Virus record (IMG/VR): IMGVR_UViG_3300015177_000008 | Span: 47,519-111,518 of that record | Origin: a virus | Taxonomy: Duplodnaviria > Heunggongvirae > Uroviricota > Caudoviricetes | Length of the DNA: 64,000 bases | Reading direction: 5' to 3' (one strand) | In this document: piece by piece, positions 1 through 64,000 of the stretch | Layout: each line of letters begins with the position of its first letter | How positions within the stretch are numbered: position 1 is the stretch's first letter | Translations under genes and position numbers: made by a program | Notes under the pieces: generated by a model | The model's database searches: none | Seen by the model: only the letters and a program-made list of their open reading frames with translations | Told to the model about the DNA's origin: nothing

Positions 1-1537
1 CAGGTTTAAACGTCAGTTCAGTTTTGATCTGATCTTTCATTCCCGTGATTGGCTGTCCCTCGGCGTCTCGCAGAGACAGAACCAGCGGCTTTTGCGCACT
101 CCCGTTAGCAAGCATTTGGATACGGCTCTGGCCATCAAGCGTTAACGTAGTACGATCGGCGCTCATACCTGCTCCGGTAATGACCACCGCAGTCTGCACA
201 CGTTTCGAGGCATTGCCTTTGTTATCGTATGCAACCGCAGAGATCGCGTAATAATTGTCTTTGCCTGCACGATAAGCCGGGAGCGTTACTTGCCACTGGT
301 TACCCTGACCGGTAATTTTACCGCCTGCGGCCAGCAAAGACGGTGCTTCCCATTGCACATTTTTCAGGCCGTGAGTTGCTTTGCTGACCACGAGGCCAAG
401 AGACACCGTCTGCCCGCCCTTACCTTCAATACGGTCTGGCAAGGCAATACGGATCACCTCAGCTTTGCGATACTCAAGAACTATATTGTTATTACGTTCA
501 ACCAGATCATATCGGCTGCCTGCCAGTACCCGACGCTCGCGAATGCTGTCTGTATCGAGTTGTTTCTCCAGAGGCTCGCCAATCCGGTAGTTAACTTCCA
601 GGCCAAAGCGAGTGTCATTCTGACCGCTCTTGCCCTGTTTGTGCTCTGCACTCAGTGTCAGAAGAGGCACTGGCGTGTAATTCACTTCAGCGGTAATCGC
701 ATGTGGATCTTTCTGGCGTTTATCTTTACCAAACAGCCCAACTTCATCGCCATAATACTGTTCATACATCAGGCTTGCGCCAAGCTGCGGCCAGGCAGGT
801 AAATAACCCTCAGCACGAATATCCCAGCCATTCGCCGGGCGTTCCTGATAATCCTCAACATCCGGTGATTTTTTCCAGCCAGAAGCCCGGATATAACCAT
901 TGGCGCTCAGCTTAAGATAATCACGCCAGTATTCCGTACCAATACCAATGCGGGTATGACTACGAGATAAATCATGGTCAATAAAGGTATTCACCCCCGC
1001 CATCCAGTCATTACCTGAAAAATGACGCCAGCCAAAACCAATATTTGACTGAGTGCGATCGTCAGTGCGATGTATTGCCCCCTGAGTGAACAGCATATTT
1101 GTCGGCGTGTCATATATCGGATAAAGCATTTCCAGCGAAGAATCCTTCAGCGAGAAATCTTTATCGGCATTCAGTTTGACGCGCGCGGTGCCATATTTCC
1201 CGAGCCACTCCTGGATTTCCTGGGTGGCCTTAGCCGTAGCCATTCCGGTAACAAAGTTGCGAGTCGTATCGCTATCCGGCTGACTGCTTAAAAATTTACC
1301 GGCATTCGCGGCAACCGACGCGATATTTTTTTCTGTATTATTGTCAGTAGCAACCGCAGTATTTTCCGTACTTAGACGTGGCAAAGCCGCATTATGCGCT
1401 TGAGCTGTCATTGACGGTGTAAAAGTGACAGCTAATGGGAAAAGAACCTGAACAGAGATGTTTGCCCATGCCACACATCTAGCCAAGGCGGAATAGCGGA
1501 AACGTTGTTGTTTATAGGTTTTATTTAAACGTAACAT
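1..1537 (-). CDS. Intimin/invasin-family inverse autotransporter, N-terminal part; gene runs off the window start (partial)
   Basis: Minus-strand ORF from ATG at 1537 open to position 1 (not in track because no stop in window). Translation MLRLNKTYKQQRF... contains intimin/invasin beta-barrel-type motifs (YGTARVKLNADKDF, GIGTEYWRDYLKLSANGYIRASGW, GSRYDLVERNNNIVLEYRK). Confidence 0.7.
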   Translation of the reverse strand, partial: MLRLNKTYKQQRFRYSALARCVAWANISVQVLFPLAVTFTPSMTAQAHNAALPRLSTENTAVATDNNTEKNIASVAANAGKFLSSQPDSDTTRNFVTGMATAKATQEIQEWLGKYGTARVKLNADKDFSLKDSSLEMLYPIYDTPTNMLFTQGAIHRTDDRTQSNIGFGWRHFSGNDWMAGVNTFIDHDLSRSHTRIGIGTEYWRDYLKLSANGYIRASGWKKSPDVEDYQERPANGWDIRAEGYLPAWPQLGASLMYEQYYGDEVGLFGKDKRQKDPHAITAEVNYTPVPLLTLSAEHKQGKSGQNDTRFGLEVNYRIGEPLEKQLDTDSIRERRVLAGSRYDLVERNNNIVLEYRKAEVIRIALPDRIEGKGGQTVSLGLVVSKATHGLKNVQWEAPSLLAAGGKITGQGNQWQVTLPAYRAGKDNYYAISAVAYDNKGNASKRVQTAVVITGAGMSADRTTLTLDGQSRIQMLANGSAQKPLVLSLRDAEGQPITGMKDQIKTELTFKP

Positions 1538-2078
1538 TGACATAATTTCTTAATGAACGAGTTAACGAACATTTGCAACTGCGAGTAAAAGCATTTGCTT
1601 CCAGAAATATTTAGATTGGAGTGTCTATGCCCCCAACAGGGCCGCGAATGCTATCACAAACGAAAAAGTGCAACAACACATGAATTAACTGAGATTTAAT
1701 GATTGTTAGGCATCTATAACCAAAATGTTGCAACAACTTAAAATCAATGTTACTTGATAATGTATCCCAAATAACAGGAGGAGCTATTTCAGTACATGAG
1801 AGGATGATTATTCTAACAACATGGGAAGTAAAACATTTTTATTATTACATGATCCATAAATTAGAAATAAATGACCTAAGTCGTGAATAAAGCCTTTTAA
1901 GAAATAAAGTCAGCTCTATATCCAAAAAATAACTTTGAGATAATGAACACTATATCACATACCACATCAATTAATAACAACCTTCTACTTATATAACTTA
2001 GAAGTTGGTAGTTATTTATATAAATGCATTATAGTTTGCAAGTGTTTTTAAATGTTCATTTAACGATACTCATGATTT

Positions 2079-2567
2079 CTAATCAAAATTATTCAGTGCT
2101 TTTTTATTTATCATCTCGAACATTTTTAGTTCATCGTCAGATAATCCCTCCCAAACTTTCTTCATGATTATATTTTGCACACGTATCATTCTTTGTATAA
2201 ATAAAACTCCATCTGATGTTAAACATAAATTTTTACCTCGGCGATCGAGTTCATTATCAACACGTTTGATAAGGTTTTGCTTTTCTAAGATATCTGTAAT
2301 TCGCGTTATATTTGTTTTAGAAACCTGCAACAGGTTACTAATTTCAGATGGGGATAAACAATGACCATCAGTAAAATATAATAATGATAATGCCATAAAC
2401 ATGGTATTGTTTATTTTATGCTTCTCTAGCGCATCTGATATGACGTCCTGCATTTTATTGCTAATCCGGATACATAATTGCATTAGCAAATGCTCCTGAA
2501 CAGGATAATCTGTCTCTTTATTTTTTTGATAATCAAGTATTTTTTCTAGAAAAAGCACGTTTTTCAT
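2079..2567 (-). CDS. MarR-family transcriptional regulator
   Basis: 162 aa ORF with ATG at 2567; winged-helix MarR-like pattern (SPSEISNLLQVSKTNITRITDILEKQNLIKR...DRRGK); AT-rich gene flanked by AT-rich intergenic DNA. Confidence 0.55.
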   Translation of the reverse strand: MKNVLFLEKILDYQKNKETDYPVQEHLLMQLCIRISNKMQDVISDALEKHKINNTMFMALSLLYFTDGHCLSPSEISNLLQVSKTNITRITDILEKQNLIKRVDNELDRRGKNLCLTSDGVLFIQRMIRVQNIIMKKVWEGLSDDELKMFEMINKKALNNFD

Positions 2568-2741
2568 TGTTGTATCCGGTATTGAATAATCATCTCATAA
2601 AAACCATGTAGCCTGTGTGTGATATCTATGTCCCAATGAAACTGGTAAAATAAAGTATAGCAGTTCAAGATTCCTTGCGCCACCTGAATTTTCTACAGAT
2701 AATGCAAAACACATAGCAGTAAAACCTTTCGTTTATAAATT

Positions 2742-3041
2742 TTATTTTTTCCTATAAACATATAGTTCTCCATGCGCTTTCTTTCTGTCTCGGTGTATTC
2801 CCATTTCTTTTTCTATTCGTATCGTAGCTTTACGTAACTCTTTTGATGTGCTAACATCTTTGGCTGCAATGTTTTTTGGCACCGCCTGCTTCATGCAGCG
2901 GCGTATTTGTTCTCTAACATATATTCGTTGGTCTACCTGTCCTTCCTGTCGATAATCCATCAGTACTTCCTGCCAGCGAACAGCAGCCCTGCGCCATAGT
3001 CCTCTTTGCTCAAGATCTTCGGCCTTCTTGTCTCTAACCAT
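2742..3041 (-). CDS. PerC-like small transcriptional activator (putative)
   Basis: ATG at 3041 preceded by GGAGG; 99 aa basic protein with GLWRRAAVRW motif reminiscent of the PerC family. Track ORF 2742..3056 begins at an upstream TTG. Confidence 0.4.
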   Translation of the reverse strand: MVRDKKAEDLEQRGLWRRAAVRWQEVLMDYRQEGQVDQRIYVREQIRRCMKQAVPKNIAAKDVSTSKELRKATIRIEKEMGIHRDRKKAHGELYVYRKK

Positions 3042-3418
3042 TTCCCCTCCAAACAAACGTATGCTACAGATTAACTACCTAAAAATTGAGTTTAACACTA
3101 ACTCATGTAATTAATACTAATGCAAGAAAATATTCACTAATATTTTTATCTTTTAGTTATAAACTAAATTTACATGTGGCTGTTTTGCAAAATGTAGACT
3201 TCCTATATTTTTTATGAAATGATTAGGAAAATAAATTTATTTTATAGCCTTAACACTATGGTCAATACATTTCTTAACACCCAATGCCATCACGAATGAA
3301 CTAAGGAAAAGCGGAATGGCCTTTGACGTTAAAATGCTCTAACTGGAGGTTGTTCATGTGTTTTTCTCTTATCGTTTAGTTACTACATTCTTACACAAAC
3401 CAAGTAAGTGTTTACCTA

Positions 3419-5105
3419 TCATTTAACGCGTTTGAAAACGTATACGCTGACTGTGATCCCTGTGTCTTCAAACTCGTTGGTAAACGACTTCCCTCTGGCA
3501 TAAACGTAATTATCCATCGTCATCCAGTCCAGTATTGGCGCAGTGCCCGGCAATACTGCTACAAGACGCCCGCCGACTTTCAGATGCCCCAGCGCAGCCA
3601 GCGTGTGCTCTCTATGACGACCAAGCGAGTACGGCGGGTTCATAACGATTTTGTCGAACTGATAACCTGCGTTGTCCTCAGACCACTTTATGAAGTCGCA
3701 GCAAATCGTGTTCGTATACCCTTTTCCACGCAGGATATCAGCAAAGAGAGGTGCGATTTCTATGCAGGTAACATCTTCCAGATCGGCGTTAATATAGGCC
3801 AGAAGATCCCCACGTCCGGCTTGAGGCTCCAACAGCTTCTCACCAGGCTTCAATTCAGTGGCTCTTGCAACGTACTCAGCAATCAAGCGTGGGGTAGGGT
3901 AGAACTGGTGTGATTTTGTATCCGGTATTAAACCGGTAGCCACAATCGTATTTAGCGTATGGCCGATGTCATACGGGAACTGCCAGTGCTTTTTCTCCTG
4001 CACGCCGCCAATGAAGCTCAGTGTGCGCTCAAGCTCTTCCACCTGCGACTTCTGGAGAGCTGAATCAGAGAAGTACCATACTCCTTTGTCTTTGCTCAAT
4101 CGCCCGTCACGAAGCGCAGTGCGAACCGGGACGGAGATCGTCTTCTGGATTAGCCCGAACTGCTTTGGTGCCCGTGTTTTTTGGCGCTCTGCGGCATGGC
4201 GCGGGGATTGCTGCAGGCATACTGTAAGCCAGCACCTCATTCAACTTCCAGGCCACGTCAGGATGTATTTCAAAGTGAACGTTGCCGTTCTTGAACATCT
4301 TCACGCGCATCAGATTTCCATCGACGTTCATCCAGTCACCGGTCTGGCAGTCGTTTGCCCGATACGCAGCTGATAGCACCTCAGCAGTGCGGTTGATGGT
4401 AATAAATTCTTTGTGCGCGAAGAAATGAAGCAAAACACGCAGATCGTCGATATAGTCCTCTTTGCGATAGTTCACACTAACGCTGTCCCGCCAGAAATCA
4501 GAAATGCAGTCAGCGATTATCAGACGCTCGCTGAAACCGTTCGTCTTATTTGTCTTGTGCGCAGGACTCAGCGCCTTAAACAAGCCATACACGCGCTCGG
4601 AGAGATATTTGTGCCTGTCATTCAGCAAATTAAGCATCGTTGGTATGACCGTTTCTGCTTTGAACTCCGGTACACCAACGAACTCTTTAACCTTCATCTG
4701 ATAGCCGGTTCTGTCAGTTTTGATGACTTCCTGCTTGCCCTCGATAAATTGCTCACGCCACTCGTCGCGACGGGAAGCTGGCATGATCAGCAAAACGTTA
4801 GTCATATCCGTGACCTTCCTCCAGTACTCGGCCCAAATATTCTGTTTCACCCATTCCAGATCGACTTTATCCAACCAACCTCGATTTAAACGCGAGCGAT
4901 CTTCATCTGGTCGATGGTTTAGTCTCAGCAGGCGATTAATCATGTTGTGGCGTTCGTCGCCATAAACGAAGTCGTGTACCTGATACATGAAGTCGATCTC
5001 TTTCTCGCACTCGGCCACGATTTCGTGGATGACATTCATTTCCTGACGATAGTCGATAGCCGTGTTTGAGCTGGCATCGTCGATGATGGAAAGGGCTGTA
5101 TTCAT
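3419..5105 (-). pseudogene. SAM-dependent methyltransferase-like gene (NPPY motif, DUF4942-like), disrupted by a frameshift
   Basis: Two overlapping minus-strand ORFs in different frames (4107..5105 and 3419..4240). The downstream frame carries EPQAGRGDLL and IVMNPPYS motifs; the tail of the first and head of the second look like out-of-frame sequence. Confidence 0.5.
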
Positions 5106-5209
5106 AATTGCACCATTAAGAAAAGATTTGTTTAATAGTGCAATTATTTCAAAAAATGAAAAGGTACTAAATAGAAATTAACAGGCAATCCTTTAAATAA
5201 AGGTATTTG

Positions 5210-5824
5210 CTAATCATACTTTGAGGTATTTATAACCAGGATTTTGTTTGTATAAATCTTCTTAATATCCCATGTGACGTTACCGGAATACCATTGACCG
5301 TTATATACTTGGTTTCCAGTTGCACCGGTCATAGTTACATAGACAGGTCTGTCGTAATCGGTTCGTCTAAAGTTATAAACCCCAACCATAGCAGGCATTA
5401 CCGCACACGGATACCCCATATCTATTGTAAATTGAGGGTCAGAAATAGTGATAAGTTTCGCATCAAGGGGCATCATCTCACCGTGATACACCATTGCGCC
5501 TGCGCTGTTATACATGGCAATGCCATAGCCAGAATGTGGTAACACCATATCAGAAAAAGCATAAACTGTTATTGTTCCGGGGCTACCATTTACCTGATGC
5601 AATCTGAGAGCATTGTATCCGTTACTATGTTCATGAATAAACATCATGTTCGCCTTATTACTGCTTTTTATGAAGAAAAAGCATGATTTGTTTGATGGGA
5701 TTGATGTTTTAAAAACAGAACCTTTAGATGCAGACATTGTCCCTTTATTAATCAGATTTTGCGGAGTAAATTCAGGACTCATCCACAAACTTCCATCTGA
5801 TTGAGTAATTGACATCCCGAACAT
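5210..5824 (-). CDS. Hypothetical protein, AT-rich, Asn/Tyr/Gly-rich
   Basis: ATG at 5824 lies 2 nt after the stop of the upstream ORF; track ORF 5210..5881 starts at an upstream TTG. No recognisable motif. Confidence 0.4.
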   Translation of the reverse strand: MFGMSITQSDGSLWMSPEFTPQNLINKGTMSASKGSVFKTSIPSNKSCFFFIKSSNKANMMFIHEHSNGYNALRLHQVNGSPGTITVYAFSDMVLPHSGYGIAMYNSAGAMVYHGEMMPLDAKLITISDPQFTIDMGYPCAVMPAMVGVYNFRRTDYDRPVYVTMTGATGNQVYNGQWYSGNVTWDIKKIYTNKILVINTSKYD

Positions 5825-5826
5825 AA

Positions 5827-6108
5827 TTATCCCCAGTATGTGTATATGTAAGAACCAAGCCCCGTATATAAATTTGACCAACTAACCGTATTTCCATTAA
5901 TAGTAACATTTGGAACAGGTAAATTGATGTAGTTGTCGTTGTTAAGAGGCATTAATGACCACACGGCATGTAGTGATTTACCCGGTGGCGGATTAGAGTA
6001 CGTCTTAGAGCCTGATGATGCCGTAAACCGATCAAGAAAAAAAATAGGTGTAAGGAAGCCAGTAACGTTAATTCCTTTATTGTTGTAAATCCCTGTACCG
6101 TATGCCAT
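5827..6108 (-). CDS. Hypothetical protein, AT-rich, Asn/Gly/Thr-rich
   Basis: 93 aa ORF with ATG at 6108; directly followed by the 5210..5824 gene. Confidence 0.4.
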   Translation of the reverse strand: MAYGTGIYNNKGINVTGFLTPIFFLDRFTASSGSKTYSNPPPGKSLHAVWSLMPLNNDNYINLPVPNVTINGNTVSWSNLYTGLGSYIYTYWG

Positions 6109-6162
6109 TTTTCATCCTTGTTTTTATCAACATAATATGGCCGATCATGCGGCCATATCAGA

Positions 6163-6732
6163 TCAATTAGAGCTTTGAAAGGCTTTGTGTGGCTGTGTTG
6201 CGAGGTTATGTCGATGGCTTAACTCACGCATCATGTCTTCAAGGCGACTCTTTGTGTCGTCGAGCTGGTCGGCCATTGCTCCCAAAAGCTGACGAACGGC
6301 CATTGGATCGTCACTGTTTAGTGACGGCATTTTATAACCCGCCTTAGAAGACATCAGATTGAATGCAGACATCAACATTGTTAGAGAAAACTTAAGTCCG
6401 GCAATTTCACGATCTTTGCTGGCAATAATCGTCTCACTTTTGTTACCGTCATGAGTTCCTTGAGTCTCGCTCACCATATCCAAAGTCGCTTGCAACTTAT
6501 CAGCTCTCTCTTTTTCAGCAAGGTAATGAACGCCGAAATGATGTGCTAAAGCTACAACCTGAGTTGGTTCTTCAAAGGTGGAATTAAAATTAAGTACTGT
6601 AAACAGTCTCTCAAATATGGAAACGTCTTCTGTTCCCCGAACAATGCCTAACATTTTGACAAGTTCATTAGCATCCATTTCTTCGAATAGGGCGTTTTGT
6701 TCATCAGCTATTGCTTTGCATTTCTCGCACAT
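6163..6732 (-). CDS. Hypothetical protein (first gene with backbone-type 5' signals)
   Basis: 189 aa ORF; start in the conserved context AAGGAAAACACATG and preceded by a class-1 palindrome. Confidence 0.5.
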   Translation of the reverse strand: MCEKCKAIADEQNALFEEMDANELVKMLGIVRGTEDVSIFERLFTVLNFNSTFEEPTQVVALAHHFGVHYLAEKERADKLQATLDMVSETQGTHDGNKSETIIASKDREIAGLKFSLTMLMSAFNLMSSKAGYKMPSLNSDDPMAVRQLLGAMADQLDDTKSRLEDMMRELSHRHNLATQPHKAFQSSN

Positions 6733-6750
6733 GTGTTTTCCTTAATGCTT

Positions 6751-6764
6751 AAACAAGTTGTTTT
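6751..6764. promoter_or_regulatory. Class-1 palindrome AAACAA-N-TTGTTT (putative operator)
   Basis: aaacaagttgtttt, about 20 nt upstream of the 6163..6732 start on the minus strand. Confidence 0.45.
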
Positions 6765-6871
6765 CTTATGTGCTTTATTGTGATGTGGCATATAAGGGGA
6801 GCAAGCTAAACGTAAAGGTGCAAACTCTCTATTTTGGTCAACGAAACACAAGGGCCATTTGGCCCTTGTCA

Positions 6872-7030
6872 TTAACACGTTGCTTTACGGACTAGCGGAT
6901 AGGCGAAGTAGATCGCCAAACCAATGAGGACGCCATCAGAAATGACAGACATCATCTTTCCCGTGAAATCAACCAACACCGCCATCACCAGAAGAGCAAT
7001 GACGGTCACAAGCCGGAATCTCTCAAGCAT
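6872..7030 (-). CDS. Small membrane protein (52 aa)
   Basis: ATG overlaps the stop of the upstream gene (TAATG); hydrophobic MLERFRLVTVIALLVMAVLV...; below the track size cut-off. Confidence 0.3.
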   Translation of the reverse strand: MLERFRLVTVIALLVMAVLVDFTGKMMSVISDGVLIGLAIYFAYPLVRKATC

Positions 7031-7455
7031 TAGAGATAAGCATCCAGTGACAACTGAAGCGCCTGGGCGATCTTTTTCAGCGCCTGCTCTTCTTGTTCAC
7101 CAATGCCGTCCTGGTCGGCAATATCAAGGCACAGACACAGAACATCGACCGCCTCTGGAGTGCCCGCAATATCAGCCAGCTCACGCATAGCCTGTGCATT
7201 AGCGGAACGAGGGGACGCTTCGTAACGAGCACGGATATTGGCGCTCATTTGGGCAATTTCACCAGCAAACGGAGAAAACGCAGGCAGAGCTGCAATTGTT
7301 TTCTCAAGAATGGCAATTTCTTTTGCGTCACATGTGCCGTCGGCATAGGAGATCATGTACGCGCCCCACACGGTGGCCTCAACCGCATCACGGTTCTCCA
7401 TTTTTTTGACTTCAATAACAGCTTTACGAGTTTTCTTTTTGAAGAAACCTAACAT
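7030..7455 (-). CDS. Hypothetical protein
   Basis: 141 aa ORF; start context GGAAAACACATG; class-1 palindrome upstream. Confidence 0.5.
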   Translation of the reverse strand: MLGFFKKKTRKAVIEVKKMENRDAVEATVWGAYMISYADGTCDAKEIAILEKTIAALPAFSPFAGEIAQMSANIRARYEASPRSANAQAMRELADIAGTPEAVDVLCLCLDIADQDGIGEQEEQALKKIAQALQLSLDAYL

Positions 7456-7478
7456 GTGTTTTCCTTTTATTATTTGTC

Positions 7479-7493
7479 AAAACAAGTTGTTTT
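7479..7493. promoter_or_regulatory. Class-1 palindrome (putative operator)
   Basis: aaaacaagttgtttt upstream of the 7030..7455 start. Confidence 0.45.
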
Positions 7494-7548
7494 CTAGTTT
7501 CATATATTGCTTGCGCAAAGATGGTCAATGCATATGCACTAACAACCG

Positions 7549-7737
7549 TCAGAAATAACCAAGTACCGAACCGACTGGAAAAATAAAAATCCCAACTACA
7601 CGAGCCAAGGTCATGCCAGCCTGAAACTGGAGATCGCCAGAGCAAACAAGTTTTATAATGTTCGATACCCAACCGGCGGCCATGAGGGCCAGAATTGCCA
7701 GCCAAATTTTTCCAAAGTGATTTGAAAACCAGTTCAT
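7549..7737 (-). CDS. Small membrane protein (62 aa)
   Basis: Hydrophobic ORF; start overlaps the stop of 7734..7985 by 4 nt. Confidence 0.4.
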   Translation of the reverse strand: MNWFSNHFGKIWLAILALMAAGWVSNIIKLVCSGDLQFQAGMTLARVVGIFIFPVGSVLGYF

Positions 7738-7985
7738 ACAACCGCCTTAGTCACAGCATGATCCTGAGTAACTGGATGAACTTGAGGTATCGCATCCACC
7801 GCCATCCCATCCAGAGTGACAGGACGCTCCACTGGAGTGGTGGTAATTGTCGTCGACGAAGGTGTGGTGATGGATGAATCCGGCATCAAAAGGCTCTGAC
7901 CGGCTGGAACGGCTACCGTCGCCAGTGAAACTATAATGAGAACGTAGGCCATTGGTTTCAGCCTCTTTCTTTGAAAATTTTCCAT
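7734..7985 (-). CDS. Small secreted/membrane protein with Thr/Pro-rich tail (putative)
   Basis: N-terminal hydrophobic segment MAYVLIIVSLATVAVPAG; 4-nt overlap coupling to the next gene; lies entirely inside 7747..8241 in another frame. Confidence 0.35.
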   Translation of the reverse strand: MENFQRKRLKPMAYVLIIVSLATVAVPAGQSLLMPDSSITTPSSTTITTTPVERPVTLDGMAVDAIPQVHPVTQDHAVTKAVV

Positions 7986-8241
7986 CCGAACGGTCCTTGT
8001 TGTTTTTCTCCTTCACTAAAGGCCGTGCATTTTTCGCTTCACATGAAGAACTGGAGGTTACAATCGCCCCCACGTTCGCAACAACTGACGCTTGCTTATC
8101 TAAACGTGCCTTCAGCACCAGAACGGTAGTTTCCAATTCATCAAGACGTGACAGAAGGCGACCGCTAAATAATTCGGCCAAAATTTGACGTAAAGAACGA
8201 GGGCGTTTAGTTGCAGGAGTTAAAAAAAATTGACGTGCCAT
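7747..8241 (-). CDS. Hypothetical protein (C-terminal half possibly out of frame)
   Basis: N-terminal 85 aa look protein-like (coiled-coil); C-terminal part is low-complexity and overlaps 7734..7985. Confidence 0.35.
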   Translation of the reverse strand: MARQFFLTPATKRPRSLRQILAELFSGRLLSRLDELETTVLVLKARLDKQASVVANVGAIVTSSSSCEAKNARPLVKEKNNKDRSDGKFSKKEAETNGLRSHYSFTGDGSRSSRSEPFDAGFIHHHTFVDDNYHHSSGASCHSGWDGGGCDTSSSSSYSGSCCD

Positions 8242-8370
8242 GTGGACTCCATCCAGTGTCAGAAAGAGTTGCGGCTGGCGATTGCCAGCCGCCTTTCTCG
8301 TTCCATCCTGGAACTGTGTCTTACCGACACATTGTCATCCTGACGCCGATAAGATACATGATTTAACATA

Positions 8371-8390
8371 ATAGGTAAACACTTACTTAC
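8371..8390. promoter_or_regulatory. Class-2 AT-rich palindrome (ATARGTA...TACYTAT family)
   Basis: ataggtaaacacttacttac, overlapping the rnhA stop codon. Confidence 0.3.
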
Positions 8391-8980
8391 TGATTATTGT
8401 AAACAAAACCAATATCTTTCTTGTGAGGCGTATCTGCTGCGGAAAAAGCTGCGATCTTCGCCAGTCGATCACAGATTTCATTTTCACGATGCCCGGCGTG
8501 GCCTTTAACCCACTTCCAGCGAACATTATGTCGACTGGCAGCCTCATCCAGACGCTTCCACAGATCAACATTCTTTACTGGTTTTTTATCAGAAGTCATC
8601 CATCCATTACGTTTCCACCATTTCATCCACTGTGTCATGCCGTTTTTCAGATACTGGCTATCAGAGTGCAAAATAACGTTGCATGGATATTTCAAACGCT
8701 CCAGCCCGATAAGTGCCCCCATCATCTCCATGCGGTTATTGGTGGTGCTATGAAAACCATCTGAGAACTCGCGTTCCTCTCCACGATACTGGAGAACGAT
8801 ACCGTAACCGCCTGGGCCACCCGGATTTTTAAGGCAAGAGCCATCACTGAAGATTTTCACGGTTTTAAGCTGGGGATTGAACTCTACGACAGGCGTTGTG
8901 GGATTGGTGCGGGGAGAATTTTTGTTTTTGGCTTTTTTGCGAGTTTTTTCTTGCGATCGGGCTGGTGTCTTCGTCGTCAT
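8387..8980 (-). CDS. rnhA: Ribonuclease H
   Basis: ATG at 8980 with AGGAG upstream; RNase HI motifs ([32 protein letters not shown]). Track ORF extends upstream to 9034. Confidence 0.8.
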
Positions 8981-9039
8981 ATAAACTCCTGAATCAAGCG
9001 CCGCGCCGATTTTTTTCCTCGCGCGTGCGCACACGCGTG

Positions 9040-9560
9040 CGTGTTAATAATTATTAAAATAAACAAATTACTTCCCAGAACAGGTTTTTATAAACCTGAA
9101 CTGAACGAACGAAGTGAGTGAAGTTCACCTCGAACGAAGTGAGAGGTTGTCTTTTCAGGTAATACTCTCCCAGGGAGGTGAGTATAAAAATCCCTCACCA
9201 ACCTGGTCGTTTCATAACCTGAAAAGTTATGGCCTAAGTCTACTGCCAGCTTAGACTTGGGAAGTTATGGATGACAGCACCCCAGAACCGAGATCTTCCC
9301 ACACTTTATGAAGGGGAGTACTGGATTCAACCTCTCGAAACACCCCAGACTCGACAATCATAAAGTGACCCTTGTCTCCGCTCACTTTGGTTCCCCCTTC
9401 CCCGACACCTAAACGGCACCGGTTCTACGCTGGTAGTGAGCTTTTTTAAACCTGACGCCAGTGACGCTTACCCCCACCCATCAGGTCGAGTCTCCAGTCT
9501 ACGACTGGAAACTATCAGATCTTAGCACTTACAATTCATTTTATGAATAGTTTGTACTTA
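9040..9560. other. About 520-bp non-coding region with dense nested hairpins and short direct repeats (candidate structured RNA or origin-like region)
   Basis: No ORF of 60 aa or more; paired segments cttttcaggt/acctgaaaag, ggtgag/ctcacc, aagtcta/tagactt, ccagtc/gactgg; direct repeats gaacgaagtgag x2 and caccccaga x2; GC near 50 percent. Confidence 0.3.
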
Positions 9561-9564
9561 TCTA

Positions 9565-9795
9565 TCATTTCGATTGATTATTTTCTCGACCATGTAGTTG
9601 AACATTCAAGGCAAACACCTCGTTGATCAACTCACCTAAAAGCTGTTCAACAAGTTCGCGATGCTCCCCAAGATGCAAGCACTTAATTGCCCATTCGTAC
9701 AAGTTGAAAGCCTGCTCGCGGTCTTTCATCATTTCACGAGCCTTAGCCAGAAAATCGCTCTCTACGAGCGCAACAACATTGGTCGGGTATGGCAT
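9565..9795 (-). CDS. Hypothetical protein (76 aa)
   Basis: ORF in minus-strand gene array. Confidence 0.4.
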   Translation of the reverse strand: MPYPTNVVALVESDFLAKAREMMKDREQAFNLYEWAIKCLHLGEHRELVEQLLGELINEVFALNVQLHGRENNQSK

Positions 9796-9903
9796 GTTAG
9801 TTTTCCTTAAAGTGGTTCATAAAATCGATTTTAAAGCGTCTGGGAAGGGGTTCTAGTGGATTCTGTAGTGATGTTCAGGTCTGGAGTCTCTGATACAAAA
9901 CAG

Positions 9904-9958
9904 CCTGTTTCCGTATATTAATAATTAATATGTAGTTATTTATATATACAGAAGCAGG
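9904..9958. repeat. 55-bp element with 16-bp terminal inverted repeats (copy 1 of 2)
   Basis: cctgtttccgtatat ... tatatacagaagcagg around an AT-rich core; second copy at 57862..57916. Confidence 0.5.
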
Positions 9959-10488
9959 CTAATTACAGACGCCAGAACAAACTAAGCAGCCTTCTTTGAT
10001 GGTCTTTTTTTTTCTGACCACATTCGCAGGATCATACCCTCCCAGACTTTTCATGACGTCCAAAGGGATCTTGCTTATAGAGTGCCCAGCGTCCTGACAG
10101 AATCCTCGAAAAACAACGAGCATACTGCCACCGGGGTTGATGTTTACTTCTACCTGACCCAGATTGACGTCAGGCTCGACAAACGCTACGCGGCCACCAG
10201 ACAGAATAATCGTCTCATTCGCACACTCTGTTGCACGCTCATACCACTTTGTATCTAGGGATTGAGGAAGGCAATTGTACCTGGCTGTCCCCATTCAGAT
10301 TTCAAAGCATCACGCTCAACGCCTATGAAATTAGGCAGCTTTGCATTGTCCTTGTTGCAGGCAACGTCAACATCAAATGTCACTCCAAGATAACGTTGAA
10401 TGGCAGAAAACAGCCAGTCAGGTGTTCTCCAGAGGTCACGAAGAGAGTTGTCGCGCTTTCGCTGTTTGATTTTTTCGGCTGCAATCAT
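9959..10488 (-). pseudogene. Phage-type DNA N6-adenine methyltransferase (Dam family), disrupted
   Basis: Two ORFs in different frames: 10255..10488 ends ...GTIAFLNP-stop where NPPY/F is expected; 9959..10294 carries the downstream LPxxLDTKWY block. Apparent internal deletion plus frameshift. Confidence 0.5.
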
Positions 10489-10499
10489 CTTCTCTCTCG

Positions 10500-10519
10500 A
10501 TAGGTAAGTAAATACCTAT
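10500..10519. promoter_or_regulatory. Class-2 AT-rich palindrome
   Basis: ataggtaagtaaatacctat, just upstream of the Dam-like ORF start. Confidence 0.35.
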
Positions 10520-10551
10520 TTTTGCATTTGATTTTATGTCTGGCAATCAAA

Positions 10552-10598
10552 TAAAACGCGCCAGAAATGCAAACGAGAAGCTCTCTGGCGCGTTTTTG
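10552..10598. terminator. Bidirectional rho-independent terminator
   Basis: A-run, cgcgccaga ... tctggcgcg stem, then TTTTT; sits downstream of 10672..11481. Confidence 0.55.
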
Positions 10599-10671
10599 TG
10601 GTGCTGGGTATGTAATTGGCTTACCCAGCACTATAAAGCTCTCTATGGGCTTTATTTTCAGTAGGGGAACG

Positions 10672-11481
10672 TCATCCAATAGTGTACTCCGCGACAAACT
10701 TCTTAACGATCGGTGATTCTTCGTTCAATGTTAGATTTCCACCGTCTCTAACGGCAATTCCTGTCGCTGGAAATACAGCCATCATTTGCCCAGCCTGAGT
10801 TGACGCAGTGTTAAGCGGATACGGTTTTTCTGGATTGCTCATTAAAGCAATCTTAATACTATTACTTGTAGCCTTCTTTTCTGTGAGAAGGTGTCTCATG
10901 GAAATTACCGTGTAAACACTAATATCTGGACCTCCGCTAAACCAATTAAGAAGGTTTAATATCTTATCCTTTGCTTTGACAGGCGCGTTCTCATAAGCAT
11001 CTAAAAAAATATCTTTATCTAAACCCGCTTTATTGAAAAACGCATCATCTTTATCACTTAGAGTAAAACGAGGACCTCTTGCAGTACGCGCTTTTTTATT
11101 TGTGTTGCTATCATTTGACTGTTGAACTTTTAATTCATCATTAATCTCAACACACCCTTCAACCTCGATGATCCCCAACTGTTCTGGTTCGTTTTCGGCA
11201 GCTTCACCACTTTCAGCGTTAATTACGTTTATAGGCTCATGCGCTAACTCCAACTCATTTAAAGCTGAGCTGAAATCACCTGCTTTTTCTTCATTGAACA
11301 GTTCTTCGGCAACATCATCAGAACTCATGGCTACGCCAGCATCGAGGCCTAGAAGCAGATCGTCAATATCATCAGTATTTTCGACCTGTGCAGCTTTTTT
11401 TACCGGTTCATCAAGTGATTGCAACATAGCTGTCAGTTCGTCCAGATCATCATTTGTCATTACATTTTCAACCGAACTCAT
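10672..11481 (-). CDS. Hypothetical acidic protein
   Basis: 269 aa ORF rich in Asp/Glu. Confidence 0.5.
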   Translation of the reverse strand: MSSVENVMTNDDLDELTAMLQSLDEPVKKAAQVENTDDIDDLLLGLDAGVAMSSDDVAEELFNEEKAGDFSSALNELELAHEPINVINAESGEAAENEPEQLGIIEVEGCVEINDELKVQQSNDSNTNKKARTARGPRFTLSDKDDAFFNKAGLDKDIFLDAYENAPVKAKDKILNLLNWFSGGPDISVYTVISMRHLLTEKKATSNSIKIALMSNPEKPYPLNTASTQAGQMMAVFPATGIAVRDGGNLTLNEESPIVKKFVAEYTIG

Positions 11482-11639
11482 GTAAGTCTCCTTCTGTTTG
11501 GTTACATTTGCGTTTCGATGGCTACATTTTGACTAAACCTATCAGGCGGAAAAGTATTAAATACAGGCAGGAAATGATTGAAAGGCGACTGTTCTTTAAA
11601 AGAAAGCCTACTTTAAACTTTTTAAAGTAGGCTTTTGTT

Positions 11640-12188
11640 TTACACAATTTCAGAGGGTAATTTAAAAAATCCGTACTTATTACGTGCCTTAAAGAAGCAT
11701 TGCATCATTAAGTTTGTGTCATATAAGGCACTATGTGCTTTGGCATGATCGTATATAAAGCCAAGAGAGAAGGCCAACTCTTCAAGGCGGGGACGTTTAC
11801 CGTCTTCTGTGGCCCACAGGGAAAATAGAGTGTCAATCAATGGGATGTCTGGAAGCGAAAAACCGTAACTTTTCAGCTCATGCCTAATAAACGGAATATC
11901 GAACGCTTCGCCGTTGTGGGCTATCCAAATATCGGAAGAAGAGAGATACGAAGCGACAGATGAAGCGTGATCGGCTAGTAACGGCTCGGCGGCTAAATCT
12001 TCAAGACTGATGCCGTGTACCGCTTGCGCTTTCGGATCGATACTGCGACGCGGGTTGAACCGCATTACAAAACTATCAACCATTGTCTGTGTCTCAATTT
12101 CGTACTTCACCATTGCGATTTCAATGATTTTATGGCCTGAGAGGAAATCAAGACCTGTTGATTCGATGTCCACCCCTGTAGCAATCAC
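11640..12188 (-). CDS. DnaQ-like 3'-5' exonuclease (DEDDh)
   Basis: Exo motifs VDIESTGL, HNGEAFDIPF, HSALYDTNL. Confidence 0.7.
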   Translation of the reverse strand: MIATGVDIESTGLDFLSGHKIIEIAMVKYEIETQTMVDSFVMRFNPRRSIDPKAQAVHGISLEDLAAEPLLADHASSVASYLSSSDIWIAHNGEAFDIPFIRHELKSYGFSLPDIPLIDTLFSLWATEDGKRPRLEELAFSLGFIYDHAKAHSALYDTNLMMQCFFKARNKYGFFKLPSEIV

Positions 12189-12979
12189 TTTTTATCTCCT
12201 TTTACTGGTCGTTTGGACGGTGTGAAGATGGCAGCTTCAACATCCCACCCCCTCAAAATTCGCTGCGAGATAATGGTCGCAGTCAAGCCAACCTCTCTAG
12301 CCCATTCGGTAATTCGCTGAGTTCTGCCGCGACACTCGATCAGACGCTTACTATCTCGGTTGGCATACGTGTCGACGCTGGCGTTAAGCGCGCGATCTAA
12401 TGGCCACCCTTTCTTGATTCGATAGTGAAGAGTTGATGTCTGAATCCCGGCTCTTTTAGCCCATTGTGAGAGAGTCAGCTTTTCCCCCTTATGCTCCAAA
12501 ATTAAGTTTGAACGCGTGTTATTGGCCTGTTCTTCAAAAGTCGCCCATCTGCAATTTTCAGGTTCGTAGTCACCATTCACATCTTTGCGATCAAGAGACA
12601 TCCCCTCTGGTCGCTCTCCCATGTCAGCATAAAAGTTTTCAAATATTTGCCACCGCTCGCAGACTTTGATACCTCGGCCGCCATACCACTTATAGGCGTG
12701 ATGGGTTGGTTTTTCACATCGTTCCCGCATACCCAGCCATATACGATAAATTGGCGTTTTACTCATACCATGAGGCTTTACGCTACGGCGATGTGCGTTG
12801 TAGACACAGCCACACGATATTGTCGCCCCGTGATTTAGCTTCCCGTAACTAACCAGACAGGTGTTGCCGCAATCGCAGATGCAATCCCAAAGTCGCCCTT
12901 GTTTGTTTGAAATACCGGAATATTTAAGTGCAACCAACTTTCCAAAACGTTTACCTGTTATATCTACCGGTTGTCCCAT
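12185..12979 (-). CDS. HNH homing endonuclease
   Basis: Cys-rich N-terminus, HNH-type motif (VNGDYEPENCRWAT), two C-terminal helix-turn-helix-like repeats (TLSQWAKRAGIQTSTLHYRIKKGW / ITEWAREVGLTATIISQRILRGW). Confidence 0.65.
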   Translation of the reverse strand: MGQPVDITGKRFGKLVALKYSGISNKQGRLWDCICDCGNTCLVSYGKLNHGATISCGCVYNAHRRSVKPHGMSKTPIYRIWLGMRERCEKPTHHAYKWYGGRGIKVCERWQIFENFYADMGERPEGMSLDRKDVNGDYEPENCRWATFEEQANNTRSNLILEHKGEKLTLSQWAKRAGIQTSTLHYRIKKGWPLDRALNASVDTYANRDSKRLIECRGRTQRITEWAREVGLTATIISQRILRGWDVEAAIFTPSKRPVKGDKK

Positions 12980-12988
12980 TACTACTCC

Positions 12989-13408
12989 TTACAACTTCTT
13001 AGCGCCCTTGAGTAGTGCACTACGTACAAATTGAGCCGCTTTTTTCAAAGTTTCTTCACTGGTTTCACAGACAATCGGATCTTTCCACTTACCTGACGCA
13101 GTATTGAGAATATTGATTTGGTTGCTATCCAGACAAACAGAGATATAAAGCACCGTGCCACCAGCCAGCATCAAATGCATAGGAAACAGAGGCTTTTTAC
13201 TGTCTTCACTGAACTGAGACATGGCGATGTTAATGGCTTCACCCACTTGTGTACCAACAAGCCCCTGCGCAGTTTCGAATATGGCACGAATAGCCAGACG
13301 AGCCTCTCGATCGCTCATAAGCGACCGGGAATGTTCGTCCGCTACACGAATCAAAGCCTCTGTTGTTTTCCGATCCAGTTCATCTTCAAGCAACATTTCA
13401 CTAAACAT
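12989..13408 (-). CDS. Hypothetical protein
   Basis: 139 aa ORF. Confidence 0.45.
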   Translation of the reverse strand: MFSEMLLEDELDRKTTEALIRVADEHSRSLMSDREARLAIRAIFETAQGLVGTQVGEAINIAMSQFSEDSKKPLFPMHLMLAGGTVLYISVCLDSNQINILNTASGKWKDPIVCETSEETLKKAAQFVRSALLKGAKKL

Positions 13409-13469
13409 TTTTTATCCTTAACCCATTTTGAGAGTTTTATTGTCGCAATGTCGAAGAGGCGAACAATTT

Positions 13470-14114
13470 CTAATGAACGGTCACTCGGCCACAGAACCGG
13501 TTTTCTATCTTTTCTACAGCGTTATCTAGCATTCTCATCACTGATCTGGCTCTTGCTTCAACCGTGCGATATCGGTTGGAAACGACGAAGGTTTGCAGAT
13601 CCCCCCTTTGCGGATGCAGGTGAATTTTTGTCAGTTCCCCGCACATCAACGCATCAATACGAGCGACATACAGACGGTCTAATGATGCTCGTTGTGATCG
13701 CAAGTAATCTCGCTCTGAGAGAGCGACTCCCGGGCGTAGGCCAGCAATGGCGTTAAAGTTTGAAATAGCAGTTTTGTGGCAAAACTTTTCGATATCGAGG
13801 GCTAACTCAATACATCGATCTTCATTGGTATGGCCGACCAAATCCAACGTGTAGGCCATAACATCAGCAGGTGTGCGATCGATAACAAAGCCTTCAACAC
13901 CACGCGTAAGTAGCTCTATATGCTTTGCTATTTCCATTTGAATCTGAAGCCGCTCATATAGAGACATAGACTCACCTACTCGAACACCGAGTCGGCTCAT
14001 CAAACTTCCGACACCAGCATCCACGTAAGGGATTCCGTAATGTTTGTCGATATATTTTGCCAGGGTTGTTTTCCCACTGCCCTGAGCACCAGTGATCCCA
14101 ATCCGGTAATCCAT
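13470..14114 (-). CDS. P-loop NTPase, possible nucleotide kinase
   Basis: Walker A GITGAQGSGKTT near the N-terminus; position next to folA/thyA fits a nucleotide-metabolism role. Confidence 0.45.
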   Translation of the reverse strand: MDYRIGITGAQGSGKTTLAKYIDKHYGIPYVDAGVGSLMSRLGVRVGESMSLYERLQIQMEIAKHIELLTRGVEGFVIDRTPADVMAYTLDLVGHTNEDRCIELALDIEKFCHKTAISNFNAIAGLRPGVALSERDYLRSQRASLDRLYVARIDALMCGELTKIHLHPQRGDLQTFVVSNRYRTVEARARSVMRMLDNAVEKIENRFCGRVTVH

Positions 14115-14590
14115 TACGACCTTCTGTATACGATCTGCGAAAAGCCAGGCTCTTCCTCGCTGGCTCGTTGGGTATAAGCTGTTTCAACAGGCACAAAGCC
14201 TAAATTACGCATCATGCTTGCCGGGAAGAATGCATCGGCGTTTGGCACATCAACGCCGATGTGGGAGAGCCAAATCTCTTCAACATGCGGCATGAATAGC
14301 GAGTAAATTTGTTCCCCGCCAATCACCCACACAGGCTCTGGTAATCGCAACACATCATCCACACCAGCAGGGTAGAATCCATTTGGTACAAAGCCATGAG
14401 AGCGCGTCAAAACGAGGTTATGACGCTCTGGAAGAGGGCGTTTGAGACTTTCCATCGTTTTACGCCCCATAACGACAGTGGCGTTTTTGGTGAGTCTCTT
14501 AAATAGCTTCAGATCGGTAGAACAACGCCAGGGCAGTTCGTTCGCTATGCCGATCTCATAGTTACGGCCAACAGCAGCTATCATCTTCAT
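14114..14590 (-). CDS. folA: Dihydrofolate reductase
   Basis: DHFR pattern MIAAVGRNYEIG...LPW...VVMGRKT...LPER.N.VLTR; stop/start overlap with neighbours. Confidence 0.85.
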   Translation of the reverse strand: MKMIAAVGRNYEIGIANELPWRCSTDLKLFKRLTKNATVVMGRKTMESLKRPLPERHNLVLTRSHGFVPNGFYPAGVDDVLRLPEPVWVIGGEQIYSLFMPHVEEIWLSHIGVDVPNADAFFPASMMRNLGFVPVETAYTQRASEEEPGFSQIVYRRS

Positions 14591-15000
14591 TTGCTCACCT
14601 CATAGATGACCGGTCTATGATGAGAGTCAGCTAAGGCGGCACGGAGTCGAGGATCGTGCACCAGCGCAGCGATAAGCAGATCGCCTTTATGCTCCGCTAA
14701 TGTGCGCTTAATATGCTTCTCATAACTGGTGCCATTCGGTACGAGATGAAGCCAGTCATAATCAACGCCAAAATCTTTCAGCCATCGTTTAGTTGGCGCT
14801 TCAAGAGTTTCAGAGCGGCTACTGATAAGCACCACTTCAGCCCCTGAGCGAGCAAAACCACGCAACATACGGCTGGTGGGGAAAATGAGTTCATCACCGG
14901 CAATGAGCTGGCCTGCATCCGCGTCAGATACTGATTTACGATGGCTGGCATTTGCCAGCACACCTTCAATTTCGCATAAGACATACATACCTCTTGCCAT
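14587..15000 (-). CDS. Hypothetical protein
   Basis: ATG at 15000, 1 nt after the thyA stop; track ORF extends to 15048. Confidence 0.4.
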   Translation of the reverse strand: MARGMYVLCEIEGVLANASHRKSVSDADAGQLIAGDELIFPTSRMLRGFARSGAEVVLISSRSETLEAPTKRWLKDFGVDYDWLHLVPNGTSYEKHIKRTLAEHKGDLLIAALVHDPRLRAALADSHHRPVIYEVSK

Positions 15001-15001
15001 A

Positions 15002-16132
15002 TCACACCGCCACTGGAACCTTGATCCACGGTAGAGGGTCATAGCCAAGAATTAAAACCTCGTCCCATTTGAAATCATCCAACTCTGACCATTCATGAGG
15101 GAAAATAACGACCGGATCTGAATGCTCTGGAGCCTGTCGTTTCATTAGCTCACACACACCTTCCATGTGGTTGTTGTACAAATGCACGTCAAAGCCAAAA
15201 TGCACAAATGCACCGGCCATGTGACCCGTAATCTTCGCGAGAAAATGAGTGAGAATGCCATAGCCAGCAATATTGAATGGCATACCAACAAAAGTGTCTA
15301 CGCTACGCTGTACGAGGCAGGAGTTGAGGATGCGTTTGGGGATTCCAAGTTCATCCAGTTCAGCTTCAGTAACACTGCCGTCCATCTCCAGATCGTATAG
15401 CATCTTGGTGTAGATAGACTCGTAACCGAGGCGACTGTGTTGAAGACCAATGTCAGTTGCCATCGTTAAACGGGTTTCAAAATCCAGCTCACGACTCCAC
15501 AAAGAGAAGACAAAGTGGCAAGGTGGCAGTTTCATATCCTCAAGCTCGCCTACGTTCCATGCGTTAAGCATGATGCGACGATCGGTAGGGTTCGTGCGCA
15601 GTGTATCGACAATACGCTGTAGCTGATCGATTTCACGGGACAGCACTACGCGATCTTCACTGATACCCAGGTATCCCTCGACTTTGTACCCGCGTTCACG
15701 GAAAGTAGCGATCTTGCTCAGATATTCACTATGGCTCACGATGCGGGTATCTTCCCATCGACGCCACTGCTTACCGGAAACCGGCCCCAAATCGCCATTC
15801 TCATCGGCCCATGCATCCCAAATCTTAACGCCGTTATCCTTGAGAAATTGGATGTTGCCCGTGCCTTTCAGATACCACTCAAGTTCGACAAGCAGTGGCT
15901 TAAGATTTACCGCCTTTCCAGAAATAAGCGGCACAGTCCCACCAGTAAGCATGTAGTAAGAGGGAACGTAGCAGGTGCTTAAAGTACCAGTGCCTGTGCG
16001 ATCATCAGCCTGCACGCCGCTTTTAAGCACCGTCTCAATAACTTTTGCATACGATGCGTTTGTTACCTGACCGTTCGTATGCTCACGATTCAAAAGGAGT
16101 GACACAAAAACCTCACAAAGATAAGTAATCAC
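15002..16132 (-). CDS. thyA: Thymidylate synthase (with two insertions relative to ThyA as I recall it)
   Basis: DRTGTGT, WADENGDLGPV, RRIMLNAWNVGEL, LPPCH, PFNIAGYG motifs; true start uncertain because the annotated ATG lies inside a class-2 palindrome. Confidence 0.85.
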   Translation of the reverse strand: MITYLCEVFVSLLLNREHTNGQVTNASYAKVIETVLKSGVQADDRTGTGTLSTCYVPSYYMLTGGTVPLISGKAVNLKPLLVELEWYLKGTGNIQFLKDNGVKIWDAWADENGDLGPVSGKQWRRWEDTRIVSHSEYLSKIATFRERGYKVEGYLGISEDRVVLSREIDQLQRIVDTLRTNPTDRRIMLNAWNVGELEDMKLPPCHFVFSLWSRELDFETRLTMATDIGLQHSRLGYESIYTKMLYDLEMDGSVTEAELDELGIPKRILNSCLVQRSVDTFVGMPFNIAGYGILTHFLAKITGHMAGAFVHFGFDVHLYNNHMEGVCELMKRQAPEHSDPVVIFPHEWSELDDFKWDEVLILGYDPLPWIKVPVAV

Positions 16133-16138
16133 TTATTC
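16120..16138. promoter_or_regulatory. Class-2 AT-rich palindrome
   Basis: gataagtaatcacttattc, overlapping the thyA 5' end. Confidence 0.35.
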
Positions 16139-16275
16139 ATTAAGTGAGTTTACATTTATTGAGGGAACAAGGCCAGATAGATAAAAAATGGTGGCCTATG
16201 GCCACCAAAAACGAATAGTTGCTTCAGGAATTTAACGCGCCAACACAATATACATAGATAGATAACTACCTACAA

Positions 16276-17145
16276 TTATTTTTTGATCATTCCGTACATT
16301 GCTGAGGCTTTAGCTTGCTCAACAAAGGAGGATAAATCGACATCACTATAGGTTGGAGACTTCAGAATCTTTCCATCGGAAATTCGAAAACCGATCATCT
16401 TATCGGTACCATCAGCATGGCGAAATCCCAGGTCTGAAGAGTCGTATTTGCAGTTGGCCACAGCCTGGCGACGTTCCTCGACATCAGCAGGCCATAATTT
16501 TGTCATGTTAGACCGATGAATTTCGCCAACCAGCTCGACTACATTGATGCCGAGGAAATCAGCCAGTCGATAGGTCATCATGCACGCCACATAGATTTTG
16601 TTCATGACACGGCGCAGTTCCTGAATCAGCTCAGAATCCTTAACAGTCTTGTTCTCAAGTTTATCTGCCAGCTCTTCGAGCATACATGACGCCTCACGAG
16701 CTTCCTGAAATGGCATTGCCATATCATCGAAAACAGTGTTACCGGGCACAAAAATTGTCTGAATAAAGCGATCAATGCTCTGTTCCTGCGTGTAATAGGT
16801 CATGCCGGTAGAAATACCACCTTTGATGGCGACCATCGTACCAACACCAACGTATAAAAAGTCGGCCATTGCATCCAGCAGTTGCTCAATATCCCCATTC
16901 ATTGCGGCTGGAATACCTTCCACTACAGCTTCTTCATGAATCAGGCTTGCACGGAGACGAAGCAGCTCTGGTGTCGGCATAACGCGTCTCGGATGCTGGA
17001 AGAGTTCATGAAACTGATCGACCATCTTGTAAATACTTTCAGTAGCTACACCATGACCTTCATGCAACTCATATGGTTCTGGCTTAAATCCAATGAGTCG
17101 CTCGGTGGCAAGTTTCAGGTGGTCAGTCAGTTTGGTAAAGTTCAT
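16276..17145 (-). CDS. Hypothetical protein, possibly tandem MazG-like nucleotide pyrophosphohydrolase
   Basis: Two helical segments with EE...E...D-type acidic patterns; weak assignment. Confidence 0.3.
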   Translation of the reverse strand: MNFTKLTDHLKLATERLIGFKPEPYELHEGHGVATESIYKMVDQFHELFQHPRRVMPTPELLRLRASLIHEEAVVEGIPAAMNGDIEQLLDAMADFLYVGVGTMVAIKGGISTGMTYYTQEQSIDRFIQTIFVPGNTVFDDMAMPFQEAREASCMLEELADKLENKTVKDSELIQELRRVMNKIYVACMMTYRLADFLGINVVELVGEIHRSNMTKLWPADVEERRQAVANCKYDSSDLGFRHADGTDKMIGFRISDGKILKSPTYSDVDLSSFVEQAKASAMYGMIKK

Positions 17146-17222
17146 GCTAGTTTTGTTCCTTCTTAATTCTTGTGATCCATTGTGGCCCAGCGTTGCCAGG
17201 CCACATAATGCTTTGTATCGGT

Positions 17223-18365
17223 TTACAGGTCTGCAAACTGGCTTAGAGAAGCCTTATCCACGGTAGAATCGATCTGACCTACCAGATATGTGCTTTGCTC
17301 TGCCTCTTGTGGTGCAATTTGCAGTGTGTCGGTTAACAACCACTTGTTCATCCAGACCAGCGGATCTGTGGTAACTTCTGGAAATAAAGCCTTCAGGCCA
17401 AGACGATTCATAGCCAGATTGGTTCGGTATTTTACATAGGTCTTCAGAATATCCGCGTTTAAACCAATCATCGAACCGTCTTTGAAGAGATAGTCTGCCC
17501 AGTTCATTTCTTGTTCGGCGACTGATTTCATGGTGTCGTAAATGACGCTTTCTTCATCAGCAGCAATCTCTTTCCACAATAAACCTTCGCGACCGGTACG
17601 CATGAAGCGGATCATGCGTTCAGTTCCTTCGCAATGCAGAGCTTCATCACGAGCAATAAAGCGCATAATTTTGGTGTTACCCTCAAGCAACTTCCGTTCG
17701 CCAAAGGCAAACGTACATGCAAAACTTACATAGAAACGGATCGCCTCAAGCGCATTAATGGACACCAACGTGCGGAAAAGCTGACGGTGCAAAGGGTATG
17801 GCTCCCAGCCATATTCATTTACGTACAGACGTTCAAACTCTTTCTCACCTAACGACTGGCGCTCGCAGGTCATCCCATAAAGCCTGTCATATTCAGCAGA
17901 GATACTGATCGCTCGGTTGATGATTTCTTCATCCGTAACAATACCGTCAAAAACAATGCTCGGATCGTCCACCATGCCACGAATAATGTGGGTGTAGCTG
18001 CGGCTATGGATAGTCTCAGAGAAAGACCATGTTTCAACCCACGTTTCCAGTTCAGGAATAGAGATAAGCGGCAGCAGCGTTGCATTTGGGCTACGTCCCT
18101 GAACTGAGTCGAGTAACGTTTGATAACGGAGATTGCTCAGAAAAATGTGACGTTCGTGGTCCCGCAGCTTCGTGTTGAAGTCGATACGATCGCTCGAAAT
18201 ATCAACTTCTTCCGGCCGCCAGAAGAAAGACAATTGACGTTCAATCAACTTTTCAAAATCACGGTATTTTTGCTGATCGTAACGTGCCACGTTGACAGAT
18301 TGTCCGAGGAACATAGGCTCTTTGGTTGCATCATTAGCACCCAAACGGAACGTTGAATATGACAT
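17223..18365 (-). CDS. nrdB: Ribonucleotide reductase class Ia beta subunit
   Basis: ATG at 18365 in context GGAAAAACACATG; [34 protein letters not shown]... closely resembles E. coli NrdB as I recall it, including the iron-ligand regions. Confidence 0.9.
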
Positions 18366-18395
18366 GTGTTTTTCCTTTTGCTTTTTGATGTGTTT

Positions 18396-18407
18396 AAACA
18401 AGTTGTT
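18396..18407. promoter_or_regulatory. Class-1 palindrome (putative operator)
   Basis: aaacaagttgtt about 30 nt upstream of the nrdB start, followed by a second short palindrome ttgtttaaacaa. Confidence 0.45.
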
Positions 18408-18469
18408 ATCTTATTTGTTTAAACAAGGCTTACAAATCAAAGAGAAGGTGGGATACACCCCACCATATG

Positions 18470-20785
18470 TCAGATTTTGCAGGCTCCGTCGCACTCATCT
18501 TCTGGCTCGACGGCTACAGCTTGCGTCATTGGATTCTGCGGTTCGTCGTCATCACGCTTTCCTGCCCCATCTCTGGTGTTGTGGTAGTAAAGCGTTTTAA
18601 CTCCCATCTTGTAGGCGAGAAGCAAATCTGACAGTAGCGTCATCATTGGGACTTTATCGCCTTCAAAGCGAGAAGGGTCATAGTTGGTATTGGCTGAAAT
18701 AGCCTGGTCAAAGAACTTCTGGATGATCGCCACCTTTGTCAGATAGCCGCGGTTGTCCGGCATATCCCACAGGTATTCATACTGTTCCTTCAGTTTTTCA
18801 AACTCAGGCACGACCATCTTAACGATGCCGTCCTTAGAAGATTTCACCGACACCGGGCCACGAGGCGGTTCGATGCCGTTGGTGGAATTAGTGATCTGGC
18901 TGGAAGTCTCGCATGGCATTTGTGCCGTCAGTGTGGAGTTGCGAAGACCGTATTTTGCAATACGTTCACGCAGTTCTTCCCACGGCATCTTTAACTCAAA
19001 GTTGGTTTCGCCACTTTCGTCTAATGAAGAACGATAATGGTCGATCGGCAACTGACCAATTGCGTACTTGGTCTGCTCAAACCAGTCACACTCACCTTTT
19101 GCTTCAGCAAGTCGGCAGCTGGCATCAAGAAGGTAATACTGGATAGCTTCGAACGTTTCATGCACCAGTTTATTGCCAGCGGTATCAGAATAACGAACGC
19201 CATTCTTTGCCAGGTAATAAGCAAAGTTGGTTACACCGATTCCCAGGCTACGGCGAGCTTTGGCTGGCACTTCGGCTGCCTCCATCGGATAGTCTTGATA
19301 ATCCAGTAACGAATCCAGTGCAGCAACGGCATAGAACGCCACCTCTTTAAGAGACTCCAGTGAACGGATGGCTCCGAGGTTAAAAGCGGATAAAGTGCAA
19401 AGCGCGATCTCACCGTTCGGGTCGTCGGTAAATGCCAGTGGACGAGTGGGTAGAGTGATCTCCATGCACAGGTTTGACTGGCGAACAGGTGCAAGAGCAG
19501 GAATGAAAGCGCCATGCTCGTTAATATGATCGACGTTCGCAATATAAATTCGGCCCGTGGACGCTCGTTCCTGCATCAGAGATGAGAACAGCTCAATGGC
19601 AGGTACTGACTTCTTGCGAATTGAATCATCGGCTTCGTATTTATGGTACAGCTTTTCAAACAGATCCTGGTCTGTGAAGAAGGCTTCGTACATATCAGGC
19701 ACATCACGCGGGCTGAACAGAGTGATGTTCTCGCTTCTGACGAGTCGACGGTACATTAGACGGTTACTCATGACGCCGTAATCAAGATGGCGAACGCGGT
19801 TTTCATCAATACCACGGTTATTTTTCACCACCAGCAGACTTTCAACTTCAAGATGCCAGATCGGGTAAAACGCTGTTGCTGCGCCACCACGAACACCACC
19901 TTGCGAACAAGATTTAACAGCCGTCTGGAAATGCTTCAGGAATGGAATAACTCCGGTATGGGTGGCTTCACCATTGCGGATCTCGCTGCCCAGCGCACGG
20001 ATACGGCCAAAACCAATACCAATTCCAGCACGACGTGAAACGTAGTCGATAATTGCGGCTGAAGCTGCACTAATCCCTTTCAGACTATCGCCAGACTCAA
20101 TCAGCACACAACTGGAGAACTGACGGGTTGGAGTACGGACGCCGGCCATGATTGGTGTGGGCAGAGACAGTTTGAACGTACTTGTAACGTCATAGAAACC
20201 TTTGACCATCTCCATACGTGTTTTGCCAGCGCAGTCGTCTTCCCAATTCTGGAACAGACACATGCCTACCAGCATATAGATATGTTGCGGCCCCTCATGA
20301 ATCTCACCAGTAACGCGGTTTTGAACGAGGTATTTGCTTTGCAATTGCACCGTAGCTGCATAGCCAAAAAGATCGTCACGTTTAGGCTTAATGTAATTGC
20401 CGAGTTCTTCGATCTCTTCAAATGAATAATGTGTCAGCAAATCCTTGTCATAAACGCCCTTGTTAACGTTCTTGACAATGTGTTGGTAGAAGTTCGGATA
20501 GTCGTAACGACCGAAGGCATCTTTGCGGATTTTAAAAATGTTCAGGCGGGCAGCCACCTGTGAGTAATTTGGTGCTTCTGGTGAGATCAAATCAGCGGCA
20601 GATTTAACCAAAGCCTCATGCAACTGGCTGGTGGTAATCCCATCAAAAATGCTGGCCGCAGCTCCCATTGCTACAGCGGATGCGCTTACGCCACGAATGT
20701 CTTCTACGCCATACATTACGACGCGGTTGTATTTATCTTCGGATAACGGCTCTGTTTGGCCGTTACGTTTTACGATGCTTATCAT
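18470..20785 (-). CDS. nrdA: Ribonucleotide reductase class Ia alpha subunit
   Basis: 771 aa; catalytic-site regions (SNLCMEI, C-terminal YxxxxxY-like tail) typical of NrdA. Confidence 0.9.
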   Translation of the reverse strand: MISIVKRNGQTEPLSEDKYNRVVMYGVEDIRGVSASAVAMGAAASIFDGITTSQLHEALVKSAADLISPEAPNYSQVAARLNIFKIRKDAFGRYDYPNFYQHIVKNVNKGVYDKDLLTHYSFEEIEELGNYIKPKRDDLFGYAATVQLQSKYLVQNRVTGEIHEGPQHIYMLVGMCLFQNWEDDCAGKTRMEMVKGFYDVTSTFKLSLPTPIMAGVRTPTRQFSSCVLIESGDSLKGISAASAAIIDYVSRRAGIGIGFGRIRALGSEIRNGEATHTGVIPFLKHFQTAVKSCSQGGVRGGAATAFYPIWHLEVESLLVVKNNRGIDENRVRHLDYGVMSNRLMYRRLVRSENITLFSPRDVPDMYEAFFTDQDLFEKLYHKYEADDSIRKKSVPAIELFSSLMQERASTGRIYIANVDHINEHGAFIPALAPVRQSNLCMEITLPTRPLAFTDDPNGEIALCTLSAFNLGAIRSLESLKEVAFYAVAALDSLLDYQDYPMEAAEVPAKARRSLGIGVTNFAYYLAKNGVRYSDTAGNKLVHETFEAIQYYLLDASCRLAEAKGECDWFEQTKYAIGQLPIDHYRSSLDESGETNFELKMPWEELRERIAKYGLRNSTLTAQMPCETSSQITNSTNGIEPPRGPVSVKSSKDGIVKMVVPEFEKLKEQYEYLWDMPDNRGYLTKVAIIQKFFDQAISANTNYDPSRFEGDKVPMMTLLSDLLLAYKMGVKTLYYHNTRDGAGKRDDDEPQNPMTQAVAVEPEDECDGACKI

Positions 20786-20833
20786 GTATCACCAAATAAA
20801 GAGGGCCACTATATTTAGTGGCCCATATTAATA

Positions 20834-20851
20834 GATAAGCACTTACCTATC
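20834..20851. promoter_or_regulatory. Class-2 AT-rich palindrome
   Basis: gataagcacttacctatc upstream of nrdA. Confidence 0.35.
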
Positions 20852-20858
20852 AATGAGA

Positions 20859-21428
20859 TCAAATGAGAGACTTGAGAACATCGCGCACCTGGCGAAACTG
20901 ATCTGTTTGCATACCGGTATGGATGGCAGCCACCGCATCAGCCAAATGTTCGTTTTTGTTCACGAGAACATCCTGTCCAGATTGCTTACGACGCAGCCAC
21001 GGTGCTTTAGGGTGTTTTTTCGTAGCCCACTGGATAATCTCTTCTTTCGATGTTGTAAGTTTATTGCCGATAAAATGTTTAATTTCGTTTGGAGTAACCT
21101 GGATCAATGGCTTATCTACGCACGCAAGTACACCGATGCAAATACCGTAAGACGTCTGCGAACGAGAGTTTTGGCTCCCAACCGGTAGCTCACAAAAAAC
21201 CATATTTGCCTTATCAATGATTGGCTTCGCAACACGCCATATTTCACTGGCACGGCGCAGATCGTCACTGTTCACACGAACGGTCTTTTTGTTACTCCCC
21301 GCTTTAGTCTCAACAAGAGTAAGGCCGTGAATCTCAAGTTCGTCCGTTTCAAGGTCTAAAGTGCCCACAGCAAGCCCAAAGTTGCTCATTGAGGGATCAA
21401 CACCAACTACGCTGATTTTTTTACTCAT
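20859..21428 (-). CDS. RuvC-like Holliday junction resolvase (putative)
   Basis: N-terminal VVGVDPSMSNFGLAV and C-terminal EHLADAVAAIHTG resemble RuvC-fold catalytic motifs. Confidence 0.55.
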   Translation of the reverse strand: MSKKISVVGVDPSMSNFGLAVGTLDLETDELEIHGLTLVETKAGSNKKTVRVNSDDLRRASEIWRVAKPIIDKANMVFCELPVGSQNSRSQTSYGICIGVLACVDKPLIQVTPNEIKHFIGNKLTTSKEEIIQWATKKHPKAPWLRRKQSGQDVLVNKNEHLADAVAAIHTGMQTDQFRQVRDVLKSLI

Positions 21429-21437
21429 ATAGTCTCC

Positions 21438-22181
21438 TTACCATGTTCCCCATATAGGGTTTTCCAATAATCTCGCCTCCAACGAATTGGTTACTATTGC
21501 CGTTTGCAACGTTGGTTGGGGATAGTTTGCAAAGTCTGAATACTCATTTTCCTGCGTGACACGTTTATCTACGGCATGTTTAACGCCACTTGCTATGAAA
21601 TGACGCATGATGCCCAACAGCCTCCGACTGTCTGCACTATCGTTTGCTAAAACATGAGGGAGCTGAAGTTCGATTTCCACCATTTCCCCATACTTACCAA
21701 CAAACTGTAGTTTGTCCGCACTGTACTTTTTATCCCTCCTTTGGATAAGGAAACCAGTAAAAGCATCACCTGGCGATGCCAAACTATCCACCCGCTTATT
21801 GGCAAGTCGAATAAGGTTCGTGAAAGCCATACAGTGATGCGCACCCATTCCCCCAAAGAACCCTTCGCTATTAATGTTAAGATCTTCAGTTTCATGGGAT
21901 GCAATAAACCCAGGCCCGACGTTGGGAAGATACCCCCCCTCAACAAAAGGATTAATCAGGATCGGCGCAATACATCCAGGTGGTAGTGATTTCAAACTTT
22001 GCATCAATGGTGTCTCGGATATTAGACCAAGCAACGCGGCGAATTGTACTCCGTCAATATTGTTGCTGCCCCACAGAATACGTGGAGCCGCACCATTGGA
22101 AGTATGCCCATTGATCAGTTTTATCGACTGCATCACTGCAAATACCTGCAAAAACTGCGAGCGGCTTAATTTAAACGACAT
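21438..22181 (-). CDS. Hypothetical protein
   Basis: 247 aa ORF; stop/start overlap with sbcC. Confidence 0.45.
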   Translation of the reverse strand: MSFKLSRSQFLQVFAVMQSIKLINGHTSNGAAPRILWGSNNIDGVQFAALLGLISETPLMQSLKSLPPGCIAPILINPFVEGGYLPNVGPGFIASHETEDLNINSEGFFGGMGAHHCMAFTNLIRLANKRVDSLASPGDAFTGFLIQRRDKKYSADKLQFVGKYGEMVEIELQLPHVLANDSADSRRLLGIMRHFIASGVKHAVDKRVTQENEYSDFANYPQPTLQTAIVTNSLEARLLENPIWGTW

Positions 22182-24087
22182 AGCTGCGCCCCTCTTTAAC
22201 TTCCAGCGTAATAGTTTCCCGGAACCATGACTTCATCTCTTTATGGGAGATAATCAGCACAGTACCTCGCTCGCGAGCTTTGGACTCCAGAATACCCATG
22301 AGGCGTTCAAGACCGGCTGTATCGAGTGCATCGTCAATTTCGTCGCCGATAAACAAATCGATGTTTTTACTCGCCCGGTTACTAACCAGATCCTGCAATG
22401 CCAAAGAACACGCAATGCGAACCTTCCGCTTCTCACCACCAGAGAGGGTTTGGAACGACTTACTTGAACCTTTCTTCTGCACACTAATGTTGAATTTGTC
22501 GCGATACTCACCTTTTTTAGTGACATCCATCGTCGACCACTCAGCAGTAATGTTCCCGTCAGACAACGTATTGAGATATTCGGCTGTGCGTGTATTCAGG
22601 AAAGGCGTAACAGACGTCAAAATATGAGAACGCACCCCGGCAGGAGAGTAGACCTGACGAGCTTTTTCCAATAGCAACGTTTGTTCCTGAATAGCCTTCA
22701 ACTCATCTTTTAAGGACTTGAAGGTAGACTTACTGGATACCAGGTTATCTTCGTGTCTGGCGATAAGAGCAATAAACGGATTAATCTCTTTTGATATACG
22801 ATCGACCTCAGTGCGAGCACGAGTCACAAGAGACTCAATAGCAACAACCTCCTTCTCACGATGACGCAAAGATGAGAGTTGTTTCGTAAGCTCTTCAATC
22901 CGGGCAATGATAGCAGTTACATCAGGTGTCGTTTTAACAAGGGCAGACTCAATGCTTAACGCTTTCTCAAGATTCGTTTTGTGTTTAGCCATTGCCTCTG
23001 CAAGTGTCTTCGCCTGACCAATTTCCTGACGTGCTTGTTCAATGAAATTCTCCTTCACCGTTGATAGATCTTCTTCGCAGTAGGCTTTGCCACAAGTAGG
23101 GCATGGTGATCCCACTTTAGTACCAACCTCTTCTGCTTTGGTCTTAAAATTACGCGCGCGGTTCATTGCATCAGCCTGACTATTTTCTGTAGCTTTGATG
23201 CTTGCCCGAATATCAGTTATCGCACCACGAACTTTGAGCAACTTGGCGTCATGTTCTTCTTTTGAGGCTAACTTTTTGCGCTCCCTTTCGATTGCCTTCT
23301 CGGTATCACGTATCTGTTCGGGAAGAGTGCGGATCTCAAGTTCAACTTCCGTTAACTCAACTTCGGCACTGGCCAGCCCAGCCTGGGCATCGTCATAACG
23401 TTTAGAACGCTCTTGCTCCCATGATTCAGAGGAGGCTTTCGCTGACTCAATTTCTGACTGTGTTGCCTCAATGGTCGAGATTGTCGACTCCAATTTGGTT
23501 TTAACCACATCCATACGTGCGGCAGCTGCATTAGCTCGCTCACGAGCAATAGCGTAGGCGCGTGTCAGTCTGTCAACGCCAGCGGCTTCTTCTACGATGG
23601 TTTTGAGGTTTTTGTCGGACATTCCAGGTAAATCTGGCATAGCTTCTTGGCTCGCATAGATGGAAGCCATGAAAACCTCTTTAGATGCACCGATCAGACG
23701 CTCGACGAACTCCTGCGTCAGCGCATCTTTGCCTTTCGTCATATCGCCATCTTCACCACGAACGATAAGACGATTTTTGAACTCTTTGTGTTTACGGTGA
23801 CGAATGATTGCGTATCTCTTGCCTTCATCCTCGATGGTTACTGCAACACGACAGTTCTTTTCATGGTCGGTAGACAACACATCGTCACCCTTCACACCAT
23901 GAGCTGTTTCGCCATAAAGACACCACATCAGGCTATTCATTAGAGTTGACTTTCCAGAGCCATTACTTGATGCGGAACTATCATCACTATTAACACCCTG
24001 AATGAGCACTAAACCACGCTGATCTAACTCGACCTCCGCGCTGGCGATAGCCATAAAATTCTCAACCTGGAGCTTTAAAAACTTCAT
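22171..24087 (-). CDS. sbcC: SbcC/Rad50-like ATPase
   Basis: Walker A SNGSGKST, long coiled-coil with zinc-hook CPTCG, signature LSGGEKRK and Walker B LFIGDEID; GAGGTG before the ATG. Confidence 0.8.
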   Translation of the reverse strand: MKFLKLQVENFMAIASAEVELDQRGLVLIQGVNSDDSSASSNGSGKSTLMNSLMWCLYGETAHGVKGDDVLSTDHEKNCRVAVTIEDEGKRYAIIRHRKHKEFKNRLIVRGEDGDMTKGKDALTQEFVERLIGASKEVFMASIYASQEAMPDLPGMSDKNLKTIVEEAAGVDRLTRAYAIARERANAAAARMDVVKTKLESTISTIEATQSEIESAKASSESWEQERSKRYDDAQAGLASAEVELTEVELEIRTLPEQIRDTEKAIERERKKLASKEEHDAKLLKVRGAITDIRASIKATENSQADAMNRARNFKTKAEEVGTKVGSPCPTCGKAYCEEDLSTVKENFIEQARQEIGQAKTLAEAMAKHKTNLEKALSIESALVKTTPDVTAIIARIEELTKQLSSLRHREKEVVAIESLVTRARTEVDRISKEINPFIALIARHEDNLVSSKSTFKSLKDELKAIQEQTLLLEKARQVYSPAGVRSHILTSVTPFLNTRTAEYLNTLSDGNITAEWSTMDVTKKGEYRDKFNISVQKKGSSKSFQTLSGGEKRKVRIACSLALQDLVSNRASKNIDLFIGDEIDDALDTAGLERLMGILESKARERGTVLIISHKEMKSWFRETITLEVKEGRSYVV

Positions 24088-24316
24088 ATAACACCTCTGA
24101 TACCGTGTGTTAGCTTTTGGCCTTCTTTCAATCTGAACTCCGTATGCGCCGGGAAGGATCTGCGCCTCAATACGCCTTTTCTTGTTAACCTTCCAAGATA
24201 AAACGCTACGGGATTTCCTTGTGGGGGGTAGGGCTTGTGAAACATCACCGTCTGGCCTCGTTCAAGTCTTTTCATCGTGATGGCAAAGTCTCGAAAGCTC
24301 CCATAACGACTTTGCT

Positions 24317-25402
24317 TCACACAGCCTCCGAACTCTCCGCTTCGGTGAGGATTTCCTGACACAAAATATCCAATTTGCTCAGATCAAATCCGCCGTCAGT
24401 ATCGTGGACAATCTTGCAATAAGCAGATACCGACTCTCCCAGGCTATCGATTTTGCTGGTTTCAGTTGTGCTGGCTGTCCCTTCCATCATTGATGACTTA
24501 CGGATGAAGTTGCACACGACACCTTTTGCACCCATTGTTTTGAGGATGTTCTGGTACTTAATGCCTTCTTCATCGTTCTCAATTACGGCGCGGAAACGCA
24601 CGTAGTTGCCGCGAATTTGGTCATCAGCAACATCATCTTCCAGGTTAATGAATTTAGGCGCACTGGTTTCGTAGTGACTGAAACTGCCGTCCGGGTTTAC
24701 GATCATGTAGCCAGCCAGAGATCCAACATCTCCCCAATTTTGATGAGTCAGTGCACCGACACTGATAACTCCAGGAATGACCTCTTTGTGGTTGTGGTAA
24801 TGCCCACTAAGCACGAGACGAAAGCCGATATCCTTTAACTCCTGCGCATCGATACCGACGTCAGGCATTGTTGGAATGGCTTTGTTAATGGATGTATGGA
24901 TAACAACGTCATGGTTATCACCTTCTACGCTCTTACGTAATGCTTTCAGATCGCTGATAAGCTCCGCATGATTGTTACGCCAGCTAATCAGGTGGACAGT
25001 CACATCACCAATTTTTATTGAGTGTGGGCGCTTGCCACATACGATTACCACGCCGATAGAACTCAGCGATGCTGCTGCGTTGGCGCTATATACTGAATCG
25101 TTGGTTTCAAGATCGTGATTACCGGCCAGCATTACTACTGTCAGATCAAGCTCGTTGATAATCCACTTGTACGTTTCAGTTACGTAATGCAAAACAGAAG
25201 GGGACACAGTTCCTCGGACGTGAAATGTATCACCGGCAACCAACATGTACTTACAACCGGCCTTCTTCATGGCGATGGCTGCTTCTTTCGTTGCTTCCAA
25301 CTGTATTTCAAGTCTGGAGTTAAGCCCCTCAGCGTTCGTCGTGGAGAACGCATCCCATTTGTGGTAGTGGCAGTCAGAAATGACGCCGTATGGCAAAGTC
25401 AT
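24317..25402 (-). CDS. sbcD: SbcD/Mre11-like nuclease
   Basis: Calcineurin-like phosphoesterase motifs DCHYH, AGDTFH, GNHD. Confidence 0.8.
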   Translation of the reverse strand: MTLPYGVISDCHYHKWDAFSTTNAEGLNSRLEIQLEATKEAAIAMKKAGCKYMLVAGDTFHVRGTVSPSVLHYVTETYKWIINELDLTVVMLAGNHDLETNDSVYSANAAASLSSIGVVIVCGKRPHSIKIGDVTVHLISWRNNHAELISDLKALRKSVEGDNHDVVIHTSINKAIPTMPDVGIDAQELKDIGFRLVLSGHYHNHKEVIPGVISVGALTHQNWGDVGSLAGYMIVNPDGSFSHYETSAPKFINLEDDVADDQIRGNYVRFRAVIENDEEGIKYQNILKTMGAKGVVCNFIRKSSMMEGTASTTETSKIDSLGESVSAYCKIVHDTDGGFDLSKLDILCQEILTEAESSEAV

Positions 25403-25514
25403 GTATTTTTCCTTTGTGGTTATTTTGATACAAATTCTAAGAGCAATGAGGAGGTAAACAACTATGCATAACGGTATGTTAGGAATGAAACGAGTGCCTT
25501 AATATACAAAATTT

Positions 25515-25534
25515 ATAAGTAAGTATATACCTAT
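25515..25534. promoter_or_regulatory. Class-2 AT-rich palindrome
   Basis: ataagtaagtatatacctat upstream of sbcD. Confidence 0.35.
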
Positions 25535-25656
25535 TTATTTTGGCGTGAAGTTGCTTGTCTATATGGCTAAAAATAAGACAACGTCACTGTAGAACGAAAT
25601 GAGAGCGATTTTGAGGAGGCGTAGATTCTATCTACGCCAATATGCGATCTGGAGGG

Positions 25657-26301
25657 TTACAGCGCGTCAGTGGTCTTTTTACGCGCTGCGTTTATGCTTA
25701 TGACGCCAGCTTTTGGACGTGGGTCAACAAGGTTAAGTTCTTCTTCACTGTGGTATTCGAGGTCGAACTCACGTTTTACATGTCTGATGTAGATTGCGGT
25801 GAGCAGGCTATCTTTGGTCAGAAAGTGTCCGTAGGATTTGCGGATCACTTCTTCTACCTTCTCGATTTTCTCACCACCCATACAGAGATGATTAAACCGG
25901 CTGTGTTTCCGCAACATTTCGTCTACTGGGCCTGAGTAAACCTTGTCTACTTTCCCAAAACGGATGATTTTTCCTGTGTCTGCGGATACGAGGCAAATCA
26001 GCTTGTCTGGTGATAAACGATCTCGCCACGTCACACCTGAACGGAGTGTGTTGAAGTAGGGGGCATCCAATCCGATGATCGGTTTACGAAATGCGAGTAA
26101 TGGAACGTACCTGATGCAACTGTTTAAATGAAAATTCACACCAGCCTTATCAAGTTTAATTCTGGTTTCGTAGATCGGGCACTTCGCCGCTATACCGCAG
26201 ATGTCACAAAGCAACTTCTGCTTATTCAGGTTGGAATTTGATTCGATAGTGTAGGAGCCGTCTTCAAGACGACGAACCCAGCGCGTGCGTTTTAGATCCA
26301 T
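25657..26301 (-). CDS. Hypothetical protein
   Basis: 214 aa ORF. Confidence 0.45.
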   Translation of the reverse strand: MDLKRTRWVRRLEDGSYTIESNSNLNKQKLLCDICGIAAKCPIYETRIKLDKAGVNFHLNSCIRYVPLLAFRKPIIGLDAPYFNTLRSGVTWRDRLSPDKLICLVSADTGKIIRFGKVDKVYSGPVDEMLRKHSRFNHLCMGGEKIEKVEEVIRKSYGHFLTKDSLLTAIYIRHVKREFDLEYHSEEELNLVDPRPKAGVISINAARKKTTDAL

Positions 26302-26384
26302 ATGTCATTTTTCTGTGATTGTTAGCCGAGGCAACGATAACCCACCAGGTGCGCCGAAGGTAGTAAATGCCTGTTTTAATTATT

Positions 26385-26460
26385 CACATATCCACAGGAT
26401 AGATCCTAATAAAGAGATCCATAGATAGATCCTTGTATAGATCAAATAAGATCCCCGATC
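26385..26460. promoter_or_regulatory. Origin-like segment: DnaA-box-like site plus dense GATC cluster
   Basis: atatccaca (8/9 match to TTATCCACA) followed by six GATC sites within about 60 bp, immediately upstream of the iterons and repA. Confidence 0.45.
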
Positions 26461-26496
26461 GCTGTAAGCCGCGCCACGACTGGTCTGAAGCCATGT

Positions 26497-26605
26497 TCAT
26501 GTATGCTGTCAGCGGTAATTGATAGTCTGTCAGCGGTTCACCGTATGCTGCCAACTGTTTTTGGTATTCTGTCAGCGGCAAATCAAGTATGCTGTCAGCG
26601 GTTGA
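26497..26605. repeat. Iterons, upstream set (about 5 copies of TATGCTGTCAGCGGT and variants)
   Basis: Direct repeats tatgctgtcagcggt, gtctgtcagcggt, tattctgtcagcggc with irregular spacing. Confidence 0.7.
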
Positions 26606-26622
26606 ATGACAAAGGTGTCCAC

Positions 26623-27717
26623 ATGTCCACAAAAAATAAAAAAGGTAAAAATAACAAAGAAGTAGAAGATAATCTCGACAACTTTGAAGAAGGTTCCCTT
26701 GAATTGTACACAGGGGAACTTGTCCCTAATAGCAACAATACAGTCCAACCAATTGCGTTGATGCGGCTGGGATTGTTCGTGCCCACGCTCAAGGGGACAA
26801 AATACAGCAAGCGTAACAAGCCAAATGAGATCGATGCTTCAAAGGAGCTTGTTCAGCTCGAAGTAGCCCGTTCTGAAGGCTATTCCGATATCAAGATAAC
26901 CGGTCCTCGTCTCGACATGGATCATGATTTCAAAACGTGGGTGGGCGTTGTGCGTTCGCTGGCAGAATACGGCGAACCTAACGGTCGTGTCGAGTTAAGC
27001 ATCACGAAATTTGCGAAGTTTTGTGGCTATCCATCGTCACAGATCCGCAAAACACTCCGCGACCGGCTTACAAACAGTCTTTTGAAGATCATGCGTACAA
27101 CTCTGTCTTTCCAGAGAACATATGAAGAAAAGAACGTCGACGGCTCTAACAAGATCTCGCTTCTGATGGTGCACCTCATCAATAGCGTGGACTACAACGA
27201 GCAGAAAGATACGGTGGTGTTCTATGCAGAACCGAAGCTGGCCGAACTATATCGCTTTGACCATAAGGTTCTTTTGCAGTTAAAGGTTATCAATAAGCTA
27301 CCACGCAAAGAAACAGCACAGGCTCTGTACACCTTCATCGAAAGTCTTCCAACCAAGCCTGCGCCGGTGTCGCTTGCTCGATTGCGTGCGCGACTCAATT
27401 TGAGTAGCAGGAATGTCAGCTCGCAGAATCAGACTATACGCAACGGCTTAAAAGCTCTCCAAGATTTGGGCTATCTCGAATACAGCGAGATTAAGCGAGG
27501 GCGGTCGATCTATATCCAGATTCACAGCCGTAATCCAAAACTTAAAGTCGCACCGCCAAAACCTGAAGACATCGAACCCAAAAAAACAGATGAGAAAGCC
27601 GGGGAAATTGATGCTAAACAGAACATTATCAACAAGATAACTGAGCTTTCGCAGAATTTGACGCCTGAAAATATCAAGATGATTGAGATCCTTTCCAATA
27701 GTCTCAAACTGCTTTGA
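26623..27717 (+). CDS. repA: Iteron-type plasmid replication initiator (RepFIB-like)
   Basis: ATG at 26623 after AAGGTG; motifs TVQPIALMRLGLFVPTLK, ITGPRLDMDHDFKTWVG, LYTFIESLP, SLARLRARLNL match RepFIB-type RepA as I recall it; flanked by iterons. Track ORF starts upstream inside the iterons. Confidence 0.8.
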   Translation: MSTKNKKGKNNKEVEDNLDNFEEGSLELYTGELVPNSNNTVQPIALMRLGLFVPTLKGTKYSKRNKPNEIDASKELVQLEVARSEGYSDIKITGPRLDMDHDFKTWVGVVRSLAEYGEPNGRVELSITKFAKFCGYPSSQIRKTLRDRLTNSLLKIMRTTLSFQRTYEEKNVDGSNKISLLMVHLINSVDYNEQKDTVVFYAEPKLAELYRFDHKVLLQLKVINKLPRKETAQALYTFIESLPTKPAPVSLARLRARLNLSSRNVSSQNQTIRNGLKALQDLGYLEYSEIKRGRSIYIQIHSRNPKLKVAPPKPEDIEPKKTDEKAGEIDAKQNIINKITELSQNLTPENIKMIEILSNSLKLL

Positions 27718-27718
27718 T

Positions 27719-28250
27719 ATGCTGTCAGCGGTGAAATGTATGCTATCAGCGGCTATTTTTCTGAAAAGTATGCTGTGAACGGTTAAAGATATGCTACCAG
27801 CGGTATAGTGAGATGAACGTATGCTGTGAGCGGTAAATCATCTATCACCACTCAATGCTCTGTCATACCTCCCCAGTGGTTACTAACCTCGAAGAGTGCA
27901 TTCCATATAGGTTTGCGCTCACTAACATTCTATTGCTATTGCGCTGATTGCTTGTAGTGAAAGGCATTTATTGCCTGCTGCTCCCTGATAGAACGTATGC
28001 TGTCAGCGGTGTTTTATTGAGGAATTTTTGTTTGGATATGCTATCAGCGGTAATTAATGGTATATGTCAGACCTTCGTATGCTGCCAGCGGTAATTTTGT
28101 TCTGGTTATACCCATACCGGTACACATTATTCATGCAATGTCTTAAGTATGCTGTCAGCGGTAAAAAATCGAGTAAAGTATGCTGTGAGCGGTGAGATAG
28201 ACTCTCGATATGCTATCAGCGGTAGTTGATTGTGTATGCTGTCAGCGGTG
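27719..28250. repeat. Iterons, downstream set (at least 11 copies)
   Basis: tatgctgtcagcggt and variants (tatgctatcagcgg, tatgctgtgagcggt, tatgctgccagcggt) spaced about 20-35 bp apart, with a 160-bp gap. Confidence 0.75.
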
Positions 28251-28296
28251 ACGACTATGAAATATGACTGCGGAACGTGCCGCAGTCAGTTTGCAT

Positions 28297-28509
28297 TTAG
28301 TGTATTTTCTTTAACAGACCCCAAAGTGTTCCGGCTTTTGTAGTCAGTTTTCCTGTTTCTGGATCGTACATACGCCATTCACGCCGCTGGTGGACGATAT
28401 ACCCATCTTCACGTTCCAGACGCTCAAGAATGCCAGGTTGCTTGAAACCCTTAGCACGCCAGTAGCCGCTTGTTTTCTCGATTTCCAGACCTGCCAGTGT
28501 TAATGCCAT
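28297..28509 (-). CDS. Hypothetical protein (70 aa)
   Basis: ORF; start overlaps the upstream stop. Confidence 0.4.
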   Translation of the reverse strand: MALTLAGLEIEKTSGYWRAKGFKQPGILERLEREDGYIVHQRREWRMYDPETGKLTTKAGTLWGLLKKIH

Positions 28510-28844
28510 TATTCAACCTCCTTGCAGTCATCGAAAAGGTAGCTTTGCTGAGAAGCGTGAACGCCATAGAAGCCCTTGTATTTGTTGTATACGAAGTGGT
28601 CTTCTCCGACGCCGGTTAATTTGCCATTACGGTTTGTGAGATATGGGGATGACAACACTCGATCGTCACGCACAACATAGAACTGGTCGCCGCTGTCTAC
28701 GACCATCGCTCCATATGGTGCTTTTATGACGTCGGTAAGAGCGCCATTCTTAACGTCGGCTACAGACATTTCACACTGATAAACAGTGGTGTCGGCCACA
28801 ACGATCGAAGAAAGGAACAACAGCGCGAATGGGATGGCCTTCAT
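28509..28844 (-). CDS. Hypothetical secreted protein
   Basis: N-terminal signal-peptide-like MKAIPFALLFLSSIVVA. Confidence 0.45.
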   Translation of the reverse strand: MKAIPFALLFLSSIVVADTTVYQCEMSVADVKNGALTDVIKAPYGAMVVDSGDQFYVVRDDRVLSSPYLTNRNGKLTGVGEDHFVYNKYKGFYGVHASQQSYLFDDCKEVE

Positions 28845-29020
28845 GCTGCCACCTCTTTGATTACATCAAATGCTGAATTAAATACGAGCACGATAGCCAA
28901 AGCGTTTATGACTACGTCGTTCACCGGGGAAAAGACTTTACGAATGACACCGGTGAAAATGCAGTCGATGACAAAAGCTATTGAAACGATGAGTAACAAG
29001 TATTCAATAAAAATCTTCAT
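28841..29020 (-). CDS. Small membrane protein (59 aa)
   Basis: ATGA overlap with the downstream gene; two hydrophobic segments; below track cut-off. Confidence 0.3.
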   Translation of the reverse strand: MKIFIEYLLLIVSIAFVIDCIFTGVIRKVFSPVNDVVINALAIVLVFNSAFDVIKEVAA

Positions 29021-29059
29021 GATAGGTAGATACTAACTTATATAAATTTTACTGTAAAC

Positions 29060-29335
29060 TCACTCAAAAGTGCTGATGCTTAAAATACGCTCAAGATGTG
29101 CGGCATCTTCATCACTGATTTGTTGAGTCTCTTCTACGTACCAACAGTTGCCGTTATGCCAACAAACACCATCATCATCAACCATCACTGAATCAGCGTC
29201 ATGACCTGTATATTCAACGAGAATACGCTGGATCAGCGCGTCAGTTTCTTCGTCGTTAAGGCCATCGGCTTTGACCATAAAAACCGGAAACACGTCATAG
29301 ACAGTGCTGGTAACGATTCGAACTAAAACTCTCAT
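29060..29335 (-). CDS. Hypothetical protein
   Basis: 91 aa; start context GGAAAAACACATG. Confidence 0.4.
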   Translation of the reverse strand: MRVLVRIVTSTVYDVFPVFMVKADGLNDEETDALIQRILVEYTGHDADSVMVDDDGVCWHNGNCWYVEETQQISDEDAAHLERILSISTFE

Positions 29336-29390
29336 GTGTTTTTCCTTTTGTGGTTAGTGTTTACTTATTTTGTTAGTTATGAATAGGCGA

Positions 29391-29816
29391 TCAATCTTCT
29401 TGTTTAGGGAAAAACTGTTCAATAACTCTGTCAACGGCTGTGTCTATATGGAGTAGATGCCACACAACCATATCTTTGCTTCCCATGCCTTGTGTGAATA
29501 TCACGTCATACTTACGCCATGCGCAGTGGAACCAATATGCTGAGTCATCAATTGGTAAATCCTCTCCCGCCTCTTTGAAGTATTTCAGCAGCATTGCCTG
29601 CTCTGCCGTTGGCGTTGGGCCTATTTCCTGAGCGTACATACGGATGAATCGCTGCCAGTCTGTCTCGTCGGGAGTTGGATCTGGTGGATTCATTTCGGCG
29701 ATAGCTTTTCGCAGCTGATGCGCCCAATCAGGTTCAGGAAAGCCTTTTGCTACTTCATCATCAATAACATCCAGAGCCACGTTTGCGGCATCGTAGAGTT
29801 TCTTAATAGCTGTCAT
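29391..29816 (-). CDS. Hypothetical protein
   Basis: 141 aa; class-1 palindrome and a terminator upstream. Confidence 0.45.
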   Translation of the reverse strand: MTAIKKLYDAANVALDVIDDEVAKGFPEPDWAHQLRKAIAEMNPPDPTPDETDWQRFIRMYAQEIGPTPTAEQAMLLKYFKEAGEDLPIDDSAYWFHCAWRKYDVIFTQGMGSKDMVVWHLLHIDTAVDRVIEQFFPKQED

Positions 29817-29832
29817 GTTTTCTTAACCCTTT

Positions 29833-29846
29833 AAACAAGTTGTTTT
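29833..29846. promoter_or_regulatory. Class-1 palindrome (putative operator)
   Basis: aaacaagttgtttt between the terminator and the 29391..29816 start. Confidence 0.45.
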
Positions 29847-29864
29847 CTTAATAGGATAATTGCG

Positions 29865-29890
29865 ATAAAAAAGGCGTCCAACTGGACGCC
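29865..29890 (-). terminator. Rho-independent terminator
   Basis: Minus-strand GGCGTCCAGTTGGACGCC followed by TTTTTTAT, downstream of the SPFH gene. Confidence 0.6.
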
Positions 29891-29907
29891 TGAACTTTTA
29901 AGGGGAG

Positions 29908-30738
29908 TTATTTCACTGTAATGAAAGGAGTGTTAGCCCCTTGAGTCATGTACTGCGGTAACTGGCCATTCCATTTATTGATGGCTTCCAGCTCCATAAC
30001 GTTCGGGTTTTGACGCAGAGCTTCACCGCGCAGACGAATGGCGTCTGCTTCTGCTTGCGCACGAGCACGGATAGCATCAGCTTCACCATTAGCCTGTTCA
30101 CGCAGCATATTCGCCTCAGCTTTACGTTGTTCAACTTCCTGCTGACGTTGCAGAGTACGCTGGTTAGCCGTTACTTTGGCGTTAATAGATTCAATGACGG
30201 TTTTTGGGTAATCAGGCTTTCCAACCCATGACAAGCTCAGTACCTCAATACCAACCGGAGACATCTCTTTCTGAATATCTTTCAGTGCGTTGTCCAGCAA
30301 TTGTGCCTTACCACCGTCGATAAATGAGTCAGTGGTCATACGGCTGGCCAAACGGTTTAGAGAGTCGGCAATTTTCTGACGCAGATCTGATTCGGTGATA
30401 TCGTCTACGCCTTTGCGATAGGTCTGGAACACCGTCGTTACCTTGTCACGATTAACCAGATACGCAACGCCAATTTTGTGACCAATAGCAGTACCGTCAC
30501 TCATCTGGAATGTGAACGGCTCGTCGTAGGTCTTCATTTGTTTGAAGGTCGGGAATACGTAAAGTTCGGTGTTAAGACCTGTCCATTGGCGACCAACGCC
30601 AACCACTTCACCAATCCCTTTGTCTTCACCTAATTTGTTTACTTTGATGCCAACGTATCCAGACTCCACGCGATCGCAGCCAGTAAGACCCATTGTGCAA
30701 ATAGCCGCCAGAGCAACTGCAAGTAAACCTTTCTTCAT
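29908..30738 (-). CDS. SPFH/band-7 (stomatin-prohibitin-like) lipoprotein
   Basis: Lipobox LTGC after a signal peptide; SPFH-like core and Ala/Glu/Arg-rich coiled-coil C-terminus. Confidence 0.6.
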   Translation of the reverse strand: MKKGLLAVALAAICTMGLTGCDRVESGYVGIKVNKLGEDKGIGEVVGVGRQWTGLNTELYVFPTFKQMKTYDEPFTFQMSDGTAIGHKIGVAYLVNRDKVTTVFQTYRKGVDDITESDLRQKIADSLNRLASRMTTDSFIDGGKAQLLDNALKDIQKEMSPVGIEVLSLSWVGKPDYPKTVIESINAKVTANQRTLQRQQEVEQRKAEANMLREQANGEADAIRARAQAEADAIRLRGEALRQNPNVMELEAINKWNGQLPQYMTQGANTPFITVK

Positions 30739-30741
30739 TAC

Positions 30742-30942
30742 TTATTTCCCCTTTGCTTTGATTAATGAGTTGATAAACTTACGACCAGCAATAAGACCGA
30801 TTACAGGAGCACCAAAACCAACGATAACTCCAAACATGACGGCTAAATCACTCTTGGTAGAAATCAGCGACGGAACCAGTAATCCGTAGATGAGAGCCAC
30901 TGAAAGGCCTGTGGCTACTGCCAATAGATAGATTTTGATCAT
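30742..30942 (-). CDS. Small two-TM membrane protein
   Basis: 66 aa hydrophobic ORF immediately upstream of the SPFH gene in the same operon. Confidence 0.4.
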   Translation of the reverse strand: MIKIYLLAVATGLSVALIYGLLVPSLISTKSDLAVMFGVIVGFGAPVIGLIAGRKFINSLIKAKGK

Positions 30943-30973
30943 GTGTTTTCCTATGTGGTTGTTATGTGAAAAT

Positions 30974-30990
30974 GATAAGTAAGTACTTAT
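30974..30990. promoter_or_regulatory. Class-2 AT-rich palindrome
   Basis: gataagtaagtacttat upstream of the 30742..30942 start. Confidence 0.35.
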
Positions 30991-31034
30991 ATATTTTCAA
31001 GAAATAAAAAAGGCGTCCTGTGGACGCCTTGTGT

Positions 31035-33374
31035 TTACTCTTCTACTGACTCGGTGGGATTGTCTTTTGATCTCCGGTCGTCGATTGCCTGTAAAGCCGC
31101 AATGATTTCAGCTAGTGGCTTCTCCCGATACATCTCGACGATCTGTGATTTGGTGTATTTCTTGTCACCAATTTCTACTCGACCGCTGGCGTTCTTTGGC
31201 AGGTATCCTTCTTCCAGCATGTACTCGACGAGCGACTCGATAACGTCGAGGCCACGAGTAGGATCGAAGTAGAATTTCCAGGTGCATTTGCCATACGGTG
31301 GTGCAACTTTGTTTTTGATGCACTCTGCGCCTACGTCCTGACCGATCTTCTCTTTCCCATCCTTCATCACCGATGCACCGAGACGGATGCGCACAGAAGC
31401 GTAAAACTTCGGTGAATCGCCGCCTGGAGACGTAGTAGGGTCGCCAAACATTACACCGATTTTTGTGCGAACCTGATTCAAGAAGATGATGCAGGCGTTG
31501 TATTTGCGTGCCCACAAAGCCAGAGTGGGGAAGTTCGCACTCGTCGCACGAGCCAGCGCCGTATTGTCGTTCATGTTTAGCTGATCTTTGTCTTTGGCAG
31601 TGCCTTCAGCCATCTTTTCGAACTTCTCGGCTTTGGAGTTCGGAACCATAGACGCAAGTGAGTCAGCCACGATACAGATAGGTGCTGATTCAGGAATAAG
31701 CTCTTCATCACGTACCAATTTAAGAATTGTGCCGATCAACTCTACAGAGTCTTCGAAGGTATCAGGCTGCTTGTATACCCACTGACCGTCATCCTCATCT
31801 GCATTCAAACCATTGGCTACAGCCAGGCCAACGTCAAAACTGTTTTCATGATCGAGGAATACCGCCAGACCATCTTGTTTTTGAGCGGAGATCATCGCTG
31901 CTGTTGCAAGGAATGTGTTGTGGCTGATAATCCCGTTAGACCAGAAAGAGTGTGTTTCCGGCATCGCTACGTCGAACGTTGGTGCTTCACCTTCCTCAAT
32001 AGCCACGACTTCGTCGTAGAACAAGTTAGAGCCAATTACCGCTGCCAGTTGTGCAAACAGATGCTCGTTAAAACGATTCTTTCTGCCAATGAAGGAGACA
32101 TAGATTTCTCGCAGTTTGTCTATTCCGACACGATCGCCGCGGCCAATAACGTGGTCTACCAGAGCGTAGTCTTCACGGGTGGTCTTGGTGAGCGACTCGT
32201 AGAGTGATTTCACTAAGCCGCTGATGTGCGGAACATAGCCTGAGTAAGTGCGGTCAAAACCAATGTCCCGTTTGGTTGCCACTGATAAACGTGCCGGAGA
32301 TTCGAAACCAATCGTTGACAGAAAAAGGTCGTAATTAGAGCCACTGAATGACAGCCGGTAATATGTATTTTCATAACCCGCGACGTGTTTTTCAGAGATA
32401 GTTGACGTAATCCCCAGATTCAGGAGCATGAGGCGAATTTGCTGTAGCAGCAGCCCACTCGCGCTCACAACCTCAATGCAGCGACCATCATTGACGTGGC
32501 ATTCCAGCTCAAAGTAGCCGCGAAGGAATGCAATTTGAGCCTCGCTATTGGCGCGACGCACACTCAACGGAACCTGCTTGCCAGCAGCTTTCTCATACTC
32601 CAGACCATATTCTTTAAAAAGCAGCGAACGCACCTCTTTGCTAAACAGCACATGGTCTTCCGAGCCGTTATGTTTTCTCGTAACTGGCATCTTGTCTGAT
32701 ACCAGCGAAATGAGGCGGTAGTACTCATCCTTGATGAAAGGATCTGTGTTAGAAAAATTCACTGAATTTTCAGAGGCCACGTATCCGTCAGCAATTAAAT
32801 AGCCCATCAGTTTTGCGATATTGGCATCCAGGTGCTGATCGCCGAATTGATGTGTGCCAACCATTGAAGGAATCGTGTCGCCTACACTGATTTTTTCAGC
32901 ATGTCGCCAGACGACATTACCTAAGTCGTCAACCACACGGATTGGGTGACGGAACGTAGCCTCGATATAACCGCCTGATGCCAGCTTAATACGCTTGAAT
33001 TTGCGACGGTTGTTCCATGTCAGGTGTGAGGTCTTCTCTATCACGCCATTTTCATTGATGAGTCCAACGTTATGCTCTACATCGCGAGTAGTGCATGTCG
33101 CTTTGTACCCTTCAATCTCAAACAACTCTTTCACTGTTACCATTCCACGCTCCGTCAGCAGCATGGTGTCTGCGGTAACACATTTCCCCGCACTTGGAGG
33201 ACCGAATACTTCGACGATACGACCACATGGGAAGCCGCCATCGTAACGACCAGAAATAGCTTTGTTTAACGGTGGAAAGCCTGTATCAATCCAATGAGTT
33301 ACTTTCTGAATTTCGTCGTTGCTACCGATTTTCTTTTTCAGAGCAAGTGCCAGTGCGGATTTTCCTTTTGCCAT
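31035..33374 (-). CDS. recA: RecA-family recombinase interrupted by an intein
   Basis: Exteins GRIVEVFGPPSAGK...TFLATAAM and FLNQVRTKIGVMFGDPTTSPGGDSPKFYASVRIRLGA resemble RecA; a 422-aa insertion splits the Walker A motif. Confidence 0.8.
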   Translation of the reverse strand: MAKGKSALALALKKKIGSNDEIQKVTHWIDTGFPPLNKAISGRYDGGFPCGRIVEVFGPPSAGKCVTADTMLLTERGMVTVKELFEIEGYKATCTTRDVEHNVGLINENGVIEKTSHLTWNNRRKFKRIKLASGGYIEATFRHPIRVVDDLGNVVWRHAEKISVGDTIPSMVGTHQFGDQHLDANIAKLMGYLIADGYVASENSVNFSNTDPFIKDEYYRLISLVSDKMPVTRKHNGSEDHVLFSKEVRSLLFKEYGLEYEKAAGKQVPLSVRRANSEAQIAFLRGYFELECHVNDGRCIEVVSASGLLLQQIRLMLLNLGITSTISEKHVAGYENTYYRLSFSGSNYDLFLSTIGFESPARLSVATKRDIGFDRTYSGYVPHISGLVKSLYESLTKTTREDYALVDHVIGRGDRVGIDKLREIYVSFIGRKNRFNEHLFAQLAAVIGSNLFYDEVVAIEEGEAPTFDVAMPETHSFWSNGIISHNTFLATAAMISAQKQDGLAVFLDHENSFDVGLAVANGLNADEDDGQWVYKQPDTFEDSVELIGTILKLVRDEELIPESAPICIVADSLASMVPNSKAEKFEKMAEGTAKDKDQLNMNDNTALARATSANFPTLALWARKYNACIIFLNQVRTKIGVMFGDPTTSPGGDSPKFYASVRIRLGASVMKDGKEKIGQDVGAECIKNKVAPPYGKCTWKFYFDPTRGLDVIESLVEYMLEEGYLPKNASGRVEIGDKKYTKSQIVEMYREKPLAEIIAALQAIDDRRSKDNPTESVEE
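31917..33182 (-). mobile_element. Intein with LAGLIDADG homing-endonuclease domain inside recA
   Basis: Starts with Cys directly after GPPSAGK, ends ...SHN followed by Thr; LAGLIDADG-type blocks LMGYLIADGYV and LRGYFELECHV. Confidence 0.7.
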
Positions 33375-33376
33375 GA

Positions 33377-33649
33377 TCAGGCTCCTTTTGTTTCGTTGAT
33401 TCGTTTTAAAGCGGCGGATTCATCGAATACAATCGCATCGTGGTTAAGGAGTCTGGATACACGAGCGAGGATTTTTACGACTTGCTCGCTGACTAATCCA
33501 AACTCGCGATCTGTCGCTTTCATTCCGACAGCGCCCAGAATTGACGGCAGTGCGATGACAGCGTACTCACCGTGATAAAAGACAATCTCTTTTGCCAGTT
33601 GGGCAGGGGTGGTTGTAGCGCCATTGATAATCGATTTAAGCATTAGCAA
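33377..33649 (-). CDS. Hypothetical protein
   Basis: 90 aa ORF; overlaps neighbours by a few nt. Confidence 0.4.
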   Translation of the reverse strand: MLMLKSIINGATTTPAQLAKEIVFYHGEYAVIALPSILGAVGMKATDREFGLVSEQVVKILARVSRLLNHDAIVFDESAALKRINETKGA

Positions 33650-34638
33650 TACCTTTCGAATGGAAGAACAAACACTTCAAGGTCTTCAAGGAACGAACGG
33701 AAATTCAGCTCGTAGCACAGTTGCTCGAATGCTTTCACGTCACGATTGCCTTTGATTGTTTCGATTTCGGTAGGCGGAAACTTCGTCTCAATCAGGTTCA
33801 TTAGCGTGATGTTTCTCTTGAACGCTTCGAGCATTCGACAGCCTGTTTTCTCGTTGAAGGCATTCTTCGCTAGTTTGTTGAAGGCGGTCTTATGACGCCC
33901 TTTATTAACCACGATTGAGCCGTCGTTGATGCCGCGTACCATCGTTGCGACACTTCCCCATTCATGCAGCAGCTCTTTCGCACCGCCAGCACCAATGCCA
34001 CCAACACCGCTAATGTTGTCCGAGTTATCGCCTTGTAATGCTTTTGCTTCCAAAAATGCGCGAGGCGTGGCGAATCCTGTCAGCTCCGCAAATTGCTCAA
34101 AATTAACCTGCTTGTTTTTGGCGTCTTCACGCAGGCTTACCCAGCTTACGTTTTCACGAACTAACTGAAGCCAGTCGCTATCGCCTGTTAACAGATAGAT
34201 GTGTTCAACGGTTGGCTGCGGTGCCATGCGGGATACCAGCAGCCCGGCCAGATCATCCGCTTCTGCATCTTTTGCAATGAGTTGGGTAACTCCAAGCGCG
34301 GTCATCATTTTGAGGATGTATGGCTTCTGGATAGCAAAGCCTTCCTTCATCTTTTTCATATCAGGATCGCCGTCGCGATTTGCTTTGTAGTCCGGGTAAA
34401 AGTCGCGACGCTTGTCACTAAATCCATCCCAAAGAATCATAGGTCGGGCATGGAGGATGGAGGCATAACGACGGACGTTCTTAACAAAGCCGAAAGCAGC
34501 CTGTACTTCCATTTCGCCGTTGTGCAATTTGTCAGATTGTTGATGGTAATAACCCAGGCTATTGCCATCTACGAAGAGATAATTCACCGGTACATTCCTT
34601 CCAAAAAGTAAGGCGTCCGTAGACGCCTTACTGGTCAC
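33643..34638 (-). CDS. 5'-3' exonuclease / flap endonuclease
   Basis: FEN-type motifs VDGNSL, EADDLAG, GDSDWLQL and a helix-hairpin-helix-like GVGGIGAGGA. Confidence 0.8.
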   Translation of the reverse strand: MTSKASTDALLFGRNVPVNYLFVDGNSLGYYHQQSDKLHNGEMEVQAAFGFVKNVRRYASILHARPMILWDGFSDKRRDFYPDYKANRDGDPDMKKMKEGFAIQKPYILKMMTALGVTQLIAKDAEADDLAGLLVSRMAPQPTVEHIYLLTGDSDWLQLVRENVSWVSLREDAKNKQVNFEQFAELTGFATPRAFLEAKALQGDNSDNISGVGGIGAGGAKELLHEWGSVATMVRGINDGSIVVNKGRHKTAFNKLAKNAFNEKTGCRMLEAFKRNITLMNLIETKFPPTEIETIKGNRDVKAFEQLCYELNFRSFLEDLEVFVLPFERYC

Positions 34639-34647
34639 GTAATGGGA

Positions 34648-35676
34648 TTACAGAGAGTCCAGCTCTCTCAGTAGGTCATCCAGACCTTCATCTTCCGTCG
34701 CAGATGCGGTTGCTACAGATGTCGCTGCGACTGCTTCAGACTCTTTGACTGATACGGCAACGGCAGCGGAACTTGCCTCTGGTTTAAATTCAGTTTCAAC
34801 GGCACGGAGGATTTCTTCATCAACCAGACTGGTTGGTTCAGAAGCCGGTGTGTGCGCGGTTGCTACAGCCGTCGCTCCTTCTGTATGACCAGTGACAGAG
34901 CCAAATCCAGGTAGTGCCGCAGCCGATGTTTTCGCGGTTGAGGAAATTGCTGGTGCAGATGCTGCGGCAGTTGGTGCAGCGATGCCAATCAGACGACCCA
35001 TAGTGCGAACTGTCGACAGAAGACGAGTTTCATCAGCCTGATTTGCGTATGCGATCAGATCATGCTGGGTGTTCCAGAATTTATCTTCGATATCGCCTTT
35101 GTAGACTTTACGCTTAGGCGAGACGTCATATTTGGTATCGCGACCAGAGCCAGTACGTTTAATCAGGAATGCGTAGCCTTCCTCTTTGCTCAGTGGATTG
35201 CCGATATCATCAGCGATGTCTTCGGTGATTGCTTTGCAGATATCATCGAATACAGTAGACGGCAGCTCGATTAACTGGCATTTCTCAGCATCTGCGAAAT
35301 CCTCACGAGCAGAAAGAATGCCGTTGACCAGGTAGCGAGGAGTGGCACGCATTTGACCGATGCGTTCTTCCATTGCTTTGTTACCCTTGTGACGAGCGCG
35401 ACCTTCCATAACCATTTCGCATAGCTGACAAGCGCGACCGTGAGTATGTTGCTCACAAATATAAGCGTTGGTTGCTTCTTTACCTTCCTCGTTCTGATAC
35501 TTAACGTAGTGCATACCGAAAGTCTGGAAGAACTTACCGTTTGGGTCGTCTTTATTCGGGAAGATGCGGATATAGTTGACGCCGTCTTTTAAGCGAGTCA
35601 GATCAACGTTGTTGCCACGTTTGGCGGCAATGTCTTCACGAGTTTTGTTAAGCAAATCAAGTAATGTCTTAGACAT
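34648..35676 (-). CDS. Single-stranded DNA-binding protein-like (putative)
   Basis: Cys/His cluster (CEQHTHGRACQLCE), Ala/Ser/Thr-rich linker and acidic C-terminal tail DEGLDDLLRELDSL. Confidence 0.4.
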   Translation of the reverse strand: MSKTLLDLLNKTREDIAAKRGNNVDLTRLKDGVNYIRIFPNKDDPNGKFFQTFGMHYVKYQNEEGKEATNAYICEQHTHGRACQLCEMVMEGRARHKGNKAMEERIGQMRATPRYLVNGILSAREDFADAEKCQLIELPSTVFDDICKAITEDIADDIGNPLSKEEGYAFLIKRTGSGRDTKYDVSPKRKVYKGDIEDKFWNTQHDLIAYANQADETRLLSTVRTMGRLIGIAAPTAAASAPAISSTAKTSAAALPGFGSVTGHTEGATAVATAHTPASEPTSLVDEEILRAVETEFKPEASSAAVAVSVKESEAVAATSVATASATEDEGLDDLLRELDSL

Positions 35677-35759
35677 GTGTTTCTCCTTGTTGTGATTTGG
35701 CCGATGGCGCTATGCGCGTTGGGCTTTCGTTCATTCGTGGCTCTTTCGAGCTGTTAAAT

Positions 35760-35788
35760 GATAGATCAGTACTTACTTATTATCTATC
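35760..35788. promoter_or_regulatory. Class-2 AT-rich palindrome
   Basis: gatagatcagtacttacttattatctatc upstream of the SSB-like gene. Confidence 0.35.
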
Positions 35789-35793
35789 AAAAA

Positions 35794-36225
35794 TCAACGG
35801 GGAGTAATAAAGCGTTCAGAGCCTAATCGCTCTAATTCAACGATGGCCATCTTTGACGCCTGAACGATCATGTCTCGGCGATGCGAAAAGGCGGCGACAG
35901 CATGTTTGTATATGTCTGCGATGTGCCGTGCTTCATCCAACTTCTGCCGTTTAGACAGATACTGTGGGTTTGTTTTAACCTTAGCGTCCAGTACAGACTC
36001 GTTGAACTTAATGCCGTTCATACTCAAGTTCTTACGCTCTGTGTCGTATAGCTTTGCTTCAACAGCTTCAAGGTTAAGTTTTGCCTCTGCGACATCTCGA
36101 TCTGCCTGCGCTAGTTTTGACCCATACTCCATTAAAAGCCGTGGCTGTTTACGCCATACTTCCTCAAGGTTGTCGCGGTCGAACTCCAGATCGGCCATGA
36201 TTTTAGAAAAAATATCAGTGTTCAC
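35794..36225 (-). CDS. Hypothetical protein
   Basis: 143 aa ORF. Confidence 0.4.
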   Translation of the reverse strand: MNTDIFSKIMADLEFDRDNLEEVWRKQPRLLMEYGSKLAQADRDVAEAKLNLEAVEAKLYDTERKNLSMNGIKFNESVLDAKVKTNPQYLSKRQKLDEARHIADIYKHAVAAFSHRRDMIVQASKMAIVELERLGSERFITPR

Positions 36226-36433
36226 TCTAATAGGTTCCTACTTATAAAATCTGTATCAATTATATCAAACAGAGAACGGGTTTATGGCGTCATGTCAACT
36301 TTGTTCAGGGGAAAATATTGAGATCACCGAAGATAATTAGTTGTCTTATTTTGGTAAGCTGTGCTGACCATCTTTAGGTCACATACATGAGATGGATGGG
36401 GGTGTGGCATGAACGGATGAAATTCAGTCGCCG

Positions 36434-36462
36434 TTGACAGATGTCAACACTGTGAATAGAAT
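36434..36462 (+). promoter_or_regulatory. Sigma70-like promoter with palindrome over the -35
   Basis: TTGACA - 17 nt - TAGAAT; the -35 sits inside the palindrome ttgacagatgtcaa; GGAGG and ATG follow at 36480. Confidence 0.5.
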
Positions 36463-36479
36463 ACTATTATCGGAGGCGA

Positions 36480-36704
36480 ATGAAGCAACATCCGAATAAG
36501 CATATTCAAGCAGCCATTGACTATGCATTAAGTAAAGGCTGGATCTGGGTAGCAGCTGGTGGTGCTGCACATTGTTTTTGCAGACTGCGATGCGGTAATC
36601 CAGAAGGTGAACACAAAACTCACCAAATGAGCGTATGGTCGACTCCGGGTAATCCCGAAAACCATGCCAAACAGATCAAACGAATGGTTGATCGTTGTAA
36701 ATGA
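36480..36704 (+). CDS. Small basic protein, possible HicA-like toxin
   Basis: 74 aa; KGW...AH...HKTH pattern loosely like HicA; first gene of a two-gene plus-strand insert. Confidence 0.3.
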   Translation: MKQHPNKHIQAAIDYALSKGWIWVAAGGAAHCFCRLRCGNPEGEHKTHQMSVWSTPGNPENHAKQIKRMVDRCK

Positions 36705-36764
36705 TTTCAAGGCGGCATTAGCCGCCTTTTGCAGAAACTGTCCAACTATCTTCAAAGGAAAACT

Positions 36765-37328
36765 ATGGCGCTTTATAACTTCACTCTGACGCTCTCAGGC
36801 GTATCGTATGAGACGGAAGGACTGGAAGACGCGCTGTACCAAAACGGCTGTGACGATGCGCTAATTTGCGCATATGGAAACTCCGTCTATGTAGAATTTG
36901 ACCGCGAAGCACAATCACTTGATGCAGCTATCGCATCTGCGGTCGACAATATTGAATCAGCCGGTATCGGTGCAATTGTTGAATCCGTCGACTCGGCTCT
37001 TGTGGGCTTAAGCGATATCGCGGAACTGACAGACCTGTCTCGCCAGGCAGTGGCGTTGCTCAAAGACGGTAAGCGCGGAAGCGGCGACTTCCCTTGCCCT
37101 GTACAACGCATAAAAGGCCAGTCTCCTCTCTGGGATTGGGCTGATGTGGCTGAATGGCTCATGAATAACGGACGACTTAAAGAGGGCGATCAAATTGTCC
37201 AAAATGCCCGAACTTTGAGTAAATGGAATCTGGCGCTTCGAAACAGCGTCTCGAAAGATTTCAACGAAATAGAGCAAATTGCGGAGAAACTGATTAAACG
37301 CCGCAAAGATATTGCGAAATGCGCATAA
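36765..37328 (+). CDS. HTH-containing protein, possible HicB-like antitoxin
   Basis: ATG at 36765 after AAGGAAAA; helix-turn-helix LSDIAELTDLSRQAVALLKDGKRG; terminator-like hairpin atgcccgccaattggcgggcat follows. Confidence 0.35.
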   Translation: MALYNFTLTLSGVSYETEGLEDALYQNGCDDALICAYGNSVYVEFDREAQSLDAAIASAVDNIESAGIGAIVESVDSALVGLSDIAELTDLSRQAVALLKDGKRGSGDFPCPVQRIKGQSPLWDWADVAEWLMNNGRLKEGDQIVQNARTLSKWNLALRNSVSKDFNEIEQIAEKLIKRRKDIAKCA

Positions 37329-37657
37329 TGATGCCCGCCAATTGGCGGGCATCTGTTCTCTGTAAAGGTGTCTGGCATCGTCTGGTTCGTTAACGTTTAC
37401 TAAACCAATGGTGACAAAAATTAGTTATCTTTGAAAAATAAAGGTTGCATGAAAAGAAGGGGTATGCGTTAATAGCATCGTTGGTTTGCAAGACAGACCT
37501 TATGTAAGCAGTTTTAGTAAAGCAGTCTCAGTTCAGTGTTATCTTCTGATTTCCCTTCTTCGTGAGTCTCCTCCTTAAGTGCCTAAGTAAGTCCCAATCT
37601 ATACAGATCAAATTCTCGCCGCACTATGTGGCTCACAAAATTAAGAAGGTAATATCT

Positions 37658-37873
37658 ATGTCTAATAAAATGACTGGTTTAGTAAAATGGTTTAACTCTG
37701 ATAAAGGCTTTGGCTTTATTTCTCCTGCTGATGGCAGTAAAGATGTTTTTGTACATTTTTCGGCAATTCAGAGTAATAATTTCCGCACTTTGGAAGAAGG
37801 CCAGCAGGTCGAATTCTCTATCGAGAATGGGGCTAAAGGCCCAGCAGCAGCAAATGTCGTTGCTCTAAGCTGA
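37658..37873 (+). CDS. Cold-shock protein, CspA family
   Basis: [38 protein letters not shown]... (RNP1/RNP2 motifs); long 5' leader of about 160 nt; track ORF starts upstream. Confidence 0.85.
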
Positions 37874-38151
37874 TTCAACGCTGATGATCCTCATTTCTAC
37901 AATAACGAAGACGGTGTAAGCCTGAGTGGATAGATTTGTAGGATTGTACAAGTTGAATAAATTAGCATGGTAAGGCCATGCTAATTAAATCGACACAACG
38001 GCCAGTTTATTCCATAAAAGTGAATTGCCCATTGTGGCGAAATGCGGGGTTGCCGCATGAATAGTCAAAGGCAGAAGCTAACTGCCGGCATGGCAAAACA
38101 AAGTGCGTAAGAGGAGTGACTTCCTCAACAAGCGCCATAATTCTTTATAAA

Positions 38152-38178
38152 CCCGCCAACAGGCGGGTTTTCTTTATT
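38152..38178 (+). terminator. Rho-independent terminator
   Basis: cccgcc aaca ggcggg followed by ttttctttatt; abuts the dnaE stop on the other strand. Confidence 0.5.
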
Positions 38179-41100
38179 ACTTATTTATTGTCTCCGCGAT
38201 ATCAGCCAGAATGGCCTCCAGTCGCTCTCCTTCTTCCGGTCGGAAGTACAGGATATTCGGGTTAAATCCGTAGAAGACGGTTGCATCAAGCTCTGGGAAG
38301 TACTCCTTACGACCAATCAGATCTGATGGTTTACTCTTATTGTTAAATAGTGCGGTTGAACGACTACCACACGTCAAAATGTAGGTTGGTCGTACAAGAT
38401 TAATTTCTTCCCGCATAAAGTCTGTGAACTGGCCTATCTCGTCTTTGGTATAGTCTTTCTCTTTGTCCTTAACCTTCTTACAAACACCCGTGACATAAAG
38501 ATCGCCCATGCGCAGATCTCCAACTGTCAGTAGTTTTGCCTTAAAGTCGTCGTATCCGTTCTCCATGAAGTAGCCGGTACGAGCGTCATTGCCGTTCGCA
38601 TTGTCCAGAATGATCATGATTTTGGGTTTAATACCAATAGTCGGGCGTATCAACTCCTCACCCAAGCCCATTTCAGCCGCCATACGTGTCATGAGTACGT
38701 TGATTTCGGCAGAACGCTTAGGATTCATTTCGAACGGACGTGATGCTTTAACAGCGTCAATGATGAGATTGCCCATCAGCTCAGCCTGGTCGCGCAGTCG
38801 TTCAGGATCAGTTGCTGGCAGACTGCCTGGCTCAATTGACGCAAAAGCCCCTACTTTATGAAGCGACTCGCGTACACGACTGTTACATGCACGCTTCTCG
38901 ACCGCTTCATCGAATTGTGCCACTGACTCGAATTTGCCACCAACTTTCTCACGCGCACGCATAATTGCCTGACAACCATTTTCAGAACAGCCTTTCACAG
39001 CAGAGAATGGCGCATACAGTGCCTGACTGCCGTCTTCGAGTGTGCGGATCTCAATTCGGTTAGATGACACATTAACGTCTGGTGGCAATACGCGAATGCC
39101 ATAGGTCAGCGCATCCTTCACCAGCCCCTGATGCTTATCCTCGCCCAGAATGGTGAGCGCAGCTGCGAAGAACTCAGCAGGGTAGTGCGTCTTTAGCCAC
39201 ATAGACTGATAACTGATTAAAGAATAAGCAACGGAGTGTGATTTATTGAACTGATAGGCTCCGTTTTTCTCAAATGCGGTCCAGATCTCCTTCGCTTTCA
39301 TCTCTGATAGCCCTGGATGTGACGCTGTAACGCGTACTGCGTTTATAGGTAGTTTTGCGCCGTGCTCAAGTGCCTCTTCGACAGTTTTCAGAGTTCCGTC
39401 TTCGCATTTAAAATGTTCCGCACGGTGAATGCGCTGTGTAGTGCCATCTTCCAGCTCAACGTCTATCCAGCCAGCTTGAGCCTGAACGATGAACTTCTCG
39501 CCCATGCTCTTCATTTTTTCCATGTTCTTCTTACCGATTGCGGAACGCACAGCGTCAGCTTCAGCCATTGTGAAGCCGGCAAGCAATCGAGTCGCGTTCA
39601 TCGTCTGTTCCTGATAGAGAATCACGCCATTTGTTTCCGCGGTAAGTTTATCAAGAACGGGGTGTAATGATTCCGGCGTCATAAAGCCTTTGGCGACAGA
39701 AACATAGTCATCCAACATGCCTGATTGAATTGGCCCCGGCCGGAAGAGCGCAGTTGTAGCGACGACCGTTTTAAAGCTCATTGGCTCAATTCCACCACCT
39801 AAATCTTTAAGCAGCTTGCGCATTGGGCCTGATTCAAGCTGGAAAACACCTTGAGTGTACCCAGCAGCAAAACCATCCAGCACCTTGCGATCTTCAAGAG
39901 AAATGGCATCAAGATTGATATCTTCACCTGTGTTCTCTTTTATGTAGCGTTTTGCACTATCGAGCAAATCGAGAGTTGCCAGGCCAAGCACGTCCAGCTT
40001 AATTAGGCCCATAGCCTCGCAGTAACGCTTGTCAAATGCGATACAACGCGCGTCACCACGGCGCTCAACCGGTGTACGTTCTGTCAGAGGAACACCTGCT
40101 ACGATCATCCCTGCCGCATGTCTACCAAAGCCACGCATAAGGCTTTGTAACTTGCAGGCTGCATTGAATGCATCAGGATATTTTGTTGCGTATTTGTCGA
40201 GACTTGCCAGTTGTTCGCGCAGTTCTTCCAATGGAAGGCTATCATCCTCAGCGTTCTTCAGTTCTTTTGATACCGCCATATCTGCGGACTCCACACCATA
40301 AATACGAGCGGTGTCACGTAGTGCAGAGGCTGCGCCCAGGTAGGTGAAGTTCGGAATGCCTGCAACGTAATCTTCGCCGTAGCGTTCATTCAGATACTCG
40401 ATCACCTCATGGCGACGTGCCTGGCTGAAGTCCAAATCCGCATCTGGCAAGTCGAGACGCTCAGGGTTGATGAAACGCTCAAACAGAAGACCGTGACGGA
40501 TTGGGTCGACGTTGGTTATGCCTATGCACCACGCCACCAGAGAACCGGCAGAGGAACCACGACCAGGCCCAACGGGAATGCCAGTTTCACGACTATGATT
40601 CATCAGATCGCGCACCATCAGGAAGTAACCACAGAATCCCAGGCGAGTCAGCGTGTCCATTTCGTACTTTAGCCGCTCAACATAAACCCTGTTCTCAGAA
40701 GCAGGTGGTGTGTATCCAAACTCTTTTGTGGTAAGACGTTTACGCAGCCCTGCAACAGCCAGTTTCATAAGCGTTGCAGGCTCGTCGTCTGCCATCTTTG
40801 GCAGTGCTGGCGGCAATTCATGCCAGCGCCATGTGCAGGCATCGATAATGGTATCCTGCGTTGTTGAGGCCATTGCAGCTGTTACCGGCACATCCATGCG
40901 AACGGAGAAGGCTTTAAGCGCCTCAAGGAGATGGCGGCGACCATTGACGGCGTTATCTCGCTGGTGGGGGATACGCAGACGATGCGGCTGGTCGATTTTG
41001 ATGTTGTTCGTAACCATGTGCGCAATGTCTTTAATGTCTGCATCGTCGATCGATTCGTAATAAGCGGGATAGAACGCCACTGGCTCTATTTTCAATGCGC

Positions 41101-41695
41101 TGGCGACTTTCATCGCCCGGACGTTAATCTGGTCGTAGAATGGGGTAGGGTGCGGATAAACCACACTATAGAAGTTGTCTTTTCCACCCGCTGTAATCAG
41201 TGTGCTTATGATTTTTGCAAAATCGTTGCGTTGGAACACGCTACCGATGTCGGAAGTAAGCAGGATGATGTTGCCTTTGGCATATGTAGAAACCAACTGT
41301 TCGAGCGAGAGACGCGGTACAAAGTAGAACTGTTCTCGTGTGTTGGCCGCCGTCATTAGTTCGCAGATGTCGCGATATCCTTGCTCATTTTTAATTAGAG
41401 CGGTAAACGAGTAGTTACGTCCCCGCTCTAATGATTCCATACATCTCATAGATTCTTTAGCAAGTTTAGCCCGGTGCTCGTATGTGGGATCATCAACAAT
41501 GTTTAGTTTCACACCACAAATAACCGCCATGTCGTCACCAGCGGCACGTTGTAGTGGAATAACGCTCGCAATATTCATGCTATCTGCTGAAATTACAGCG
41601 GTGTAGCCAGCTTCTCTGGCAATCTTCACCGCGTTTTCTGCTTTTAGAGCCGACTCCCCAAGTGAGAAGTCAGTTCGAACCATCAGTGCCTTCAT
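38177..41695 (-). CDS. dnaE: DNA polymerase III alpha subunit (DnaE family)
   Basis: 1172 aa; N-terminal PHP-like region and polymerase-core motif GRGSSAGSLVAWCIGIT; start context GGTAAAAACACATG. Confidence 0.85.
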   Translation of the reverse strand: MKALMVRTDFSLGESALKAENAVKIAREAGYTAVISADSMNIASVIPLQRAAGDDMAVICGVKLNIVDDPTYEHRAKLAKESMRCMESLERGRNYSFTALIKNEQGYRDICELMTAANTREQFYFVPRLSLEQLVSTYAKGNIILLTSDIGSVFQRNDFAKIISTLITAGGKDNFYSVVYPHPTPFYDQINVRAMKVASALKIEPVAFYPAYYESIDDADIKDIAHMVTNNIKIDQPHRLRIPHQRDNAVNGRRHLLEALKAFSVRMDVPVTAAMASTTQDTIIDACTWRWHELPPALPKMADDEPATLMKLAVAGLRKRLTTKEFGYTPPASENRVYVERLKYEMDTLTRLGFCGYFLMVRDLMNHSRETGIPVGPGRGSSAGSLVAWCIGITNVDPIRHGLLFERFINPERLDLPDADLDFSQARRHEVIEYLNERYGEDYVAGIPNFTYLGAASALRDTARIYGVESADMAVSKELKNAEDDSLPLEELREQLASLDKYATKYPDAFNAACKLQSLMRGFGRHAAGMIVAGVPLTERTPVERRGDARCIAFDKRYCEAMGLIKLDVLGLATLDLLDSAKRYIKENTGEDINLDAISLEDRKVLDGFAAGYTQGVFQLESGPMRKLLKDLGGGIEPMSFKTVVATTALFRPGPIQSGMLDDYVSVAKGFMTPESLHPVLDKLTAETNGVILYQEQTMNATRLLAGFTMAEADAVRSAIGKKNMEKMKSMGEKFIVQAQAGWIDVELEDGTTQRIHRAEHFKCEDGTLKTVEEALEHGAKLPINAVRVTASHPGLSEMKAKEIWTAFEKNGAYQFNKSHSVAYSLISYQSMWLKTHYPAEFFAAALTILGEDKHQGLVKDALTYGIRVLPPDVNVSSNRIEIRTLEDGSQALYAPFSAVKGCSENGCQAIMRAREKVGGKFESVAQFDEAVEKRACNSRVRESLHKVGAFASIEPGSLPATDPERLRDQAELMGNLIIDAVKASRPFEMNPKRSAEINVLMTRMAAEMGLGEELIRPTIGIKPKIMIILDNANGNDARTGYFMENGYDDFKAKLLTVGDLRMGDLYVTGVCKKVKDKEKDYTKDEIGQFTDFMREEINLVRPTYILTCGSRSTALFNNKSKPSDLIGRKEYFPELDATVFYGFNPNILYFRPEEGERLEAILADIAETINK

Positions 41696-41873
41696 GTGTT
41701 TTTACCTTTCTGGTTTTTTTGATTTTGTCATTGGGGAAGCCTACGAACTTCCCATGCATCGAAATCGCAACTTCTTTTGCTGATTGGTGACAATCGGGCT
41801 TGTCTGGACACACCAGACAAGCCTTACCAGTTTCAGAAGCAGCGATAAGAGAGCCGAAACATCCTTTACGCAC
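41670..41873 (-). CDS. Small Cys-rich protein (possible zinc ribbon)
   Basis: 67 aa with C-x-x-CPDKPDC; overlaps the dnaE start by 26 nt. Confidence 0.3.
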   Translation of the reverse strand: MRKGCFGSLIAASETGKACLVCPDKPDCHQSAKEVAISMHGKFVGFPNDKIKKTRKVKTHEGTDGSN

Positions 41874-41875
41874 GA

Positions 41876-43111
41876 TTAACCAAATATTTTTTGAACAACT
41901 TCACGAGCCGCTTGTGCAGAAGCTGAAGGGAGTTTGTTAATGAAAGAACGCTCAATACCTGTCACAAAGTCGCCTCGCATCATTCCAATCTTGGCCGACA
42001 ACAAAAGTTCACGAGGGCCAATTGGCTGACTAATAAGGTGTTCTTCGTATCCATCGCGAACGATACCGGCAAACTTAACCATCTTTTCAGCGTATTCATC
42101 CACGATGCCTGCATTTATCAACATGTTGATCTCTGCGTCTTTGCTCATGTATTTCACATTCGAAACGATGCCAAAACGCGAAAAGTTCGCGGCGTTCTGG
42201 ATGTTTGTACCCTGGTACAAGCCGGTTTCATCACCAGATCCGTTCGTGTTGCCAGTGCCAATGAAAGCAAACCGTTCATGCGGAGTAATGCGACGCCATT
42301 CTGGAGTCGCCTCTTTGATGACCAACGCCTCACCTTCCAGCACTGGCTGATACACGCCAAGAATTTGTGGAAACGCAAAGTCGTATTCATCCGCGAGGTA
42401 AACCCAGCCATGCTTCATTGCGAGCGCAAGCAAGCCAGGCTCGAAATACGTAGAGCCATCACGCGCCAGAATTTGCCCCGTAACATGTGCCTCTTCCATT
42501 GATGCTGTATGTTGGGCACGGATCAACGGACGATTGAGCAAAGCACATAGCTGTGTAGGCAATGACGATTTGCCTGTTCCTGCATGACCCCACAAATAGC
42601 CAGGTATGCCAAGTTCAAGCATCATGAAAATATCTTTGATCAGTTCGAAGTCGCCATATACGTAGCCCTTCTTCACTTCTGGAACGAACTCTGGATACGG
42701 CGTATTGACGTTGACGCTAACCATGAGCGGCGTCCCACGTTTTGTTCCGAGTTCTTCCACCGTTACGTTTAGCAGTTCGTGAGCTGCGACCAGATCTGTC
42801 TTGTACTCAACTGTGCCTGTGTAACCAGGGCTACTGGTCAAGCCAGAAGATTTGGCCATTTCGCTTTTTTGCTCGGCACGTTTAGCTTGAATTGCATCAA
42901 GTGCCTTTTTCGATAGCGTTGGCTCATCTGGAAACTGCGTTGTGTACATTTTCAGTACGGTGTCAGGATCGGCATCTTTTACTGACTCAGGAATGCCCTC
43001 GCAATTACCATTGGCTACATGGGACTTAAAATAGTGAAATGATTTGCCGCACCACTTGCAAACAAGGTAATCAGAATGATTTTTTTCATTTTGCAGTGCA
43101 GTAGTCGTCAT
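41876..43111 (-). CDS. CobS-like AAA+ ATPase (MoxR family)
   Basis: Walker A GHAGTGKSS and Walker B LADEYDFA; paired with a VWA-domain protein. Confidence 0.65.
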   Translation of the reverse strand: MTTTALQNEKNHSDYLVCKWCGKSFHYFKSHVANGNCEGIPESVKDADPDTVLKMYTTQFPDEPTLSKKALDAIQAKRAEQKSEMAKSSGLTSSPGYTGTVEYKTDLVAAHELLNVTVEELGTKRGTPLMVSVNVNTPYPEFVPEVKKGYVYGDFELIKDIFMMLELGIPGYLWGHAGTGKSSLPTQLCALLNRPLIRAQHTASMEEAHVTGQILARDGSTYFEPGLLALAMKHGWVYLADEYDFAFPQILGVYQPVLEGEALVIKEATPEWRRITPHERFAFIGTGNTNGSGDETGLYQGTNIQNAANFSRFGIVSNVKYMSKDAEINMLINAGIVDEYAEKMVKFAGIVRDGYEEHLISQPIGPRELLLSAKIGMMRGDFVTGIERSFINKLPSASAQAAREVVQKIFG

Positions 43112-43172
43112 GCGTTTTTCCTTTGTTCTCTAATGAGCGTTCAACTTCTTATATAAATATACCATTAACTAT

Positions 43173-43190
43173 CGTAAGTGCTTACTTATC
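43173..43190. promoter_or_regulatory. Class-2 AT-rich palindrome
   Basis: cgtaagtgcttacttatc upstream of the CobS-like gene. Confidence 0.35.
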
Positions 43191-43206
43191 ATTAAGGCTG
43201 TTTTAT

Positions 43207-45315
43207 TCACTTCAAAATGATACGAGATAGTTCAGTAACTACAGATGAACCAAGACTATCAACGCTCGTTACCAGGGCATGATTTGAGTAAAATCTCTCC
43301 GGTGCGTCAGTCATGATGCCAATTGCCATCAAATCAATGTCAGTCTGCGTTTCAATTTGCTTCGCAACCGAACGCAAATGAGCGTCAAAACCTCTCCCAA
43401 CAGCCCACGGCGCGCCATCGCTCAGAACAAGCATGATCTTCCTGTCCTCCAAGCGACCGGAAAATAACGATGCAAGGCTGGCTATGCTTTCACCATCCAC
43501 GTTATTAAGAAGTGGGAATGTGTAGCCTACGCACCCCATACGTGAGCGAACTTCGCGAGAATTTGCTTTTTCATTCCAATTTTTGATGATAGGTAGCATT
43601 AAAGATTCAAAGCGAGAGAACTCATATTTGATAGCCTTAAGTTCTCCTGCTGCCATATGACTGCCAAATGTAGTGAAGCCGGTGATAATGTTGGGAACAT
43701 TTATTCGATCAAGTGCATCGGCGATGGTATATGCACTTGCAAGAGCTAGTTTTATCGTTTCGCCACTCATTGAACCCGATAAATCAATCACTTGTTGAAC
43801 ACAGGCGTTAACGGCTTTAGATTCTTCTTTTTTACGAAACACGCGATCATCATTCATTGTTAATCTGTAGATACTTGAACCATGAATGCGCCCCCGACGC
43901 TGGCCAGGTATAAACTGAACTCTGTTTCTGCTTGCTATTGCACGTTCCAGGTCTTTTGCCAGCGTCGACGAAACACCTGACGAAAGGTGCTTTTCAATAT
44001 ATTTGTCGAAGAGTTGGTTGCCTTCAGGAACGATGCGATAACGGCTGATTGGATATCCACCTAAATCAATATCGGAGAATGTTTTAATAAGCCGTTTGAT
44101 ATGGGCTTCTGCCTGATCAATCGAGCCGATGAAGTCGTATGAGCGATTGTATGGCCTGTATTCGCTTTTCGAGCTTTCTGTTAACTCGCTTTTAATCGTT
44201 TCGGATAGCGCATCTTCTGTCATGCCTCCGACTTCATCTTCCATGCTATCCAACTCCTCTAAAGCCTCTTCCAGACTCATTTTTGACGGAGTTGGAATGT
44301 CTGAAGAGCCGTCTTCTGTCGATTTTCTTTTTTCGTGGTCAGTGGTAAATGATTCTGACGCCGCGTTATCAGAAGCACCAGAATCTGATACCTCTTTATC
44401 ATTTTCTGTATCATCGAATATTGTTTCTGATGATTCAGAATTATCTGAATCATCACTGTCGTTATTATCATGTTTGTGCTTACTGTGTGATTCTGATTTG
44501 ATAGATTTGTGATTATCTAACGCTGGGGGTGTCTCATGATCTTCGTTGTCTTCATTGTTTTCTCCAGAGGCATCCGTCTGGTCAGCGTCTGAAGGATCGG
44601 AAGTTTTTCCCGGAGCTGACTCCTTACCTTTGCTTTCACTTTCAGTGTCTTTGAGGATCTTAGCTATGGTCGCAGCCACCTTTACACAATCCTCGGTGCA
44701 AGACATGTTACGCACGGCCACATCGATACCATGTTCTTTTAATAATGAAATTGGTTTCTCAATGACAGGCCAATATTCATCCATGAAATCTACGAACGGT
44801 GCTTGGCCATCCCAGGCTCTTACAACCGGACAGAGAAAGAAGTTTAGAAAAAGCGCGCGCTGATCTTTACCACAATAAGCAATAGCCTCTGAAGCCTTTG
44901 GTTTAAAGACTTTTTCGATTATAAGGCGCTGAGTTGCCATCAGATTACGTCTTGTTCCGTTAAAGACCTGACCCATTTTTCGCTCGATGAACACGTCTTC
45001 TAAGGCATTCCATAGCGACCAGGAAGGAACGCGTCCTTTTTCTCTCATTTTGTTGGACACACGAATATCGGTAAACAAAATGTGAGCAACCTCATGATCG
45101 AGAAATCCGCGCACAGCATTCATCAATGCCGGTGTTGCGTTATCCGGGATTGATGGGATGTTTACGAGAATTGGCTCTCCATCATCGTTATAGCGTACAT
45201 AAGCGTCGTCCCCTCGTTCTGCAACAGGGATGTTTTTACCTGAAAGGAGAGCGACTACTCGTTTTACACTGTCACGGAAGTCCTGAACCTCTTTGATGGA
45301 ATGTTTTTTAGACAT
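43207..45315 (-). CDS. CobT-like protein with von Willebrand A domain
   Basis: MIDAS-type DLSGSM; long acidic Ser/Asp/Glu-rich low-complexity insert; degenerate class-1-like site upstream. Confidence 0.6.
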   Translation of the reverse strand: MSKKHSIKEVQDFRDSVKRVVALLSGKNIPVAERGDDAYVRYNDDGEPILVNIPSIPDNATPALMNAVRGFLDHEVAHILFTDIRVSNKMREKGRVPSWSLWNALEDVFIERKMGQVFNGTRRNLMATQRLIIEKVFKPKASEAIAYCGKDQRALFLNFFLCPVVRAWDGQAPFVDFMDEYWPVIEKPISLLKEHGIDVAVRNMSCTEDCVKVAATIAKILKDTESESKGKESAPGKTSDPSDADQTDASGENNEDNEDHETPPALDNHKSIKSESHSKHKHDNNDSDDSDNSESSETIFDDTENDKEVSDSGASDNAASESFTTDHEKRKSTEDGSSDIPTPSKMSLEEALEELDSMEDEVGGMTEDALSETIKSELTESSKSEYRPYNRSYDFIGSIDQAEAHIKRLIKTFSDIDLGGYPISRYRIVPEGNQLFDKYIEKHLSSGVSSTLAKDLERAIASRNRVQFIPGQRRGRIHGSSIYRLTMNDDRVFRKKEESKAVNACVQQVIDLSGSMSGETIKLALASAYTIADALDRINVPNIITGFTTFGSHMAAGELKAIKYEFSRFESLMLPIIKNWNEKANSREVRSRMGCVGYTFPLLNNVDGESIASLASLFSGRLEDRKIMLVLSDGAPWAVGRGFDAHLRSVAKQIETQTDIDLMAIGIMTDAPERFYSNHALVTSVDSLGSSVVTELSRIILK

Positions 45316-45413
45316 GGCTAATCCTTTGTTATGAAAACAAATTATTTACTAGTGTGTTTAATGTAGCACTGCGCGAACAGGGAACTAAGCCATTCGCGCA
45401 GGGAGAAGAGGGG

Positions 45414-45626
45414 TTAACAGATTCTGACGGCTAAAGACCCGGAGCCGGTATTGAGAAGCGTGAAGCGTTTGTTGTTAAGTTCGAATATAAAGCCAGTTGT
45501 GTCATTCACACCAACCTGAATCTGCTCATTCGGTAGATCGGTGAGGATGTCAGCCACATACTCATCAGCTAATTTCTGTACGTGTCCGATCTCAAGAGCG
45601 ATTAGACTGGAAATAGTGGTTTTCAT
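45414..45626 (-). CDS. Hypothetical protein (70 aa)
   Basis: ORF. Confidence 0.35.
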   Translation of the reverse strand: MKTTISSLIALEIGHVQKLADEYVADILTDLPNEQIQVGVNDTTGFIFELNNKRFTLLNTGSGSLAVRIC

Positions 45627-45804
45627 TCAATCAATCCATTCTAACTTATACTATGGTAAGGAATACTACTAAAATTTGTATCAATACTGAATACATCTAT
45701 ATCAGATGCAAGTTAATTTTCTTACCTATTTTGGGCTGGTTTTTCTCCATGCATGGACCTTTGCTCGGTCTTACAAGTGCCTGCCGAAAAAAAATGATAA
45801 TAGC

Positions 45805-45832
45805 TTTACAACCCTAACCTTTGATGTAATAT
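45805..45832 (+). promoter_or_regulatory. Sigma70-like promoter of the HTH regulator gene
   Basis: TTTACA - 16 nt - TAATAT, immediately followed by the class-2-type palindrome ggtaagcacttacc. Confidence 0.45.
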
Positions 45833-45833
45833 C

Positions 45834-45847
45834 GGTAAGCACTTACC
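45834..45847. promoter_or_regulatory. Class-2-type palindrome at the regulator's transcription start region
   Basis: ggtaagcacttacc directly downstream of the -10 (autoregulatory position). Confidence 0.4.
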
Positions 45848-45878
45848 AGAGAGAATTAAACGCGCAAAGGTTGTAACA

Positions 45879-46265
45879 ATGTCTGACAACAAGATTGAAT
45901 TTATAGAAAGTCGCTATGCTGCTTTTATCGCAGGGCTGATTGAATCCTCACCTATGAGTCAGGCCCAAATAGCCAGACTTATTGGTTATAAAAATGCCAA
46001 CAACCTTTCTTTAATTAAAAGTGGCAAAATTCCTTTGCCTATCGATAAGGTTCGTCCGCTGGCGCTGGCACTGGGTATTGAGCCAAGTCGTCTTATGATG
46101 ATGGTGCTGGAAGAACGCCAACCCGAACTTGCAGCATTTTTATACAAAGAAGGCACTGCTCCTCTTAACGAGGACGAAAAACAGGTTCTTGCTGCATATA
46201 ACGAGCGATTCGGTAAAGAGAAAGGCGCATCACAAAAGGTTGTTGAGGCCATAAAGTCTCTATGA
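45879..46265 (+). CDS. XRE-family helix-turn-helix transcriptional regulator (candidate repressor)
   Basis: HTH MSQAQIARLIGYKNANNLSLIKSG; plus-strand gene convergent with the recombinase. Confidence 0.65.
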   Translation: MSDNKIEFIESRYAAFIAGLIESSPMSQAQIARLIGYKNANNLSLIKSGKIPLPIDKVRPLALALGIEPSRLMMMVLEERQPELAAFLYKEGTAPLNEDEKQVLAAYNERFGKEKGASQKVVEAIKSL

Positions 46266-47363
46266 AAAATTTACACGAATAAGCTCTGTTGATAGACGAT
46301 CTCCCTTAAATTTGTGGTCAATTTCGTCTAAATCCGGTTGCTCTACGATTGATGCGATGTACGTCGAGAAACTTTCTAAGGCGTCTCGCATCTCGTCCAT
46401 ATAATCGTGCCGGTCGTAGACCCGATCTATCCCCTCAAGACTGTGGTTCATGATTTTGCGTGATACCTCCTGGCTTATGCCTAATGCTGGGAAGTAACTA
46501 CGCGCAGTACGGCGCAAATCTCGGGGTGTAAATGGCTCAAGCTCCATCAGTTCTGGTCGTTCCAGAATACGACGTAATGCCTGGGCTATTGCCACTTTAG
46601 ACATAGGAAGGTCTTTCCCGATTTTTTTATTCGAAGGCACGAGCCACTGGCTGTCTTTACCGTATTCGAACAACTCTTCAATGCATGTGCGCATTAATGT
46701 GCTTAAAGGCAGAGAATGCTCACGGGCAGATTTGTTCCTCTTGCCTTGATTCCAAACCCCACGCTTAAGATTGAACTCACTTTTTTTAGCCCGCAGTACT
46801 TCGTCAGGTCGTCTTGCGGATACAAGACATAGCCTGGCCGCCCATTTTGTACCAGCGCACACATTGAAGTAGTCCCATATATTCCAGAACACCCATACCT
46901 CTGCGTCAGTCAGCTTCCGCTCGCGGGGCGTGGGCTTTGCGCCACCGGCAACTTTGTTAAGTGACATATCGTTTAACGGTGACACGTCTATCATCCCCTG
47001 GAAGGCGCACCAGCTAAGGAACTGCTTCATTAGAGAGAAAACGCGGCGGCCCATAACAATTTTGCCATCCAGTATTAGTGGGTTGACCAGTTGGTTCACC
47101 ATGAACCTATTAATGTCACTTACTTTTACATCGGCAATGTGCGGCAAAACATGTATCAAAATACAATGAACAGCGATCTCTGGCCGACGTCTGGTTATCA
47201 GCAGAGATAAGCGAGTGAATAACATGAATGCGTCCGAGAATCTCAAGTCATTGCTGACCTGGGAGATCATAACGGCCTGCATTTGAGATGCTCTTTCGAG
47301 ATACTCTATCGCCTCTTTTGAGGTGTTCTCCGCAGCGCGTGCTCTGTCAAAGCTATTTTTCAT
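46260..47363 (-). CDS. Tyrosine recombinase/integrase
   Basis: C-terminal catalytic region PFTPRDLRRTARSYF...NHSLEGIDRVYDRHDY (R, H-x-x-R and Y signature). Confidence 0.7.
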   Translation of the reverse strand: MKNSFDRARAAENTSKEAIEYLERASQMQAVMISQVSNDLRFSDAFMLFTRLSLLITRRRPEIAVHCILIHVLPHIADVKVSDINRFMVNQLVNPLILDGKIVMGRRVFSLMKQFLSWCAFQGMIDVSPLNDMSLNKVAGGAKPTPRERKLTDAEVWVFWNIWDYFNVCAGTKWAARLCLVSARRPDEVLRAKKSEFNLKRGVWNQGKRNKSAREHSLPLSTLMRTCIEELFEYGKDSQWLVPSNKKIGKDLPMSKVAIAQALRRILERPELMELEPFTPRDLRRTARSYFPALGISQEVSRKIMNHSLEGIDRVYDRHDYMDEMRDALESFSTYIASIVEQPDLDEIDHKFKGDRLSTELIRVNFS

Positions 47364-47573
47364 ATGACAATCACCGAGTTACGCCGATGCACTGTATAAG
47401 TAAACAGTATATTAGGCATAGATTCTTATAGGATCAAGAGTAAAAGTAACTCATTTTCAGCAATGATTCCATACATAGTAGGTATGGAATCATTTTGACG
47501 TTGTTTTTTGAATTTTAAGGGAAATGGGAGTGAGTTTGGTGGGAATAAAAACGGCTCCTGTGAGCCGTTAAAA

Positions 47574-47819
47574 TCAGAGGGTGCTGACGTATGCAGCCAG
47601 TTCTGTGTATCCGCCAATCGGCTGGCCTTCGATCAGCACCTGGGGGATAGTCTCTACCGGTTTACCAACAATTTCACTTAGTTTTTCCTTGTCGATACCG
47701 GCAGTGGTGATGTCGATGTACTCATAATCACCGTAGCCATGTCCCTTTAGTTGCTTCGCTAGCTCGACCGCACGTTTGCAGTATGAGCAGTTATCTCGTC
47801 CGTAGATAGTGATCGTCAT
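47574..47819 (-). CDS. Glutaredoxin (NrdC/NrdH-like)
   Basis: ATG at 47819 after GAGGT; active site CSYC in MTITIYGRDNCSYCKRA. Track ORF extends upstream. Confidence 0.75.
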   Translation of the reverse strand: MTITIYGRDNCSYCKRAVELAKQLKGHGYGDYEYIDITTAGIDKEKLSEIVGKPVETIPQVLIEGQPIGGYTELAAYVSTL

Positions 47820-47861
47820 TGTTACCTCATAGAATTGATATGCAACTTTACTCACAAAGAA

Positions 47862-47883
47862 GATAGGTATGTGCATACTTATC
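47862..47883. promoter_or_regulatory. Class-2 AT-rich palindrome
   Basis: gataggtatgtgcatacttatc between the glutaredoxin gene and the plus-strand membrane protein gene. Confidence 0.35.
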
Positions 47884-47993
47884 TTTGCAGTCTGCATTAT
47901 AAAGCTATTAAAGCCTCGATCAATCTATTAATTAAGGCATTGTTTGGTTAACATTACCCTAATATTTTATAGTTAGTAGAGTGAAATACATAC

Positions 47994-49256
47994 ATGCCTT
48001 TTTTAATTTTCATTATTATACTACTGCTCACCGTGATTTTTTGGGATTGGGTTGTTTTAAATGGTCAAATTGTTGGAACATTGGCTACAGCATTTGCTTT
48101 TATAGCAACAGCATGGAATGCCTACGAAGCGAGAAAAAGTGCAAAAGCAGCTTTTTCAGCCCTTCAATTAACAACAGAATCATTGTTCGAAATGCGAAAG
48201 AGTGCATTTAAACAATGGTTTGATTCCTTATTAAATCAACATGATGAGCTATGTCTTCTTGCAAAACAAATTATCGATAAACGCAAAATTAATTTAAACA
48301 GCGATGAGTTACATAGACTATATTACCCATTGGTAAAACAGCATGAGGTAATACAGTATGTGAAGCATATTATTAATATTTTTGAGTATGTGGATAGTTC
48401 ATTTTATATTGATGGGGAATGTCTAAAGGAAAAAAGAGCGTATGTGTCACAATTAATTTTCAAAATCCCACCTCAGATGAAGTTGATTATTGCTATCTTT
48501 GGATTAAAGATCGATTATTGTGAACATATTAATTCGGGAAAACTGTGTTGTTTATTAAATAAATATGATTTTTTCAATGATGAAATATTTTTTGATGATG
48601 CTTATTCAGATATGCCTTATCTGGATGCATTCATAAACCTTAGATTCAACAAAATATTCAAATCTCGAATGATAAATTATTTTGATAATATCATTAAAAG
48701 TTATTATGTTCCATCGGACGTTAAAAGGGACTGGATGTTTCGAGACCCAAAGCTCGTACCGTCGGTTCTTATGAATTATAAAACTCCTTGTTCTCCTATA
48801 ATTAATGATTACTTTGAGAAGTTGCCTTTACATGTAAGAGACTACTTTGAGAAAGTACTTAAAACTGCGCATGATAGAGTTACTAATTTTGATGCTTACA
48901 TCCCACGCCTTATTGGTTGTTCAATCGTACAACGTTACGAAGATGTACCTTCCGAAAAAAACAGGTTAAATGACAGGAACGATGTAATAGCTATGGCTGA
49001 AGATTACATCGAGAAAAGGAGATCTAATCAACTAGATTACAGACTTGAAAATATATACTTTAAGAGTGACAAAGATATAATCCCAGGCCACAATTTGATT
49101 GTGGCATTTGATGACTATGAATATAAATTAGCACTAATTAAGATAAATGAAAATAAAGATAACGGCAGTCTTTTACATCGAATTTACATTGAATCTTGTG
49201 ACATGGTTAAAGAATATAAGCGCGAAATATTAAAACTGGGCGACTATGTAAAGTAA
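47994..49256 (+). CDS. AT-rich membrane-anchored protein of unknown function
   Basis: 420 aa; two N-terminal TM helices then an Ile/Lys/Asn/Tyr/Phe/Asp-rich domain; GC clearly lower than the backbone; followed by a strong terminator. Confidence 0.5.
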   Translation: MPFLIFIIILLLTVIFWDWVVLNGQIVGTLATAFAFIATAWNAYEARKSAKAAFSALQLTTESLFEMRKSAFKQWFDSLLNQHDELCLLAKQIIDKRKINLNSDELHRLYYPLVKQHEVIQYVKHIINIFEYVDSSFYIDGECLKEKRAYVSQLIFKIPPQMKLIIAIFGLKIDYCEHINSGKLCCLLNKYDFFNDEIFFDDAYSDMPYLDAFINLRFNKIFKSRMINYFDNIIKSYYVPSDVKRDWMFRDPKLVPSVLMNYKTPCSPIINDYFEKLPLHVRDYFEKVLKTAHDRVTNFDAYIPRLIGCSIVQRYEDVPSEKNRLNDRNDVIAMAEDYIEKRRSNQLDYRLENIYFKSDKDIIPGHNLIVAFDDYEYKLALIKINENKDNGSLLHRIYIESCDMVKEYKREILKLGDYVK

Positions 49257-49271
49257 ATTGCACTGTTCAAC

Positions 49272-49302
49272 AAAAAAGGGGCCGAAGCCCCTTTGAATTT
49301 TG
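49272..49302. terminator. Bidirectional rho-independent terminator
   Basis: AAAAAA ggggc cgaa gcccc TTTGAATTTT. Confidence 0.7.
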
Positions 49303-49368
49303 CGCTGAAAAAAGTGTTGCTAGGATGTTAGCAAGCTATGGTTAAGAACGTCTGCCGTAATTGTCTAT

Positions 49369-49446
49369 CACAGCGTTGAGCGGTCTGGTTTATGTTAGCG
49401 GAGTCTTAATCGAGTTGATTAAAAGGCCAAACCGCTCAACGCTGTG
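49369..49446. repeat. Long hairpin A (16-bp perfect stem, 46-nt loop), 2 nt after tRNA-Ser
   Basis: cacagcgttgagcggt ... accgctcaacgctgtg. Confidence 0.55.
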
Positions 49447-49448
49447 TC

Positions 49449-49535
49449 TGGCGGAGAGTAATGGAATCGAACCATCATCGCTTGCGCAATGGGACGGTTT
49501 TCAAGACCGCTTGAGCACCATGCTCCCTACTCTCC
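49449..49535 (-). tRNA. tRNA-Ser (anticodon UGA), type II
   Basis: Manual fold: acceptor GGAGAGT/ACTCTCC, anticodon loop CTTGAAA, long variable arm, T-loop TTCGATT, discriminator G, encoded CCA. Confidence 0.7.
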
Positions 49536-49679
49536 GGCCGTTGTGGTGGCCGGTACTGAATCTCCGGCATACGGTGCAGCCAATTAGGACTACGGACGAT
49601 CACCGCTCGCGAAAGGGAAGATTTGCGGCCGCATTTCCCTAACATCCAAGAAAGCTATCGCATCAGTCTGCGAATCCAC

Positions 49680-49759
49680 CACAACGGTAAGATCACTACC
49701 TTTCGACCAGTCATTGTGCACATGAACGACGATTAACCGTAATGATCTTATCGTTGTGT
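49680..49759. repeat. Long hairpin B (16-bp stem, 1 mismatch)
   Basis: cacaacggtaagatca ... tgatcttatcgttgtg. Confidence 0.5.
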
Positions 49760-49809
49760 TGTGAAGCCAGATGCTTATCTTCTGGTTGCTTCAAAGAGCT
49801 GCACTTCCT

Positions 49810-49897
49810 CACAACGGTAAGAGCACTGGTCTGACTCTATCGATTTACGGGCTTGTGGGTCAGTATCGCCGATTCGCCCAATGCTCTTACCTGTTGT
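49810..49897. repeat. Long hairpin C (16-bp stem, 1-nt bulge), 2 nt after tRNA-Thr
   Basis: cacaacggtaagagca ... tgctcttacctgttgtg. Confidence 0.5.
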
Positions 49898-49899
49898 GT

Positions 49900-49975
49900 T
49901 GGTGCCGGTTAACGGGATCGAACCGCTGACATCCTGCTTACAAGGCAGGCGCTCTACCAACTGAGCTAAACCGGC
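49900..49975 (-). tRNA. tRNA-Thr (anticodon UGU)
   Basis: Manual fold: acceptor GCCGGTT/AACCGGC, D-arm GCTC..GAGC, anticodon stem CCTGC/GCAGG with loop CTTGTAA, T-loop TTCGATC, encoded CCA. Confidence 0.8.
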
Positions 49976-49977
49976 AT

Positions 49978-50052
49978 TGGCGATGGTGGGTGGATTCGAA
50001 CCACCGACCAGTTGGTTAACAGCCAACTGCTCTACCGCTGAGCTACACCATC
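49978..50052 (-). tRNA. tRNA-Asn (anticodon GUU)
   Basis: Manual fold: acceptor GATGGTG/CACCATC, anticodon stem GTTGG/CCAAC with loop CTGTTAA, T-arm GGTGG TTCGAAT CCACC, encoded CCA. Confidence 0.8.
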
Positions 50053-50319
50053 AATTCAGCACTGACAGTATTTATTACTCAACAGTGCCAATCGCGGCGG
50101 TGTTAGTTTCTGCCAGGAAACGCACCGCTACTTGCACTTTTCGTTAGTGCCAGACGCTTTCGACTTCGCTCAATAGTAGAAGGCAAAATCTTTAAGTAGA
50201 TGATGTTTCTGAGGACAGCACCTACTTTGTAATTTATACAATGTGATGTATGGAATCATTTGTTGTGAAAACAGGCACCAATGGCAACAGTGGTTAAACC
50301 TACACAACAATCCTGTCTT

Positions 50320-50441
50320 CACAACGTTGAGGCCACTACTCCGATTGAATGTTTGCCCAACATGTTACATATCAACGCTCGCCGGTATCTCTGTGAATAG
50401 AACCTTAGAATTGATAAAAATGTAATGGCCTCAACGTTGTG
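50320..50441. repeat. Long hairpin D (15-bp perfect stem, 92-nt loop)
   Basis: cacaacgttgaggcc ... ggcctcaacgttgtg. Confidence 0.5.
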
Positions 50442-50800
50442 TGCTGGCTAACCATACCAGCCGGGCTACGTCGCCGCTTTTTAACCCAGTATAAACGACA
50501 TAATTGAACAAAATGACGTAACAGGATGGGCGGTCAGTGGCTAAGAATCCGGGAGTCATATGGAGTTGAAAATATACCAACCGCCCATTCTGTTACTTCA
50601 TCGGAGGGAACATTCATGTTCCCTCCTGCGTTCTGCAATCACACTCGCTCAGTGTGTCCCATTTCGGTAACGAGGCTGGAAACTGACCTCGCTGGTGTTT
50701 GGCTTATTAGGCTACTGCCAGATAGACTTCTTCGTTTGCACTTGTATTTAAGTTCAAACAGTCGCGTCTCAACGAAAACAAAGTCATCTTATACACAAAA

Positions 50801-50822
50801 GATAAGTAAGTAAATACTTATC
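50801..50822. promoter_or_regulatory. Class-2 AT-rich palindrome (perfect 8-bp arms)
   Basis: gataagtaagtaaatacttatc. Confidence 0.4.
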
Positions 50823-50831
50823 AATATGTTT

Positions 50832-51122
50832 TTATTCGGTTGTGACTTTTTTGATCAAGGCCACGCTGCGACTAGGTGTTCTTGTAATGGTGGCAGTGAA
50901 TCGTTTCGCTTGGATAGTAATGGTTTCGTTCTCCTTAAGTTGCCCGTAGCGAGTTTCCACCAGGGTGCCAAGACGCCACAGACCATCATCGATACGTTTA
51001 TGACTAGCAAATTTAATCAGCAACAGTTTTACGACTAACTGACCTACGTAAAAGGCGAATGCGACTCCGGCCGCTAAGAAATAGGTGGCCAACCACCATT
51101 CCCAAGAAGTTAAATTGCTCAT
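50832..51122 (-). CDS. Hypothetical membrane protein
   Basis: 96 aa with N-terminal hydrophobic segment. Confidence 0.4.
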   Translation of the reverse strand: MSNLTSWEWWLATYFLAAGVAFAFYVGQLVVKLLLIKFASHKRIDDGLWRLGTLVETRYGQLKENETITIQAKRFTATITRTPSRSVALIKKVTTE

Positions 51123-51271
51123 TTTTTCACCTTTGTTTCATGAACTACCCGATACACACGCTTTCCGATGCACAGTGTTTTGGTTTTAAGTTCCTGCTTA
51201 ATTAAATCACGACAGATGCCGAAGCCGATAAGGAAGCCACCCATAAAAGCTAATGAGATGTATGGAATCAT
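51119..51271 (-). CDS. Small membrane protein (50 aa)
   Basis: MIPYISLAFMGGFLIGFGIC...; ATGA overlaps at both ends; GGAG before the ATG. Confidence 0.3.
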   Translation of the reverse strand: MIPYISLAFMGGFLIGFGICRDLIKQELKTKTLCIGKRVYRVVHETKVKK

Positions 51272-51483
51272 TTTAACGCTCCTGATTCTACTAATTGCTG
51301 TAGCAATACTTTCCCTTTATCAGTTAACTGGTAGTTGGCCGAACACCACGTTTCAGAAACGTTTGCAACCAACCCTAAACGCTCTAACTTAGCTCGCGTT
51401 TTAGGCTTCCAGTACTCAGGGAACTCCGGCCACTTACTGATTTCATGAAGCGTTTCCTTCTCCCGTTTACTTAATACGATCAT
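51268..51483 (-). CDS. Hypothetical protein (71 aa)
   Basis: ORF in overlap-coupled chain. Confidence 0.4.
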   Translation of the reverse strand: MIVLSKREKETLHEISKWPEFPEYWKPKTRAKLERLGLVANVSETWCSANYQLTDKGKVLLQQLVESGALK

Positions 51484-51646
51484 CCTTAATCTCCTTCAGG
51501 GTGTTGGTTATTTCTACAATGCGATAAATACGACCGCGTCTTTCTATAACACCGCTTTTAATGTAGTCATTGATGCAACTGGACATCACCACAATACCTA
51601 TGAAAAAACCAACTGCTAAAAATGCAATCATCCAGCCGAGCATCAT
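51467..51646 (-). CDS. Small membrane protein (59 aa)
   Basis: MMLGWMIAFLAVGFFIGIVVM...; overlaps both neighbours. Confidence 0.3.
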   Translation of the reverse strand: MMLGWMIAFLAVGFFIGIVVMSSCINDYIKSGVIERRGRIYRIVEITNTLKEIKDDRIK

Positions 51647-52965
51647 TCTTTATCTCCGATTCGATCTTCTGTATCGCGTAAGCAACGCGGCCATTTCAGT
51701 CGTGGGTGGCGTAAGCTGCCGTCCGGTGTTTTCTCGTGACAATGAACCTCGACAATACGACCACGGTACTTCTCTTTGTTGTTCCAGATCTCATCCAGAT
51801 ATTTATGCTTAATGCCGCTCGCACGAACGATGACGCCGTTTTCAAGACGAATAACAATTTTTCCAAGTGTGTTGGCAAAACCAGAGTCCGGGTCGCCCGG
51901 CTCAAAGTCGATAATTTCACCATCTTCGGAATCTTCGTCTTTTAACTTCCACCAGCTGCGGGTACGTTTAAACTCGTAAACAGAGTTCGGATCTTTGCCC
52001 ATCTCCCCTTCTTCGTTATCGTCCAGGCGTTTCATGAAGCGTTCGATGAAGTCTTCGTGGCTATGGATGATATAGAACGGATGCAGGTGAATGTCTTGTG
52101 TGTAGCCTTCACTGCGATCGTTTTTGAACAACGCCACCAGCATAGCCAGGCGCTCTTTCAGCTTCATACCTGTCTTTGCATACTCTTTGGATTTAGCCTG
52201 TGCTCGCCATTCCGGTAGGAAGAAGTCGAAAACATGATAAATAGCGCCAATTGCCTGCACGTTCTTTTTGCGCAATGCAGATACGGACTGGTTAAATGAA
52301 CCGGCAGTTCCTTCACCATCGAAGAAGATGTGTTTGTGGCCTGAAAGTTTGCCTAATTCGAGCATTGCTGGCTTTAGGTGATCGAGAGACGTGATTGGAT
52401 TACCAGTACGAGAAAGGAAGTTAACCTCTTCCTCGTCAACAATAACCTCGCAAATTACTCGCAAACCATCGAGCTTAAGACTGCCAATCATCGGCCATTT
52501 TGCTTTAGGATTTGGCTTGAAGGGGTATTTGTCGCCTTTTTCTTTATACGGTGACGCCAGCTGCACCTCGAATTTCGGAATGGGATTTTCAAAAACCTTG
52601 TTGCATAGGCTAATCCCAACACCTGCTTTCGGGTCTTTTAAGAGGAAACGACGGAACACGTCCTGCCCATCGGCGCACATTGACGCCACGATAGACTCAA
52701 CAGCTGCTATTGCTGCGTTCCCCGTTAGCTCGCGAGAGGCCAGCTTATTCAGTACATCAATGGCTTTTTCGTCACTTGGGATGGACTCACTAAGCGGCTC
52801 TGCCACTTTGTATTTCTTTACCCCAAAACGGATGAAAGGGTTGAGCATCAATGAAACCATGCTTTGCTCGAAGTCATCCATGTTGGCCAATGCCTCTTTT
52901 TTTGCATTGGTTCCCATAGCTTTCATTTCGTCCAGCTTATGCTTAAGTGCGATCAACTTTTTCAT
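51643..52965 (-). CDS. ATP-dependent DNA ligase
   Basis: Adenylation motif I KLDGLR and downstream nucleotidyltransferase motifs. Confidence 0.8.
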   Translation of the reverse strand: MKKLIALKHKLDEMKAMGTNAKKEALANMDDFEQSMVSLMLNPFIRFGVKKYKVAEPLSESIPSDEKAIDVLNKLASRELTGNAAIAAVESIVASMCADGQDVFRRFLLKDPKAGVGISLCNKVFENPIPKFEVQLASPYKEKGDKYPFKPNPKAKWPMIGSLKLDGLRVICEVIVDEEEVNFLSRTGNPITSLDHLKPAMLELGKLSGHKHIFFDGEGTAGSFNQSVSALRKKNVQAIGAIYHVFDFFLPEWRAQAKSKEYAKTGMKLKERLAMLVALFKNDRSEGYTQDIHLHPFYIIHSHEDFIERFMKRLDDNEEGEMGKDPNSVYEFKRTRSWWKLKDEDSEDGEIIDFEPGDPDSGFANTLGKIVIRLENGVIVRASGIKHKYLDEIWNNKEKYRGRIVEVHCHEKTPDGSLRHPRLKWPRCLRDTEDRIGDKE

Positions 52966-53444
52966 TGTTGTTTTACCTCCATATGTTGATCGATTTGCTC
53001 ATGTGTTTCTTTTGTTGTTTCTTCAAGCAACGCCGCATACACGTCAGTGATCGCTGTTTGTGATGTGGTGCTCTTCTTAACCATGCTATTAATCGTTACA
53101 CTGTCACGTTTTCGTTTTAAAGTTCTGGCTTGTTTATTCCGTTCTTCAACCTCCTTAATGAGCGCGGTCATATCTTCGAAATACAGAGATTCTCCTTTAC
53201 GAATCTCTTCAACCATCATTTTTAACGCCTTGCATTTGCCTGCTTTGATAGCGGTTGCGCACGACTGGAATGAAGTTCGAGGAAGACGGTTTTCTTTGAA
53301 GGCAAGAATGGTGTGCTGGCAAACGGAGTAGCTGCAATATGCCGACTCACCGTTTATCTTTACTTCCTCACAACGAAGTGAATAACCATTATTTCCTGAA
53401 ATAGAGGGGATTTTTGACAAATCAGCTTTCACAACTACCGCCAT
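52962..53444 (-). CDS. Hypothetical protein (Cys-rich N-terminal region)
   Basis: 160 aa ORF. Confidence 0.4.
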   Translation of the reverse strand: MAVVVKADLSKIPSISGNNGYSLRCEEVKINGESAYCSYSVCQHTILAFKENRLPRTSFQSCATAIKAGKCKALKMMVEEIRKGESLYFEDMTALIKEVEERNKQARTLKRKRDSVTINSMVKKSTTSQTAITDVYAALLEETTKETHEQIDQHMEVKQQ

Positions 53445-53454
53445 AAATAATCTT

Positions 53455-53467
53455 GTACTTACCTATC
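53455..53467. promoter_or_regulatory. Class-2 AT-rich palindrome (partial)
   Basis: gtacttacctatc. Confidence 0.25.
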
Positions 53468-53499
53468 GTTATTTGCGTAAAAAACGACGCGCGGAGAGA

Positions 53500-54282
53500 T
53501 TACCAACTTCCCCAGCTAATCATCTTGCGCTGATTGCTTTCTAAGCGATAGGGGACAAGAAGCTCTGTGACATGATTGATGGCGTATGATTTAGCCTCTT
53601 GCTCTATCATCGGTAATTCGTTAGCAATCCTGACCATCTTCCCAGCAAATTCCGCCATTACGCCATCACATGCCTTCCCAGCATCAATAACGATATGCAC
53701 CAGATCCAACTGGCTTTTGCACATGTCGCAAAGAGACGCATACTCACTCTCTCTGATTACATTTACGGCATCATTAGCCCCTTTATTAAGCAAGACTTCC
53801 AACAGGTTTGTCGGGGTAACGAAATCGGCTTTAAGTGACAATGTTCTCTCACCTTTTATCGACCGTAAGTACTCTTCGTAGTTTTGCTTGTCTTCCAGCA
53901 AAACTAAGCTATGCATAGTTAGAAGTGATTCTTGAATAGCCTCTTCAATAATACTGTCATTTGACGCACAAAAAACGGTATTTGTGTAGATCACTTTGCC
54001 ATCCATCCATGCCCCAACCTGCACTTTAAGACTGATCGGGTTTTCTTTGCTAATAAAAACAACTAATGCAGAACGCCGTGCACAAGAAGGTTCACCCCAT
54101 ACGTGTAACTCAACTTTCAGATAAGGTAGCCCTGGTAGCGGGATCTCAACCAAACGAGTGGCGATATGATCCATTGCTGTTTTTACGGCTTTTTCAATGA
54201 TGTCTAGCCGATTGCTCTCGCTGATTTCTAAACCAGTTTTATCAATGATGTCGCAGGCTAATTTCTGAATTTCGTCTTTCAT
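53500..54282 (-). CDS. Hypothetical protein
   Basis: 260 aa ORF. Confidence 0.45.
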   Translation of the reverse strand: MKDEIQKLACDIIDKTGLEISESNRLDIIEKAVKTAMDHIATRLVEIPLPGLPYLKVELHVWGEPSCARRSALVVFISKENPISLKVQVGAWMDGKVIYTNTVFCASNDSIIEEAIQESLLTMHSLVLLEDKQNYEEYLRSIKGERTLSLKADFVTPTNLLEVLLNKGANDAVNVIRESEYASLCDMCKSQLDLVHIVIDAGKACDGVMAEFAGKMVRIANELPMIEQEAKSYAINHVTELLVPYRLESNQRKMISWGSW

Positions 54283-54323
54283 ACCAACTCCTAGCTAACA
54301 GATGAAAGTATTCTTACAGAAAG

Positions 54324-54343
54324 ATAAGTAGTCATCTACTTAT
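54324..54343. promoter_or_regulatory. Class-2 AT-rich palindrome
   Basis: ataagtagtcatctacttat (8-bp arms). Confidence 0.35.
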
Positions 54344-54357
54344 TTTATCGGCGTTTG

Positions 54358-55539
54358 TTACGATAGAGCCTTAATGCCTAAAACCTTGCTTTGCAACTCC
54401 AACTGTTTGGTATACGGTTTTGCCCGATAATAGGCTTTGATAATTTGTTCTGGCGTTGCATCGCCGGGGTCGAGTCCTTCCTCGCCCAAACACGCTACTT
54501 TGACATTAAGACCAATACTGGTCAGTCGCCTGGCTGCGGCCATAGTGTTTCGTATAGCTTGCTTTTCACTATCCCACATCATGATCACATTACGTAATCC
54601 ACGCGCCTTGAGCGTCAGGAACGCGCCTAACTGATCTTCTGCATCCTGAGTGGTGTTACCAGATAGATGCATCCCGAACGTTCCTATCGGCTCCACGTAA
54701 TGACGTAATGTTTCTTCATCAAAAATAGCTCGTTTAACCCCCATAACATCGAACGCCCCCTCACAGACAACTACAGTCTGTTTGCCGACCGCATTATGGC
54801 CGTTGTAGAGAAATTTACCTGAAGCTGGAAGCTGCATAGGAAAGAGGTAGCGGCGTTCTGCTGTACCGGTAATGTCTCGTCCCTGAAATGTCTTCATTAC
54901 CCCATCCAGATCGTAAACCGGTATCAGTATTCGCATATCGAATATCTGCCCTTTGACCTGGTCTGTGTACGGATCGACGTATGCGTGCTTGCCTTCGACG
55001 CAGTAACGCAGATCAAAGTATTTGGCCAGATCCGGGGAGATATGGCGCTCCACCAGATAATCAGGAAGACGACCGTCAATGGGGAGTTCGTAATGTCGAG
55101 GGAGAGCTACTGGCCCTTCGAGTTCAACCTTGCTGGCCAGCACGACCTCTTCCTTCTTCGGCGCCCATCCTTGTGAGATCAGCGCGTTCTGCACATATTC
55201 CTCGAACTGTCGTCGTGATTTACCGCTGTAGTGCTTGAGGAAGACCAGCTTATTGAACTGAATCTCTTCGGGATGATCACCAGCAAAGCATTTGCCGACG
55301 CCACTGGTCAGATTGAAATATACCTTCCAGTTGGAGCTGCCACATACCGGACACTCCTTGATATTCACTTCACGACCGCGAGCACTCACGCCTCCACGTC
55401 GATAAACGATACCTTCAGTGTCCAACCATTGTTCAAAATCTAATTCGGTAATTAGCTCTTTCAGCTCGCTCACGATAATTCCACTTTTAATAGGCAATAT
55501 TGTGACCAACCTAAATGTTGATATAATATAAAGGTTCAT
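54358..55539 (-). CDS. DnaG-like DNA primase
   Basis: ATG at 55539 in context GAAAAACACATG; zinc-binding CPVCGSS...C..GDH and TOPRIM VVVCEGAFDVMG. Track ORF extends upstream into a hairpin. Confidence 0.75.
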   Translation of the reverse strand: MNLYIISTFRLVTILPIKSGIIVSELKELITELDFEQWLDTEGIVYRRGGVSARGREVNIKECPVCGSSNWKVYFNLTSGVGKCFAGDHPEEIQFNKLVFLKHYSGKSRRQFEEYVQNALISQGWAPKKEEVVLASKVELEGPVALPRHYELPIDGRLPDYLVERHISPDLAKYFDLRYCVEGKHAYVDPYTDQVKGQIFDMRILIPVYDLDGVMKTFQGRDITGTAERRYLFPMQLPASGKFLYNGHNAVGKQTVVVCEGAFDVMGVKRAIFDEETLRHYVEPIGTFGMHLSGNTTQDAEDQLGAFLTLKARGLRNVIMMWDSEKQAIRNTMAAARRLTSIGLNVKVACLGEEGLDPGDATPEQIIKAYYRAKPYTKQLELQSKVLGIKALS

Positions 55540-55591
55540 GTGTTTTTCTTTTGTGGTTTGGCAAAAGAAAAGTTGTTTCACCAATGAATCA

Positions 55592-55622
55592 AGCGTGGAG
55601 GTGTTCTCCACGCTTATTTTTT
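55592..55622 (+). terminator. Terminator-like hairpin oriented for the plus strand
   Basis: agcgtggag gtgtt ctccacgct then TATTTTTT; lies between the helicase stop and the primase start. Confidence 0.35.
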
Positions 55623-56961
55623 AGGTAACGTCTAAGATTCGCTCAATGAAGCGCATTTGTTCGAGGTTTTGTTTAACGCGAATGCTGATCCCTCCCTGCT
55701 GGTTACGAGAACCAGCAAAGTAGAGACGAGCCTCTCCTTTCGCTTCTTCTTCTTCGGTTTTGTTGATCGTTATTACCAGGTCAGCAATACGTACTTTTTC
55801 GATGTTGTCGGCGGCGTGCATCATTGTGGCAACTTCTGACGCGCCACCTTCACGGTTTGTCTGCGATGCCGTGATCCCAGCAACGTTATGCTTGTCATAA
55901 AGAGCACGTAAATCGGTGTAGATACTACGAATGTTAGCGCGATCATCACGAAGGTCATAACTGGCACGCATCAAATCTGCGTAGTCGACAACAACCATAT
56001 CAGGCACCATGCCATTGGCTTTCATGCTGTTAAGCATACGGTCCAGATCTGCCGGTGACATACTTCCTGACGGACGCTCAACCACCCACAAACTACCAAT
56101 CCCCTTCGTGGCTCCCAACTCTGCCAACTTACGATGAACCTCATCGCGCCGTTCCACCAGCTTGGACATTTCCGTCTCCGACAATCTTGCATCAAAACGG
56201 TCGGATAAAATGGTGGTGTGAACCTCCAGCGAGAGATACAGAACATTGTAGCCAGCAAGCGTAGCGTTTATGGAAAACTCACCCATTGCGGTCGATTTAC
56301 CGGATTTAGCGAACCCCATGAAGAGCACCATTTCACGCTTCGCCCAGCCTTTTTGGTACAGCAACCTATCGAGCAGAGGGAGTCCAGTTGTAATGCTGTT
56401 TGGCACATACTCCTCTGAAGCCTCATATTCACGCGCTTTCAATCGCTCACTTGCGGAGGTGTAGTAGTCATAGATTCCGGTCGCTTCGTTCGATCCAATC
56501 TGCTGAACCTTGGCCATTATTGACATCGCCCCCTGAAAGTCGCCTTTCTCTTTCAGTTCAGCAGCCTTAATCAGAGCATCATCAAACGCTACGCTTTTTG
56601 CGAAGGTTGATACCTGGTCAATCATGTACGAGGTATCGGACAATTTTTCTGCAAGGATGCGCTTAAACGCAGCAACAACATCGGCGAATAGTTCCTCACG
56701 GATAGTCTTATCGCGTTTCGCACGCTTAAGCATATCCAGAATCGCAGATGAAGAGGGCGCGCTCTTGTACATACGGTAATAGCCCGAAACCATATTAACC
56801 AATATGGCATTGGCCGCATTGGCAAATTGACTAGGCACAACAAGATCTCCCGCACGAGTAAGAAACTCGTGATCACGACAAAAATAGGCCGTCAATCTGT
56901 TCTGAAAATCTTCATCAAACTCTTCGGACAGCCCGCGTCCTGTATGGCAAAGTTCGGTCAT
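55621..56961 (-). CDS. DnaB-family replicative helicase
   Basis: Walker A GFAKSGKST and RecA-like C-terminal domain; start context GGAAAGCACATG; class-1 palindrome upstream. Confidence 0.85.
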   Translation of the reverse strand: MTELCHTGRGLSEEFDEDFQNRLTAYFCRDHEFLTRAGDLVVPSQFANAANAILVNMVSGYYRMYKSAPSSSAILDMLKRAKRDKTIREELFADVVAAFKRILAEKLSDTSYMIDQVSTFAKSVAFDDALIKAAELKEKGDFQGAMSIMAKVQQIGSNEATGIYDYYTSASERLKAREYEASEEYVPNSITTGLPLLDRLLYQKGWAKREMVLFMGFAKSGKSTAMGEFSINATLAGYNVLYLSLEVHTTILSDRFDARLSETEMSKLVERRDEVHRKLAELGATKGIGSLWVVERPSGSMSPADLDRMLNSMKANGMVPDMVVVDYADLMRASYDLRDDRANIRSIYTDLRALYDKHNVAGITASQTNREGGASEVATMMHAADNIEKVRIADLVITINKTEEEEAKGEARLYFAGSRNQQGGISIRVKQNLEQMRFIERILDVT

Positions 56962-56980
56962 GTGCTTTCCTTTATTTTTT

Positions 56981-56994
56981 AAACAAATTGTTTT
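56981..56994. promoter_or_regulatory. Class-1 palindrome (putative operator)
   Basis: aaacaaattgtttt about 20 nt upstream of the helicase start. Confidence 0.45.
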
Positions 56995-57004
56995 CTAGTG
57001 TTAG

Positions 57005-57745
57005 TTAATTAGATAGGGAATCAATAAACCGCCGTGCTTCTTCCAGTTCTTCTGGAAAGTGGGCGGAAATAAGGCGCTCTGGAACGATTTCCATTAGCCA
57101 GGTAGCGGAGAAAATTGCGCGTATGCGCTTGCTGCGGGGGATGGCGCGTAAACGCTCCAGAATCCACTCAAAATAGCTTTCCTGAATCGGGTTGAACTGC
57201 ATGTCTCCCATATGCTTAAAGCTAACCAGAGAGTCATCCAGACGGGTTGTTGCGCGTCTGGCTAATTTCTCTTCAAATATCTCAATCAGTTCTGGCTGCC
57301 ACAAATGCTGTGGGCGAGGCAGCTTGTCCCACAAACGTCGTGCAGCTGCGGAAAGCACGGTGGAGATAAAGTAGTCGTATGAGCAGCAATAGCGATCCGC
57401 AAACTGGCGTGCTTTCCATAGCGACGTTTTATTGGCAGTCGACAACTCCTGATAAGGCAGGCGTTTTAACCCGGTGGTGAACGGAGCTGTTTCAAAGTGT
57501 TCGCGACCGTGCGTCAGCATGATATTTGAGTACTGACGTTTGTATGCCTCCGTAAAAAGGCAGGTGGCCATGAGAGGATGCATGTCGCGGTAATCAAACC
57601 ACTTCGTCTCGAAGAGTTCAGCCTCGTCTTTACAGCGCGACAAACCAATGTTTTCAGCGACCCACTTGTCCATAACAGCGGTATTCCACTCTGTCATGAA
57701 GTCGTACTGGTCGTTGTCGATGGTATCGAAAAAGATTTGGCTCAT
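57005..57745 (-). CDS. Hypothetical protein
   Basis: ATG at 57745; track ORF starts at an upstream GTG. Confidence 0.45.
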   Translation of the reverse strand: MSQIFFDTIDNDQYDFMTEWNTAVMDKWVAENIGLSRCKDEAELFETKWFDYRDMHPLMATCLFTEAYKRQYSNIMLTHGREHFETAPFTTGLKRLPYQELSTANKTSLWKARQFADRYCCSYDYFISTVLSAAARRLWDKLPRPQHLWQPELIEIFEEKLARRATTRLDDSLVSFKHMGDMQFNPIQESYFEWILERLRAIPRSKRIRAIFSATWLMEIVPERLISAHFPEELEEARRFIDSLSN

Positions 57746-57756
57746 GTGGCTCACCT

Positions 57757-57778
57757 GGTAGGTAGTTACTTACTTATC
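57757..57778. promoter_or_regulatory. Class-2 AT-rich palindrome
   Basis: ggtaggtagttacttacttatc. Confidence 0.3.
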
Positions 57779-57861
57779 ACAATGAGCGGATGATAGCGAC
57801 TGGTGGCAGTTTTTGGAAGTGGAAACGGAAGGGAGTTGTTCTGGTGGTGTCTTTTAAAAGA

Positions 57862-57916
57862 CCTGCTTCCGTATATATTTAATAAGTTACTTATTATTTA
57901 TATATACAGAAGCAGG
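57862..57916. repeat. 55-bp element with 16-bp terminal inverted repeats (copy 2 of 2)
   Basis: cctgcttccgtatata ... tatatacagaagcagg; core contains ataagttacttat. Confidence 0.5.
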
Positions 57917-58027
57917 CATAACTTGTCGTCTTAGACGCCCAGAAGCTCTACACTTTGAGCCTGTTAAATTGATTAAAAACTTATGTGTAAAATAGAACGC
58001 ATTAGTCAGTAGCTAAGAGATGCAATA

Positions 58028-58795
58028 ATGGACGATTTATCGGTATACGCGAGATCATTGGATAAGGCTAAATACTATGTTTATTGTCTCTATGATACAG
58101 AAGACAAGATGAAAAGACCGTTTTACATAGGAAAAGGCAAATCGACTCGTTGTCTCGATCACATCAAGTATCCCGATGACTCTCCCAAATCCATGCGGAT
58201 CAAAGAACTTTTGGCTAATAAAAAATTAGGCATAGATATTCTTCGTCATGGTATGGATGAAACCACAGCCAAACTTGTTGAGGCGACATGCATCGACCTT
58301 ATGGGGGTCGGAGAGCTTACGAATAAGGTACGAGGAAGTGGTTCCATGATGGGCAGAATATCACTGGACGCCTACCATCACTTAGTGCTGCAAGAGGAAA
58401 CTGAAATTGCTCCTGAGCACGCCGGTCTTGCCTTCCTGCTAAACAGCACCTACAAGTCAGGAATGTCCGCTCTGGCATTATATGAAGCTACGCGTGGCGT
58501 ATGGGCAAAGGTTCCAAGAGACGAGAATCTCAAATATGCCTACGCTACATATGGTGGGCTGATAATGGAAGTTTATCAGATTGAATGCTGGGTCAAAGCC
58601 GGTTCTCAGCAGTACTTTACAAGGGATATAGCTCTTGGCCCCGACACAAAACGTTATGAATTTGTTGGCAGAATAGCCGATGAGCATATTAGAAAACTGT
58701 ATGTAGGCAAATTAATCAAGAAGCCACCAAGCTACGGTAGCCCTTTTGTGAAGGTTGGGGTGGTTAGGACTGAACATAGTGTTAGTGCGGCATAA
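58028..58795 (+). CDS. GIY-YIG endonuclease (free-standing, homing-endonuclease-like)
   Basis: GIY-YIG-like N-terminus YYVYCLYD...PFYIGKGKSTRCLDH; isolated plus-strand gene with its own terminator. Confidence 0.55.
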   Translation: MDDLSVYARSLDKAKYYVYCLYDTEDKMKRPFYIGKGKSTRCLDHIKYPDDSPKSMRIKELLANKKLGIDILRHGMDETTAKLVEATCIDLMGVGELTNKVRGSGSMMGRISLDAYHHLVLQEETEIAPEHAGLAFLLNSTYKSGMSALALYEATRGVWAKVPRDENLKYAYATYGGLIMEVYQIECWVKAGSQQYFTRDIALGPDTKRYEFVGRIADEHIRKLYVGKLIKKPPSYGSPFVKVGVVRTEHSVSAA

Positions 58796-58811
58796 AGCTG
58801 ACACTGTAGTT

Positions 58812-58849
58812 ATGCATTGGCGCAATATACGCGCCAATGCATGATTTTT
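58812..58849. terminator. Bidirectional rho-independent terminator
   Basis: atgcattggcgc aatata gcgccaatgcat then gaTTTTTaa, between convergent genes. Confidence 0.6.
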
Positions 58850-59207
58850 AACCTTTCTTCATCAACTCTCGTTTGATTTCATCGGTACGCATCGTGACAT
58901 CGGCAGCGGTGATCGCCTCATTCAATTTCACGATGTCCTCGATTTCCTGCGGTGACTTCTCTGCCAGATGGAAAATGGCTGCTCGAATCACGTCAGAACG
59001 AGTGAACTTCTCGAAGCGAGGGATGAACTTCATCATCTCCAGCAGTTCGAAGTATTCGTCCTCCAGTGACATTGTGCGGCTTTTAATTTTCTCTTTGCCA
59101 CGAGTCGGGCGTCCCTGTGGTCTGACTGGTTGGCGCAAAGGAGTTGTGTTCTTAGCCGGTGCATCAGGCTCTTTGCGCTTTGCTAGGTCACCCATTTTCA
59201 TGGACAT
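58848..59207 (-). CDS. Small partition protein, ParG-like (putative)
   Basis: 119 aa basic protein immediately downstream of parA; RHH assignment not checked against sequence. Confidence 0.45.
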   Translation of the reverse strand: MSMKMGDLAKRKEPDAPAKNTTPLRQPVRPQGRPTRGKEKIKSRTMSLEDEYFELLEMMKFIPRFEKFTRSDVIRAAIFHLAEKSPQEIEDIVKLNEAITAADVTMRTDEIKRELMKKG

Positions 59208-59875
59208 TATTCTTCTTCCTCCAGACTCAACAGATAATCTACAAATTCTTCAAACTCGGCTTCCGCCTTTTTGTCGCGCTCGCTACCGGTCATTTCAAAG
59301 ATAGAACGACCAGACTCTTCCGCATCATCATAGACGTTGCGGTTATATAGATTGACTGGCGCAGACTCGATTCCAAACGTCTCAACAATCTCTTTAGCCG
59401 CCAGAATGCGAGACACTTGTGATGGCAAAGCCGGGCACTGGTTCATGACCGCGCGGACCTTCACTTTATCGTTTACATTGCGAACATTGTCGATAATAGG
59501 ATCGATGTCACGTAAAGATTTCAAATCACGACGCTTAGGACGCAGCGGGATAATGATAACGTCAGCCATCAGCATCGCTTGTCGCTGAATTTCGGAGTCG
59601 AAGCCACCAGCATCTACCACTACAAACTCAGCTCTACCCTGAAGCGATTTTAGGTGCTTAATGATGTCATCCTGAACGTATGCAAAAGGAATCAGCTCAA
59701 GGTCTTCGTTCTGTCGACGGTCTTCACACCAGCTCGTTGTCGTGCGCTGAATATCTATATCGGTAATATAAACCTTCTTCTTCTTATTGACTTTCAGGCA
59801 AACGGCAATTTGCTGGGCAACGGTGGATTTGCCAGGCCCGCCCTTTGTGCCGCCAACCACAAAGATCTTGGTCAT
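59207..59875 (-). CDS. parA: ParA-family partition ATPase (small, type Ib-like)
   Basis: Deviant Walker A GGTKGGPGKST; class-1 palindrome in its upstream region. Confidence 0.8.
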   Translation of the reverse strand: MTKIFVVGGTKGGPGKSTVAQQIAVCLKVNKKKKVYITDIDIQRTTTSWCEDRRQNEDLELIPFAYVQDDIIKHLKSLQGRAEFVVVDAGGFDSEIQRQAMLMADVIIIPLRPKRRDLKSLRDIDPIIDNVRNVNDKVKVRAVMNQCPALPSQVSRILAAKEIVETFGIESAPVNLYNRNVYDDAEESGRSIFEMTGSERDKKAEAEFEEFVDYLLSLEEEE

Positions 59876-59910
59876 TGGAGAGTTCCCTTTGCGTATATAA
59901 TTATCGTCTG

Positions 59911-59924
59911 AAACAACTTGTTTT
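59911..59924. promoter_or_regulatory. Class-1 palindrome (putative operator) upstream of parA
   Basis: aaacaacttgtttt preceded by TATAAG. Confidence 0.45.
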
Positions 59925-60021
59925 CTTATATGTGATATAGCCTAAATGCCTACGGCTACGGTGTAAAGGTTAAATGGTAGGTTGTGGTTAACAATTGGCA
60001 ATCATTGCTTGTATTTGCCTG

Positions 60022-60073
60022 TTGAAAAAAGTAACAATGACCTCTATATTACAAGTACGGTGATATGCCGTAC
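60022..60073 (+). promoter_or_regulatory. Sigma70-like promoter plus palindromic operator of the toxin-antitoxin operon
   Basis: TTGAAA - 17 nt - TATATT followed by palindrome gtacgg tgatat gccgtac. Confidence 0.5.
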
Positions 60074-60193
60074 ACAATTTGATAATGCACACGTAATGGG
60101 CTATAGCCTTTTAAAGTAATTTTTGAGTCGAAAACTCAGTTTGAACAGAGGAGATTGATGGCCTTCCTACATCACGGCCATCAGGAGGAATAC

Positions 60194-60463
60194 ATGTCAG
60201 CACTAAAAAAGCAGCGCATCGATTTGAGATTAACCGATGACGATAAAAGCATCATCGAGGAAGCTGCCGCAATGTCTAACCAGAGCATTACTCAGTTTAT
60301 GGTTAGCAGTGCATCTGAACGTGCCGTGAAAGTTATAGAGCAACACCGTAGACTAGTTCTGAATGAAGAATCCTGGAATCTGGTTATGGACGCTATAAGC
60401 AATCCTCCGGCACCGAACGATAAGCTGAAACGAGCTGCTAATCGTCTGAAAAGCATGGAGTAG
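60194..60463 (+). CDS. DUF1778-type antitoxin (TacA-like)
   Basis: ATG at 60194 after AGGAGG; 89 aa MSALKKQRIDLRLTDDDKSIIEEAA...; directly upstream of a GNAT gene. Track ORF starts upstream. Confidence 0.65.
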   Translation: MSALKKQRIDLRLTDDDKSIIEEAAAMSNQSITQFMVSSASERAVKVIEQHRRLVLNEESWNLVMDAISNPPAPNDKLKRAANRLKSME

Positions 60464-60470
60464 TTTACTC

Positions 60471-60992
60471 GTGAGCAATACGACGATAGAGATTTTCTCT
60501 GGAGAGAAAGATTATGATCTAAACGGTTTTGATTGCGGCGAAGAGTCACTAAACGCCTTTTTAGCCAACCACTTAAAAAGGCAGCATGAGGGAAAAATTC
60601 TTCGTGCTTATGTGCTTTGCACTCAAGAAGAAAGGCCAAAAGTGTTAGGGTATTACACTTTGTCAGGTAGTTGTTTTGAAAAGGAGTCCTTACCTTCACG
60701 AAGCAAACAAAAGAAGGTTCCTTATCGGAATGTTCCAAGTGTTACTTTGGGTAGGCTGGCTTTGGACAAGTCCCTTCAAGGTCAAGGATTTGGCTCAATG
60801 CTTGTAACACATGCAATGCGCGTTGTGTACAATGCATCTCTTGCTGTAGGCATTCATGGACTTTTCGTTGAGGCGTTAAATGACAAAGCCAAGGCGTTTT
60901 ATAAAAGTTTAGGCTTTATCCAGCTGGTTGGTAACAACGAGCGTTCTTTGTTCTATCCTACAAAATCTATCGAAAAATTGTTCGAAGAATAA
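60471..60992 (+). CDS. GNAT-family acetyltransferase toxin (TacT-like)
   Basis: 173 aa with GNAT core (QGQGFGSMLVTHAM...); GTG start 8 nt after the antitoxin stop; hairpin gttcccctca tt tgaggggaac follows. Confidence 0.7.
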   Translation: MSNTTIEIFSGEKDYDLNGFDCGEESLNAFLANHLKRQHEGKILRAYVLCTQEERPKVLGYYTLSGSCFEKESLPSRSKQKKVPYRNVPSVTLGRLALDKSLQGQGFGSMLVTHAMRVVYNASLAVGIHGLFVEALNDKAKAFYKSLGFIQLVGNNERSLFYPTKSIEKLFEE

Positions 60993-61160
60993 TGTGTTCC
61001 CCTCATTTGAGGGGAACTTCGACATCACCAACCACAAACCCTCTCTCCCATCGTATTGTGAAAAAGGATTTGGCGTTCGGTTTCTTCAGTCATTACATCA
61101 TTATTGCTGATATAGATAGGCTCAGCTCCATCGCAGAACAATACGCTGGCGGTTTGTGGT

Positions 61161-61412
61161 TTAATGACGCACCCACTTATCATACAACTCACGATGAACG
61201 GCAGAAGCATCTTTCTGACGTATTTTATTGCTCGTCTCATTCACCACTTCCACTGTGCTTTGAAGTCGTTTTCTGTCTTCCTGTTTTGCCTTCTCTTCCA
61301 TTGCTCGTCGCGCCGCATTTCCGCCCATCGTGTAAGCGCCGACCAGAACGAAAAGAACGGCAGCCAGCGTAATCAAAGCAACTTTTAGCTTTGTCATCAG
61401 GCTGCCTAGCAT
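61161..61412 (-). CDS. Membrane protein with N-terminal TM helix and charged coiled region
   Basis: 83 aa; architecture like an i-spanin or Rz-type protein but short. Confidence 0.35.
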   Translation of the reverse strand: MLGSLMTKLKVALITLAAVLFVLVGAYTMGGNAARRAMEEKAKQEDRKRLQSTVEVVNETSNKIRQKDASAVHRELYDKWVRH

Positions 61413-61413
61413 A

Positions 61414-62106
61414 TTAGACCATCCCTTTCTGGTGTTTTCTTACCTGCGACCAGGCAATGAATCCTGCCACAACAATAGTGGCAATACCGAAGATGATGCG
61501 TACTGTATCCCCGCTAGAGATATGACCTTGTGCCTTATCCATAGCAGCGGAAACCTGCGGCATAACATCGGCAAGCTGCGCCAGACCAATACCTGCTGTA
61601 ACAGTTGCGCCAGCGGTTTCTTTAGTTACAGGAACAGCCTTCACGGTTTTCACCGGCTTAACGACGCCAGCTCGACGCAGACCTTCCTCAATAACTTCTG
61701 CCGTATACCAGGTGTTCAGCGTTTTTAGCGGGCCTCGGCCATTCTCGTGGCGAATGATTGCCTCAACCAAAGGTCGAAGGATGTCGTAATCATGCAGATC
61801 GATGATCATGTCTGCGGTTACACCAACGGCTTTAGACACCTCATTAATGTAGGCGTCAGTATTGTTTTCATTCGGCGGTGCCCAGCGTTCAATAACTTCA
61901 CGAATGGTATCGATACTTGAGCCGTCTTTTGCGCGACGTTTATCGTGGTAGGTAATTAGAGTCACCGCCAGCGCACGAATCCCCCAAACAGGGTCTTTAA
62001 ACGTGCAAAAGCGCGGTTCGTCTGGATTCGCAACCAGACCTTGCCACGGTGATCCTTTATCCAGATTACCGGGGTTATTATTACGAATGCCTCTCGGAGT
62101 CTTCAT
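61414..62106 (-). CDS. Hypothetical protein with C-terminal TM helix
   Basis: ATG at 62106 after AGGAGAT; N-terminal motif GIRNNNPGNL; C-terminal hydrophobic anchor. Confidence 0.4.
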   Translation of the reverse strand: MKTPRGIRNNNPGNLDKGSPWQGLVANPDEPRFCTFKDPVWGIRALAVTLITYHDKRRAKDGSSIDTIREVIERWAPPNENNTDAYINEVSKAVGVTADMIIDLHDYDILRPLVEAIIRHENGRGPLKTLNTWYTAEVIEEGLRRAGVVKPVKTVKAVPVTKETAGATVTAGIGLAQLADVMPQVSAAMDKAQGHISSGDTVRIIFGIATIVVAGFIAWSQVRKHQKGMV

Positions 62107-62119
62107 CCTTGATCTCCTG

Positions 62120-62455
62120 TTATTGCAGTCCACTTTTTACGCCATACGCGGCTAACCCCAAAAGCAGTGCGGTAATAATGAACGACGTTATTTTAGAAAC
62201 AATGCCGCCAAAGAACCCACTTGAGATGGAGTCCAACCGGTTAAGGAGTTTGTCCAGATTGGAGTGTTGAATACTATGTTGCGCCGGGGTCATATCACCA
62301 AAGTAGGTTTTCAGCTGATCGTTGACCTCCTGGCCAATTTCTTCACGTAGCTCTTTACCTAATTTGCCGACAACCTCCCGAGCAACGATCGCGGCAATGC
62401 GCTCAACTTGCTCTGTTGTTACGCCCGCCATCTCGTTCGACATATTTTCCTCCAT
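62120..62455 (-). CDS. Hypothetical protein with C-terminal TM helix
   Basis: 111 aa ORF. Confidence 0.35.
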   Translation of the reverse strand: MEENMSNEMAGVTTEQVERIAAIVAREVVGKLGKELREEIGQEVNDQLKTYFGDMTPAQHSIQHSNLDKLLNRLDSISSGFFGGIVSKITSFIITALLLGLAAYGVKSGLQ

Positions 62456-62505
62456 GAAAAGTCAAATCGGGATGGCGGATTTATATCACATTTTATCTTT
62501 TTTGT

Positions 62506-62526
62506 ATAGGTATGCACTTACCTATC
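62506..62526. promoter_or_regulatory. Class-2 AT-rich palindrome
   Basis: ataggtatgcacttacctatc. Confidence 0.35.
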
Positions 62527-62624
62527 TGTAAATAAACTTAAACACCAACAATAAATTACCTCAGAACATCTCTCTTTATATTTATTGCCTTCTTTGCGTA
62601 AGCTATATCTCAGTTAATCTTATA

Positions 62625-62909
62625 TTAAATAAAAATATATAATAATGTGCACGCTAAAAGTGGAATCGCAAAATCCATCAGGCTTGCCACATCCCAAGCG
62701 CGCGGATCAAAACCGCCCCACCACGGCATATTCATTCGCTTGCCATGCCCAAACATTTCAATCCAGCGATATTCTGCCTGGGTGTGTTCACGCGCAATGA
62801 AGAACGTACAACCAGCTATCGCCCCGTAAGCCCAGTTTCCGGTAAAAAGACCAACCAGTACCTGCGCAGCCACAGCACAAAGTGCATGAAGGAAAGGTGT
62901 TATATCCAT
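62625..62909 (-). CDS. Hypothetical membrane protein
   Basis: 94 aa with two hydrophobic segments. Confidence 0.35.
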   Translation of the reverse strand: MDITPFLHALCAVAAQVLVGLFTGNWAYGAIAGCTFFIAREHTQAEYRWIEMFGHGKRMNMPWWGGFDPRAWDVASLMDFAIPLLACTLLYIFI

Positions 62910-62919
62910 TACGCCTCCT

Positions 62920-63624
62920 TTATCCGATATCGCTTCGGGAAACGGATAACAACTTTAATTCTGACTCAAGTTCATCAACTCTTTCAGTCAGCTTCTGGAT
63001 ATGGTGAATCAGTGGAACAACCAGACGTTCGTACATTACACCTTCGGCAACAAGGCCATTGCTGGAAATGGTTTCCGGTGCATCATCTTCGTTGGCTGGT
63101 CGCCAGTGAACAAACTGAGGGGCAATTTCTCCAACTTCCTCGGCAATCAATCCATAGAATCCCCAGTCACGCCTGTCATTTTCGCATTGCGACCTGTACC
63201 ACACAGGGCGCATCCTGAAAATGAGATCGGCGTGCTCTGAATCTATCGTCTCTACTGAATGTTTATAGCGGATAGACGATGTTGACCGCAGCACAGACGA
63301 AATTGCAGGGTCAGGATTAAGATAAAGATTTGCCGCCGCTGTAGTTGTGCCCAATCCCCATAAATAAAACGCTTCACGACCTGTCAGTGGATAAAAATCT
63401 CCGCCATAACGACCGCTTTCCAGATCGTTCACTTCCACTTTGTTTTTCAGCTTATTATCCACTTCTGTTTTTGTGTATCTGGTACTGATATCCTGCTTTG
63501 CACTGTCCATATCAGTCTGAAGCGTTGATACTTTTCCGCTAATTGATGAAATATCTTCCTTAGCTTTACTGACATCCCCCTTTAGCTTGGTGATATCTCC
63601 TGGAATTACTGTCGATGTAGCCAT
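62920..63624 (-). CDS. Tail-fibre-like protein with C-terminal intramolecular-chaperone (peptidase S74-like) domain
   Basis: N-terminal coiled-coil repeats (DISSISGKVSTLQTDMDSAKQDIS) and C-terminal WGFYGLIAEEVGEIAPQFV block; short for a complete fibre. Confidence 0.45.
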   Translation of the reverse strand: MATSTVIPGDITKLKGDVSKAKEDISSISGKVSTLQTDMDSAKQDISTRYTKTEVDNKLKNKVEVNDLESGRYGGDFYPLTGREAFYLWGLGTTTAAANLYLNPDPAISSVLRSTSSIRYKHSVETIDSEHADLIFRMRPVWYRSQCENDRRDWGFYGLIAEEVGEIAPQFVHWRPANEDDAPETISSNGLVAEGVMYERLVVPLIHHIQKLTERVDELESELKLLSVSRSDIG

Positions 63625-63633
63625 TTCTCTACC

Positions 63634-63915
63634 TCACATCCAGCCACGAAGTTGATGCTCAACAACAACCGCGTATTTATCGAATATTGACGATTTTTTT
63701 GCATCATTAATGATGCGCACGTTTACAAAATATCCGTCTTCCTTAACACATACCGGCTCGCCATCTTCAGTAAGTTCTCCGGTTTCTTTGTACACGTTAC
63801 CTATCACATCAATGAGAACATTGTTCTGCATCGACTCGTCATCATAATAGCTAATACTCTCCATAAAGGCCGAAAAGTCGGCCCTGTCGGCAAATTTGAG
63901 TGTTAAATCTTTCAT
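63634..63915 (-). CDS. Hypothetical protein
   Basis: 93 aa ORF. Confidence 0.4.
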   Translation of the reverse strand: MKDLTLKFADRADFSAFMESISYYDDESMQNNVLIDVIGNVYKETGELTEDGEPVCVKEDGYFVNVRIINDAKKSSIFDKYAVVVEHQLRGWM

Positions 63916-64000
63916 TAGATTGACTCCCCCACCTGAGCATCAGTCAATGCCTTGTGCCATATTCTGAAATTCCTGACATGACCAAATAAATGACGTAACC

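What the first reader, a model, noticed from the sequence alone, without database searches (positions are those of the whole stretch)
9040..9560. About 520-bp non-coding, highly structured region between rnhA and a small ORF
There is no plausible ORF, but many nested inverted repeats (including a 10-bp long-range pairing cttttcaggt/acctgaaaag enclosing smaller hairpins) and short direct repeats. GC content is similar to coding DNA rather than AT-rich like other intergenic regions. Candidates are a structured non-coding RNA or a lytic replication origin.
Basis: seen in the sequence. Interest (0 to 1): 0.6.

Follow-up and report, generated by a model that had tools for sequence, protein, structure and literature searches.

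The report
Unannotated large RNA gene in phage-plasmids
The "empty" 0.5 kb between two genes of this SSU5/pHCM2-type phage-plasmid is very probably a gene for a ~450-nucleotide folded non-coding RNA, more conserved than the proteins around it, made while the phage sits quietly as a plasmid, and not described in any RNA database; what it does is unknown.

Summary
Window 9040-9560 has no conserved ORF, coding-like GC content and many nested inverted repeats. MFE z is -5.4 on the minus strand.

The window is an SSU5/pHCM2-like phage-plasmid. The element lies on the minus strand between a 76-aa ORF and rnhA.

- **Conservation:** the core (~9068-9490) is 89-96% identical across Escherichia, Salmonella, Klebsiella, Enterobacter and Citrobacter elements. 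Flanking genes in the same genome pairs are 73-83% identical.
- **Structure:** substitutions keep the predicted helices (99.8% paired; 89 compensated cells against 24 in shuffles). G-U pairs fit only the minus strand. The 5' hairpin keeps its shape with unrelated sequences.
- **Promoter:** a sigma-70 extended -10 promoter is conserved in position.
- **Expression:** published RNA-seq of E. coli LF82 (phage-plasmid Cyrano) shows this spot, mis-annotated as the 44-aa protein CYRAN_81, at 12-40x the level of both neighbours in lysogens.
- **Not coding:** that ORF is frameshifted or interrupted by a stop codon in 19 of 65 variants.
- **Not known:** Rfam 15 has no match and RefSeq annotates nothing.
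- **Second type:** distant relatives carry an unrelated ~400-nt structured element with a clean terminator in the same slot.

Verdict: a new, independently transcribed structured ncRNA. The origin reading is poorly supported. Function is unknown.

The parts
9542..9547 (-). Putative -35 box (TTCATA)
   Evidence: It lies 17 nt upstream of the -10. Every lineage has TT(T/C)A(C/A/T)(A/T) at the same alignment position, while the spacer sequence differs. Inferred; no TSS mapping.
9519..9527 (-). Putative extended -10 (TGcTAAGAT)
   Evidence: TGnTA(A/G/C)(A/G)AT is seen in 10 of the 12 representative lineages inspected. Two Klebsiella sequences (L010, L011) have TAGAAT without the TG in register. 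These columns were already invariant (T94, T97, A98, A101, T102). The tool's simple promoter scan did not list it.
9489..9513 (-). Predicted transcription start (conserved G at 9512, 7 nt after the -10), followed directly by a 5' stem-loop
   Evidence: The stem has 11 bp and dG -15.2 kcal/mol. At least six lineages have unrelated sequences here that all form a hairpin, for example TCCAGTC/GACTGGA, CTGGCAGA/TCTGCCAG, ATTTCGA/TCGAAAT, CTTCCGGA/TCCGGAAG and GCTTTC/GAAAGC.
9449..9487 (-). Helix H1, a long hairpin with a GNNA-type loop (GUAA/GAUA/GGUA/GAAA)
   Evidence: Three pairs change on both sides: AU<->GC in 14 sequences, CG<->UA in 17, AU<->GC in 13. There are also UG<->UA changes and no broken cells.
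9380..9441 (-). Helix H2 (9441-9436 with 9385-9380) enclosing hairpin H3 (9422..9402) and the G-rich single strand GGGGAAGGGGGAACC
   Evidence: Pair 74-132 occurs as UA:34, CG:19 and UG:12. H3 keeps pairing through GU/GC/AU changes and an indel.
9302..9367 (-). Helix H7-H10, an irregular long hairpin (CACUUUAUGA/UCAUAAAGUG at its base)
   Evidence: The inverted repeat 9302-9311/9358-9367 is 100% complementary. One pair changes CG<->UA, several change UA<->UG, and the distal stem is lengthened by paired changes in the L073 group.
9232..9256 (-). Helix H13 hairpin (CCUAAG.../...CUUAGG)
   Evidence: Pair 260-282 occurs as CG:49, UA:13 and UG:3. Pair 261-281 occurs as CG:64 and UA:1. Pair 259-283 occurs as GU, GC and AU.
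9152..9225 (-).
   Evidence: Arms 9151-9163/9214-9226 and 9170-9182/9194-9206. Both are invariant or nearly invariant in 65 distinct sequences, so covariation neither supports nor contradicts them.
9075..9146 (-). 3' domain: hairpin H17 carrying the two 13-nt direct repeats (CUCACUUCGUUCG in RNA sense; plus strand 9106-9118 and 9131-9143), and hairpin H18 (9104..9075)
   Evidence: The repeats are exact and invariant. H18 stem and loop sequences differ between lineages while pairing is kept (UA<->GC in 9 sequences). The 3' segment folds with z = -4.7.
9050..9070 (-). End of the conserved core (..GGGAAGUAA), then a U-rich tract. This is the probable 3' end and a non-canonical terminator.
   Evidence: Every lineage has a U-rich run 2-3 nt after GAAGU, with differing sequence. 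The tool found no canonical terminator here. Low rnhA read counts in lysogens argue for termination or processing. Inferred.
9251..9385 (-). 44-aa ORF, annotated in phage Cyrano as CYRAN_81 'hypothetical protein'. It is not a real gene.
   Evidence: The frame is broken by -1, -2 or +1 nt indels in 18 of 65 distinct sequences and by a stop in one more, while the nucleotides downstream stay conserved. It has no Pfam or PHROG family.
9011..9043 (.). Outside the RNA: a 24-nt perfectly alternating pyrimidine-purine GC-rich tract (9020-9043) plus an A7 run, just upstream of the rnhA ribosome-binding site
   Evidence: It is conserved wherever rnhA follows, and is cut off where rnhA has been replaced (L009, L068). 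Its role is unknown. It may be an operator or a 5'-UTR structure of rnhA.

Best explanation
The region is a stand-alone gene for a structured non-coding RNA of about 450-460 nt, called 'type A' here. It lies on the minus strand of an SSU5/pHCM2-type phage-plasmid.

A constitutive sigma-70 promoter (-35 at 9547..9542, extended -10 at 9527..9519) starts transcription at about 9512. The RNA opens with a protective 5' stem-loop. It then folds into a multi-domain structure of about 18 helices. It ends at a junction helix followed by a U-rich tract (about 9067-9050), before rnhA.

The RNA is made while the element is a plasmid prophage. It is not co-expressed with its neighbours.

**Shown:** transcription of the spot in lysogens, conservation above the coding flanks, structure-preserving substitutions, and absence of a conserved reading frame.

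**Inferred:** the exact ends and the strand. The strand rests on G-U pairs, the promoter and the direction of neighbouring genes.

**Mechanism I commit to (inference, about 35-40%):** the RNA acts in trans as a folded RNA that binds a conserved protein partner, of host or phage origin, during lysogeny. It does not act as a long antisense RNA. Three observations point this way:
- three quarters of the unpaired positions are also invariant;
- no complementarity longer than 12 nt exists elsewhere in the 64-kb window;
- the RNA survives when the downstream gene is replaced.

The confidence given (0.72) is for the claim that this is an independently transcribed structured ncRNA gene, not for the proposed mode of action.
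For: 1. **Identity of the replicon.** The window matches SSU5, Cyrano, PhiR41_1 and 689 mostly IncFIB plasmids. The element occurs in 232 of 5426 complete E. coli genomes, almost always on plasmids.
2. **Conservation.** The core is 89-96% identical where dam, the 76-aa ORF, rnhA and the 164-aa ORF are 73-83% identical in the same genome pairs (profile).
3. **Structure.** RNAalifold gives 122 pairs. Of these, 99.8% of cells are paired and 8 pairs change on both sides. There are 89 compensated cells against 23.6 +/- 4.8 in shuffles (0/500). The covariation score is 0.071, against 0.007-0.025 for slid partners.
4. **5' hairpin.** Its shape is conserved while the sequence is unrelated between lineages.
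5. **Strand.** Fourteen pairs are mainly G-U. Pairing is 99.8% canonical on the minus strand and 88.8% on the plus strand.
6. **Promoter.** The hexamers are conserved at a fixed position with a variable 17-nt spacer, and a conserved G sits 7 nt downstream.
7. **Expression.** In LF82/Cyrano RNA-seq (PMC9928086, Table 1 and S1 Table), CYRAN_81, which lies inside the element, has log2(fpkm+5) of 6.8-10.35. The 76-aa ORF has 3.1-5.8 and rnhA 2.6-5.0. CYRAN_81 is about as abundant as the repressor CYRAN_45.
8. **Not coding.** The ORF is frameshifted in 18 of 65 variants and interrupted by a stop in one more.
9. **Independent of rnhA.** Type A is kept where betT replaces rnhA (L009).
10. **Same slot, different RNA.** Distant relatives hold a different structured ~400-nt element. 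It has the same promoter-then-5'-hairpin layout, and its intrinsic terminator covaries. Sometimes it faces a convergent gene.
Against: - No experimental 5' or 3' end is available. The RNA-seq table gives counts for a 135-nt annotated ORF only, and the paper does not say whether the counting was strand-specific.
- Type A has no canonical intrinsic terminator.
- Covariation rests on few independent lineages, about four to six. Most helices are invariant and therefore untested.
- The structure was predicted on the minus strand, which biases the strand comparison.
- The plus strand also folds better than shuffles (z = -5.0).
- Nothing identifies a partner or a target, so the proposed mode of action is inference only.
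Confidence: 0.72

Rival explanations
1. The element is a cis-acting leader or regulated terminator. A constitutive promoter fires in lysogens and transcription stops at the end of the leader. The stable RNA is then a by-product. This would resemble lambda PR'-6S RNA-tR', or the leader of the phage P4 immunity region. During lytic growth, an antiterminator or a structural switch would let transcription run into rnhA and the roughly 10 kb of co-directional genes behind it. Those genes include an antirepressor in SSU5 and a Rha-family gene in pCAV1015-111.
For: - It has the same strand as, and lies immediately upstream of, a long co-directional gene block.
- A U-rich tract (type A) or a clean terminator (type B) sits just before rnhA.
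- Leader signal is high and downstream signal low in lysogens.
- Ant or Rha genes lie downstream in SSU5 and pCAV1015-111.
- The RNA has repeated CUCAC boxes and one GUGAGC box that could form alternative pairings.
Against: - The element is retained where the downstream gene has been replaced (betT, L009) or is convergent (L211, L214).
- About 400 nt of near-invariant sequence is far more than an attenuator needs.
- No mutually exclusive terminator and antiterminator pair was found.
- Conserved AT-rich -10-like and GC-rich blocks between the element and rnhA suggest that rnhA has its own control region.
Confidence: 0.15
2. The element is an RNA-primed (R-loop) replication origin. The structured transcript would stay hybridised to the AT-rich DNA just downstream. 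The adjacent phage RNase HI would cut it into a primer, as with ColE1 RNA II or the phage T4 ori(uvsY) and ori(34) transcripts.
For: - A ~450-nt structured RNA from a sigma-70 promoter is followed by a 96% A+T stretch.
- It lies next to rnhA, inside a T4-like replication and recombination module with UvsY, gp32-like SSB, SbcCD and Pol III alpha/epsilon.
- The RNA is G-rich with G runs.
- It is expressed in the plasmid state.
Against: - The plasmid replicon (RepA, IncFIB) lies 17 kb away.
- No antisense (RNA I-like) promoter or terminator was seen.
- There are no DnaA boxes, no skew switch and no GATC clustering.
- Type B ends in a strong intrinsic terminator and can lack rnhA.
- Type A is kept without rnhA.
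- The 76-aa neighbour is not Rop-like.
Confidence: 0.07
3. The element is a double-stranded DNA site, such as a protein-dependent origin, a recombination or resolution site, or a mobile mini-element. The hairpins would be incidental.
For: - Two exact 13-bp direct repeats lie 25 bp apart.
- The same 46-nt block (42/46 identical) occurs as an inverted pair in unrelated AT-rich T4-like metagenomic phages, which looks like a protein-binding or mobile module.
- Nucleotide conservation is very high.
Against: - Compensatory changes and G-U-specific pairing are not expected for a duplex DNA site.
- The promoter is conserved and a transcript is detected.
- The repeats occupy under 10% of the conserved core.
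Confidence: 0.03
4. The element is a small protein gene (the annotated 44-aa CYRAN_81 'moron') or a decayed remnant of a larger gene.
For: It is annotated as a CDS in phage Cyrano and listed among expressed morons.
Against: - The frame is broken by 1- or 2-nt indels in 18 of 65 variants and by a stop in one more, with the nucleotide sequence conserved downstream.
- It matches no protein family.
- The peptide is not hydrophobic like a type I toxin.
- No longer ORF exists in any frame.
Confidence: 0.01

Closest known systems
ColE1/pMB1 RNA II replication primer (with RNA I, Rop and host RNase HI)
   Same: It is a structured RNA of about 500 nt, made from a constitutive promoter on a plasmid and expressed in the plasmid state. 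An RNase HI gene is adjacent and an AT-rich stretch follows.
   Different: - No antisense RNA I unit was found.
- The RNA ends at a U-rich tract or terminator rather than at an RNA-DNA switch.
- RepA-type replication is encoded elsewhere.
- The element persists without rnhA.
- There is no sequence or Rfam relationship.
Prophage immunity RNAs made from leader transcripts: P4 CI RNA, N15 CB RNA, P1/P7 c4 RNA
   Same: It is made by a (phage-)plasmid prophage from a constitutive promoter, upstream of lytic or antirepressor genes on the same strand. It has internal repeated boxes with a complementary box.
   Different: - Those RNAs are about 70-80 nt and processed. This one is a ~450-nt conserved fold.
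- The permissive Rfam scan of the region (all families, E up to 10) returned no such RNA family.
- No target boxes were found elsewhere.
- Processing was not tested.
Large 'ornate' ncRNAs of phages and prophages with unknown function (GOLLD, ROOL)
   Same: It is large, multi-domain and strongly conserved, it is carried by a phage-type element, and it has no known function.
   Different: - Neither the Rfam gathering scan nor the permissive scan gave a match to any family.
- It is shorter.
- It is not next to the tRNA cluster, which lies 40 kb away at 49.4-50.1 kb.
- It is expressed in lysogeny.
lambda PR'-tR' '6S' transcript, a constitutive terminated leader of the late operon
   Same: A constitutive promoter gives a short terminated RNA in lysogens, directly upstream of a long lytic operon.
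   Different: The lambda transcript is about 194 nt and serves as the Q-loading and termination unit (from my own knowledge; its conservation and structure were not examined here). In this element, sequence and structure are under strong selection, and the element survives loss of the downstream gene.
hok/sok-type type I toxin mRNAs
   Same: It is a structured, abundant plasmid transcript of about 400 nt with long-range pairing. It was listed among 'morons' in the same RNA-seq study.
   Different: It has no conserved small hydrophobic ORF, and the Rfam scans gave no match to any family.

Membership tests
Any Rfam 15 family (4227 models) | Covariance-model match at or above the family's gathering score | tested here: not met
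   The gathering scan of the whole window found only cspA and two tRNAs. The permissive scan of 8900-9950 had a best E-value of 0.079, to an HCV stem-loop at 21 bits against a 56-bit threshold. Type B and type C loci gave nothing either.
Structured non-coding RNA gene (generic) | Base pairs preserved by compensatory substitutions across relatives | tested here: met
   Eight pairs change on both sides. There are 89 compensated cells against 23.6 +/- 4.8 in shuffles (0/500). Pairing is 99.8%, against 38-49% for slid partners. The 5' hairpin is conserved in shape only.
Structured non-coding RNA gene (generic) | Transcribed as a discrete unit | tested here: inconclusive
   Published RNA-seq gives 12-40x more signal on the internal 135-nt feature than on both flanking genes. 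The ends were not mapped, and it is not stated whether the counts were strand-specific.
Structured non-coding RNA gene (generic) | No conserved reading frame | tested here: met
   The frame is shifted in 18 of 65 variants and interrupted by a stop codon in one more. No protein family matches.
ColE1-type RNA II origin | Antisense RNA I gene overlapping the 5' part of the primer | tested here: not met
   The scan found no plus-strand promoter or terminator in the required position. On the plus strand, the complement of the 5' hairpin is not followed by a T run.
ColE1-type RNA II origin | RNA-DNA transition or initiation of DNA synthesis at the 3' end of the RNA | not testable with these tools
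   This needs marker-frequency, primer-extension or 2D-gel data.
Protein-dependent origin (iteron/DnaA type) | Iteron array, DnaA boxes, AT-rich unwinding element, nearby initiator gene | tested here: not met
   There are only two 13-mers and no DnaA box with one mismatch or fewer in 8800-9800. No skew inflection is seen. RepA lies 17 kb away. A 27-nt stretch of 96% A+T does exist.
P1 c4 / P4 CI / N15 CB immunity RNAs | Short (~70-80 nt) processed RNA with boxes complementary to sites in the same leader or operon | tested here: inconclusive
   The Rfam scan gave no match. Within the RNA, complementarity between the GUGAGC box and the CUCAC boxes is at most about 12 nt with mismatches. No complementarity longer than 12 nt exists elsewhere in the window. 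Processing was not testable.
Riboswitch or attenuator leader of rnhA | Obligate linkage to the regulated downstream gene, and alternative terminator/antiterminator folds | tested here: not met
   The element is kept with betT downstream (L009) and with a convergent gene downstream (L211, L214). No competing terminator/antiterminator pair was identified.
Type I toxin-antitoxin (hok-like mRNA) | Conserved small hydrophobic toxin ORF plus antisense RNA | tested here: not met
   No conserved ORF exists, and the peptides are not hydrophobic.

The most novel reading that the evidence does not exclude
SSU5-supergroup phage-plasmids have a fixed genomic slot, just after a small 75-76-aa helical-protein gene in the replication module. 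The slot holds one of several unrelated, interchangeable large structured RNAs: type A here, type B in pCAV1015-111-like Klebsiella elements, and perhaps a third in Moellerella. Each would be constitutively made in lysogeny.

Such allelic RNA 'cassettes' would be a new class of RNA determinant of the phage-plasmid lifestyle. They might define immunity or incompatibility groups. Alternatively, they might capture a conserved host protein to keep the element quiescent or to protect its host.
Probability: 0.35. Interest if true: 0.8.

Novelty: new variant of a known kind. Interest (0 to 1): 0.66.

Why it matters
SSU5/pHCM2-type phage-plasmids are common in clinical Enterobacteriaceae. The element is present in 689 PLSDB plasmids and in 4.3% of complete E. 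coli genomes. It is also present in Salmonella Typhi plasmids (for example LT904895) and in K. pneumoniae phage-plasmids.

Their lysogeny control is essentially uncharacterised. This RNA is as abundant as the prophage repressor in lysogens, rises inside macrophages, evolves several times more slowly than the surrounding proteins, and is missed by all current annotation. That makes it a concrete, testable handle on how these elements are maintained or how they act on the host.

The finding also corrects a published 'moron protein' annotation (CYRAN_81). It adds one, and probably two, new large structured RNA families for structural and functional study.

Tried and rejected
- **Rfam:** a gathering scan and a permissive scan of the window, of type B and C loci, and of L125 all found nothing.
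- **tRNA/tmRNA:** none in the region.
- **Coding potential:** rejected, as described for the 44-aa ORF.
- **Antisense targets:** no complementarity above 12 nt in the rest of the window. No partial similarity to E. coli chromosomes.
- **13-mer elsewhere in the window:** no significant extra copies.
- **Origin signatures:** DnaA boxes, GATC density and cumulative skew were all negative.
- **More distant homologues:** phages in distant mode gave the same 12 records. GTDB genomes gave only two Kluyvera loci. IMG/VR and metagenomes gave many loci, all at 89% identity or more.
- **Homology between type A and type B:** nhmmer --max found none. The Smith-Waterman score equalled the shuffle mean.
- **Rop-like idea for the 76-aa protein:** no sequence match in the PDB and only generic helical-bundle fold hits, on a model with pLDDT 74.
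- **Loose repeat pattern scan in IMG/VR:** mostly chance or unrelated tandem repeats. The exception was one phage lineage, noted under 'noticed in passing'.
- **Literature:** searches for SSU5 or pHCM2 ncRNA or origin, and for the 13-mer, found nothing relevant except the LF82 transcriptome. One 2026 preprint on a phage-plasmid copy-number mechanism could not be opened.
- **Not attempted:** a covariance model of the full element, because it exceeds 400 columns.
Full report
**Context.** The window is part of an SSU5/pHCM2-like phage-plasmid.
- The 0.8 kb around the finding matches Escherichia phages CMS-2020a, PhiR41_1 and Cyrano at 97-98.5%, and Salmonella phage SSU5 at 87%.
- It also matches 689 plasmid records from Klebsiella, Escherichia, Enterobacter, Salmonella, Citrobacter and Cronobacter, and all eight of those I fetched were typed IncFIB.
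- In complete E. coli genomes the element occurs in 232 of 5426 genomes, on plasmids in 232 of 234 places.
- None of the annotated records lists a feature for the region, apart from over-extended rnhA calls and one 44-aa 'hypothetical protein' in Cyrano.

**Check of the observation.** The region lies between rnhA (minus strand, 8387..8980; RNase_H E = 1e-44) and a 76-aa ORF (minus strand, 9565..9795).
- No ORF longer than 46 aa lies inside.
- GC content is 0.44-0.53, like coding DNA.
- The quoted long-range pairing is real, with arms 9151-9163 and 9214-9226, and it encloses the hairpin 9170-9182/9194-9206.
- Many further inverted repeats exist, as do two exact 13-nt direct repeats at 9106 and 9131.
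- The minus strand folds at -183 kcal/mol against -147 +/- 6.7 for shuffles (z = -5.4). The plus strand gives z = -5.0.
- The observation therefore stands.

**Conservation.**
- I collected 84 loci from phage records, plasmids and IMG/VR. I later added about 50 from metagenomes and two Kluyvera genomes.
- Every locus that encodes a close homologue of the 76-aa ORF carries the element at 89% identity or more.
- Conservation is highest from about 9100 to 9480. It falls off sharply on both sides.
- In the same genome pairs, the core is 89-96% identical. The dam gene, the 76-aa ORF, rnhA and the next ORF are only 73-83% identical.
- A non-coding stretch that changes three to five times more slowly than its coding neighbours is under strong selection at the nucleotide level.

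**RNA structure and strand.**
- An alignment of 65 distinct sequences (A2, minus-strand sense) gives a consensus fold of 122 pairs in 18 helices.
- On that structure, 99.8% of cells are standard pairs and eight pairs change on both sides.
- There are 89 compensated cells, against 23.6 +/- 4.8 when partners are shuffled (0 of 500 shuffles reach the observed value).
- The covariation score is 0.071, against 0.007-0.025 when partners are slid by one to three columns.
- The clearest case is helix H1 (9487..9449): ACCUGAUG/CGUCAGGU becomes GUCUGGUG/CACCAGAC in one Klebsiella clade and AUCUGAUG/CAUCAGAU in another.
- Helices H2, H7, H13 and H18 also carry double changes.
- The first stem-loop (9513..9489) has unrelated sequences in at least six lineages and is a hairpin in all of them.
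- Fourteen pairs are predominantly G-U. The same pairs read on the plus strand would be only 88.8% canonical.
- Caveats apply. Only four to six independent lineages contribute changes. Most helices never vary, so they are untested. The fold was predicted on the minus strand.
- Among unpaired core columns, 75% are invariant or nearly so. The constraint therefore goes beyond secondary structure.

**Promoter and ends.**
- On the minus strand, all lineages keep a -35-like TT(T/C)A(C/A/T)(A/T) box, a 17-nt spacer of variable sequence, and a -10 of type TA(A/G/C)(A/G)AT.
- The -10 is preceded by TGn in 10 of the 12 representative lineages inspected.
- A G follows 7 nt downstream, right at the base of the 5' hairpin.
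- In the window these elements lie at 9547..9542, 9527..9519 and about 9512.
- At the other end, the last conserved bases (..CUGGGAAGUAA, to about 9068) are followed in every lineage by a U-rich run of differing sequence, then by a variable A+T-rich spacer.
- This is not a canonical terminator, so the 3' end is inferred.

**Expression.** Misson et al. 2023 (PMC9928086) analysed RNA-seq of E. coli LF82, which carries Cyrano. Cyrano's core is 97% identical to the window.
- Their Table 1 lists CYRAN_81, the 44-aa ORF annotated inside the element, as expressed 12-fold above the local background in LB lysogens.
- Their S1 Table gives log2(fpkm+5) for five conditions (LB overnight, the two conditions labelled B1 and B6 for bacteria without macrophages, and macrophage samples MB1 and MB6, the latter 6 h post-infection):

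| Feature | Range across the five conditions |
|---|---|
| CYRAN_81 (inside the element) | 6.8-10.35 |
| CYRAN_80 (76-aa ORF) | 3.1-5.8 |
| CYRAN_82 (rnhA) | 2.6-5.0 |

- The level and pattern of CYRAN_81 resemble those of the repressor CYRAN_45.
- The spot is therefore transcribed as a unit distinct from both neighbours in the lysogenic state.
- The paper does not state whether gene counts were strand-specific.

**Not a protein.**
- The 44-aa frame is shifted by -1, -2 or +1 nt in 18 of the 65 distinct sequences, and a stop interrupts it in one more.
- The nucleotides downstream stay conserved.
- It matches no Pfam or PHROG family.

**Not a known RNA.** Rfam 15 gives nothing at gathering thresholds, and nothing better than E = 0.08 in a permissive scan. 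ARAGORN finds no tRNA or tmRNA here.

**A second, unrelated occupant of the same slot.**
- Plasmids whose 76-aa homologue is only 45-51% identical keep the same gene order. Examples are pCAV1015-111 of K. oxytoca and K. pneumoniae subsp. ozaenae CP027615.
- The order is dam, small ORF, a gap of about 570-650 nt, then usually RNase H.
- The gap holds a different element, type B, found in 30 Klebsiella plasmids.
- Type B has no detectable similarity to type A and no Rfam match.
- It has a similar layout: a -35/-10 pair followed by a GC-rich hairpin whose sequence covaries.
- It also has many compensated helices and a textbook intrinsic terminator, UUCGGCC...GGGCCGAAG-U7, which itself covaries.
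- In two type B plasmids the next gene is convergent rather than RNase H.
- In a Citrobacter plasmid, type A is retained although betT has replaced rnhA.
- The RNA unit therefore travels with the upstream small ORF and does not depend on rnhA.
- Moellerella-type relatives may hold a third conserved non-coding block. The evidence there is weak.

**Weighing the explanations.**
- *Protein-dependent origin:* no DnaA boxes, no iteron array, no skew change and no GATC clustering. RepA lies 17 kb away.
- *RNA-primed origin:* this idea is attractive because RNase HI is adjacent and the module is T4-like. Against it, no antisense control unit is present. Type B terminates cleanly, and both types persist without rnhA.
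- *Leader or attenuator for the downstream block:* this remains a serious rival at about 15%. It could also coexist with a trans function.
- *Long antisense RNA:* unlikely, because no complementarity above 12 nt exists in the rest of the window. By my coordinate estimate the window includes the repressor and repA regions.
- *76-aa neighbour:* it is a small helical protein with no informative fold relatives.
- *Conclusion:* I take the element to be an independently transcribed, trans-acting structured RNA of the lysogenic state. It most probably works through a protein partner, but that last step is inference.

**Novelty.**
- I found no description of this RNA in Rfam, in RefSeq or GenBank annotation, or in the searchable literature.
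- As a kind of object, a large structured ncRNA on a mobile element, it has precedents such as GOLLD, ROOL, RNA II and immunity RNAs. It belongs to none of their families.
- The allelic A/B arrangement in a fixed slot is unusual.

Noticed in passing
window 9098-9146 (+); L125 9028-9075 (+) and 9205-9254 (inverted); also L137, L151, L207: The part of the element that holds the two 13-nt repeats (ACTGAACGAACGAAGTGAGTGAAGTT....TCGAACGAAGTGAGA) recurs 42/46 identical in unrelated AT-rich, T4-like metagenomic phage contigs (nhmmer E = 2e-8). There it forms an inverted pair about 130 nt apart, in an intergenic region next to genes that, judged from their translations alone, resemble T4 gp55 and gp47. 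That arrangement looks like a MITE or a protein-binding module. The hairpin between the repeats is not conserved there. The 13-mer also sits in tandem arrays in a few other viral contigs. Its meaning is unknown.
   Followed up: partly
L208 2740-3215 (pCAV1015-111), L209, L211-L214, L269-L277: A second ~400-nt structured non-coding element ('type B') is also unannotated and not in Rfam. It occupies the same slot in distant Klebsiella phage-plasmids. It has clear compensatory changes and a covarying intrinsic terminator.
   Followed up: partly
L210 about 3390-3760 and L278 about 2430-2770: Moellerella-type relatives lack types A and B. They share a conserved non-coding block (77% identity) about 0.7 kb downstream of the small ORF. 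With only two sequences, the support for structure is weak (10 compensated pairs forward against 7 reverse).
   Followed up: partly
window 9020-9043 and 9011-9017: A 24-nt tract of perfectly alternating pyrimidine-purine (CGCGCGTGCGCACACGCGTGCGTG; Z-DNA-prone and partly palindromic), followed by an A7/T7 run, lies just upstream of the rnhA ribosome-binding site. It is conserved in all lineages that keep rnhA.
   Followed up: partly
window 9959-10488 (-): The phage Dam (N6-adenine methyltransferase) gene is broken in this window. Compared with PhiR41_1, it has a deletion of about 90 nt plus a 1-nt insertion near the 3' end. That splits it into 77-aa and 111-aa ORFs, so it is probably a pseudogene.
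   Followed up: yes
window 37480-37898 (+): There is a full-length match to the cspA thermoregulator 5' UTR (Rfam RF01766, 186 bits). The phage-plasmid therefore carries a cold-shock-type gene with its RNA thermosensor.
   Followed up: no
window 49449-50052 (-): A cluster of three tRNA genes (Ser-TGA, Thr-TGT, Asn-GTT). It lies 40 kb from the element.
   Followed up: no
L009 (Citrobacter pRHBSTW-00524_2) 1-318; also L048, L068: In some type A plasmids rnhA is replaced by other DNA, with the breakpoint inside the GC-rich tract. In L009 the annotated gene there is the choline transporter betT; the replacing DNA in L048 and L068 was not identified. The RNA element and its U-rich tail are left intact.
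   Followed up: partly
window about 9550-9563 (-); L003, L208 and others: A short palindrome around TAAGTA (GGTAAGTACTTACC in SSU5, TAAGTAAnnnTTTACTTA in type B) sits at the stop codon of the small ORF. It abuts or overlaps the putative -35 box of the RNA promoter in both types, so it could be an operator.
   Followed up: no

What the first reader, a model, noticed from the sequence alone, without database searches (positions are those of the whole stretch)
9904..57916. Two copies of a 55-bp element with 16-bp terminal inverted repeats
Copies at 9904..9958 and 57862..57916 share near-identical termini (CCTGYTTCCGTATATA / TATATACAGAAGCAGG) around different AT-rich cores. On the minus strand each would form a long hairpin followed by a short T-run, so they may be terminators, but the shared termini 48 kb apart suggest a small mobile or recombinogenic element.
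Basis: seen in the sequence. Interest (0 to 1): 0.45.

Follow-up and report, generated by a model that had tools for sequence, protein, structure and literature searches.

The report
Conserved terminator hairpins in a phage-plasmid
The two 55-bp inverted-repeat elements are real, but they are two of three fixed stem-loops that mark operon ends in every SSU5-like phage-plasmid. They most likely stop transcription and are not a mobile element.

Summary
The window is 64 kb of an E. coli SSU5/pHCM2-like phage-plasmid.

The hairpin is not a two-copy oddity. Every relative examined carries three paralogous copies at the same three intergenic sites:
- Site A, after the Dam methylase gene (window copy 1).
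- Site B, before the helicase-primase operon (window copy 2).
- Site C, before terS, which lies outside the window.

There are no target-site duplications and no copies in bacterial chromosomes. There are no extra sites.

On the transcribed (minus) strand both window copies fold into roughly 25-bp hairpins (-25 and -31 kcal/mol). Each sits just after the upstream coding region, is followed by a short U-run, and precedes about 100 nt of promoter-like DNA.

Published RNA-seq of the 98%-identical phage Cyrano shows expression falling about 9-fold or more across site B.

Distant relatives keep a hairpin at the same sites with different arm sequences. The changes are compensatory, and one relative has an ordinary terminator in its place.

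Best reading: intrinsic terminators or operon-boundary RNA hairpins.

Three features are unexplained:
- The arm sequence is shared by the sites of one genome but differs between lineages.
- Site C lacks a U-run.
- The edge of site B is a breakpoint for gene-cassette replacement in many of the 254 matching plasmids.

Interest is modest.

The parts
9904..9958 (-). Hairpin copy 1 (site A). Minus-strand RNA reads CCUGCUUCUGUAUAUA...UAUACGGAAACAGG.
   Evidence: Present at the orthologous place in Cyrano, PhiR41_1 and CMS-2020a, SSU5 and Kluyvera.
9959..9961 (-). Stop codon (TAG) of the Dam-type methylase reading frame, directly abutting the hairpin base.
9896..9901 (-). GUUUUG U-run, 2 nt after the hairpin as extended by its outer A-U and G-C pairs.
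9972..9978 (-). Outer 5' motif GTTCTGG of site A.
9878..9886 (-). Outer 3' motif CTCCAGACC of site A. It pairs with the 5' motif in the extended fold (-37.2 kcal/mol, z -5.3).
57862..57916 (-). Hairpin copy 2 (site B). Minus-strand RNA reads CCUGCUUCUGUAUAUA...UAUAUACGGAAGCAGG. It has 18 + 7 pairs with a 3x1 internal loop.
   Evidence: The orthologous Cyrano site lies between CYRAN_30 and CYRAN_31, where RNA-seq drops to floor level.
57856..57861 (-). UCUUUU U-run immediately after the hairpin.
57938..57945 (-). Outer 5' motif CTTCTGGG of site B.
57838..57844 (-). Outer 3' motif CCAGAAC of site B. The extended fold gives -42.5 kcal/mol, z -8.0.
57790..57818 (-). Sigma-70-like promoter (TTCCAA, 17 nt spacer, TATCAT) for the downstream 246-aa gene and helicase-primase operon. 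This is inferred by eye and was not reported by the scan tool.
   Evidence: Read. The block is conserved in diverged type-B loci.
57927..58849 (.). Variable cassette slot between the par operon and the hairpin. In this window it holds a GIY-YIG endonuclease gene (58028-58795, + strand) with its own terminator-like hairpin at about 58813-58841.

Best explanation
Both copies are RNA stem-loops made from the minus (coding) strand. They end transcription units of an SSU5-like phage-plasmid. In effect they are unusually long, AU-rich-topped Rho-independent terminators or insulators.

Where they sit:
- Copy 1 ends the nucleotide-metabolism/Dam methylase block.
- Copy 2 ends the partition-plus-cargo operon. 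It shields the lytic replication operon (246-aa protein, DnaB-like helicase, primase) from read-through while the element is maintained as a plasmid.

Proposed mechanism. RNA polymerase transcribes the 5' arm, the AT-rich core and the 3' arm. The roughly 25-bp hairpin forms, with a GC-containing base CCUGCUUC/GAAGCAGG. The following U-run (GUUUUG or UCUUUU) then lets the transcript release. A promoter-like region 45-70 nt downstream restarts transcription under its own control.

The two copies are paralogues of a third one, in front of terS and outside the window. All three are inherited vertically at fixed sites in the whole phage-plasmid family.

Shown here:
- The structure, position and strand.
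- Conservation at fixed sites.
- Compensatory change in distant lineages.
- A large drop in RNA abundance across site B in a 98%-identical relative.

Inferred:
- That the drop is termination rather than processing.
- That site A behaves like site B.
- That the same holds in this particular genome, where the DNA upstream of copy 2 is a different cassette.
For: 1. Identity of the window. It is 97-99% identical to Escherichia phages CMS-2020a, Cyrano and PhiR41_1, which are SSU5-like.

2. Position.
- Copy 1 starts at the base after the methylase stop codon.
- In Cyrano the orthologue of copy 2 starts 25 nt after the stop of CYRAN_30.
- Each copy is followed by 100-120 nt of non-coding DNA before the next start codon.

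3. Fold and tail on the coding strand.
- The hairpins fold at -25.1 and -30.8 kcal/mol, with z -3.8 and -7.9.
- Among 37 oriented family members, sites A and B carry 4-6 T in the first 8 nt after the stem in nearly all cases.

4. Experiment from the literature (PMC9928086, S1 table), from bacteria carrying Cyrano.
- The genes upstream of site B have LB averages of 49.8, 89.1 and 54.6.
- The gene just downstream (CYRAN_31) has 6.2.
- In log2 units, CYRAN_30 gives 5.7-10.4 against 2.3-4.2 for CYRAN_31 across all ten samples.
- Values near the +5 offset (log2 2.32) are floor, so the true drop is at least this large.

5. Functional replacement. In Morganella the same site holds a canonical terminator, ATGGGAGCA-loop-TGCTCCCAT followed by TTTCTTTC. 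In a 107-kb relative the 3' arm of the large hairpin doubles as the first half of such a terminator.

6. Selection on pairing. Compare E. coli-type arms CCTGCTTCTGTAT/ATACGGAAGCAGG with Xenorhabdus arms CCTTGCTCCCAT/ATGGGAGCAAGG. G-C becomes A-T, T-A becomes C-G, and a T/A pair is inserted on both arms. The pair just outside the arms switches between A-U and G-C.

7. Not mobile.
- There are three fixed sites per genome.
- No target-site duplication exceeds the control.
Against: - Site C, the third paralogue, has no U-run on either strand in any lineage of the E. coli group. Site A lacks one in Xenorhabdus and in the 107-kb relative. The conserved part is therefore the hairpin, not the terminator tail.
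- A plain terminator has no need to keep its arm sequence. Yet the 16-nt arms are nearly identical at three sites and across genera whose flanks have diverged. Within that group there is no covariation beyond shuffles.
- The stem of about 25 bp, mostly A-U, is atypical for E. coli intrinsic terminators. The U-runs are short (4 U).
- The simple terminator scan did not list either copy.
- The RNA-seq evidence is per-gene abundance in a relative. It is not a mapped 3' end, it is compatible with processing, and it covers site B only. Sites A and C are at background on both sides.
- In this window the DNA immediately upstream of copy 2 is the antisense of a GIY-YIG gene. What the hairpin terminates here is read-through from the par operon, and this is assumed.
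Confidence: 0.6

Rival explanations
1. The hairpins are an RNA processing or regulatory signal rather than a terminator. One version is a host RNase III cleavage site, as in the intergenic sites of phage T7 or lambda sib. Another is a hairpin bound by a phage-plasmid-encoded protein that controls read-through, similar to nut or RAT sites. Under this view the U-runs at sites A and B are accessory.
For: - About 25 bp of nearly continuous duplex with one internal loop is enough for RNase III.
- The hairpin, not the U-run, is the conserved feature.
- Arm sequences are shared by the sites of one genome but differ between lineages. Lambda-type phages show this same pattern for boxB.
- In the 107-kb relative the large hairpin and a small terminator hairpin are mutually exclusive structures.
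- The RNA-seq drop would equally follow from cleavage plus decay.
Against: - No cleavage data exist.
- No candidate binding protein was identified.
- Mismatch and wobble positions show no consistent strand bias across lineages.
- The core has flipped in Cyrano, and the arms have flipped in PhiR41_1 and in the Klebsiella/SSU5 site A, with no sign of loss. This argues against recognition of an asymmetric sequence.
Confidence: 0.15
2. The element acts on DNA. It would be a cruciform-forming or easily melted palindrome, flanked by TCTGG/CCAGA motifs and used at three places in the genome. Possible roles are a recombination or replication start site, a binding site for a partition or packaging protein, or a programmed break site.
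For: - It is a near-perfect palindrome with an AT-rich centre, which grows to 80-146 bp in distant relatives.
- Conserved outer inverted motifs are present.
- The three sites are spaced 31, 47 and 30 kb apart around the circle.
- The genome encodes UvsX/UvsY/gp32/UvsW-like, SbcCD-like and RuvC-like proteins.
- The edge of site B is a recombination breakpoint in many plasmids.
- The SSU5 and Cyrano database records are both linearised inside the site-C hairpin, about 110 bp upstream of terS.
Against: - Nothing shows binding or cleavage.
- The outer motifs are absent in Xenorhabdus-type relatives.
- Site A has decayed to a 3'-arm remnant in a Klebsiella aerogenes relative, so that site is dispensable.
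- Three copies of a packaging or recombinase site in direct orientation would fragment the genome.
- The RNA-seq drop and the canonical terminator found in Morganella are explained directly by the RNA model.
- The break in the database records may be an assembly artefact copied from SSU5 to Cyrano.
Confidence: 0.15
3. It is a small non-autonomous mobile element (MITE-like) with 16-bp terminal inverted repeats.
For: - It has terminal inverted repeats and several copies in one genome.
- The same arm variant, CCTGCGTCTG...CGGAAGCAGG, appears at site C of some genomes and inverted at site A of others. This hints at exchange between sites.
Against: - All matches in one genome per species (185,579 species) lie on 13 stretches. 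The named ones are contigs of SSU5/pMT1-like size from Kluyvera, Buttiauxella and Yersinia pestis. The rest are a few MAG contigs, which I did not examine individually. I saw no chromosomal dispersal.
- Copies occupy the same three orthologous sites from Escherichia to Xenorhabdus.
- Flanking direct repeats are no longer than in shuffled pairings.
- The only 'missing' case is a partial deletion, not a clean empty site.
- No transposase is associated with it.
Confidence: 0.03

Closest known systems
Rho-independent (intrinsic) transcription terminators of enterobacteria and their phages
   Same: A stem-loop on the coding strand just after a stop codon, followed by a U-run and then by the next promoter. 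Transcript abundance drops across it.
   Different: The stem is about 25 bp and mostly A-U, against the usual 5-14 bp GC-rich stem. The U-run is only 4 U. The arm sequence is conserved at three sites and across genera. One of the three paralogues has no U-run.
RNase III processing sites of phage T7 and the lambda sib retroregulator (from general knowledge)
   Same: Several similar intergenic hairpins in one phage genome, long enough for RNase III, that shape the ends and stability of polycistronic RNAs.
   Different: No cleavage evidence here. T7 sites have a characteristic large internal loop and no U-run.
nut boxB hairpins of lambdoid phages (from general knowledge)
   Same: The copies within one genome share a hairpin sequence that differs between related phages. 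Here this is seen for the arms in the E. coli-type, Raoultella, Xenorhabdus and Providencia-like lineages.
   Different: boxB is 15 nt and lies just downstream of early promoters. No N-like protein is known in SSU5-like phages.
Intergenic palindromic repeat families such as REP/BIME, ERIC and Neisseria Correia elements (from general knowledge)
   Same: Short intergenic inverted-repeat units that can terminate transcription, be cut by RNase III, or stabilise upstream mRNA.
   Different: Those families have tens to hundreds of copies at variable sites. Some have target-site duplications and dedicated transposases. Here there are three fixed sites, confined to one phage-plasmid family.
Dispersed centromere palindromes of the linear phage-plasmid N15 (from general knowledge)
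   Same: A handful of palindromic sites scattered around a phage-plasmid genome, next to lytic-cycle modules.
   Different: N15 sites are short SopB-binding palindromes. Nothing here links the hairpin to the ParA/ParB-like proteins.

Membership tests
Intrinsic (Rho-independent) terminator | Stable RNA stem-loop on the transcribed strand. | tested here: met
   -25.1 kcal/mol (z -3.8) and -30.8 kcal/mol (z -7.9) on the minus strand, which carries the flanking genes.
Intrinsic (Rho-independent) terminator | U-rich tract immediately 3' of the stem. | tested here: met
   GUUUUG at 9896-9901 and UCUUUU at 57856-57861. The tracts are short. The third paralogue (site C, outside the window) has none.
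Intrinsic (Rho-independent) terminator | Lies at the end of a transcription unit, after a stop codon and before a new promoter. | tested here: met
   Copy 1 abuts the stop codon at 9959-9961. In Cyrano the copy 2 orthologue lies 25 nt after the CYRAN_30 stop. Promoter-like TTCCAA-17-TATCAT lies downstream.
Intrinsic (Rho-independent) terminator | Transcription actually stops there. | tested here: inconclusive
   Per-gene RNA-seq in the relative Cyrano drops from LB averages of 50-89 to 6, and to floor level in all ten samples, across site B (PMC9928086 S1 table). There is no 3'-end mapping, no data for site A, and none for this genome.
Intrinsic (Rho-independent) terminator | Typical geometry: GC-rich stem of 5-14 bp with a 3-8 nt loop. 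| tested here: not met
   The stem is 25 bp. Only the basal 8-10 bp contain G-C. The consensus scan did not list the copies.
MITE / small mobile element | Target-site duplication flanking the terminal inverted repeats. | tested here: not met
   36 of 40 unique instances have no flanking direct repeat of 3 nt or more. The distribution is no better than shuffled left/right pairings.
MITE / small mobile element | Copies at non-orthologous, variable sites, with presence/absence polymorphism. | tested here: not met
   Three orthologous sites in Cyrano, SSU5, Kluyvera and others. No chromosomal dispersal was seen. One relative shows partial decay, not an empty site.
RNase III substrate | About 20 bp or more of mostly continuous double-stranded RNA. 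| tested here: met
   Copy 2 has 18 + 7 pairs interrupted by a 3x1 internal loop.
RNase III substrate | Cleavage by RNase III. | not testable with these tools
   Needs RNA end mapping in rnc+ and rnc- hosts.
Known RNA families (Rfam 15) | Match at or above a family's gathering score. | tested here: not met
   Only sub-threshold matches to generic long-hairpin miRNA precursor models, at 18-23 bits against gathering scores of 62-101.
Integron attC site | R''/R' core sites RYYYAAC ... GTTRRRY bracketing the folded site. | tested here: not met
   By eye, the outer motifs are (G)KTCTGG / CCAGAM, not GTTRRRY. No integron integrase is annotated.

The most novel reading that the evidence does not exclude
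The three hairpins could be one cis-acting signal that co-evolves with a factor encoded by the phage-plasmid. This would explain why the arm sequence is the same at all sites of a genome but differs between lineages, and why the paralogue before terS needs no U-run.

Two concrete versions:
- A nut-like, hairpin-binding regulator that decides whether transcription crosses from plasmid-maintenance genes into the lytic replication and late operons.
- Programmed palindromes that are extruded and cut by the element's own SbcCD/Mre11-Rad50-like nuclease. This would create the ends that start T4-style recombination-dependent replication, with mosaic junctions at the hairpin as a by-product.
Probability: 0.12. 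Interest if true: 0.65.

Novelty: new member of a known kind. Interest (0 to 1): 0.3.

Why it matters
SSU5/pHCM2-like phage-plasmids are common in clinical Enterobacteriaceae and carry resistance and toxin genes. How they keep lytic genes silent while plasmid genes are expressed is essentially undescribed.

These hairpins give three precise, conserved landmarks between plasmid-state and lytic modules. One of them adjoins the slot where accessory cassettes are swapped. That makes them useful for annotation, for engineering insertion sites, and for asking whether read-through control contributes to the lysogeny-lysis switch.

If the shared arm sequence reflects a dedicated factor, it would point to an unrecognised regulatory layer. 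If not, this is an ordinary set of terminators kept alike by descent and gene conversion.

Tried and rejected
- **Third copy in the window.** The partial match at 1990-2022 (family D9) and the palindrome at 1966-2019 lack the arms and fold no better than shuffles (z about 0). The covariance model scores them at E 2.7.
- **T4-type late promoter.** TATAAATA sits in the 5' half of the core on the coding strand in most copies. It is rare elsewhere: 6 in the window and 8 in Cyrano, none before structural genes. It is on the wrong strand in Cyrano site B. Rejected.
- **attC-like site.** The core motifs are absent. Rejected.
- **Iteron idea.** ACGGAAG/CTTCCGT occurs both in the arm and in the site-B flank, but shows no clustering genome-wide.
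- **Covariation inside the E. coli-type group.** The stems are 90.5% paired but almost invariant, so the statistics are no better than shuffles. Compensatory evidence comes only from hand comparison with distant lineages.
- **Strand bias of wobble versus mismatch pairs as an RNA-versus-DNA test.** The result was mixed and not decisive.
- **Literature.** No paper in the searchable library contains the arm sequences or describes the hairpins. One preprint could not be opened.
- **cos site idea for site C.** The other two copies would then cut the genome, and the terminase and portal Pfam hits, read against my own knowledge of these families, suggest headful packaging. Considered unlikely.

Full report
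**What the window is.** Segments around both copies are 97-99% identical to Escherichia phages CMS-2020a, Cyrano and PhiR41_1, and about 80% identical to Salmonella phage SSU5 and Klebsiella relatives. The window is therefore 64 kb of a roughly 108-kb SSU5/pHCM2-like phage-plasmid. Nearly all genes near the two copies are on the minus strand.

**Checking the observation.** The two 55-bp units are exactly where stated. The four arms are the only matches to the 16-mer at up to 3 mismatches, against 0.51 expected. The arms are not perfect complements. Pair 9 is C/A on the plus strand, which is U.G in minus-strand RNA. Copy 1 also has a private T at 9908, where three close relatives have C. On the minus strand the copies fold at -25.1 and -30.8 kcal/mol, with z -3.8 and -7.9. 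They are followed by CUGUUUUG and UCUUUU.

**The element is one of three, and it is fixed.** I scanned IMG/VR for one arm and recovered about 55 complete hairpins. When oriented by their flanks, these fall into three flank types.
- Type A follows the stop codon of a Dam-type methylase. This is window copy 1.
- Type B precedes a conserved 246-aa gene and the DnaB-like helicase/primase operon. This is window copy 2.
- Type C lies between the last gene of the ParB-like/ABC block and terS.

The complete Cyrano genome has exactly these three copies, at 78084, 31159 and across the record ends. So does SSU5.

A two-arm pattern search of one genome per species gave only 13 stretches. The named ones are contigs of SSU5/pMT1-like size: Kluyvera, with three copies on a 108.7-kb contig, Buttiauxella, and Yersinia pestis. 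The rest are a few MAG contigs, which I did not examine individually. I saw no chromosomal dispersal. A covariance model finds only the two copies in the window and the three in Cyrano. Flanking direct repeats are no better than in shuffled pairings. The mobile-element reading is therefore not supported.

**Anatomy in the direction of transcription.**
- Most copies read 5' CCTGCTTCTGTATATA - core - TATATACGGAAGCAGG 3', with U.G at pair 9.
- The base pair just outside the arms alternates between A-U and G-C.
- Outer inverted motifs ((G)KTCTGG and CCAGAM) lie 13-25 nt from the hairpin. They extend the predicted structure to about 110 nt, at -37 and -42.5 kcal/mol.
- Sites A and B are followed by 4-6 T in the next 8 nt. 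Site C is not, on either strand.
- Copy 1 abuts the methylase stop codon (9959-9961).
- Downstream of copy 2 there is a conserved pyrimidine-rich block with a sigma-70-like TTCCAA-17-TATCAT. This is my reading and not a tool result. It is followed by a GATAAGTAAGTAACTACCTACC palindrome, a ribosome-binding site and the ATG at 57745.

**Experimental evidence from the literature.** Cyrano is the pLF82 phage-plasmid. The S1 table of PMC9928086 gives per-gene RNA-seq values for it.
- The par/cargo genes upstream of site B (CYRAN_28, 29, 30) average 49.8, 89.1 and 54.6 in LB.
- CYRAN_31, just past the hairpin, averages 6.2.
- In log2 units, CYRAN_30 gives 5.7-10.4 against 2.3-4.2 for CYRAN_31 in all ten samples. 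The low values are at or near the floor.
- A strong barrier to transcript accumulation therefore lies in the 193-bp gap that contains the hairpin and its U-run.
- Sites A and C are uninformative, because both sides are near background.

**Distant relatives.** I used the flanking proteins to reach genomes with only 45-65% protein identity. The same sites carry long AT-cored hairpins with different basal arms.

| Lineage | Site | 5' arm | 3' arm | Note |
|---|---|---|---|---|
| Raoultella | B | CCTGCTCCCCAT | ATGGGAAGCAGG | Site C is rearranged but contains CCTGCTCCTCAT |
| Xenorhabdus | A | GCCTTGCTCCCAT | ATGGGAGCAAGGC | -33.2 kcal/mol, z -7.8 |
| Xenorhabdus | C | (differs) | same 3' arm as site A | |
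| 107-kb contig | A | GCCGCGCTCTCAT | ATGGGAACGCGGC | |
| 107-kb contig | B | GCCGCACTCCTAT | ATGGGAGCACGGC | |

Relative to the E. coli type these arms carry compensatory changes. G-C becomes A-T, T-A becomes C-G, and a pair is inserted on both arms. Pairing is therefore selected.

At site B of the 107-kb contig the 3' arm also forms the first half of a small canonical terminator (GGGAGCA...TGCTCC TTTCTTTTT). In Morganella only such a canonical terminator is seen at this site. A Klebsiella aerogenes relative retains only a 3'-arm remnant at site A.

Within the E. coli-type group the stems are 90.5% paired but almost invariant. Covariation statistics there are no better than shuffles, and I do not count them as support.

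**What remains odd.**
- The arm sequence is shared among the sites of one genome yet differs between lineages. This needs either gene conversion among the copies or a sequence-reading factor.
- The hairpin, not the U-run, is the conserved part. Site C never has a U-run.
- Close relatives differ by flips. PhiR41_1 has pair 9 reversed with the core unchanged. Cyrano has the site-B core inverted. Klebsiella/SSU5 site A has the arm asymmetry reversed.
- The upstream edge of copy 2 is a recombination junction. The window, Cyrano and CP054387 carry three unrelated sequences between the par operon stop (58848-58850) and a point 3-10 nt from the hairpin. Of 254 plasmids matching window 57500-58300, 132 cover at least 80% of the query. 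In all 17 partial matches that start at query position 1 among the 40 sampled rows, homology ends at query position 417-427, and 417 is the last base of the hairpin. In this window the slot holds a GIY-YIG endonuclease gene.
- The SSU5 and Cyrano database records are both opened inside the site-C hairpin.

**Verdict.** Copies 1 and 2 are best read as the terminator or insulator hairpins that close two transcription units of the phage-plasmid (confidence about 0.6). RNA processing or factor-controlled read-through, and a DNA-level role, remain live alternatives at about 0.15 each. A mobile element is very unlikely. No Rfam family matches, and no paper in the searchable library describes the element. 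It is a new member of a known kind and of modest interest. The one feature worth a bench test is whether arm sequence matters.

Noticed in passing
window 10259-10269 (gene remnants 9959-10294 and 10255-10488, minus strand): Relative to Cyrano, the Dam-type methylase gene just upstream of copy 1 has lost about 77-88 bp. The two BLAST pieces overlap by 11 nt at the junction. The gene now reads as two ORF fragments, both with Pfam Dam hits, so it is probably a pseudogene in this genome.
   Followed up: partly
window 58028-58795 (+), slot 57927-58849: A GIY-YIG (LEM-3-like) endonuclease gene, with its own terminator-like hairpin at about 58813-58841, sits on the opposite strand between the par operon and copy 2. 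It is present in 132 of 254 matching plasmids and replaced by unrelated DNA in others. It also occurs at 99% identity without the hairpin in a 140-kb plasmid. It looks like a free-standing homing-endonuclease cassette.
   Followed up: partly
window 26497-28256: About 15 copies of an iteron-like repeat, GTATGCTGTCAGCGGT, lie in two clusters. By synteny with Cyrano CYRAN_63 they are presumably the plasmid origin flanking repA.
   Followed up: no
window 6748-6772, 18393-18417, 29830-29854, 56978-57002, 59908-59932: A conserved palindromic motif, AAACAAGTTGTTTTCT, lies 15-35 nt upstream of several start codons, including those of the helicase gene and parA. Two copies also lie between the site-C hairpin and terS in relatives. 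It is probably the site of a global regulator.
   Followed up: no
window 3402, 8368, 10498, 16114, 20831, 25484, 30968, 35753, 47860, 50771, 53442, 54317, 57757, 62506 (about 22 nt each): A family of GATAAGTAAGTA-n-TACTTATC palindromes. The one I checked (57757-57778) lies just upstream of the ribosome-binding site of the 246-aa gene. The tip of copy 2 (AATAAGTAACTTATT) resembles them. They could be operator-like sites or 5'-UTR hairpins.
   Followed up: no
window 9000-9560 (minus strand), especially 9251-9385: About 550 nt downstream of copy 1 are non-coding, with repeated GTTCTGGGG-type motifs. The small ORF there corresponds to CYRAN_81, which is about 12-fold above background in plasmid-state RNA-seq (PMC9928086). 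It may be an expressed small RNA or a micro-protein.
   Followed up: partly
window 37480-37898 (+): Full-length Rfam match to the cspA thermoregulator (185.7 bits). This indicates a cold-shock protein gene with its regulatory 5' UTR carried as cargo on the strand opposite to most genes.
   Followed up: no
window 49369-50601: Four long hairpins (arms 20-23 nt, 87-95% complementary, several beginning CACAACG/CACAGCG) surround the two tRNA genes at 49903-50052.
   Followed up: no
window 41430-41449 / 51253-51272, also 47462-47494 and 50240-50261: Another dispersed repeat, AATGATTCCATACATCTCAT, includes a 20-nt perfect inverted pair 9.8 kb apart and a local palindrome.
   Followed up: no
NC_018843 (SSU5) and OV696614 (Cyrano) record ends; loci L143/L144 and L127/L125: Both linear database records start and end inside the loop of the third (site C) hairpin, about 110 bp upstream of terS. 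This is either an assembly break at the palindrome that was copied by convention, or a hint of a real DNA end.
   Followed up: partly
L150:2288-2470 (Raoultella, upstream of terS): Site C is rearranged 'inside out'. A 3'-arm-like ATATCGGAAGCAGG comes first, then 43 nt, then a 5'-arm-like CCTGCTCCTCAT. This looks like two degenerate tandem copies.
   Followed up: no

What the first reader, a model, noticed from the sequence alone, without database searches (positions are those of the whole stretch)
9959..10488. Decayed phage-type Dam methyltransferase gene
Both the N-terminal and C-terminal blocks of a phage Dam-family enzyme are present but in different frames. The sequence passes directly from ...GTIAFLNP to ...LPQSLDTKWY, implying a deletion that removed the catalytic NPPY/F motif plus a frameshift.
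Basis: partly seen in the sequence, partly recalled or inferred. Interest (0 to 1): 0.45.

Follow-up and report, generated by a model that had tools for sequence, protein, structure and literature searches.

The report
Dead Dam methyltransferase gene, phage-plasmid
This is a real but ordinary broken gene: one sublineage of an E. coli SSU5-like phage-plasmid lost 88 bases, including the catalytic centre, from its phage-type DNA adenine methyltransferase gene, and public annotation already marks it as a frameshifted pseudogene.

Summary
On the minus strand, ORF 10255..10488 (77 aa) matches the N-terminal part of Pfam Dam PF05869. ORF 9959..10294 (111 aa) matches the C-terminal part in another frame.

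The window is an E. coli SSU5-like phage-plasmid of about 108 kb, 98.5% identical at this locus to phage Cyrano. Relatives carry an intact 594-bp, 197-aa gene. The window lacks 88 bp bounded by an exact 11-bp direct repeat, TTCCTCAATCC; one copy remains at 10259-10269. This single deletion removes P78-I103, including the PY of NPPY, and also causes the frame change.

Four independent sequences share the same allele: the window, plasmids from Mali and Thailand, and a human-gut metagenome contig. It is therefore inherited, not an assembly error. It is rare: 2 of 207 E. coli records that carry the gene. The gene is otherwise conserved (78 of 80 IMG/VR relatives intact; dN/dS about 0.1).

NCBI's PGAP annotation pipeline already labels it "frameshifted". 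This is an ordinary, lineage-specific pseudogene.

The one mildly interesting extra is that the element's only other predicted adenine methyltransferase (DUF4942 type, 3419..5105) is also frameshifted, in the same sublineage only.

The parts
9982..10488 (-). Dam (phage N-6-adenine-methyltransferase) pseudogene, from the ancestral ATG to the ancestral TAG stop. It is 507 bp, against 594 bp in intact alleles.
   Evidence: Alignment A1 to L001 and L003. The PGAP pseudo-CDS has the same limits in NZ_CP117002.1 and NZ_JBTZOT010000003.1, flagged 'frameshifted'.
10255..10488 (-). 5' fragment ORF: 77 aa plus a TAG stop created at the junction. It encodes M1-P77 of the ancestral enzyme, including the conserved WRTP and DVDVA blocks and NP of NPPY.
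   Evidence: PF05869 positions 5-67, E 2.3e-16. Identical to residues 1-77 of the intact protein.
9959..10294 (-). 3' fragment ORF of 111 aa. Only 10267 down to about 10014 is ancestral Dam frame (P104 to about R189). The first 9 codons are out-of-frame read-through, and the last 14 codons follow the poly-A frameshift.
   Evidence: PF05869 positions 94-162, E 5.1e-7; alignment; intact translation.
10259..10269 (-). Deletion junction: the single surviving copy of the 11-bp direct repeat TTCCTCAATCC. Intact alleles have two copies 88 bp apart (gene nt 220-230 and 308-318).
   Evidence: alignment. One search shows the repeat pair present in all 28 E. coli-clade IMG/VR alleles. One search shows the junction 39-mer is unique in the window.
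10005..10013 (-). A9 homopolymer (T9 on the plus strand). Intact alleles have G+A7 or A8, so this is +1 nt. It shifts the frame of the last codons and moves the stop from 9982-9984 to 9959-9961.
   Evidence: The A8 intermediate is seen in intact genes L031, L032 and L036. The A9 allele occurs only in the 2 deletion-bearing E. coli records of 207 and in L091.
10518..10546 (-). Sigma-70-like promoter match upstream of the pseudogene: TTGCCA, 17 nt spacer, AAAAAT, with TG before the -10 hexamer. It is followed by a purine-rich GAGAGAGAAG before the ATG. It is unchanged relative to intact alleles, so the remnant is probably still transcribed.
   Evidence: consensus match only; 4 sites found against 2.6 expected, so weak. 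Upstream sequence conservation.

Best explanation
This is a non-functional remnant of the phage-type Dam (N6-adenine DNA methyltransferase, PF05869/TIGR01712) gene of an E. coli SSU5-like phage-plasmid.

**Origin of the lesion.** In an ancestor of this sublineage, an 88-bp deletion occurred between two exact 11-bp direct repeats (TTCCTCAATCC) inside the gene. This is the signature of replication slippage, also called short-homology deletion. The deletion removed the codons for P78-I103, which include the PY of the catalytic NPPY motif IV and the segment that follows it. Because 88 is not a multiple of 3, it also put the 3' half out of frame and created a TAG immediately after the junction.

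**Second lesion.** A +1 slippage in a poly-A run (A8 to A9) additionally rewrote the C-terminal tail.

**Consequence.** No product of this locus can methylate DNA. The 77-aa and 111-aa ORFs are by-products.

**Why the loss was probably tolerated (inferred).** The E. coli host supplies its own Dam, and phage orphan methyltransferases are accessory functions.

**Shown versus inferred.** Shown: the lesions, their inheritance, their rarity, and conservation of the intact gene. Inferred: the slippage mechanism, the GATC specificity of the ancestral enzyme, and the reason the loss was tolerated.
For: - **Family assignment.** Both fragments match Pfam Dam above the curated cut-off. The intact orthologue matches PF05869 at E 2.5e-38, TIGR01712 at 113.9 bits against a cut-off of 97.05, and phrog_111 at E 1.6e-65.
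- **The element.** It is an SSU5-like phage-plasmid: 98.5% identical to phage Cyrano, about 74% to SSU5, and syntenic with 177 PLSDB plasmids.
- **The lesions.** The alignment shows an exact 88-bp gap flanked by the 11-bp repeat, plus the poly-A change.
- **Rarity.** The junction 39-mer occurs in only 2 of the 207 E. coli complete-genome records that carry the gene, and in 1 of 177 PLSDB records. The A9 allele is restricted to the same 2 records.
- **Independent copies.** The same allele is found in the window, NZ_CP117002.1 (Mali stool), NZ_JBTZOT010000003.1 (Thailand blood), and human-gut metagenome contig OXVH01000937, whose name gives coverage 57.8.
- **Existing annotation.** PGAP calls it 'frameshifted'.
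- **Conservation of the intact gene.** 78 of 80 IMG/VR relatives (61-100% aa identity) are intact with NPPY at 76-79. dN is 0.10-0.26 while dS is about 1.5-1.7 or saturated, giving dN/dS of about 0.07-0.15.
- **Source of the poly-A change.** The A8 intermediate exists in intact genes.
Against: - No expression or methylome data are available, so residual non-catalytic roles of the fragments cannot be formally excluded.
- The order of the two lesions is unknown.
- GATC specificity of the ancestral enzyme rests only on what is known of the T1, HP1 and VT2 Dam family (my own knowledge). It was not tested here.
- The promoter is apparently intact, so the remnant may still be transcribed.
Confidence: 0.95

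Rival explanations
1. Assembly or sequencing artefact: the real molecule carries an intact single ORF, and the gap and poly-A length are errors.
For: Homopolymer-length errors are common in long-read assemblies. The window also differs from NZ_CP117002.1 by single-base indels elsewhere, for example at 5151.
Against: - An 88-bp loss bounded by an 11-bp repeat is not a typical base-calling error.
- The identical junction and A9 tract occur in four independently produced sequences from different continents and methods. One is a metagenome contig named NODE_937_length_5652_cov_57.77, 99.98% identical to the window.
Confidence: 0.01
2. Programmed ribosomal frameshifting, or a split two-subunit enzyme, still yields active Dam from the two ORFs.
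For: The two ORFs overlap by 40 nt (10255-10294), and the upstream promoter and RBS are unchanged.
Against: - The codons for P78-I103 are absent, so any fused product lacks PY of NPPY plus 24 further conserved-length residues.
- No X XXY YYZ slippery heptamer lies in the overlap (read directly from the sequence).
- The ATG at 10294 has no Shine-Dalgarno-like sequence before it.
- All 78 intact relatives are single ORFs.
- The arrangement is confined to one rare sublineage.
Confidence: 0.01
3. Reversible phase variation (a phasevarion-like switch): the poly-A tracts toggle methyltransferase expression on and off.
For: Both methyltransferase genes of the element carry +1 changes in A-runs: A8 to A9 in Dam, and A5 to A6 in the DUF4942 methyltransferase. 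Tract length differs among alleles (G+A7, A8, A9).
Against: - The 88-bp deletion is irreversible and inactivates Dam whatever the tract length.
- The Dam poly-A sits 8 codons from the stop, where a shift only alters a variable basic tail.
- A5/A6 is too short for efficient slippage.
- Among 207 and 162 records, only the two deletion-lineage records have the shifted lengths. That is not the within-lineage heterogeneity expected of a switch.
Confidence: 0.02
4. Adaptive, selected loss: this sublineage lost both of its orphan adenine methyltransferases because their methylation was harmful or useless. Harm could come from a host methyl-adenine-dependent Type IV restriction or defence system. Uselessness could follow a shift to mainly vertical plasmid inheritance. 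On this reading the Dam lesion is half of a coordinated event rather than random decay. This overlaps with the best explanation as to what the locus is; it differs only as to why.
For: - The whole 108-kb record NZ_CP117002.1 has only three pseudogene flags among 122 features. Two of them are the only two predicted DNA adenine methyltransferases.
- Both lesions are confined to the same two E. coli records.
- Hitting just these two genes at random, weighted by length, has a probability of roughly 2e-4. This is my own post-hoc estimate.
- The same sublineage carries extra cargo (inverse autotransporter, MarR, PerC; window 1-3302) that relatives lack.
Against: - This is one lineage, so it amounts to a single evolutionary observation, and the statistic is post hoc.
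- Accessory methyltransferases are among the most dispensable phage genes. The DUF4942 region matched only 162 records against 207 for Dam.
- No intermediate with one gene dead and the other alive was found.
- No information on host defence systems is available.
Confidence: 0.2

Closest known systems
Intact orthologue: 'phage N-6-adenine-methyltransferase' WP_000559568.1 of E. coli SSU5-like phage-plasmids (e.g. pYLMB30c; phage Cyrano CYRAN_79 'Adenine methyltransferase'; SSU5 'putative N-6-adenine-methyltransferase')
   Same: - Same locus and synteny, between the 269-aa acidic hypothetical protein and the 76-aa hypothetical protein / rnhA.
- 99% nucleotide identity outside the lesions.
- Same promoter region.
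   Different: - The window lacks 88 bp (gene nt 231-318), and so lacks P78-I103 and the reading frame.
- It has A9 instead of G+A7 or A8.
- It is 507 bp instead of 594 bp from start to the ancestral stop.
Pfam PF05869 / TIGR01712 phage Dam family. From my own knowledge, its characterised members are the GATC-specific Dam enzymes of coliphage T1, Haemophilus phage HP1 and Stx phage VT2/933W.
   Same: Both remnants align to the family profile (positions 5-67 and 94-162 of 169). The intact orthologue is a full-length member that scores above the equivalog cut-off.
   Different: The window copy lacks profile positions ~68-93, including the aromatic residue of (D/N)PP(Y/F), and it is not one ORF. 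No solved structure of a sequence relative exists. Specificity was not tested.
Short-direct-repeat (slipped-strand, RecA-independent) deletions, such as the classical lacI deletion hot spots. This comparison rests on my own knowledge.
   Same: The deletion end-points lie in an exact 11-bp direct repeat, with one copy retained.
   Different: The mechanism is inferred from the end-point structure only and cannot be observed here.
Phase-variable DNA methyltransferases (phasevarions)
   Same: A methyltransferase gene with a homopolymer tract whose length differs between alleles.
   Different: - The tract lies at the extreme 3' end.
- The length is fixed within the lineage.
- The gene is independently destroyed by an irreversible deletion.

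Membership tests
Phage Dam N6-adenine methyltransferase (PF05869 / TIGR01712) | Significant match to the family profile | tested here: met
   The fragments score 60.4 and 30.0 bits against a cut-off of 28.1, covering profile positions 5-67 and 94-162. The intact orthologue scores 131.8 bits on Pfam and 113.9 bits on TIGR01712, whose cut-off is 97.05.
Phage Dam N6-adenine methyltransferase (PF05869 / TIGR01712) | Catalytic motif IV (D/N)PP(Y/F/W) present | tested here: not met
   The window retains only N76-P77, followed by a stop. PY and the next 24 residues are deleted. 79 of 80 IMG/VR relatives have NPPY, including all 78 intact ones.
Phage Dam N6-adenine methyltransferase (PF05869 / TIGR01712) | Single uninterrupted ORF of about 185-210 aa | tested here: not met
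   There are two ORFs in different frames, of 77 and 111 aa. PGAP labels the locus a 'frameshifted' pseudogene.
Phage Dam N6-adenine methyltransferase (PF05869 / TIGR01712) | N6-methylation of adenine in GATC | not testable with these tools
   This needs methylome or enzymatic data. GATC frequency in the window is unremarkable: 267 observed against 256 +/- 14 expected.
SSU5-like (pHCM2-like) phage-plasmid, as the host element | Colinear near-identity to known SSU5-group phage-plasmids, with both phage structural genes and plasmid replication/partition genes | tested here: met
   - 99.8% identity over 64 kb to p108_MLI108-3.
- 98.5% to phage Cyrano and about 74% to SSU5 at this locus.
- The record encodes terminase, portal, capsid and tail genes, plus RepB and ParB.
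Phasevarion (phase-variable methyltransferase) | Reversible on/off switching through a repeat tract that is the only lesion and varies within a lineage | tested here: not met
   An irreversible 88-bp deletion is present. The A9 length is identical in all four carriers.

The most novel reading that the evidence does not exclude
The Dam lesion is one half of a coordinated loss. This phage-plasmid sublineage has inactivated both of its orphan adenine methyltransferases (Dam, and the DUF4942-type enzyme at 3419..5105) while keeping its other genes intact. That pattern suggests selection against self-methylation, for example escape from a methyl-adenine-dependent host defence, or a move away from horizontal, phage-like spread.
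Probability: 0.15. Interest if true: 0.4.

Novelty: already known. Interest (0 to 1): 0.1.

Why it matters
It matters little. The locus is a routine pseudogene that RefSeq already flags.

Its practical value is as a clean lineage marker for one SSU5-like phage-plasmid sublineage, seen so far in Mali, Thailand and a human-gut metagenome. The markers are the 39-mer junction and the A9 and A6 tracts.

It is also a natural knock-out. Comparing this element with intact relatives could show what the conserved phage-plasmid Dam, and the second methyltransferase, actually do: anti-restriction, packaging, or control of the GATC-rich origin. If the double methyltransferase loss were shown to be selected, it would be a small case study of mobile elements shedding methylation to evade methylation-dependent defences.

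Tried and rejected
1. A 71-bp junction query was uninformative. Intact alleles matched as two joined pieces and outranked true junction carriers. I replaced it with a 39-mer whose arms are each shorter than the 28-base megablast word.
2. Assembly artefact: rejected, because four independent carriers share the allele.
3. Programmed frameshift or a split enzyme: rejected, because the catalytic codons are absent and the overlap contains no slippery site.
4. Phase variation: rejected.
5. A compensating pair of lesions (-88 +1 = -87, net in frame): rejected. A TAG follows the junction immediately, and about 250 nt between the lesions would be read out of frame.
6. A search for a solved structure of a relative found none for Dam. 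For the DUF4942 enzyme it found only a sub-threshold match to M.TaqI.
7. Literature searches found nothing on these genes. They covered SSU5 and phage-plasmid methyltransferases, DUF4942, PF05869, strain MLI108K3 and two phage-plasmid papers.
8. The junction search in IMG/VR found no carrier.
9. Overall GATC depletion or enrichment, as a clue to specificity: none was found.

Full report
**1. Observation**

On the minus strand the window contains two ORFs.
- ORF 10255..10488 encodes 77 aa: MIAAEKIKQRKRDNSLRDLWRTPDWLF...GQPGTIAFLNP*.
- ORF 9959..10294 encodes 111 aa: MGTARYNCLPQSLDTKWYERATECANETIILSGGRVAFVEP....

The first matches Pfam PF05869 (DNA N-6-adenine-methyltransferase, Dam) at profile positions 5-67 of 169 (E 2.3e-16, 60.4 bits). 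The second matches positions 94-162 (E 5.1e-7, 30.0 bits). Both are above the curated 28.1-bit cut-off. The description is therefore correct and is not a chance resemblance.

**2. What the element is**

The 661 bp around the locus match 177 PLSDB plasmids of about 105-125 kb. These come from Escherichia and Shigella, and almost all are non-mobilizable.

Among phages, the region matches Escherichia phage Cyrano (98.5%), E. coli 'CMS-2020a' phage-plasmids, Klebsiella phage-plasmids (about 75%) and Salmonella phage SSU5 (about 74%).

The whole 64-kb window is 99.80% identical to plasmid p108_MLI108-3 (NZ_CP117002.1; E. coli MLI108K3, human stool, Mali). It differs by 123 mismatches and 5 gap openings, and 111 of the mismatches cluster at 44-50 kb.

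That record encodes terminase, portal, capsid and tail genes. It also encodes RepB, ParB, DnaE, NrdAB, ThyA and a DHFR. This is the SSU5/pHCM2-type phage-plasmid described in the literature (e.g. PMC7969092 and PMC9600943, listed).

**3. The lesion**

Intact relatives have one 594-bp gene of 197 aa. Its sequence around the catalytic site reads ...GTIAFLNPPYSKISPWIDAAIREQARGVTTVMLIPQSLDTKWYERA..., and its product is WP_000559568.1, 'phage N-6-adenine-methyltransferase'.

The four-way alignment shows that the window, like p108_MLI108-3, lacks exactly 88 bp.
- In the intact gene the 11-mer TTCCTCAATCC occurs twice, at gene nt 220-230 (reading F74 L75 N76 P77) and at nt 308-318 (reading (I103) P104 Q105 S106).
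- The window keeps one copy, at 10259-10269.

Because 88 = 29x3+1, the deletion is itself the frameshift. It also creates CCC-TAG, the stop at 10255-10257.

The lost residues are P78-I103. They include the PY of the NPPY catalytic motif IV, whose aromatic residue stacks on the flipped adenine in N6-adenine methyltransferases (established knowledge of the enzyme class).

Deletion end-points in a short exact direct repeat, with one copy retained, are the classical signature of replication slippage (short-homology deletion). This step is inferred.

**4. A second lesion**

Near the 3' end, intact alleles read CAG-GAAAAAAAG. Some intact alleles carry a synonymous AGG-to-AGA change that gives CAGAAAAAAAAG, an A8 run (L031, L032 and L036).

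The window reads CAGAAAAAAAAAG, an A9 run at 10005-10013.

This +1 replaces the ancestral tail ...RKKRPSKKAA* (stop at 9982-9984) with ...RKKKTIKEGCLVCSGVCN* (stop at 9959-9961).

The net change, -88 +1 = -87, is not compensatory. A stop follows the junction immediately, and about 250 nt between the two lesions would be read out of frame.

**5. Real or artefact, and how common**

A 39-mer centred on the junction has arms too short to seed on intact alleles. Its results were:
- It hits only NZ_CP117002.1 and NZ_JBTZOT010000003.1 (E. coli UID2309220033, blood, Thailand) in the E. coli complete-genome collection, where 207 records (206 genomes) carry the gene.
- It hits only NZ_CP117002.1 among 177 PLSDB plasmids.
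- It hits nothing in IMG/VR.
- It hits one human-gut metagenome contig, ENA OXVH01000937, named NODE_937, cov 57.8.

The metagenome contig is 99.98% identical to window 6811-12462 and also has A9. The A9 allele is likewise limited to the same two E. coli records. The Thai plasmid is identical to the window over the 661 bp.

The window is not identical to either plasmid. Four independent sequences therefore share both lesions.

The allele is real and inherited, and it marks a rare sublineage. PGAP already annotates it as 'DNA N-6-adenine-methyltransferase; frameshifted' with limits equivalent to window 9982-10488.

**6. Is the intact gene under selection?**

Of 80 IMG/VR relatives (61-100% aa identity), 78 are intact with NPPY at 76-79. 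Two carry 1-nt indels (L074, L089).

Against diverged relatives, dN is 0.10-0.26 while dS is about 1.5-1.7 or saturated. This gives dN/dS of about 0.07-0.15.

The gene is thus normally maintained by purifying selection, and the window shows a lineage-specific loss.

The 11-bp repeat pair exists only in the E. coli clade (28 of 80 loci). The deletion hot spot is therefore clade-specific.

**7. Can anything functional remain?**

- The promoter-like site (10546-10518) and the purine-rich leader are unchanged, so transcription is likely.
- No product can contain the catalytic loop.
- The overlap 10255-10294 has no X XXY YYZ slippery heptamer, and the ATG at 10294 lacks a Shine-Dalgarno sequence (read).
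- Phase variation is excluded by the irreversible deletion and by the fixed tract length in all carriers.

**8. Why the loss was tolerated (inference)**

Members of this family characterised elsewhere (T1, HP1, VT2 Dam; my own knowledge) methylate GATC, which E. coli's own Dam also does. The specificity of this particular enzyme was not testable here.

GATC is neither avoided nor enriched in the window overall: 267 observed against 256 +/- 14 expected.

**9. Context worth noting**

The element's only other predicted DNA adenine methyltransferase is also broken in the window.
- The intact form is a 561-aa protein with an N-terminal DUF4942 domain.
- Its C-terminal domain carries EPQAGRGD (motif I) and NPPY (motif IV).
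- It matches phrog_6263 'DNA methyltransferase' at E 1e-299, and has a weak M.TaqI-like match.
- The lesion is a +1 A in CCAAAAAC (A6 at window 4177-4182). It splits the gene (3419..5105, minus strand) into ORFs of 332 and 273 aa.

PGAP flags it 'frameshifted' in both plasmids. The shifted allele is again confined to those two records, of the 162 that carry the region.

The complete 108-kb record has only three pseudogene flags among 122 features: these two methyltransferases and a partial head-fibre gene.

Losing both orphan methyltransferases in an otherwise intact element is suggestive of a common cause, either relaxed or negative selection on self-methylation. However, it is a single lineage and a post-hoc observation. 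I give the adaptive reading about 0.15-0.2.

**10. Verdict**

The feature is a genuine but ordinary pseudogene that public annotation already flags. It arose by an 88-bp deletion between 11-bp repeats plus a homopolymer +1. Novelty: already known. Interest: low.

Noticed in passing
window 3419-5105 (minus strand); A6 run at 4177-4182: A second adenine-methyltransferase pseudogene. The gene is DUF4942 plus a gamma-type N6-methyltransferase domain (motif I EPQAGRGD, motif IV NPPY; 561 aa when intact). A +1 A splits it into ORFs of 332 and 273 aa. The lesion occurs in the same two E. coli records as the Dam deletion, and nowhere else among the 162 records with the region.
   Followed up: yes
window 26402-26622 and 27718-27854 (flanking repB, which starts near 26503-26510): The replication region looks like P1 oriR. 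Six GATC sites lie within 59 bp (26402-26460). They are followed by five iterons (TATGCTGTCAGCGG-like; four at 21-bp spacing, the fifth 44 bp on) upstream of repB. More iterons lie downstream of the gene. This suggests GATC-methylation-sensitive origin control, which could be one role for a plasmid-borne Dam.
   Followed up: partly
window 1-3302: Cargo specific to this sublineage: the end of a 4.2-kb inverse-autotransporter (intimin/invasin-like) gene, a MarR regulator and a PerC-family regulator. Most related phage-plasmids align only from window position 3303 onward. Just outside the window, the reference record also carries chromosomal-type metG and apbC.
   Followed up: partly
window ~44000-50000: 111 of the 123 mismatches between the window and NZ_CP117002.1 cluster here. 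The region covers the cobT-related gene, the integrase and the tRNA genes. This looks like a recombination patch between otherwise near-identical plasmids.
   Followed up: no
window 14114-14590 (minus strand): The phage-type dihydrofolate reductase in the nucleotide-metabolism block (thyA, nrdAB) is named 'trimethoprim-resistant DfrA51' by PGAP in the reference record. It is a core phage-plasmid gene being read as a resistance gene.
   Followed up: no
window ~31030-33375 (minus strand; record NZ_CP117002.1 4413-6752): A 2340-bp ORF annotated 'LAGLIDADG family homing endonuclease' lies in the replication-gene block. It may be an intein-containing or endonuclease-invaded gene.
   Followed up: no
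window 10559-10594: A long palindrome (CGCGCCAGA...TCTGGCGCG, 18-nt loop) flanked by T-runs on both strands lies between the upstream 269-aa gene and the Dam promoter. It is probably a bidirectional terminator. The simple scan did not call it because its loop exceeds 8 nt.
   Followed up: no
L074 (IMGVR_UViG_2880329822_000001) and L089 (IMGVR_UViG_3300045988_157701), Dam gene at 1501 onward: Two other relatives have 1-nt indels in the Dam gene: a deletion near codon 181 in L074, and an insertion near codon 26 in L089. They may be independent decays or sequencing errors. The state of their DUF4942 methyltransferase was not examined.
   Followed up: partly
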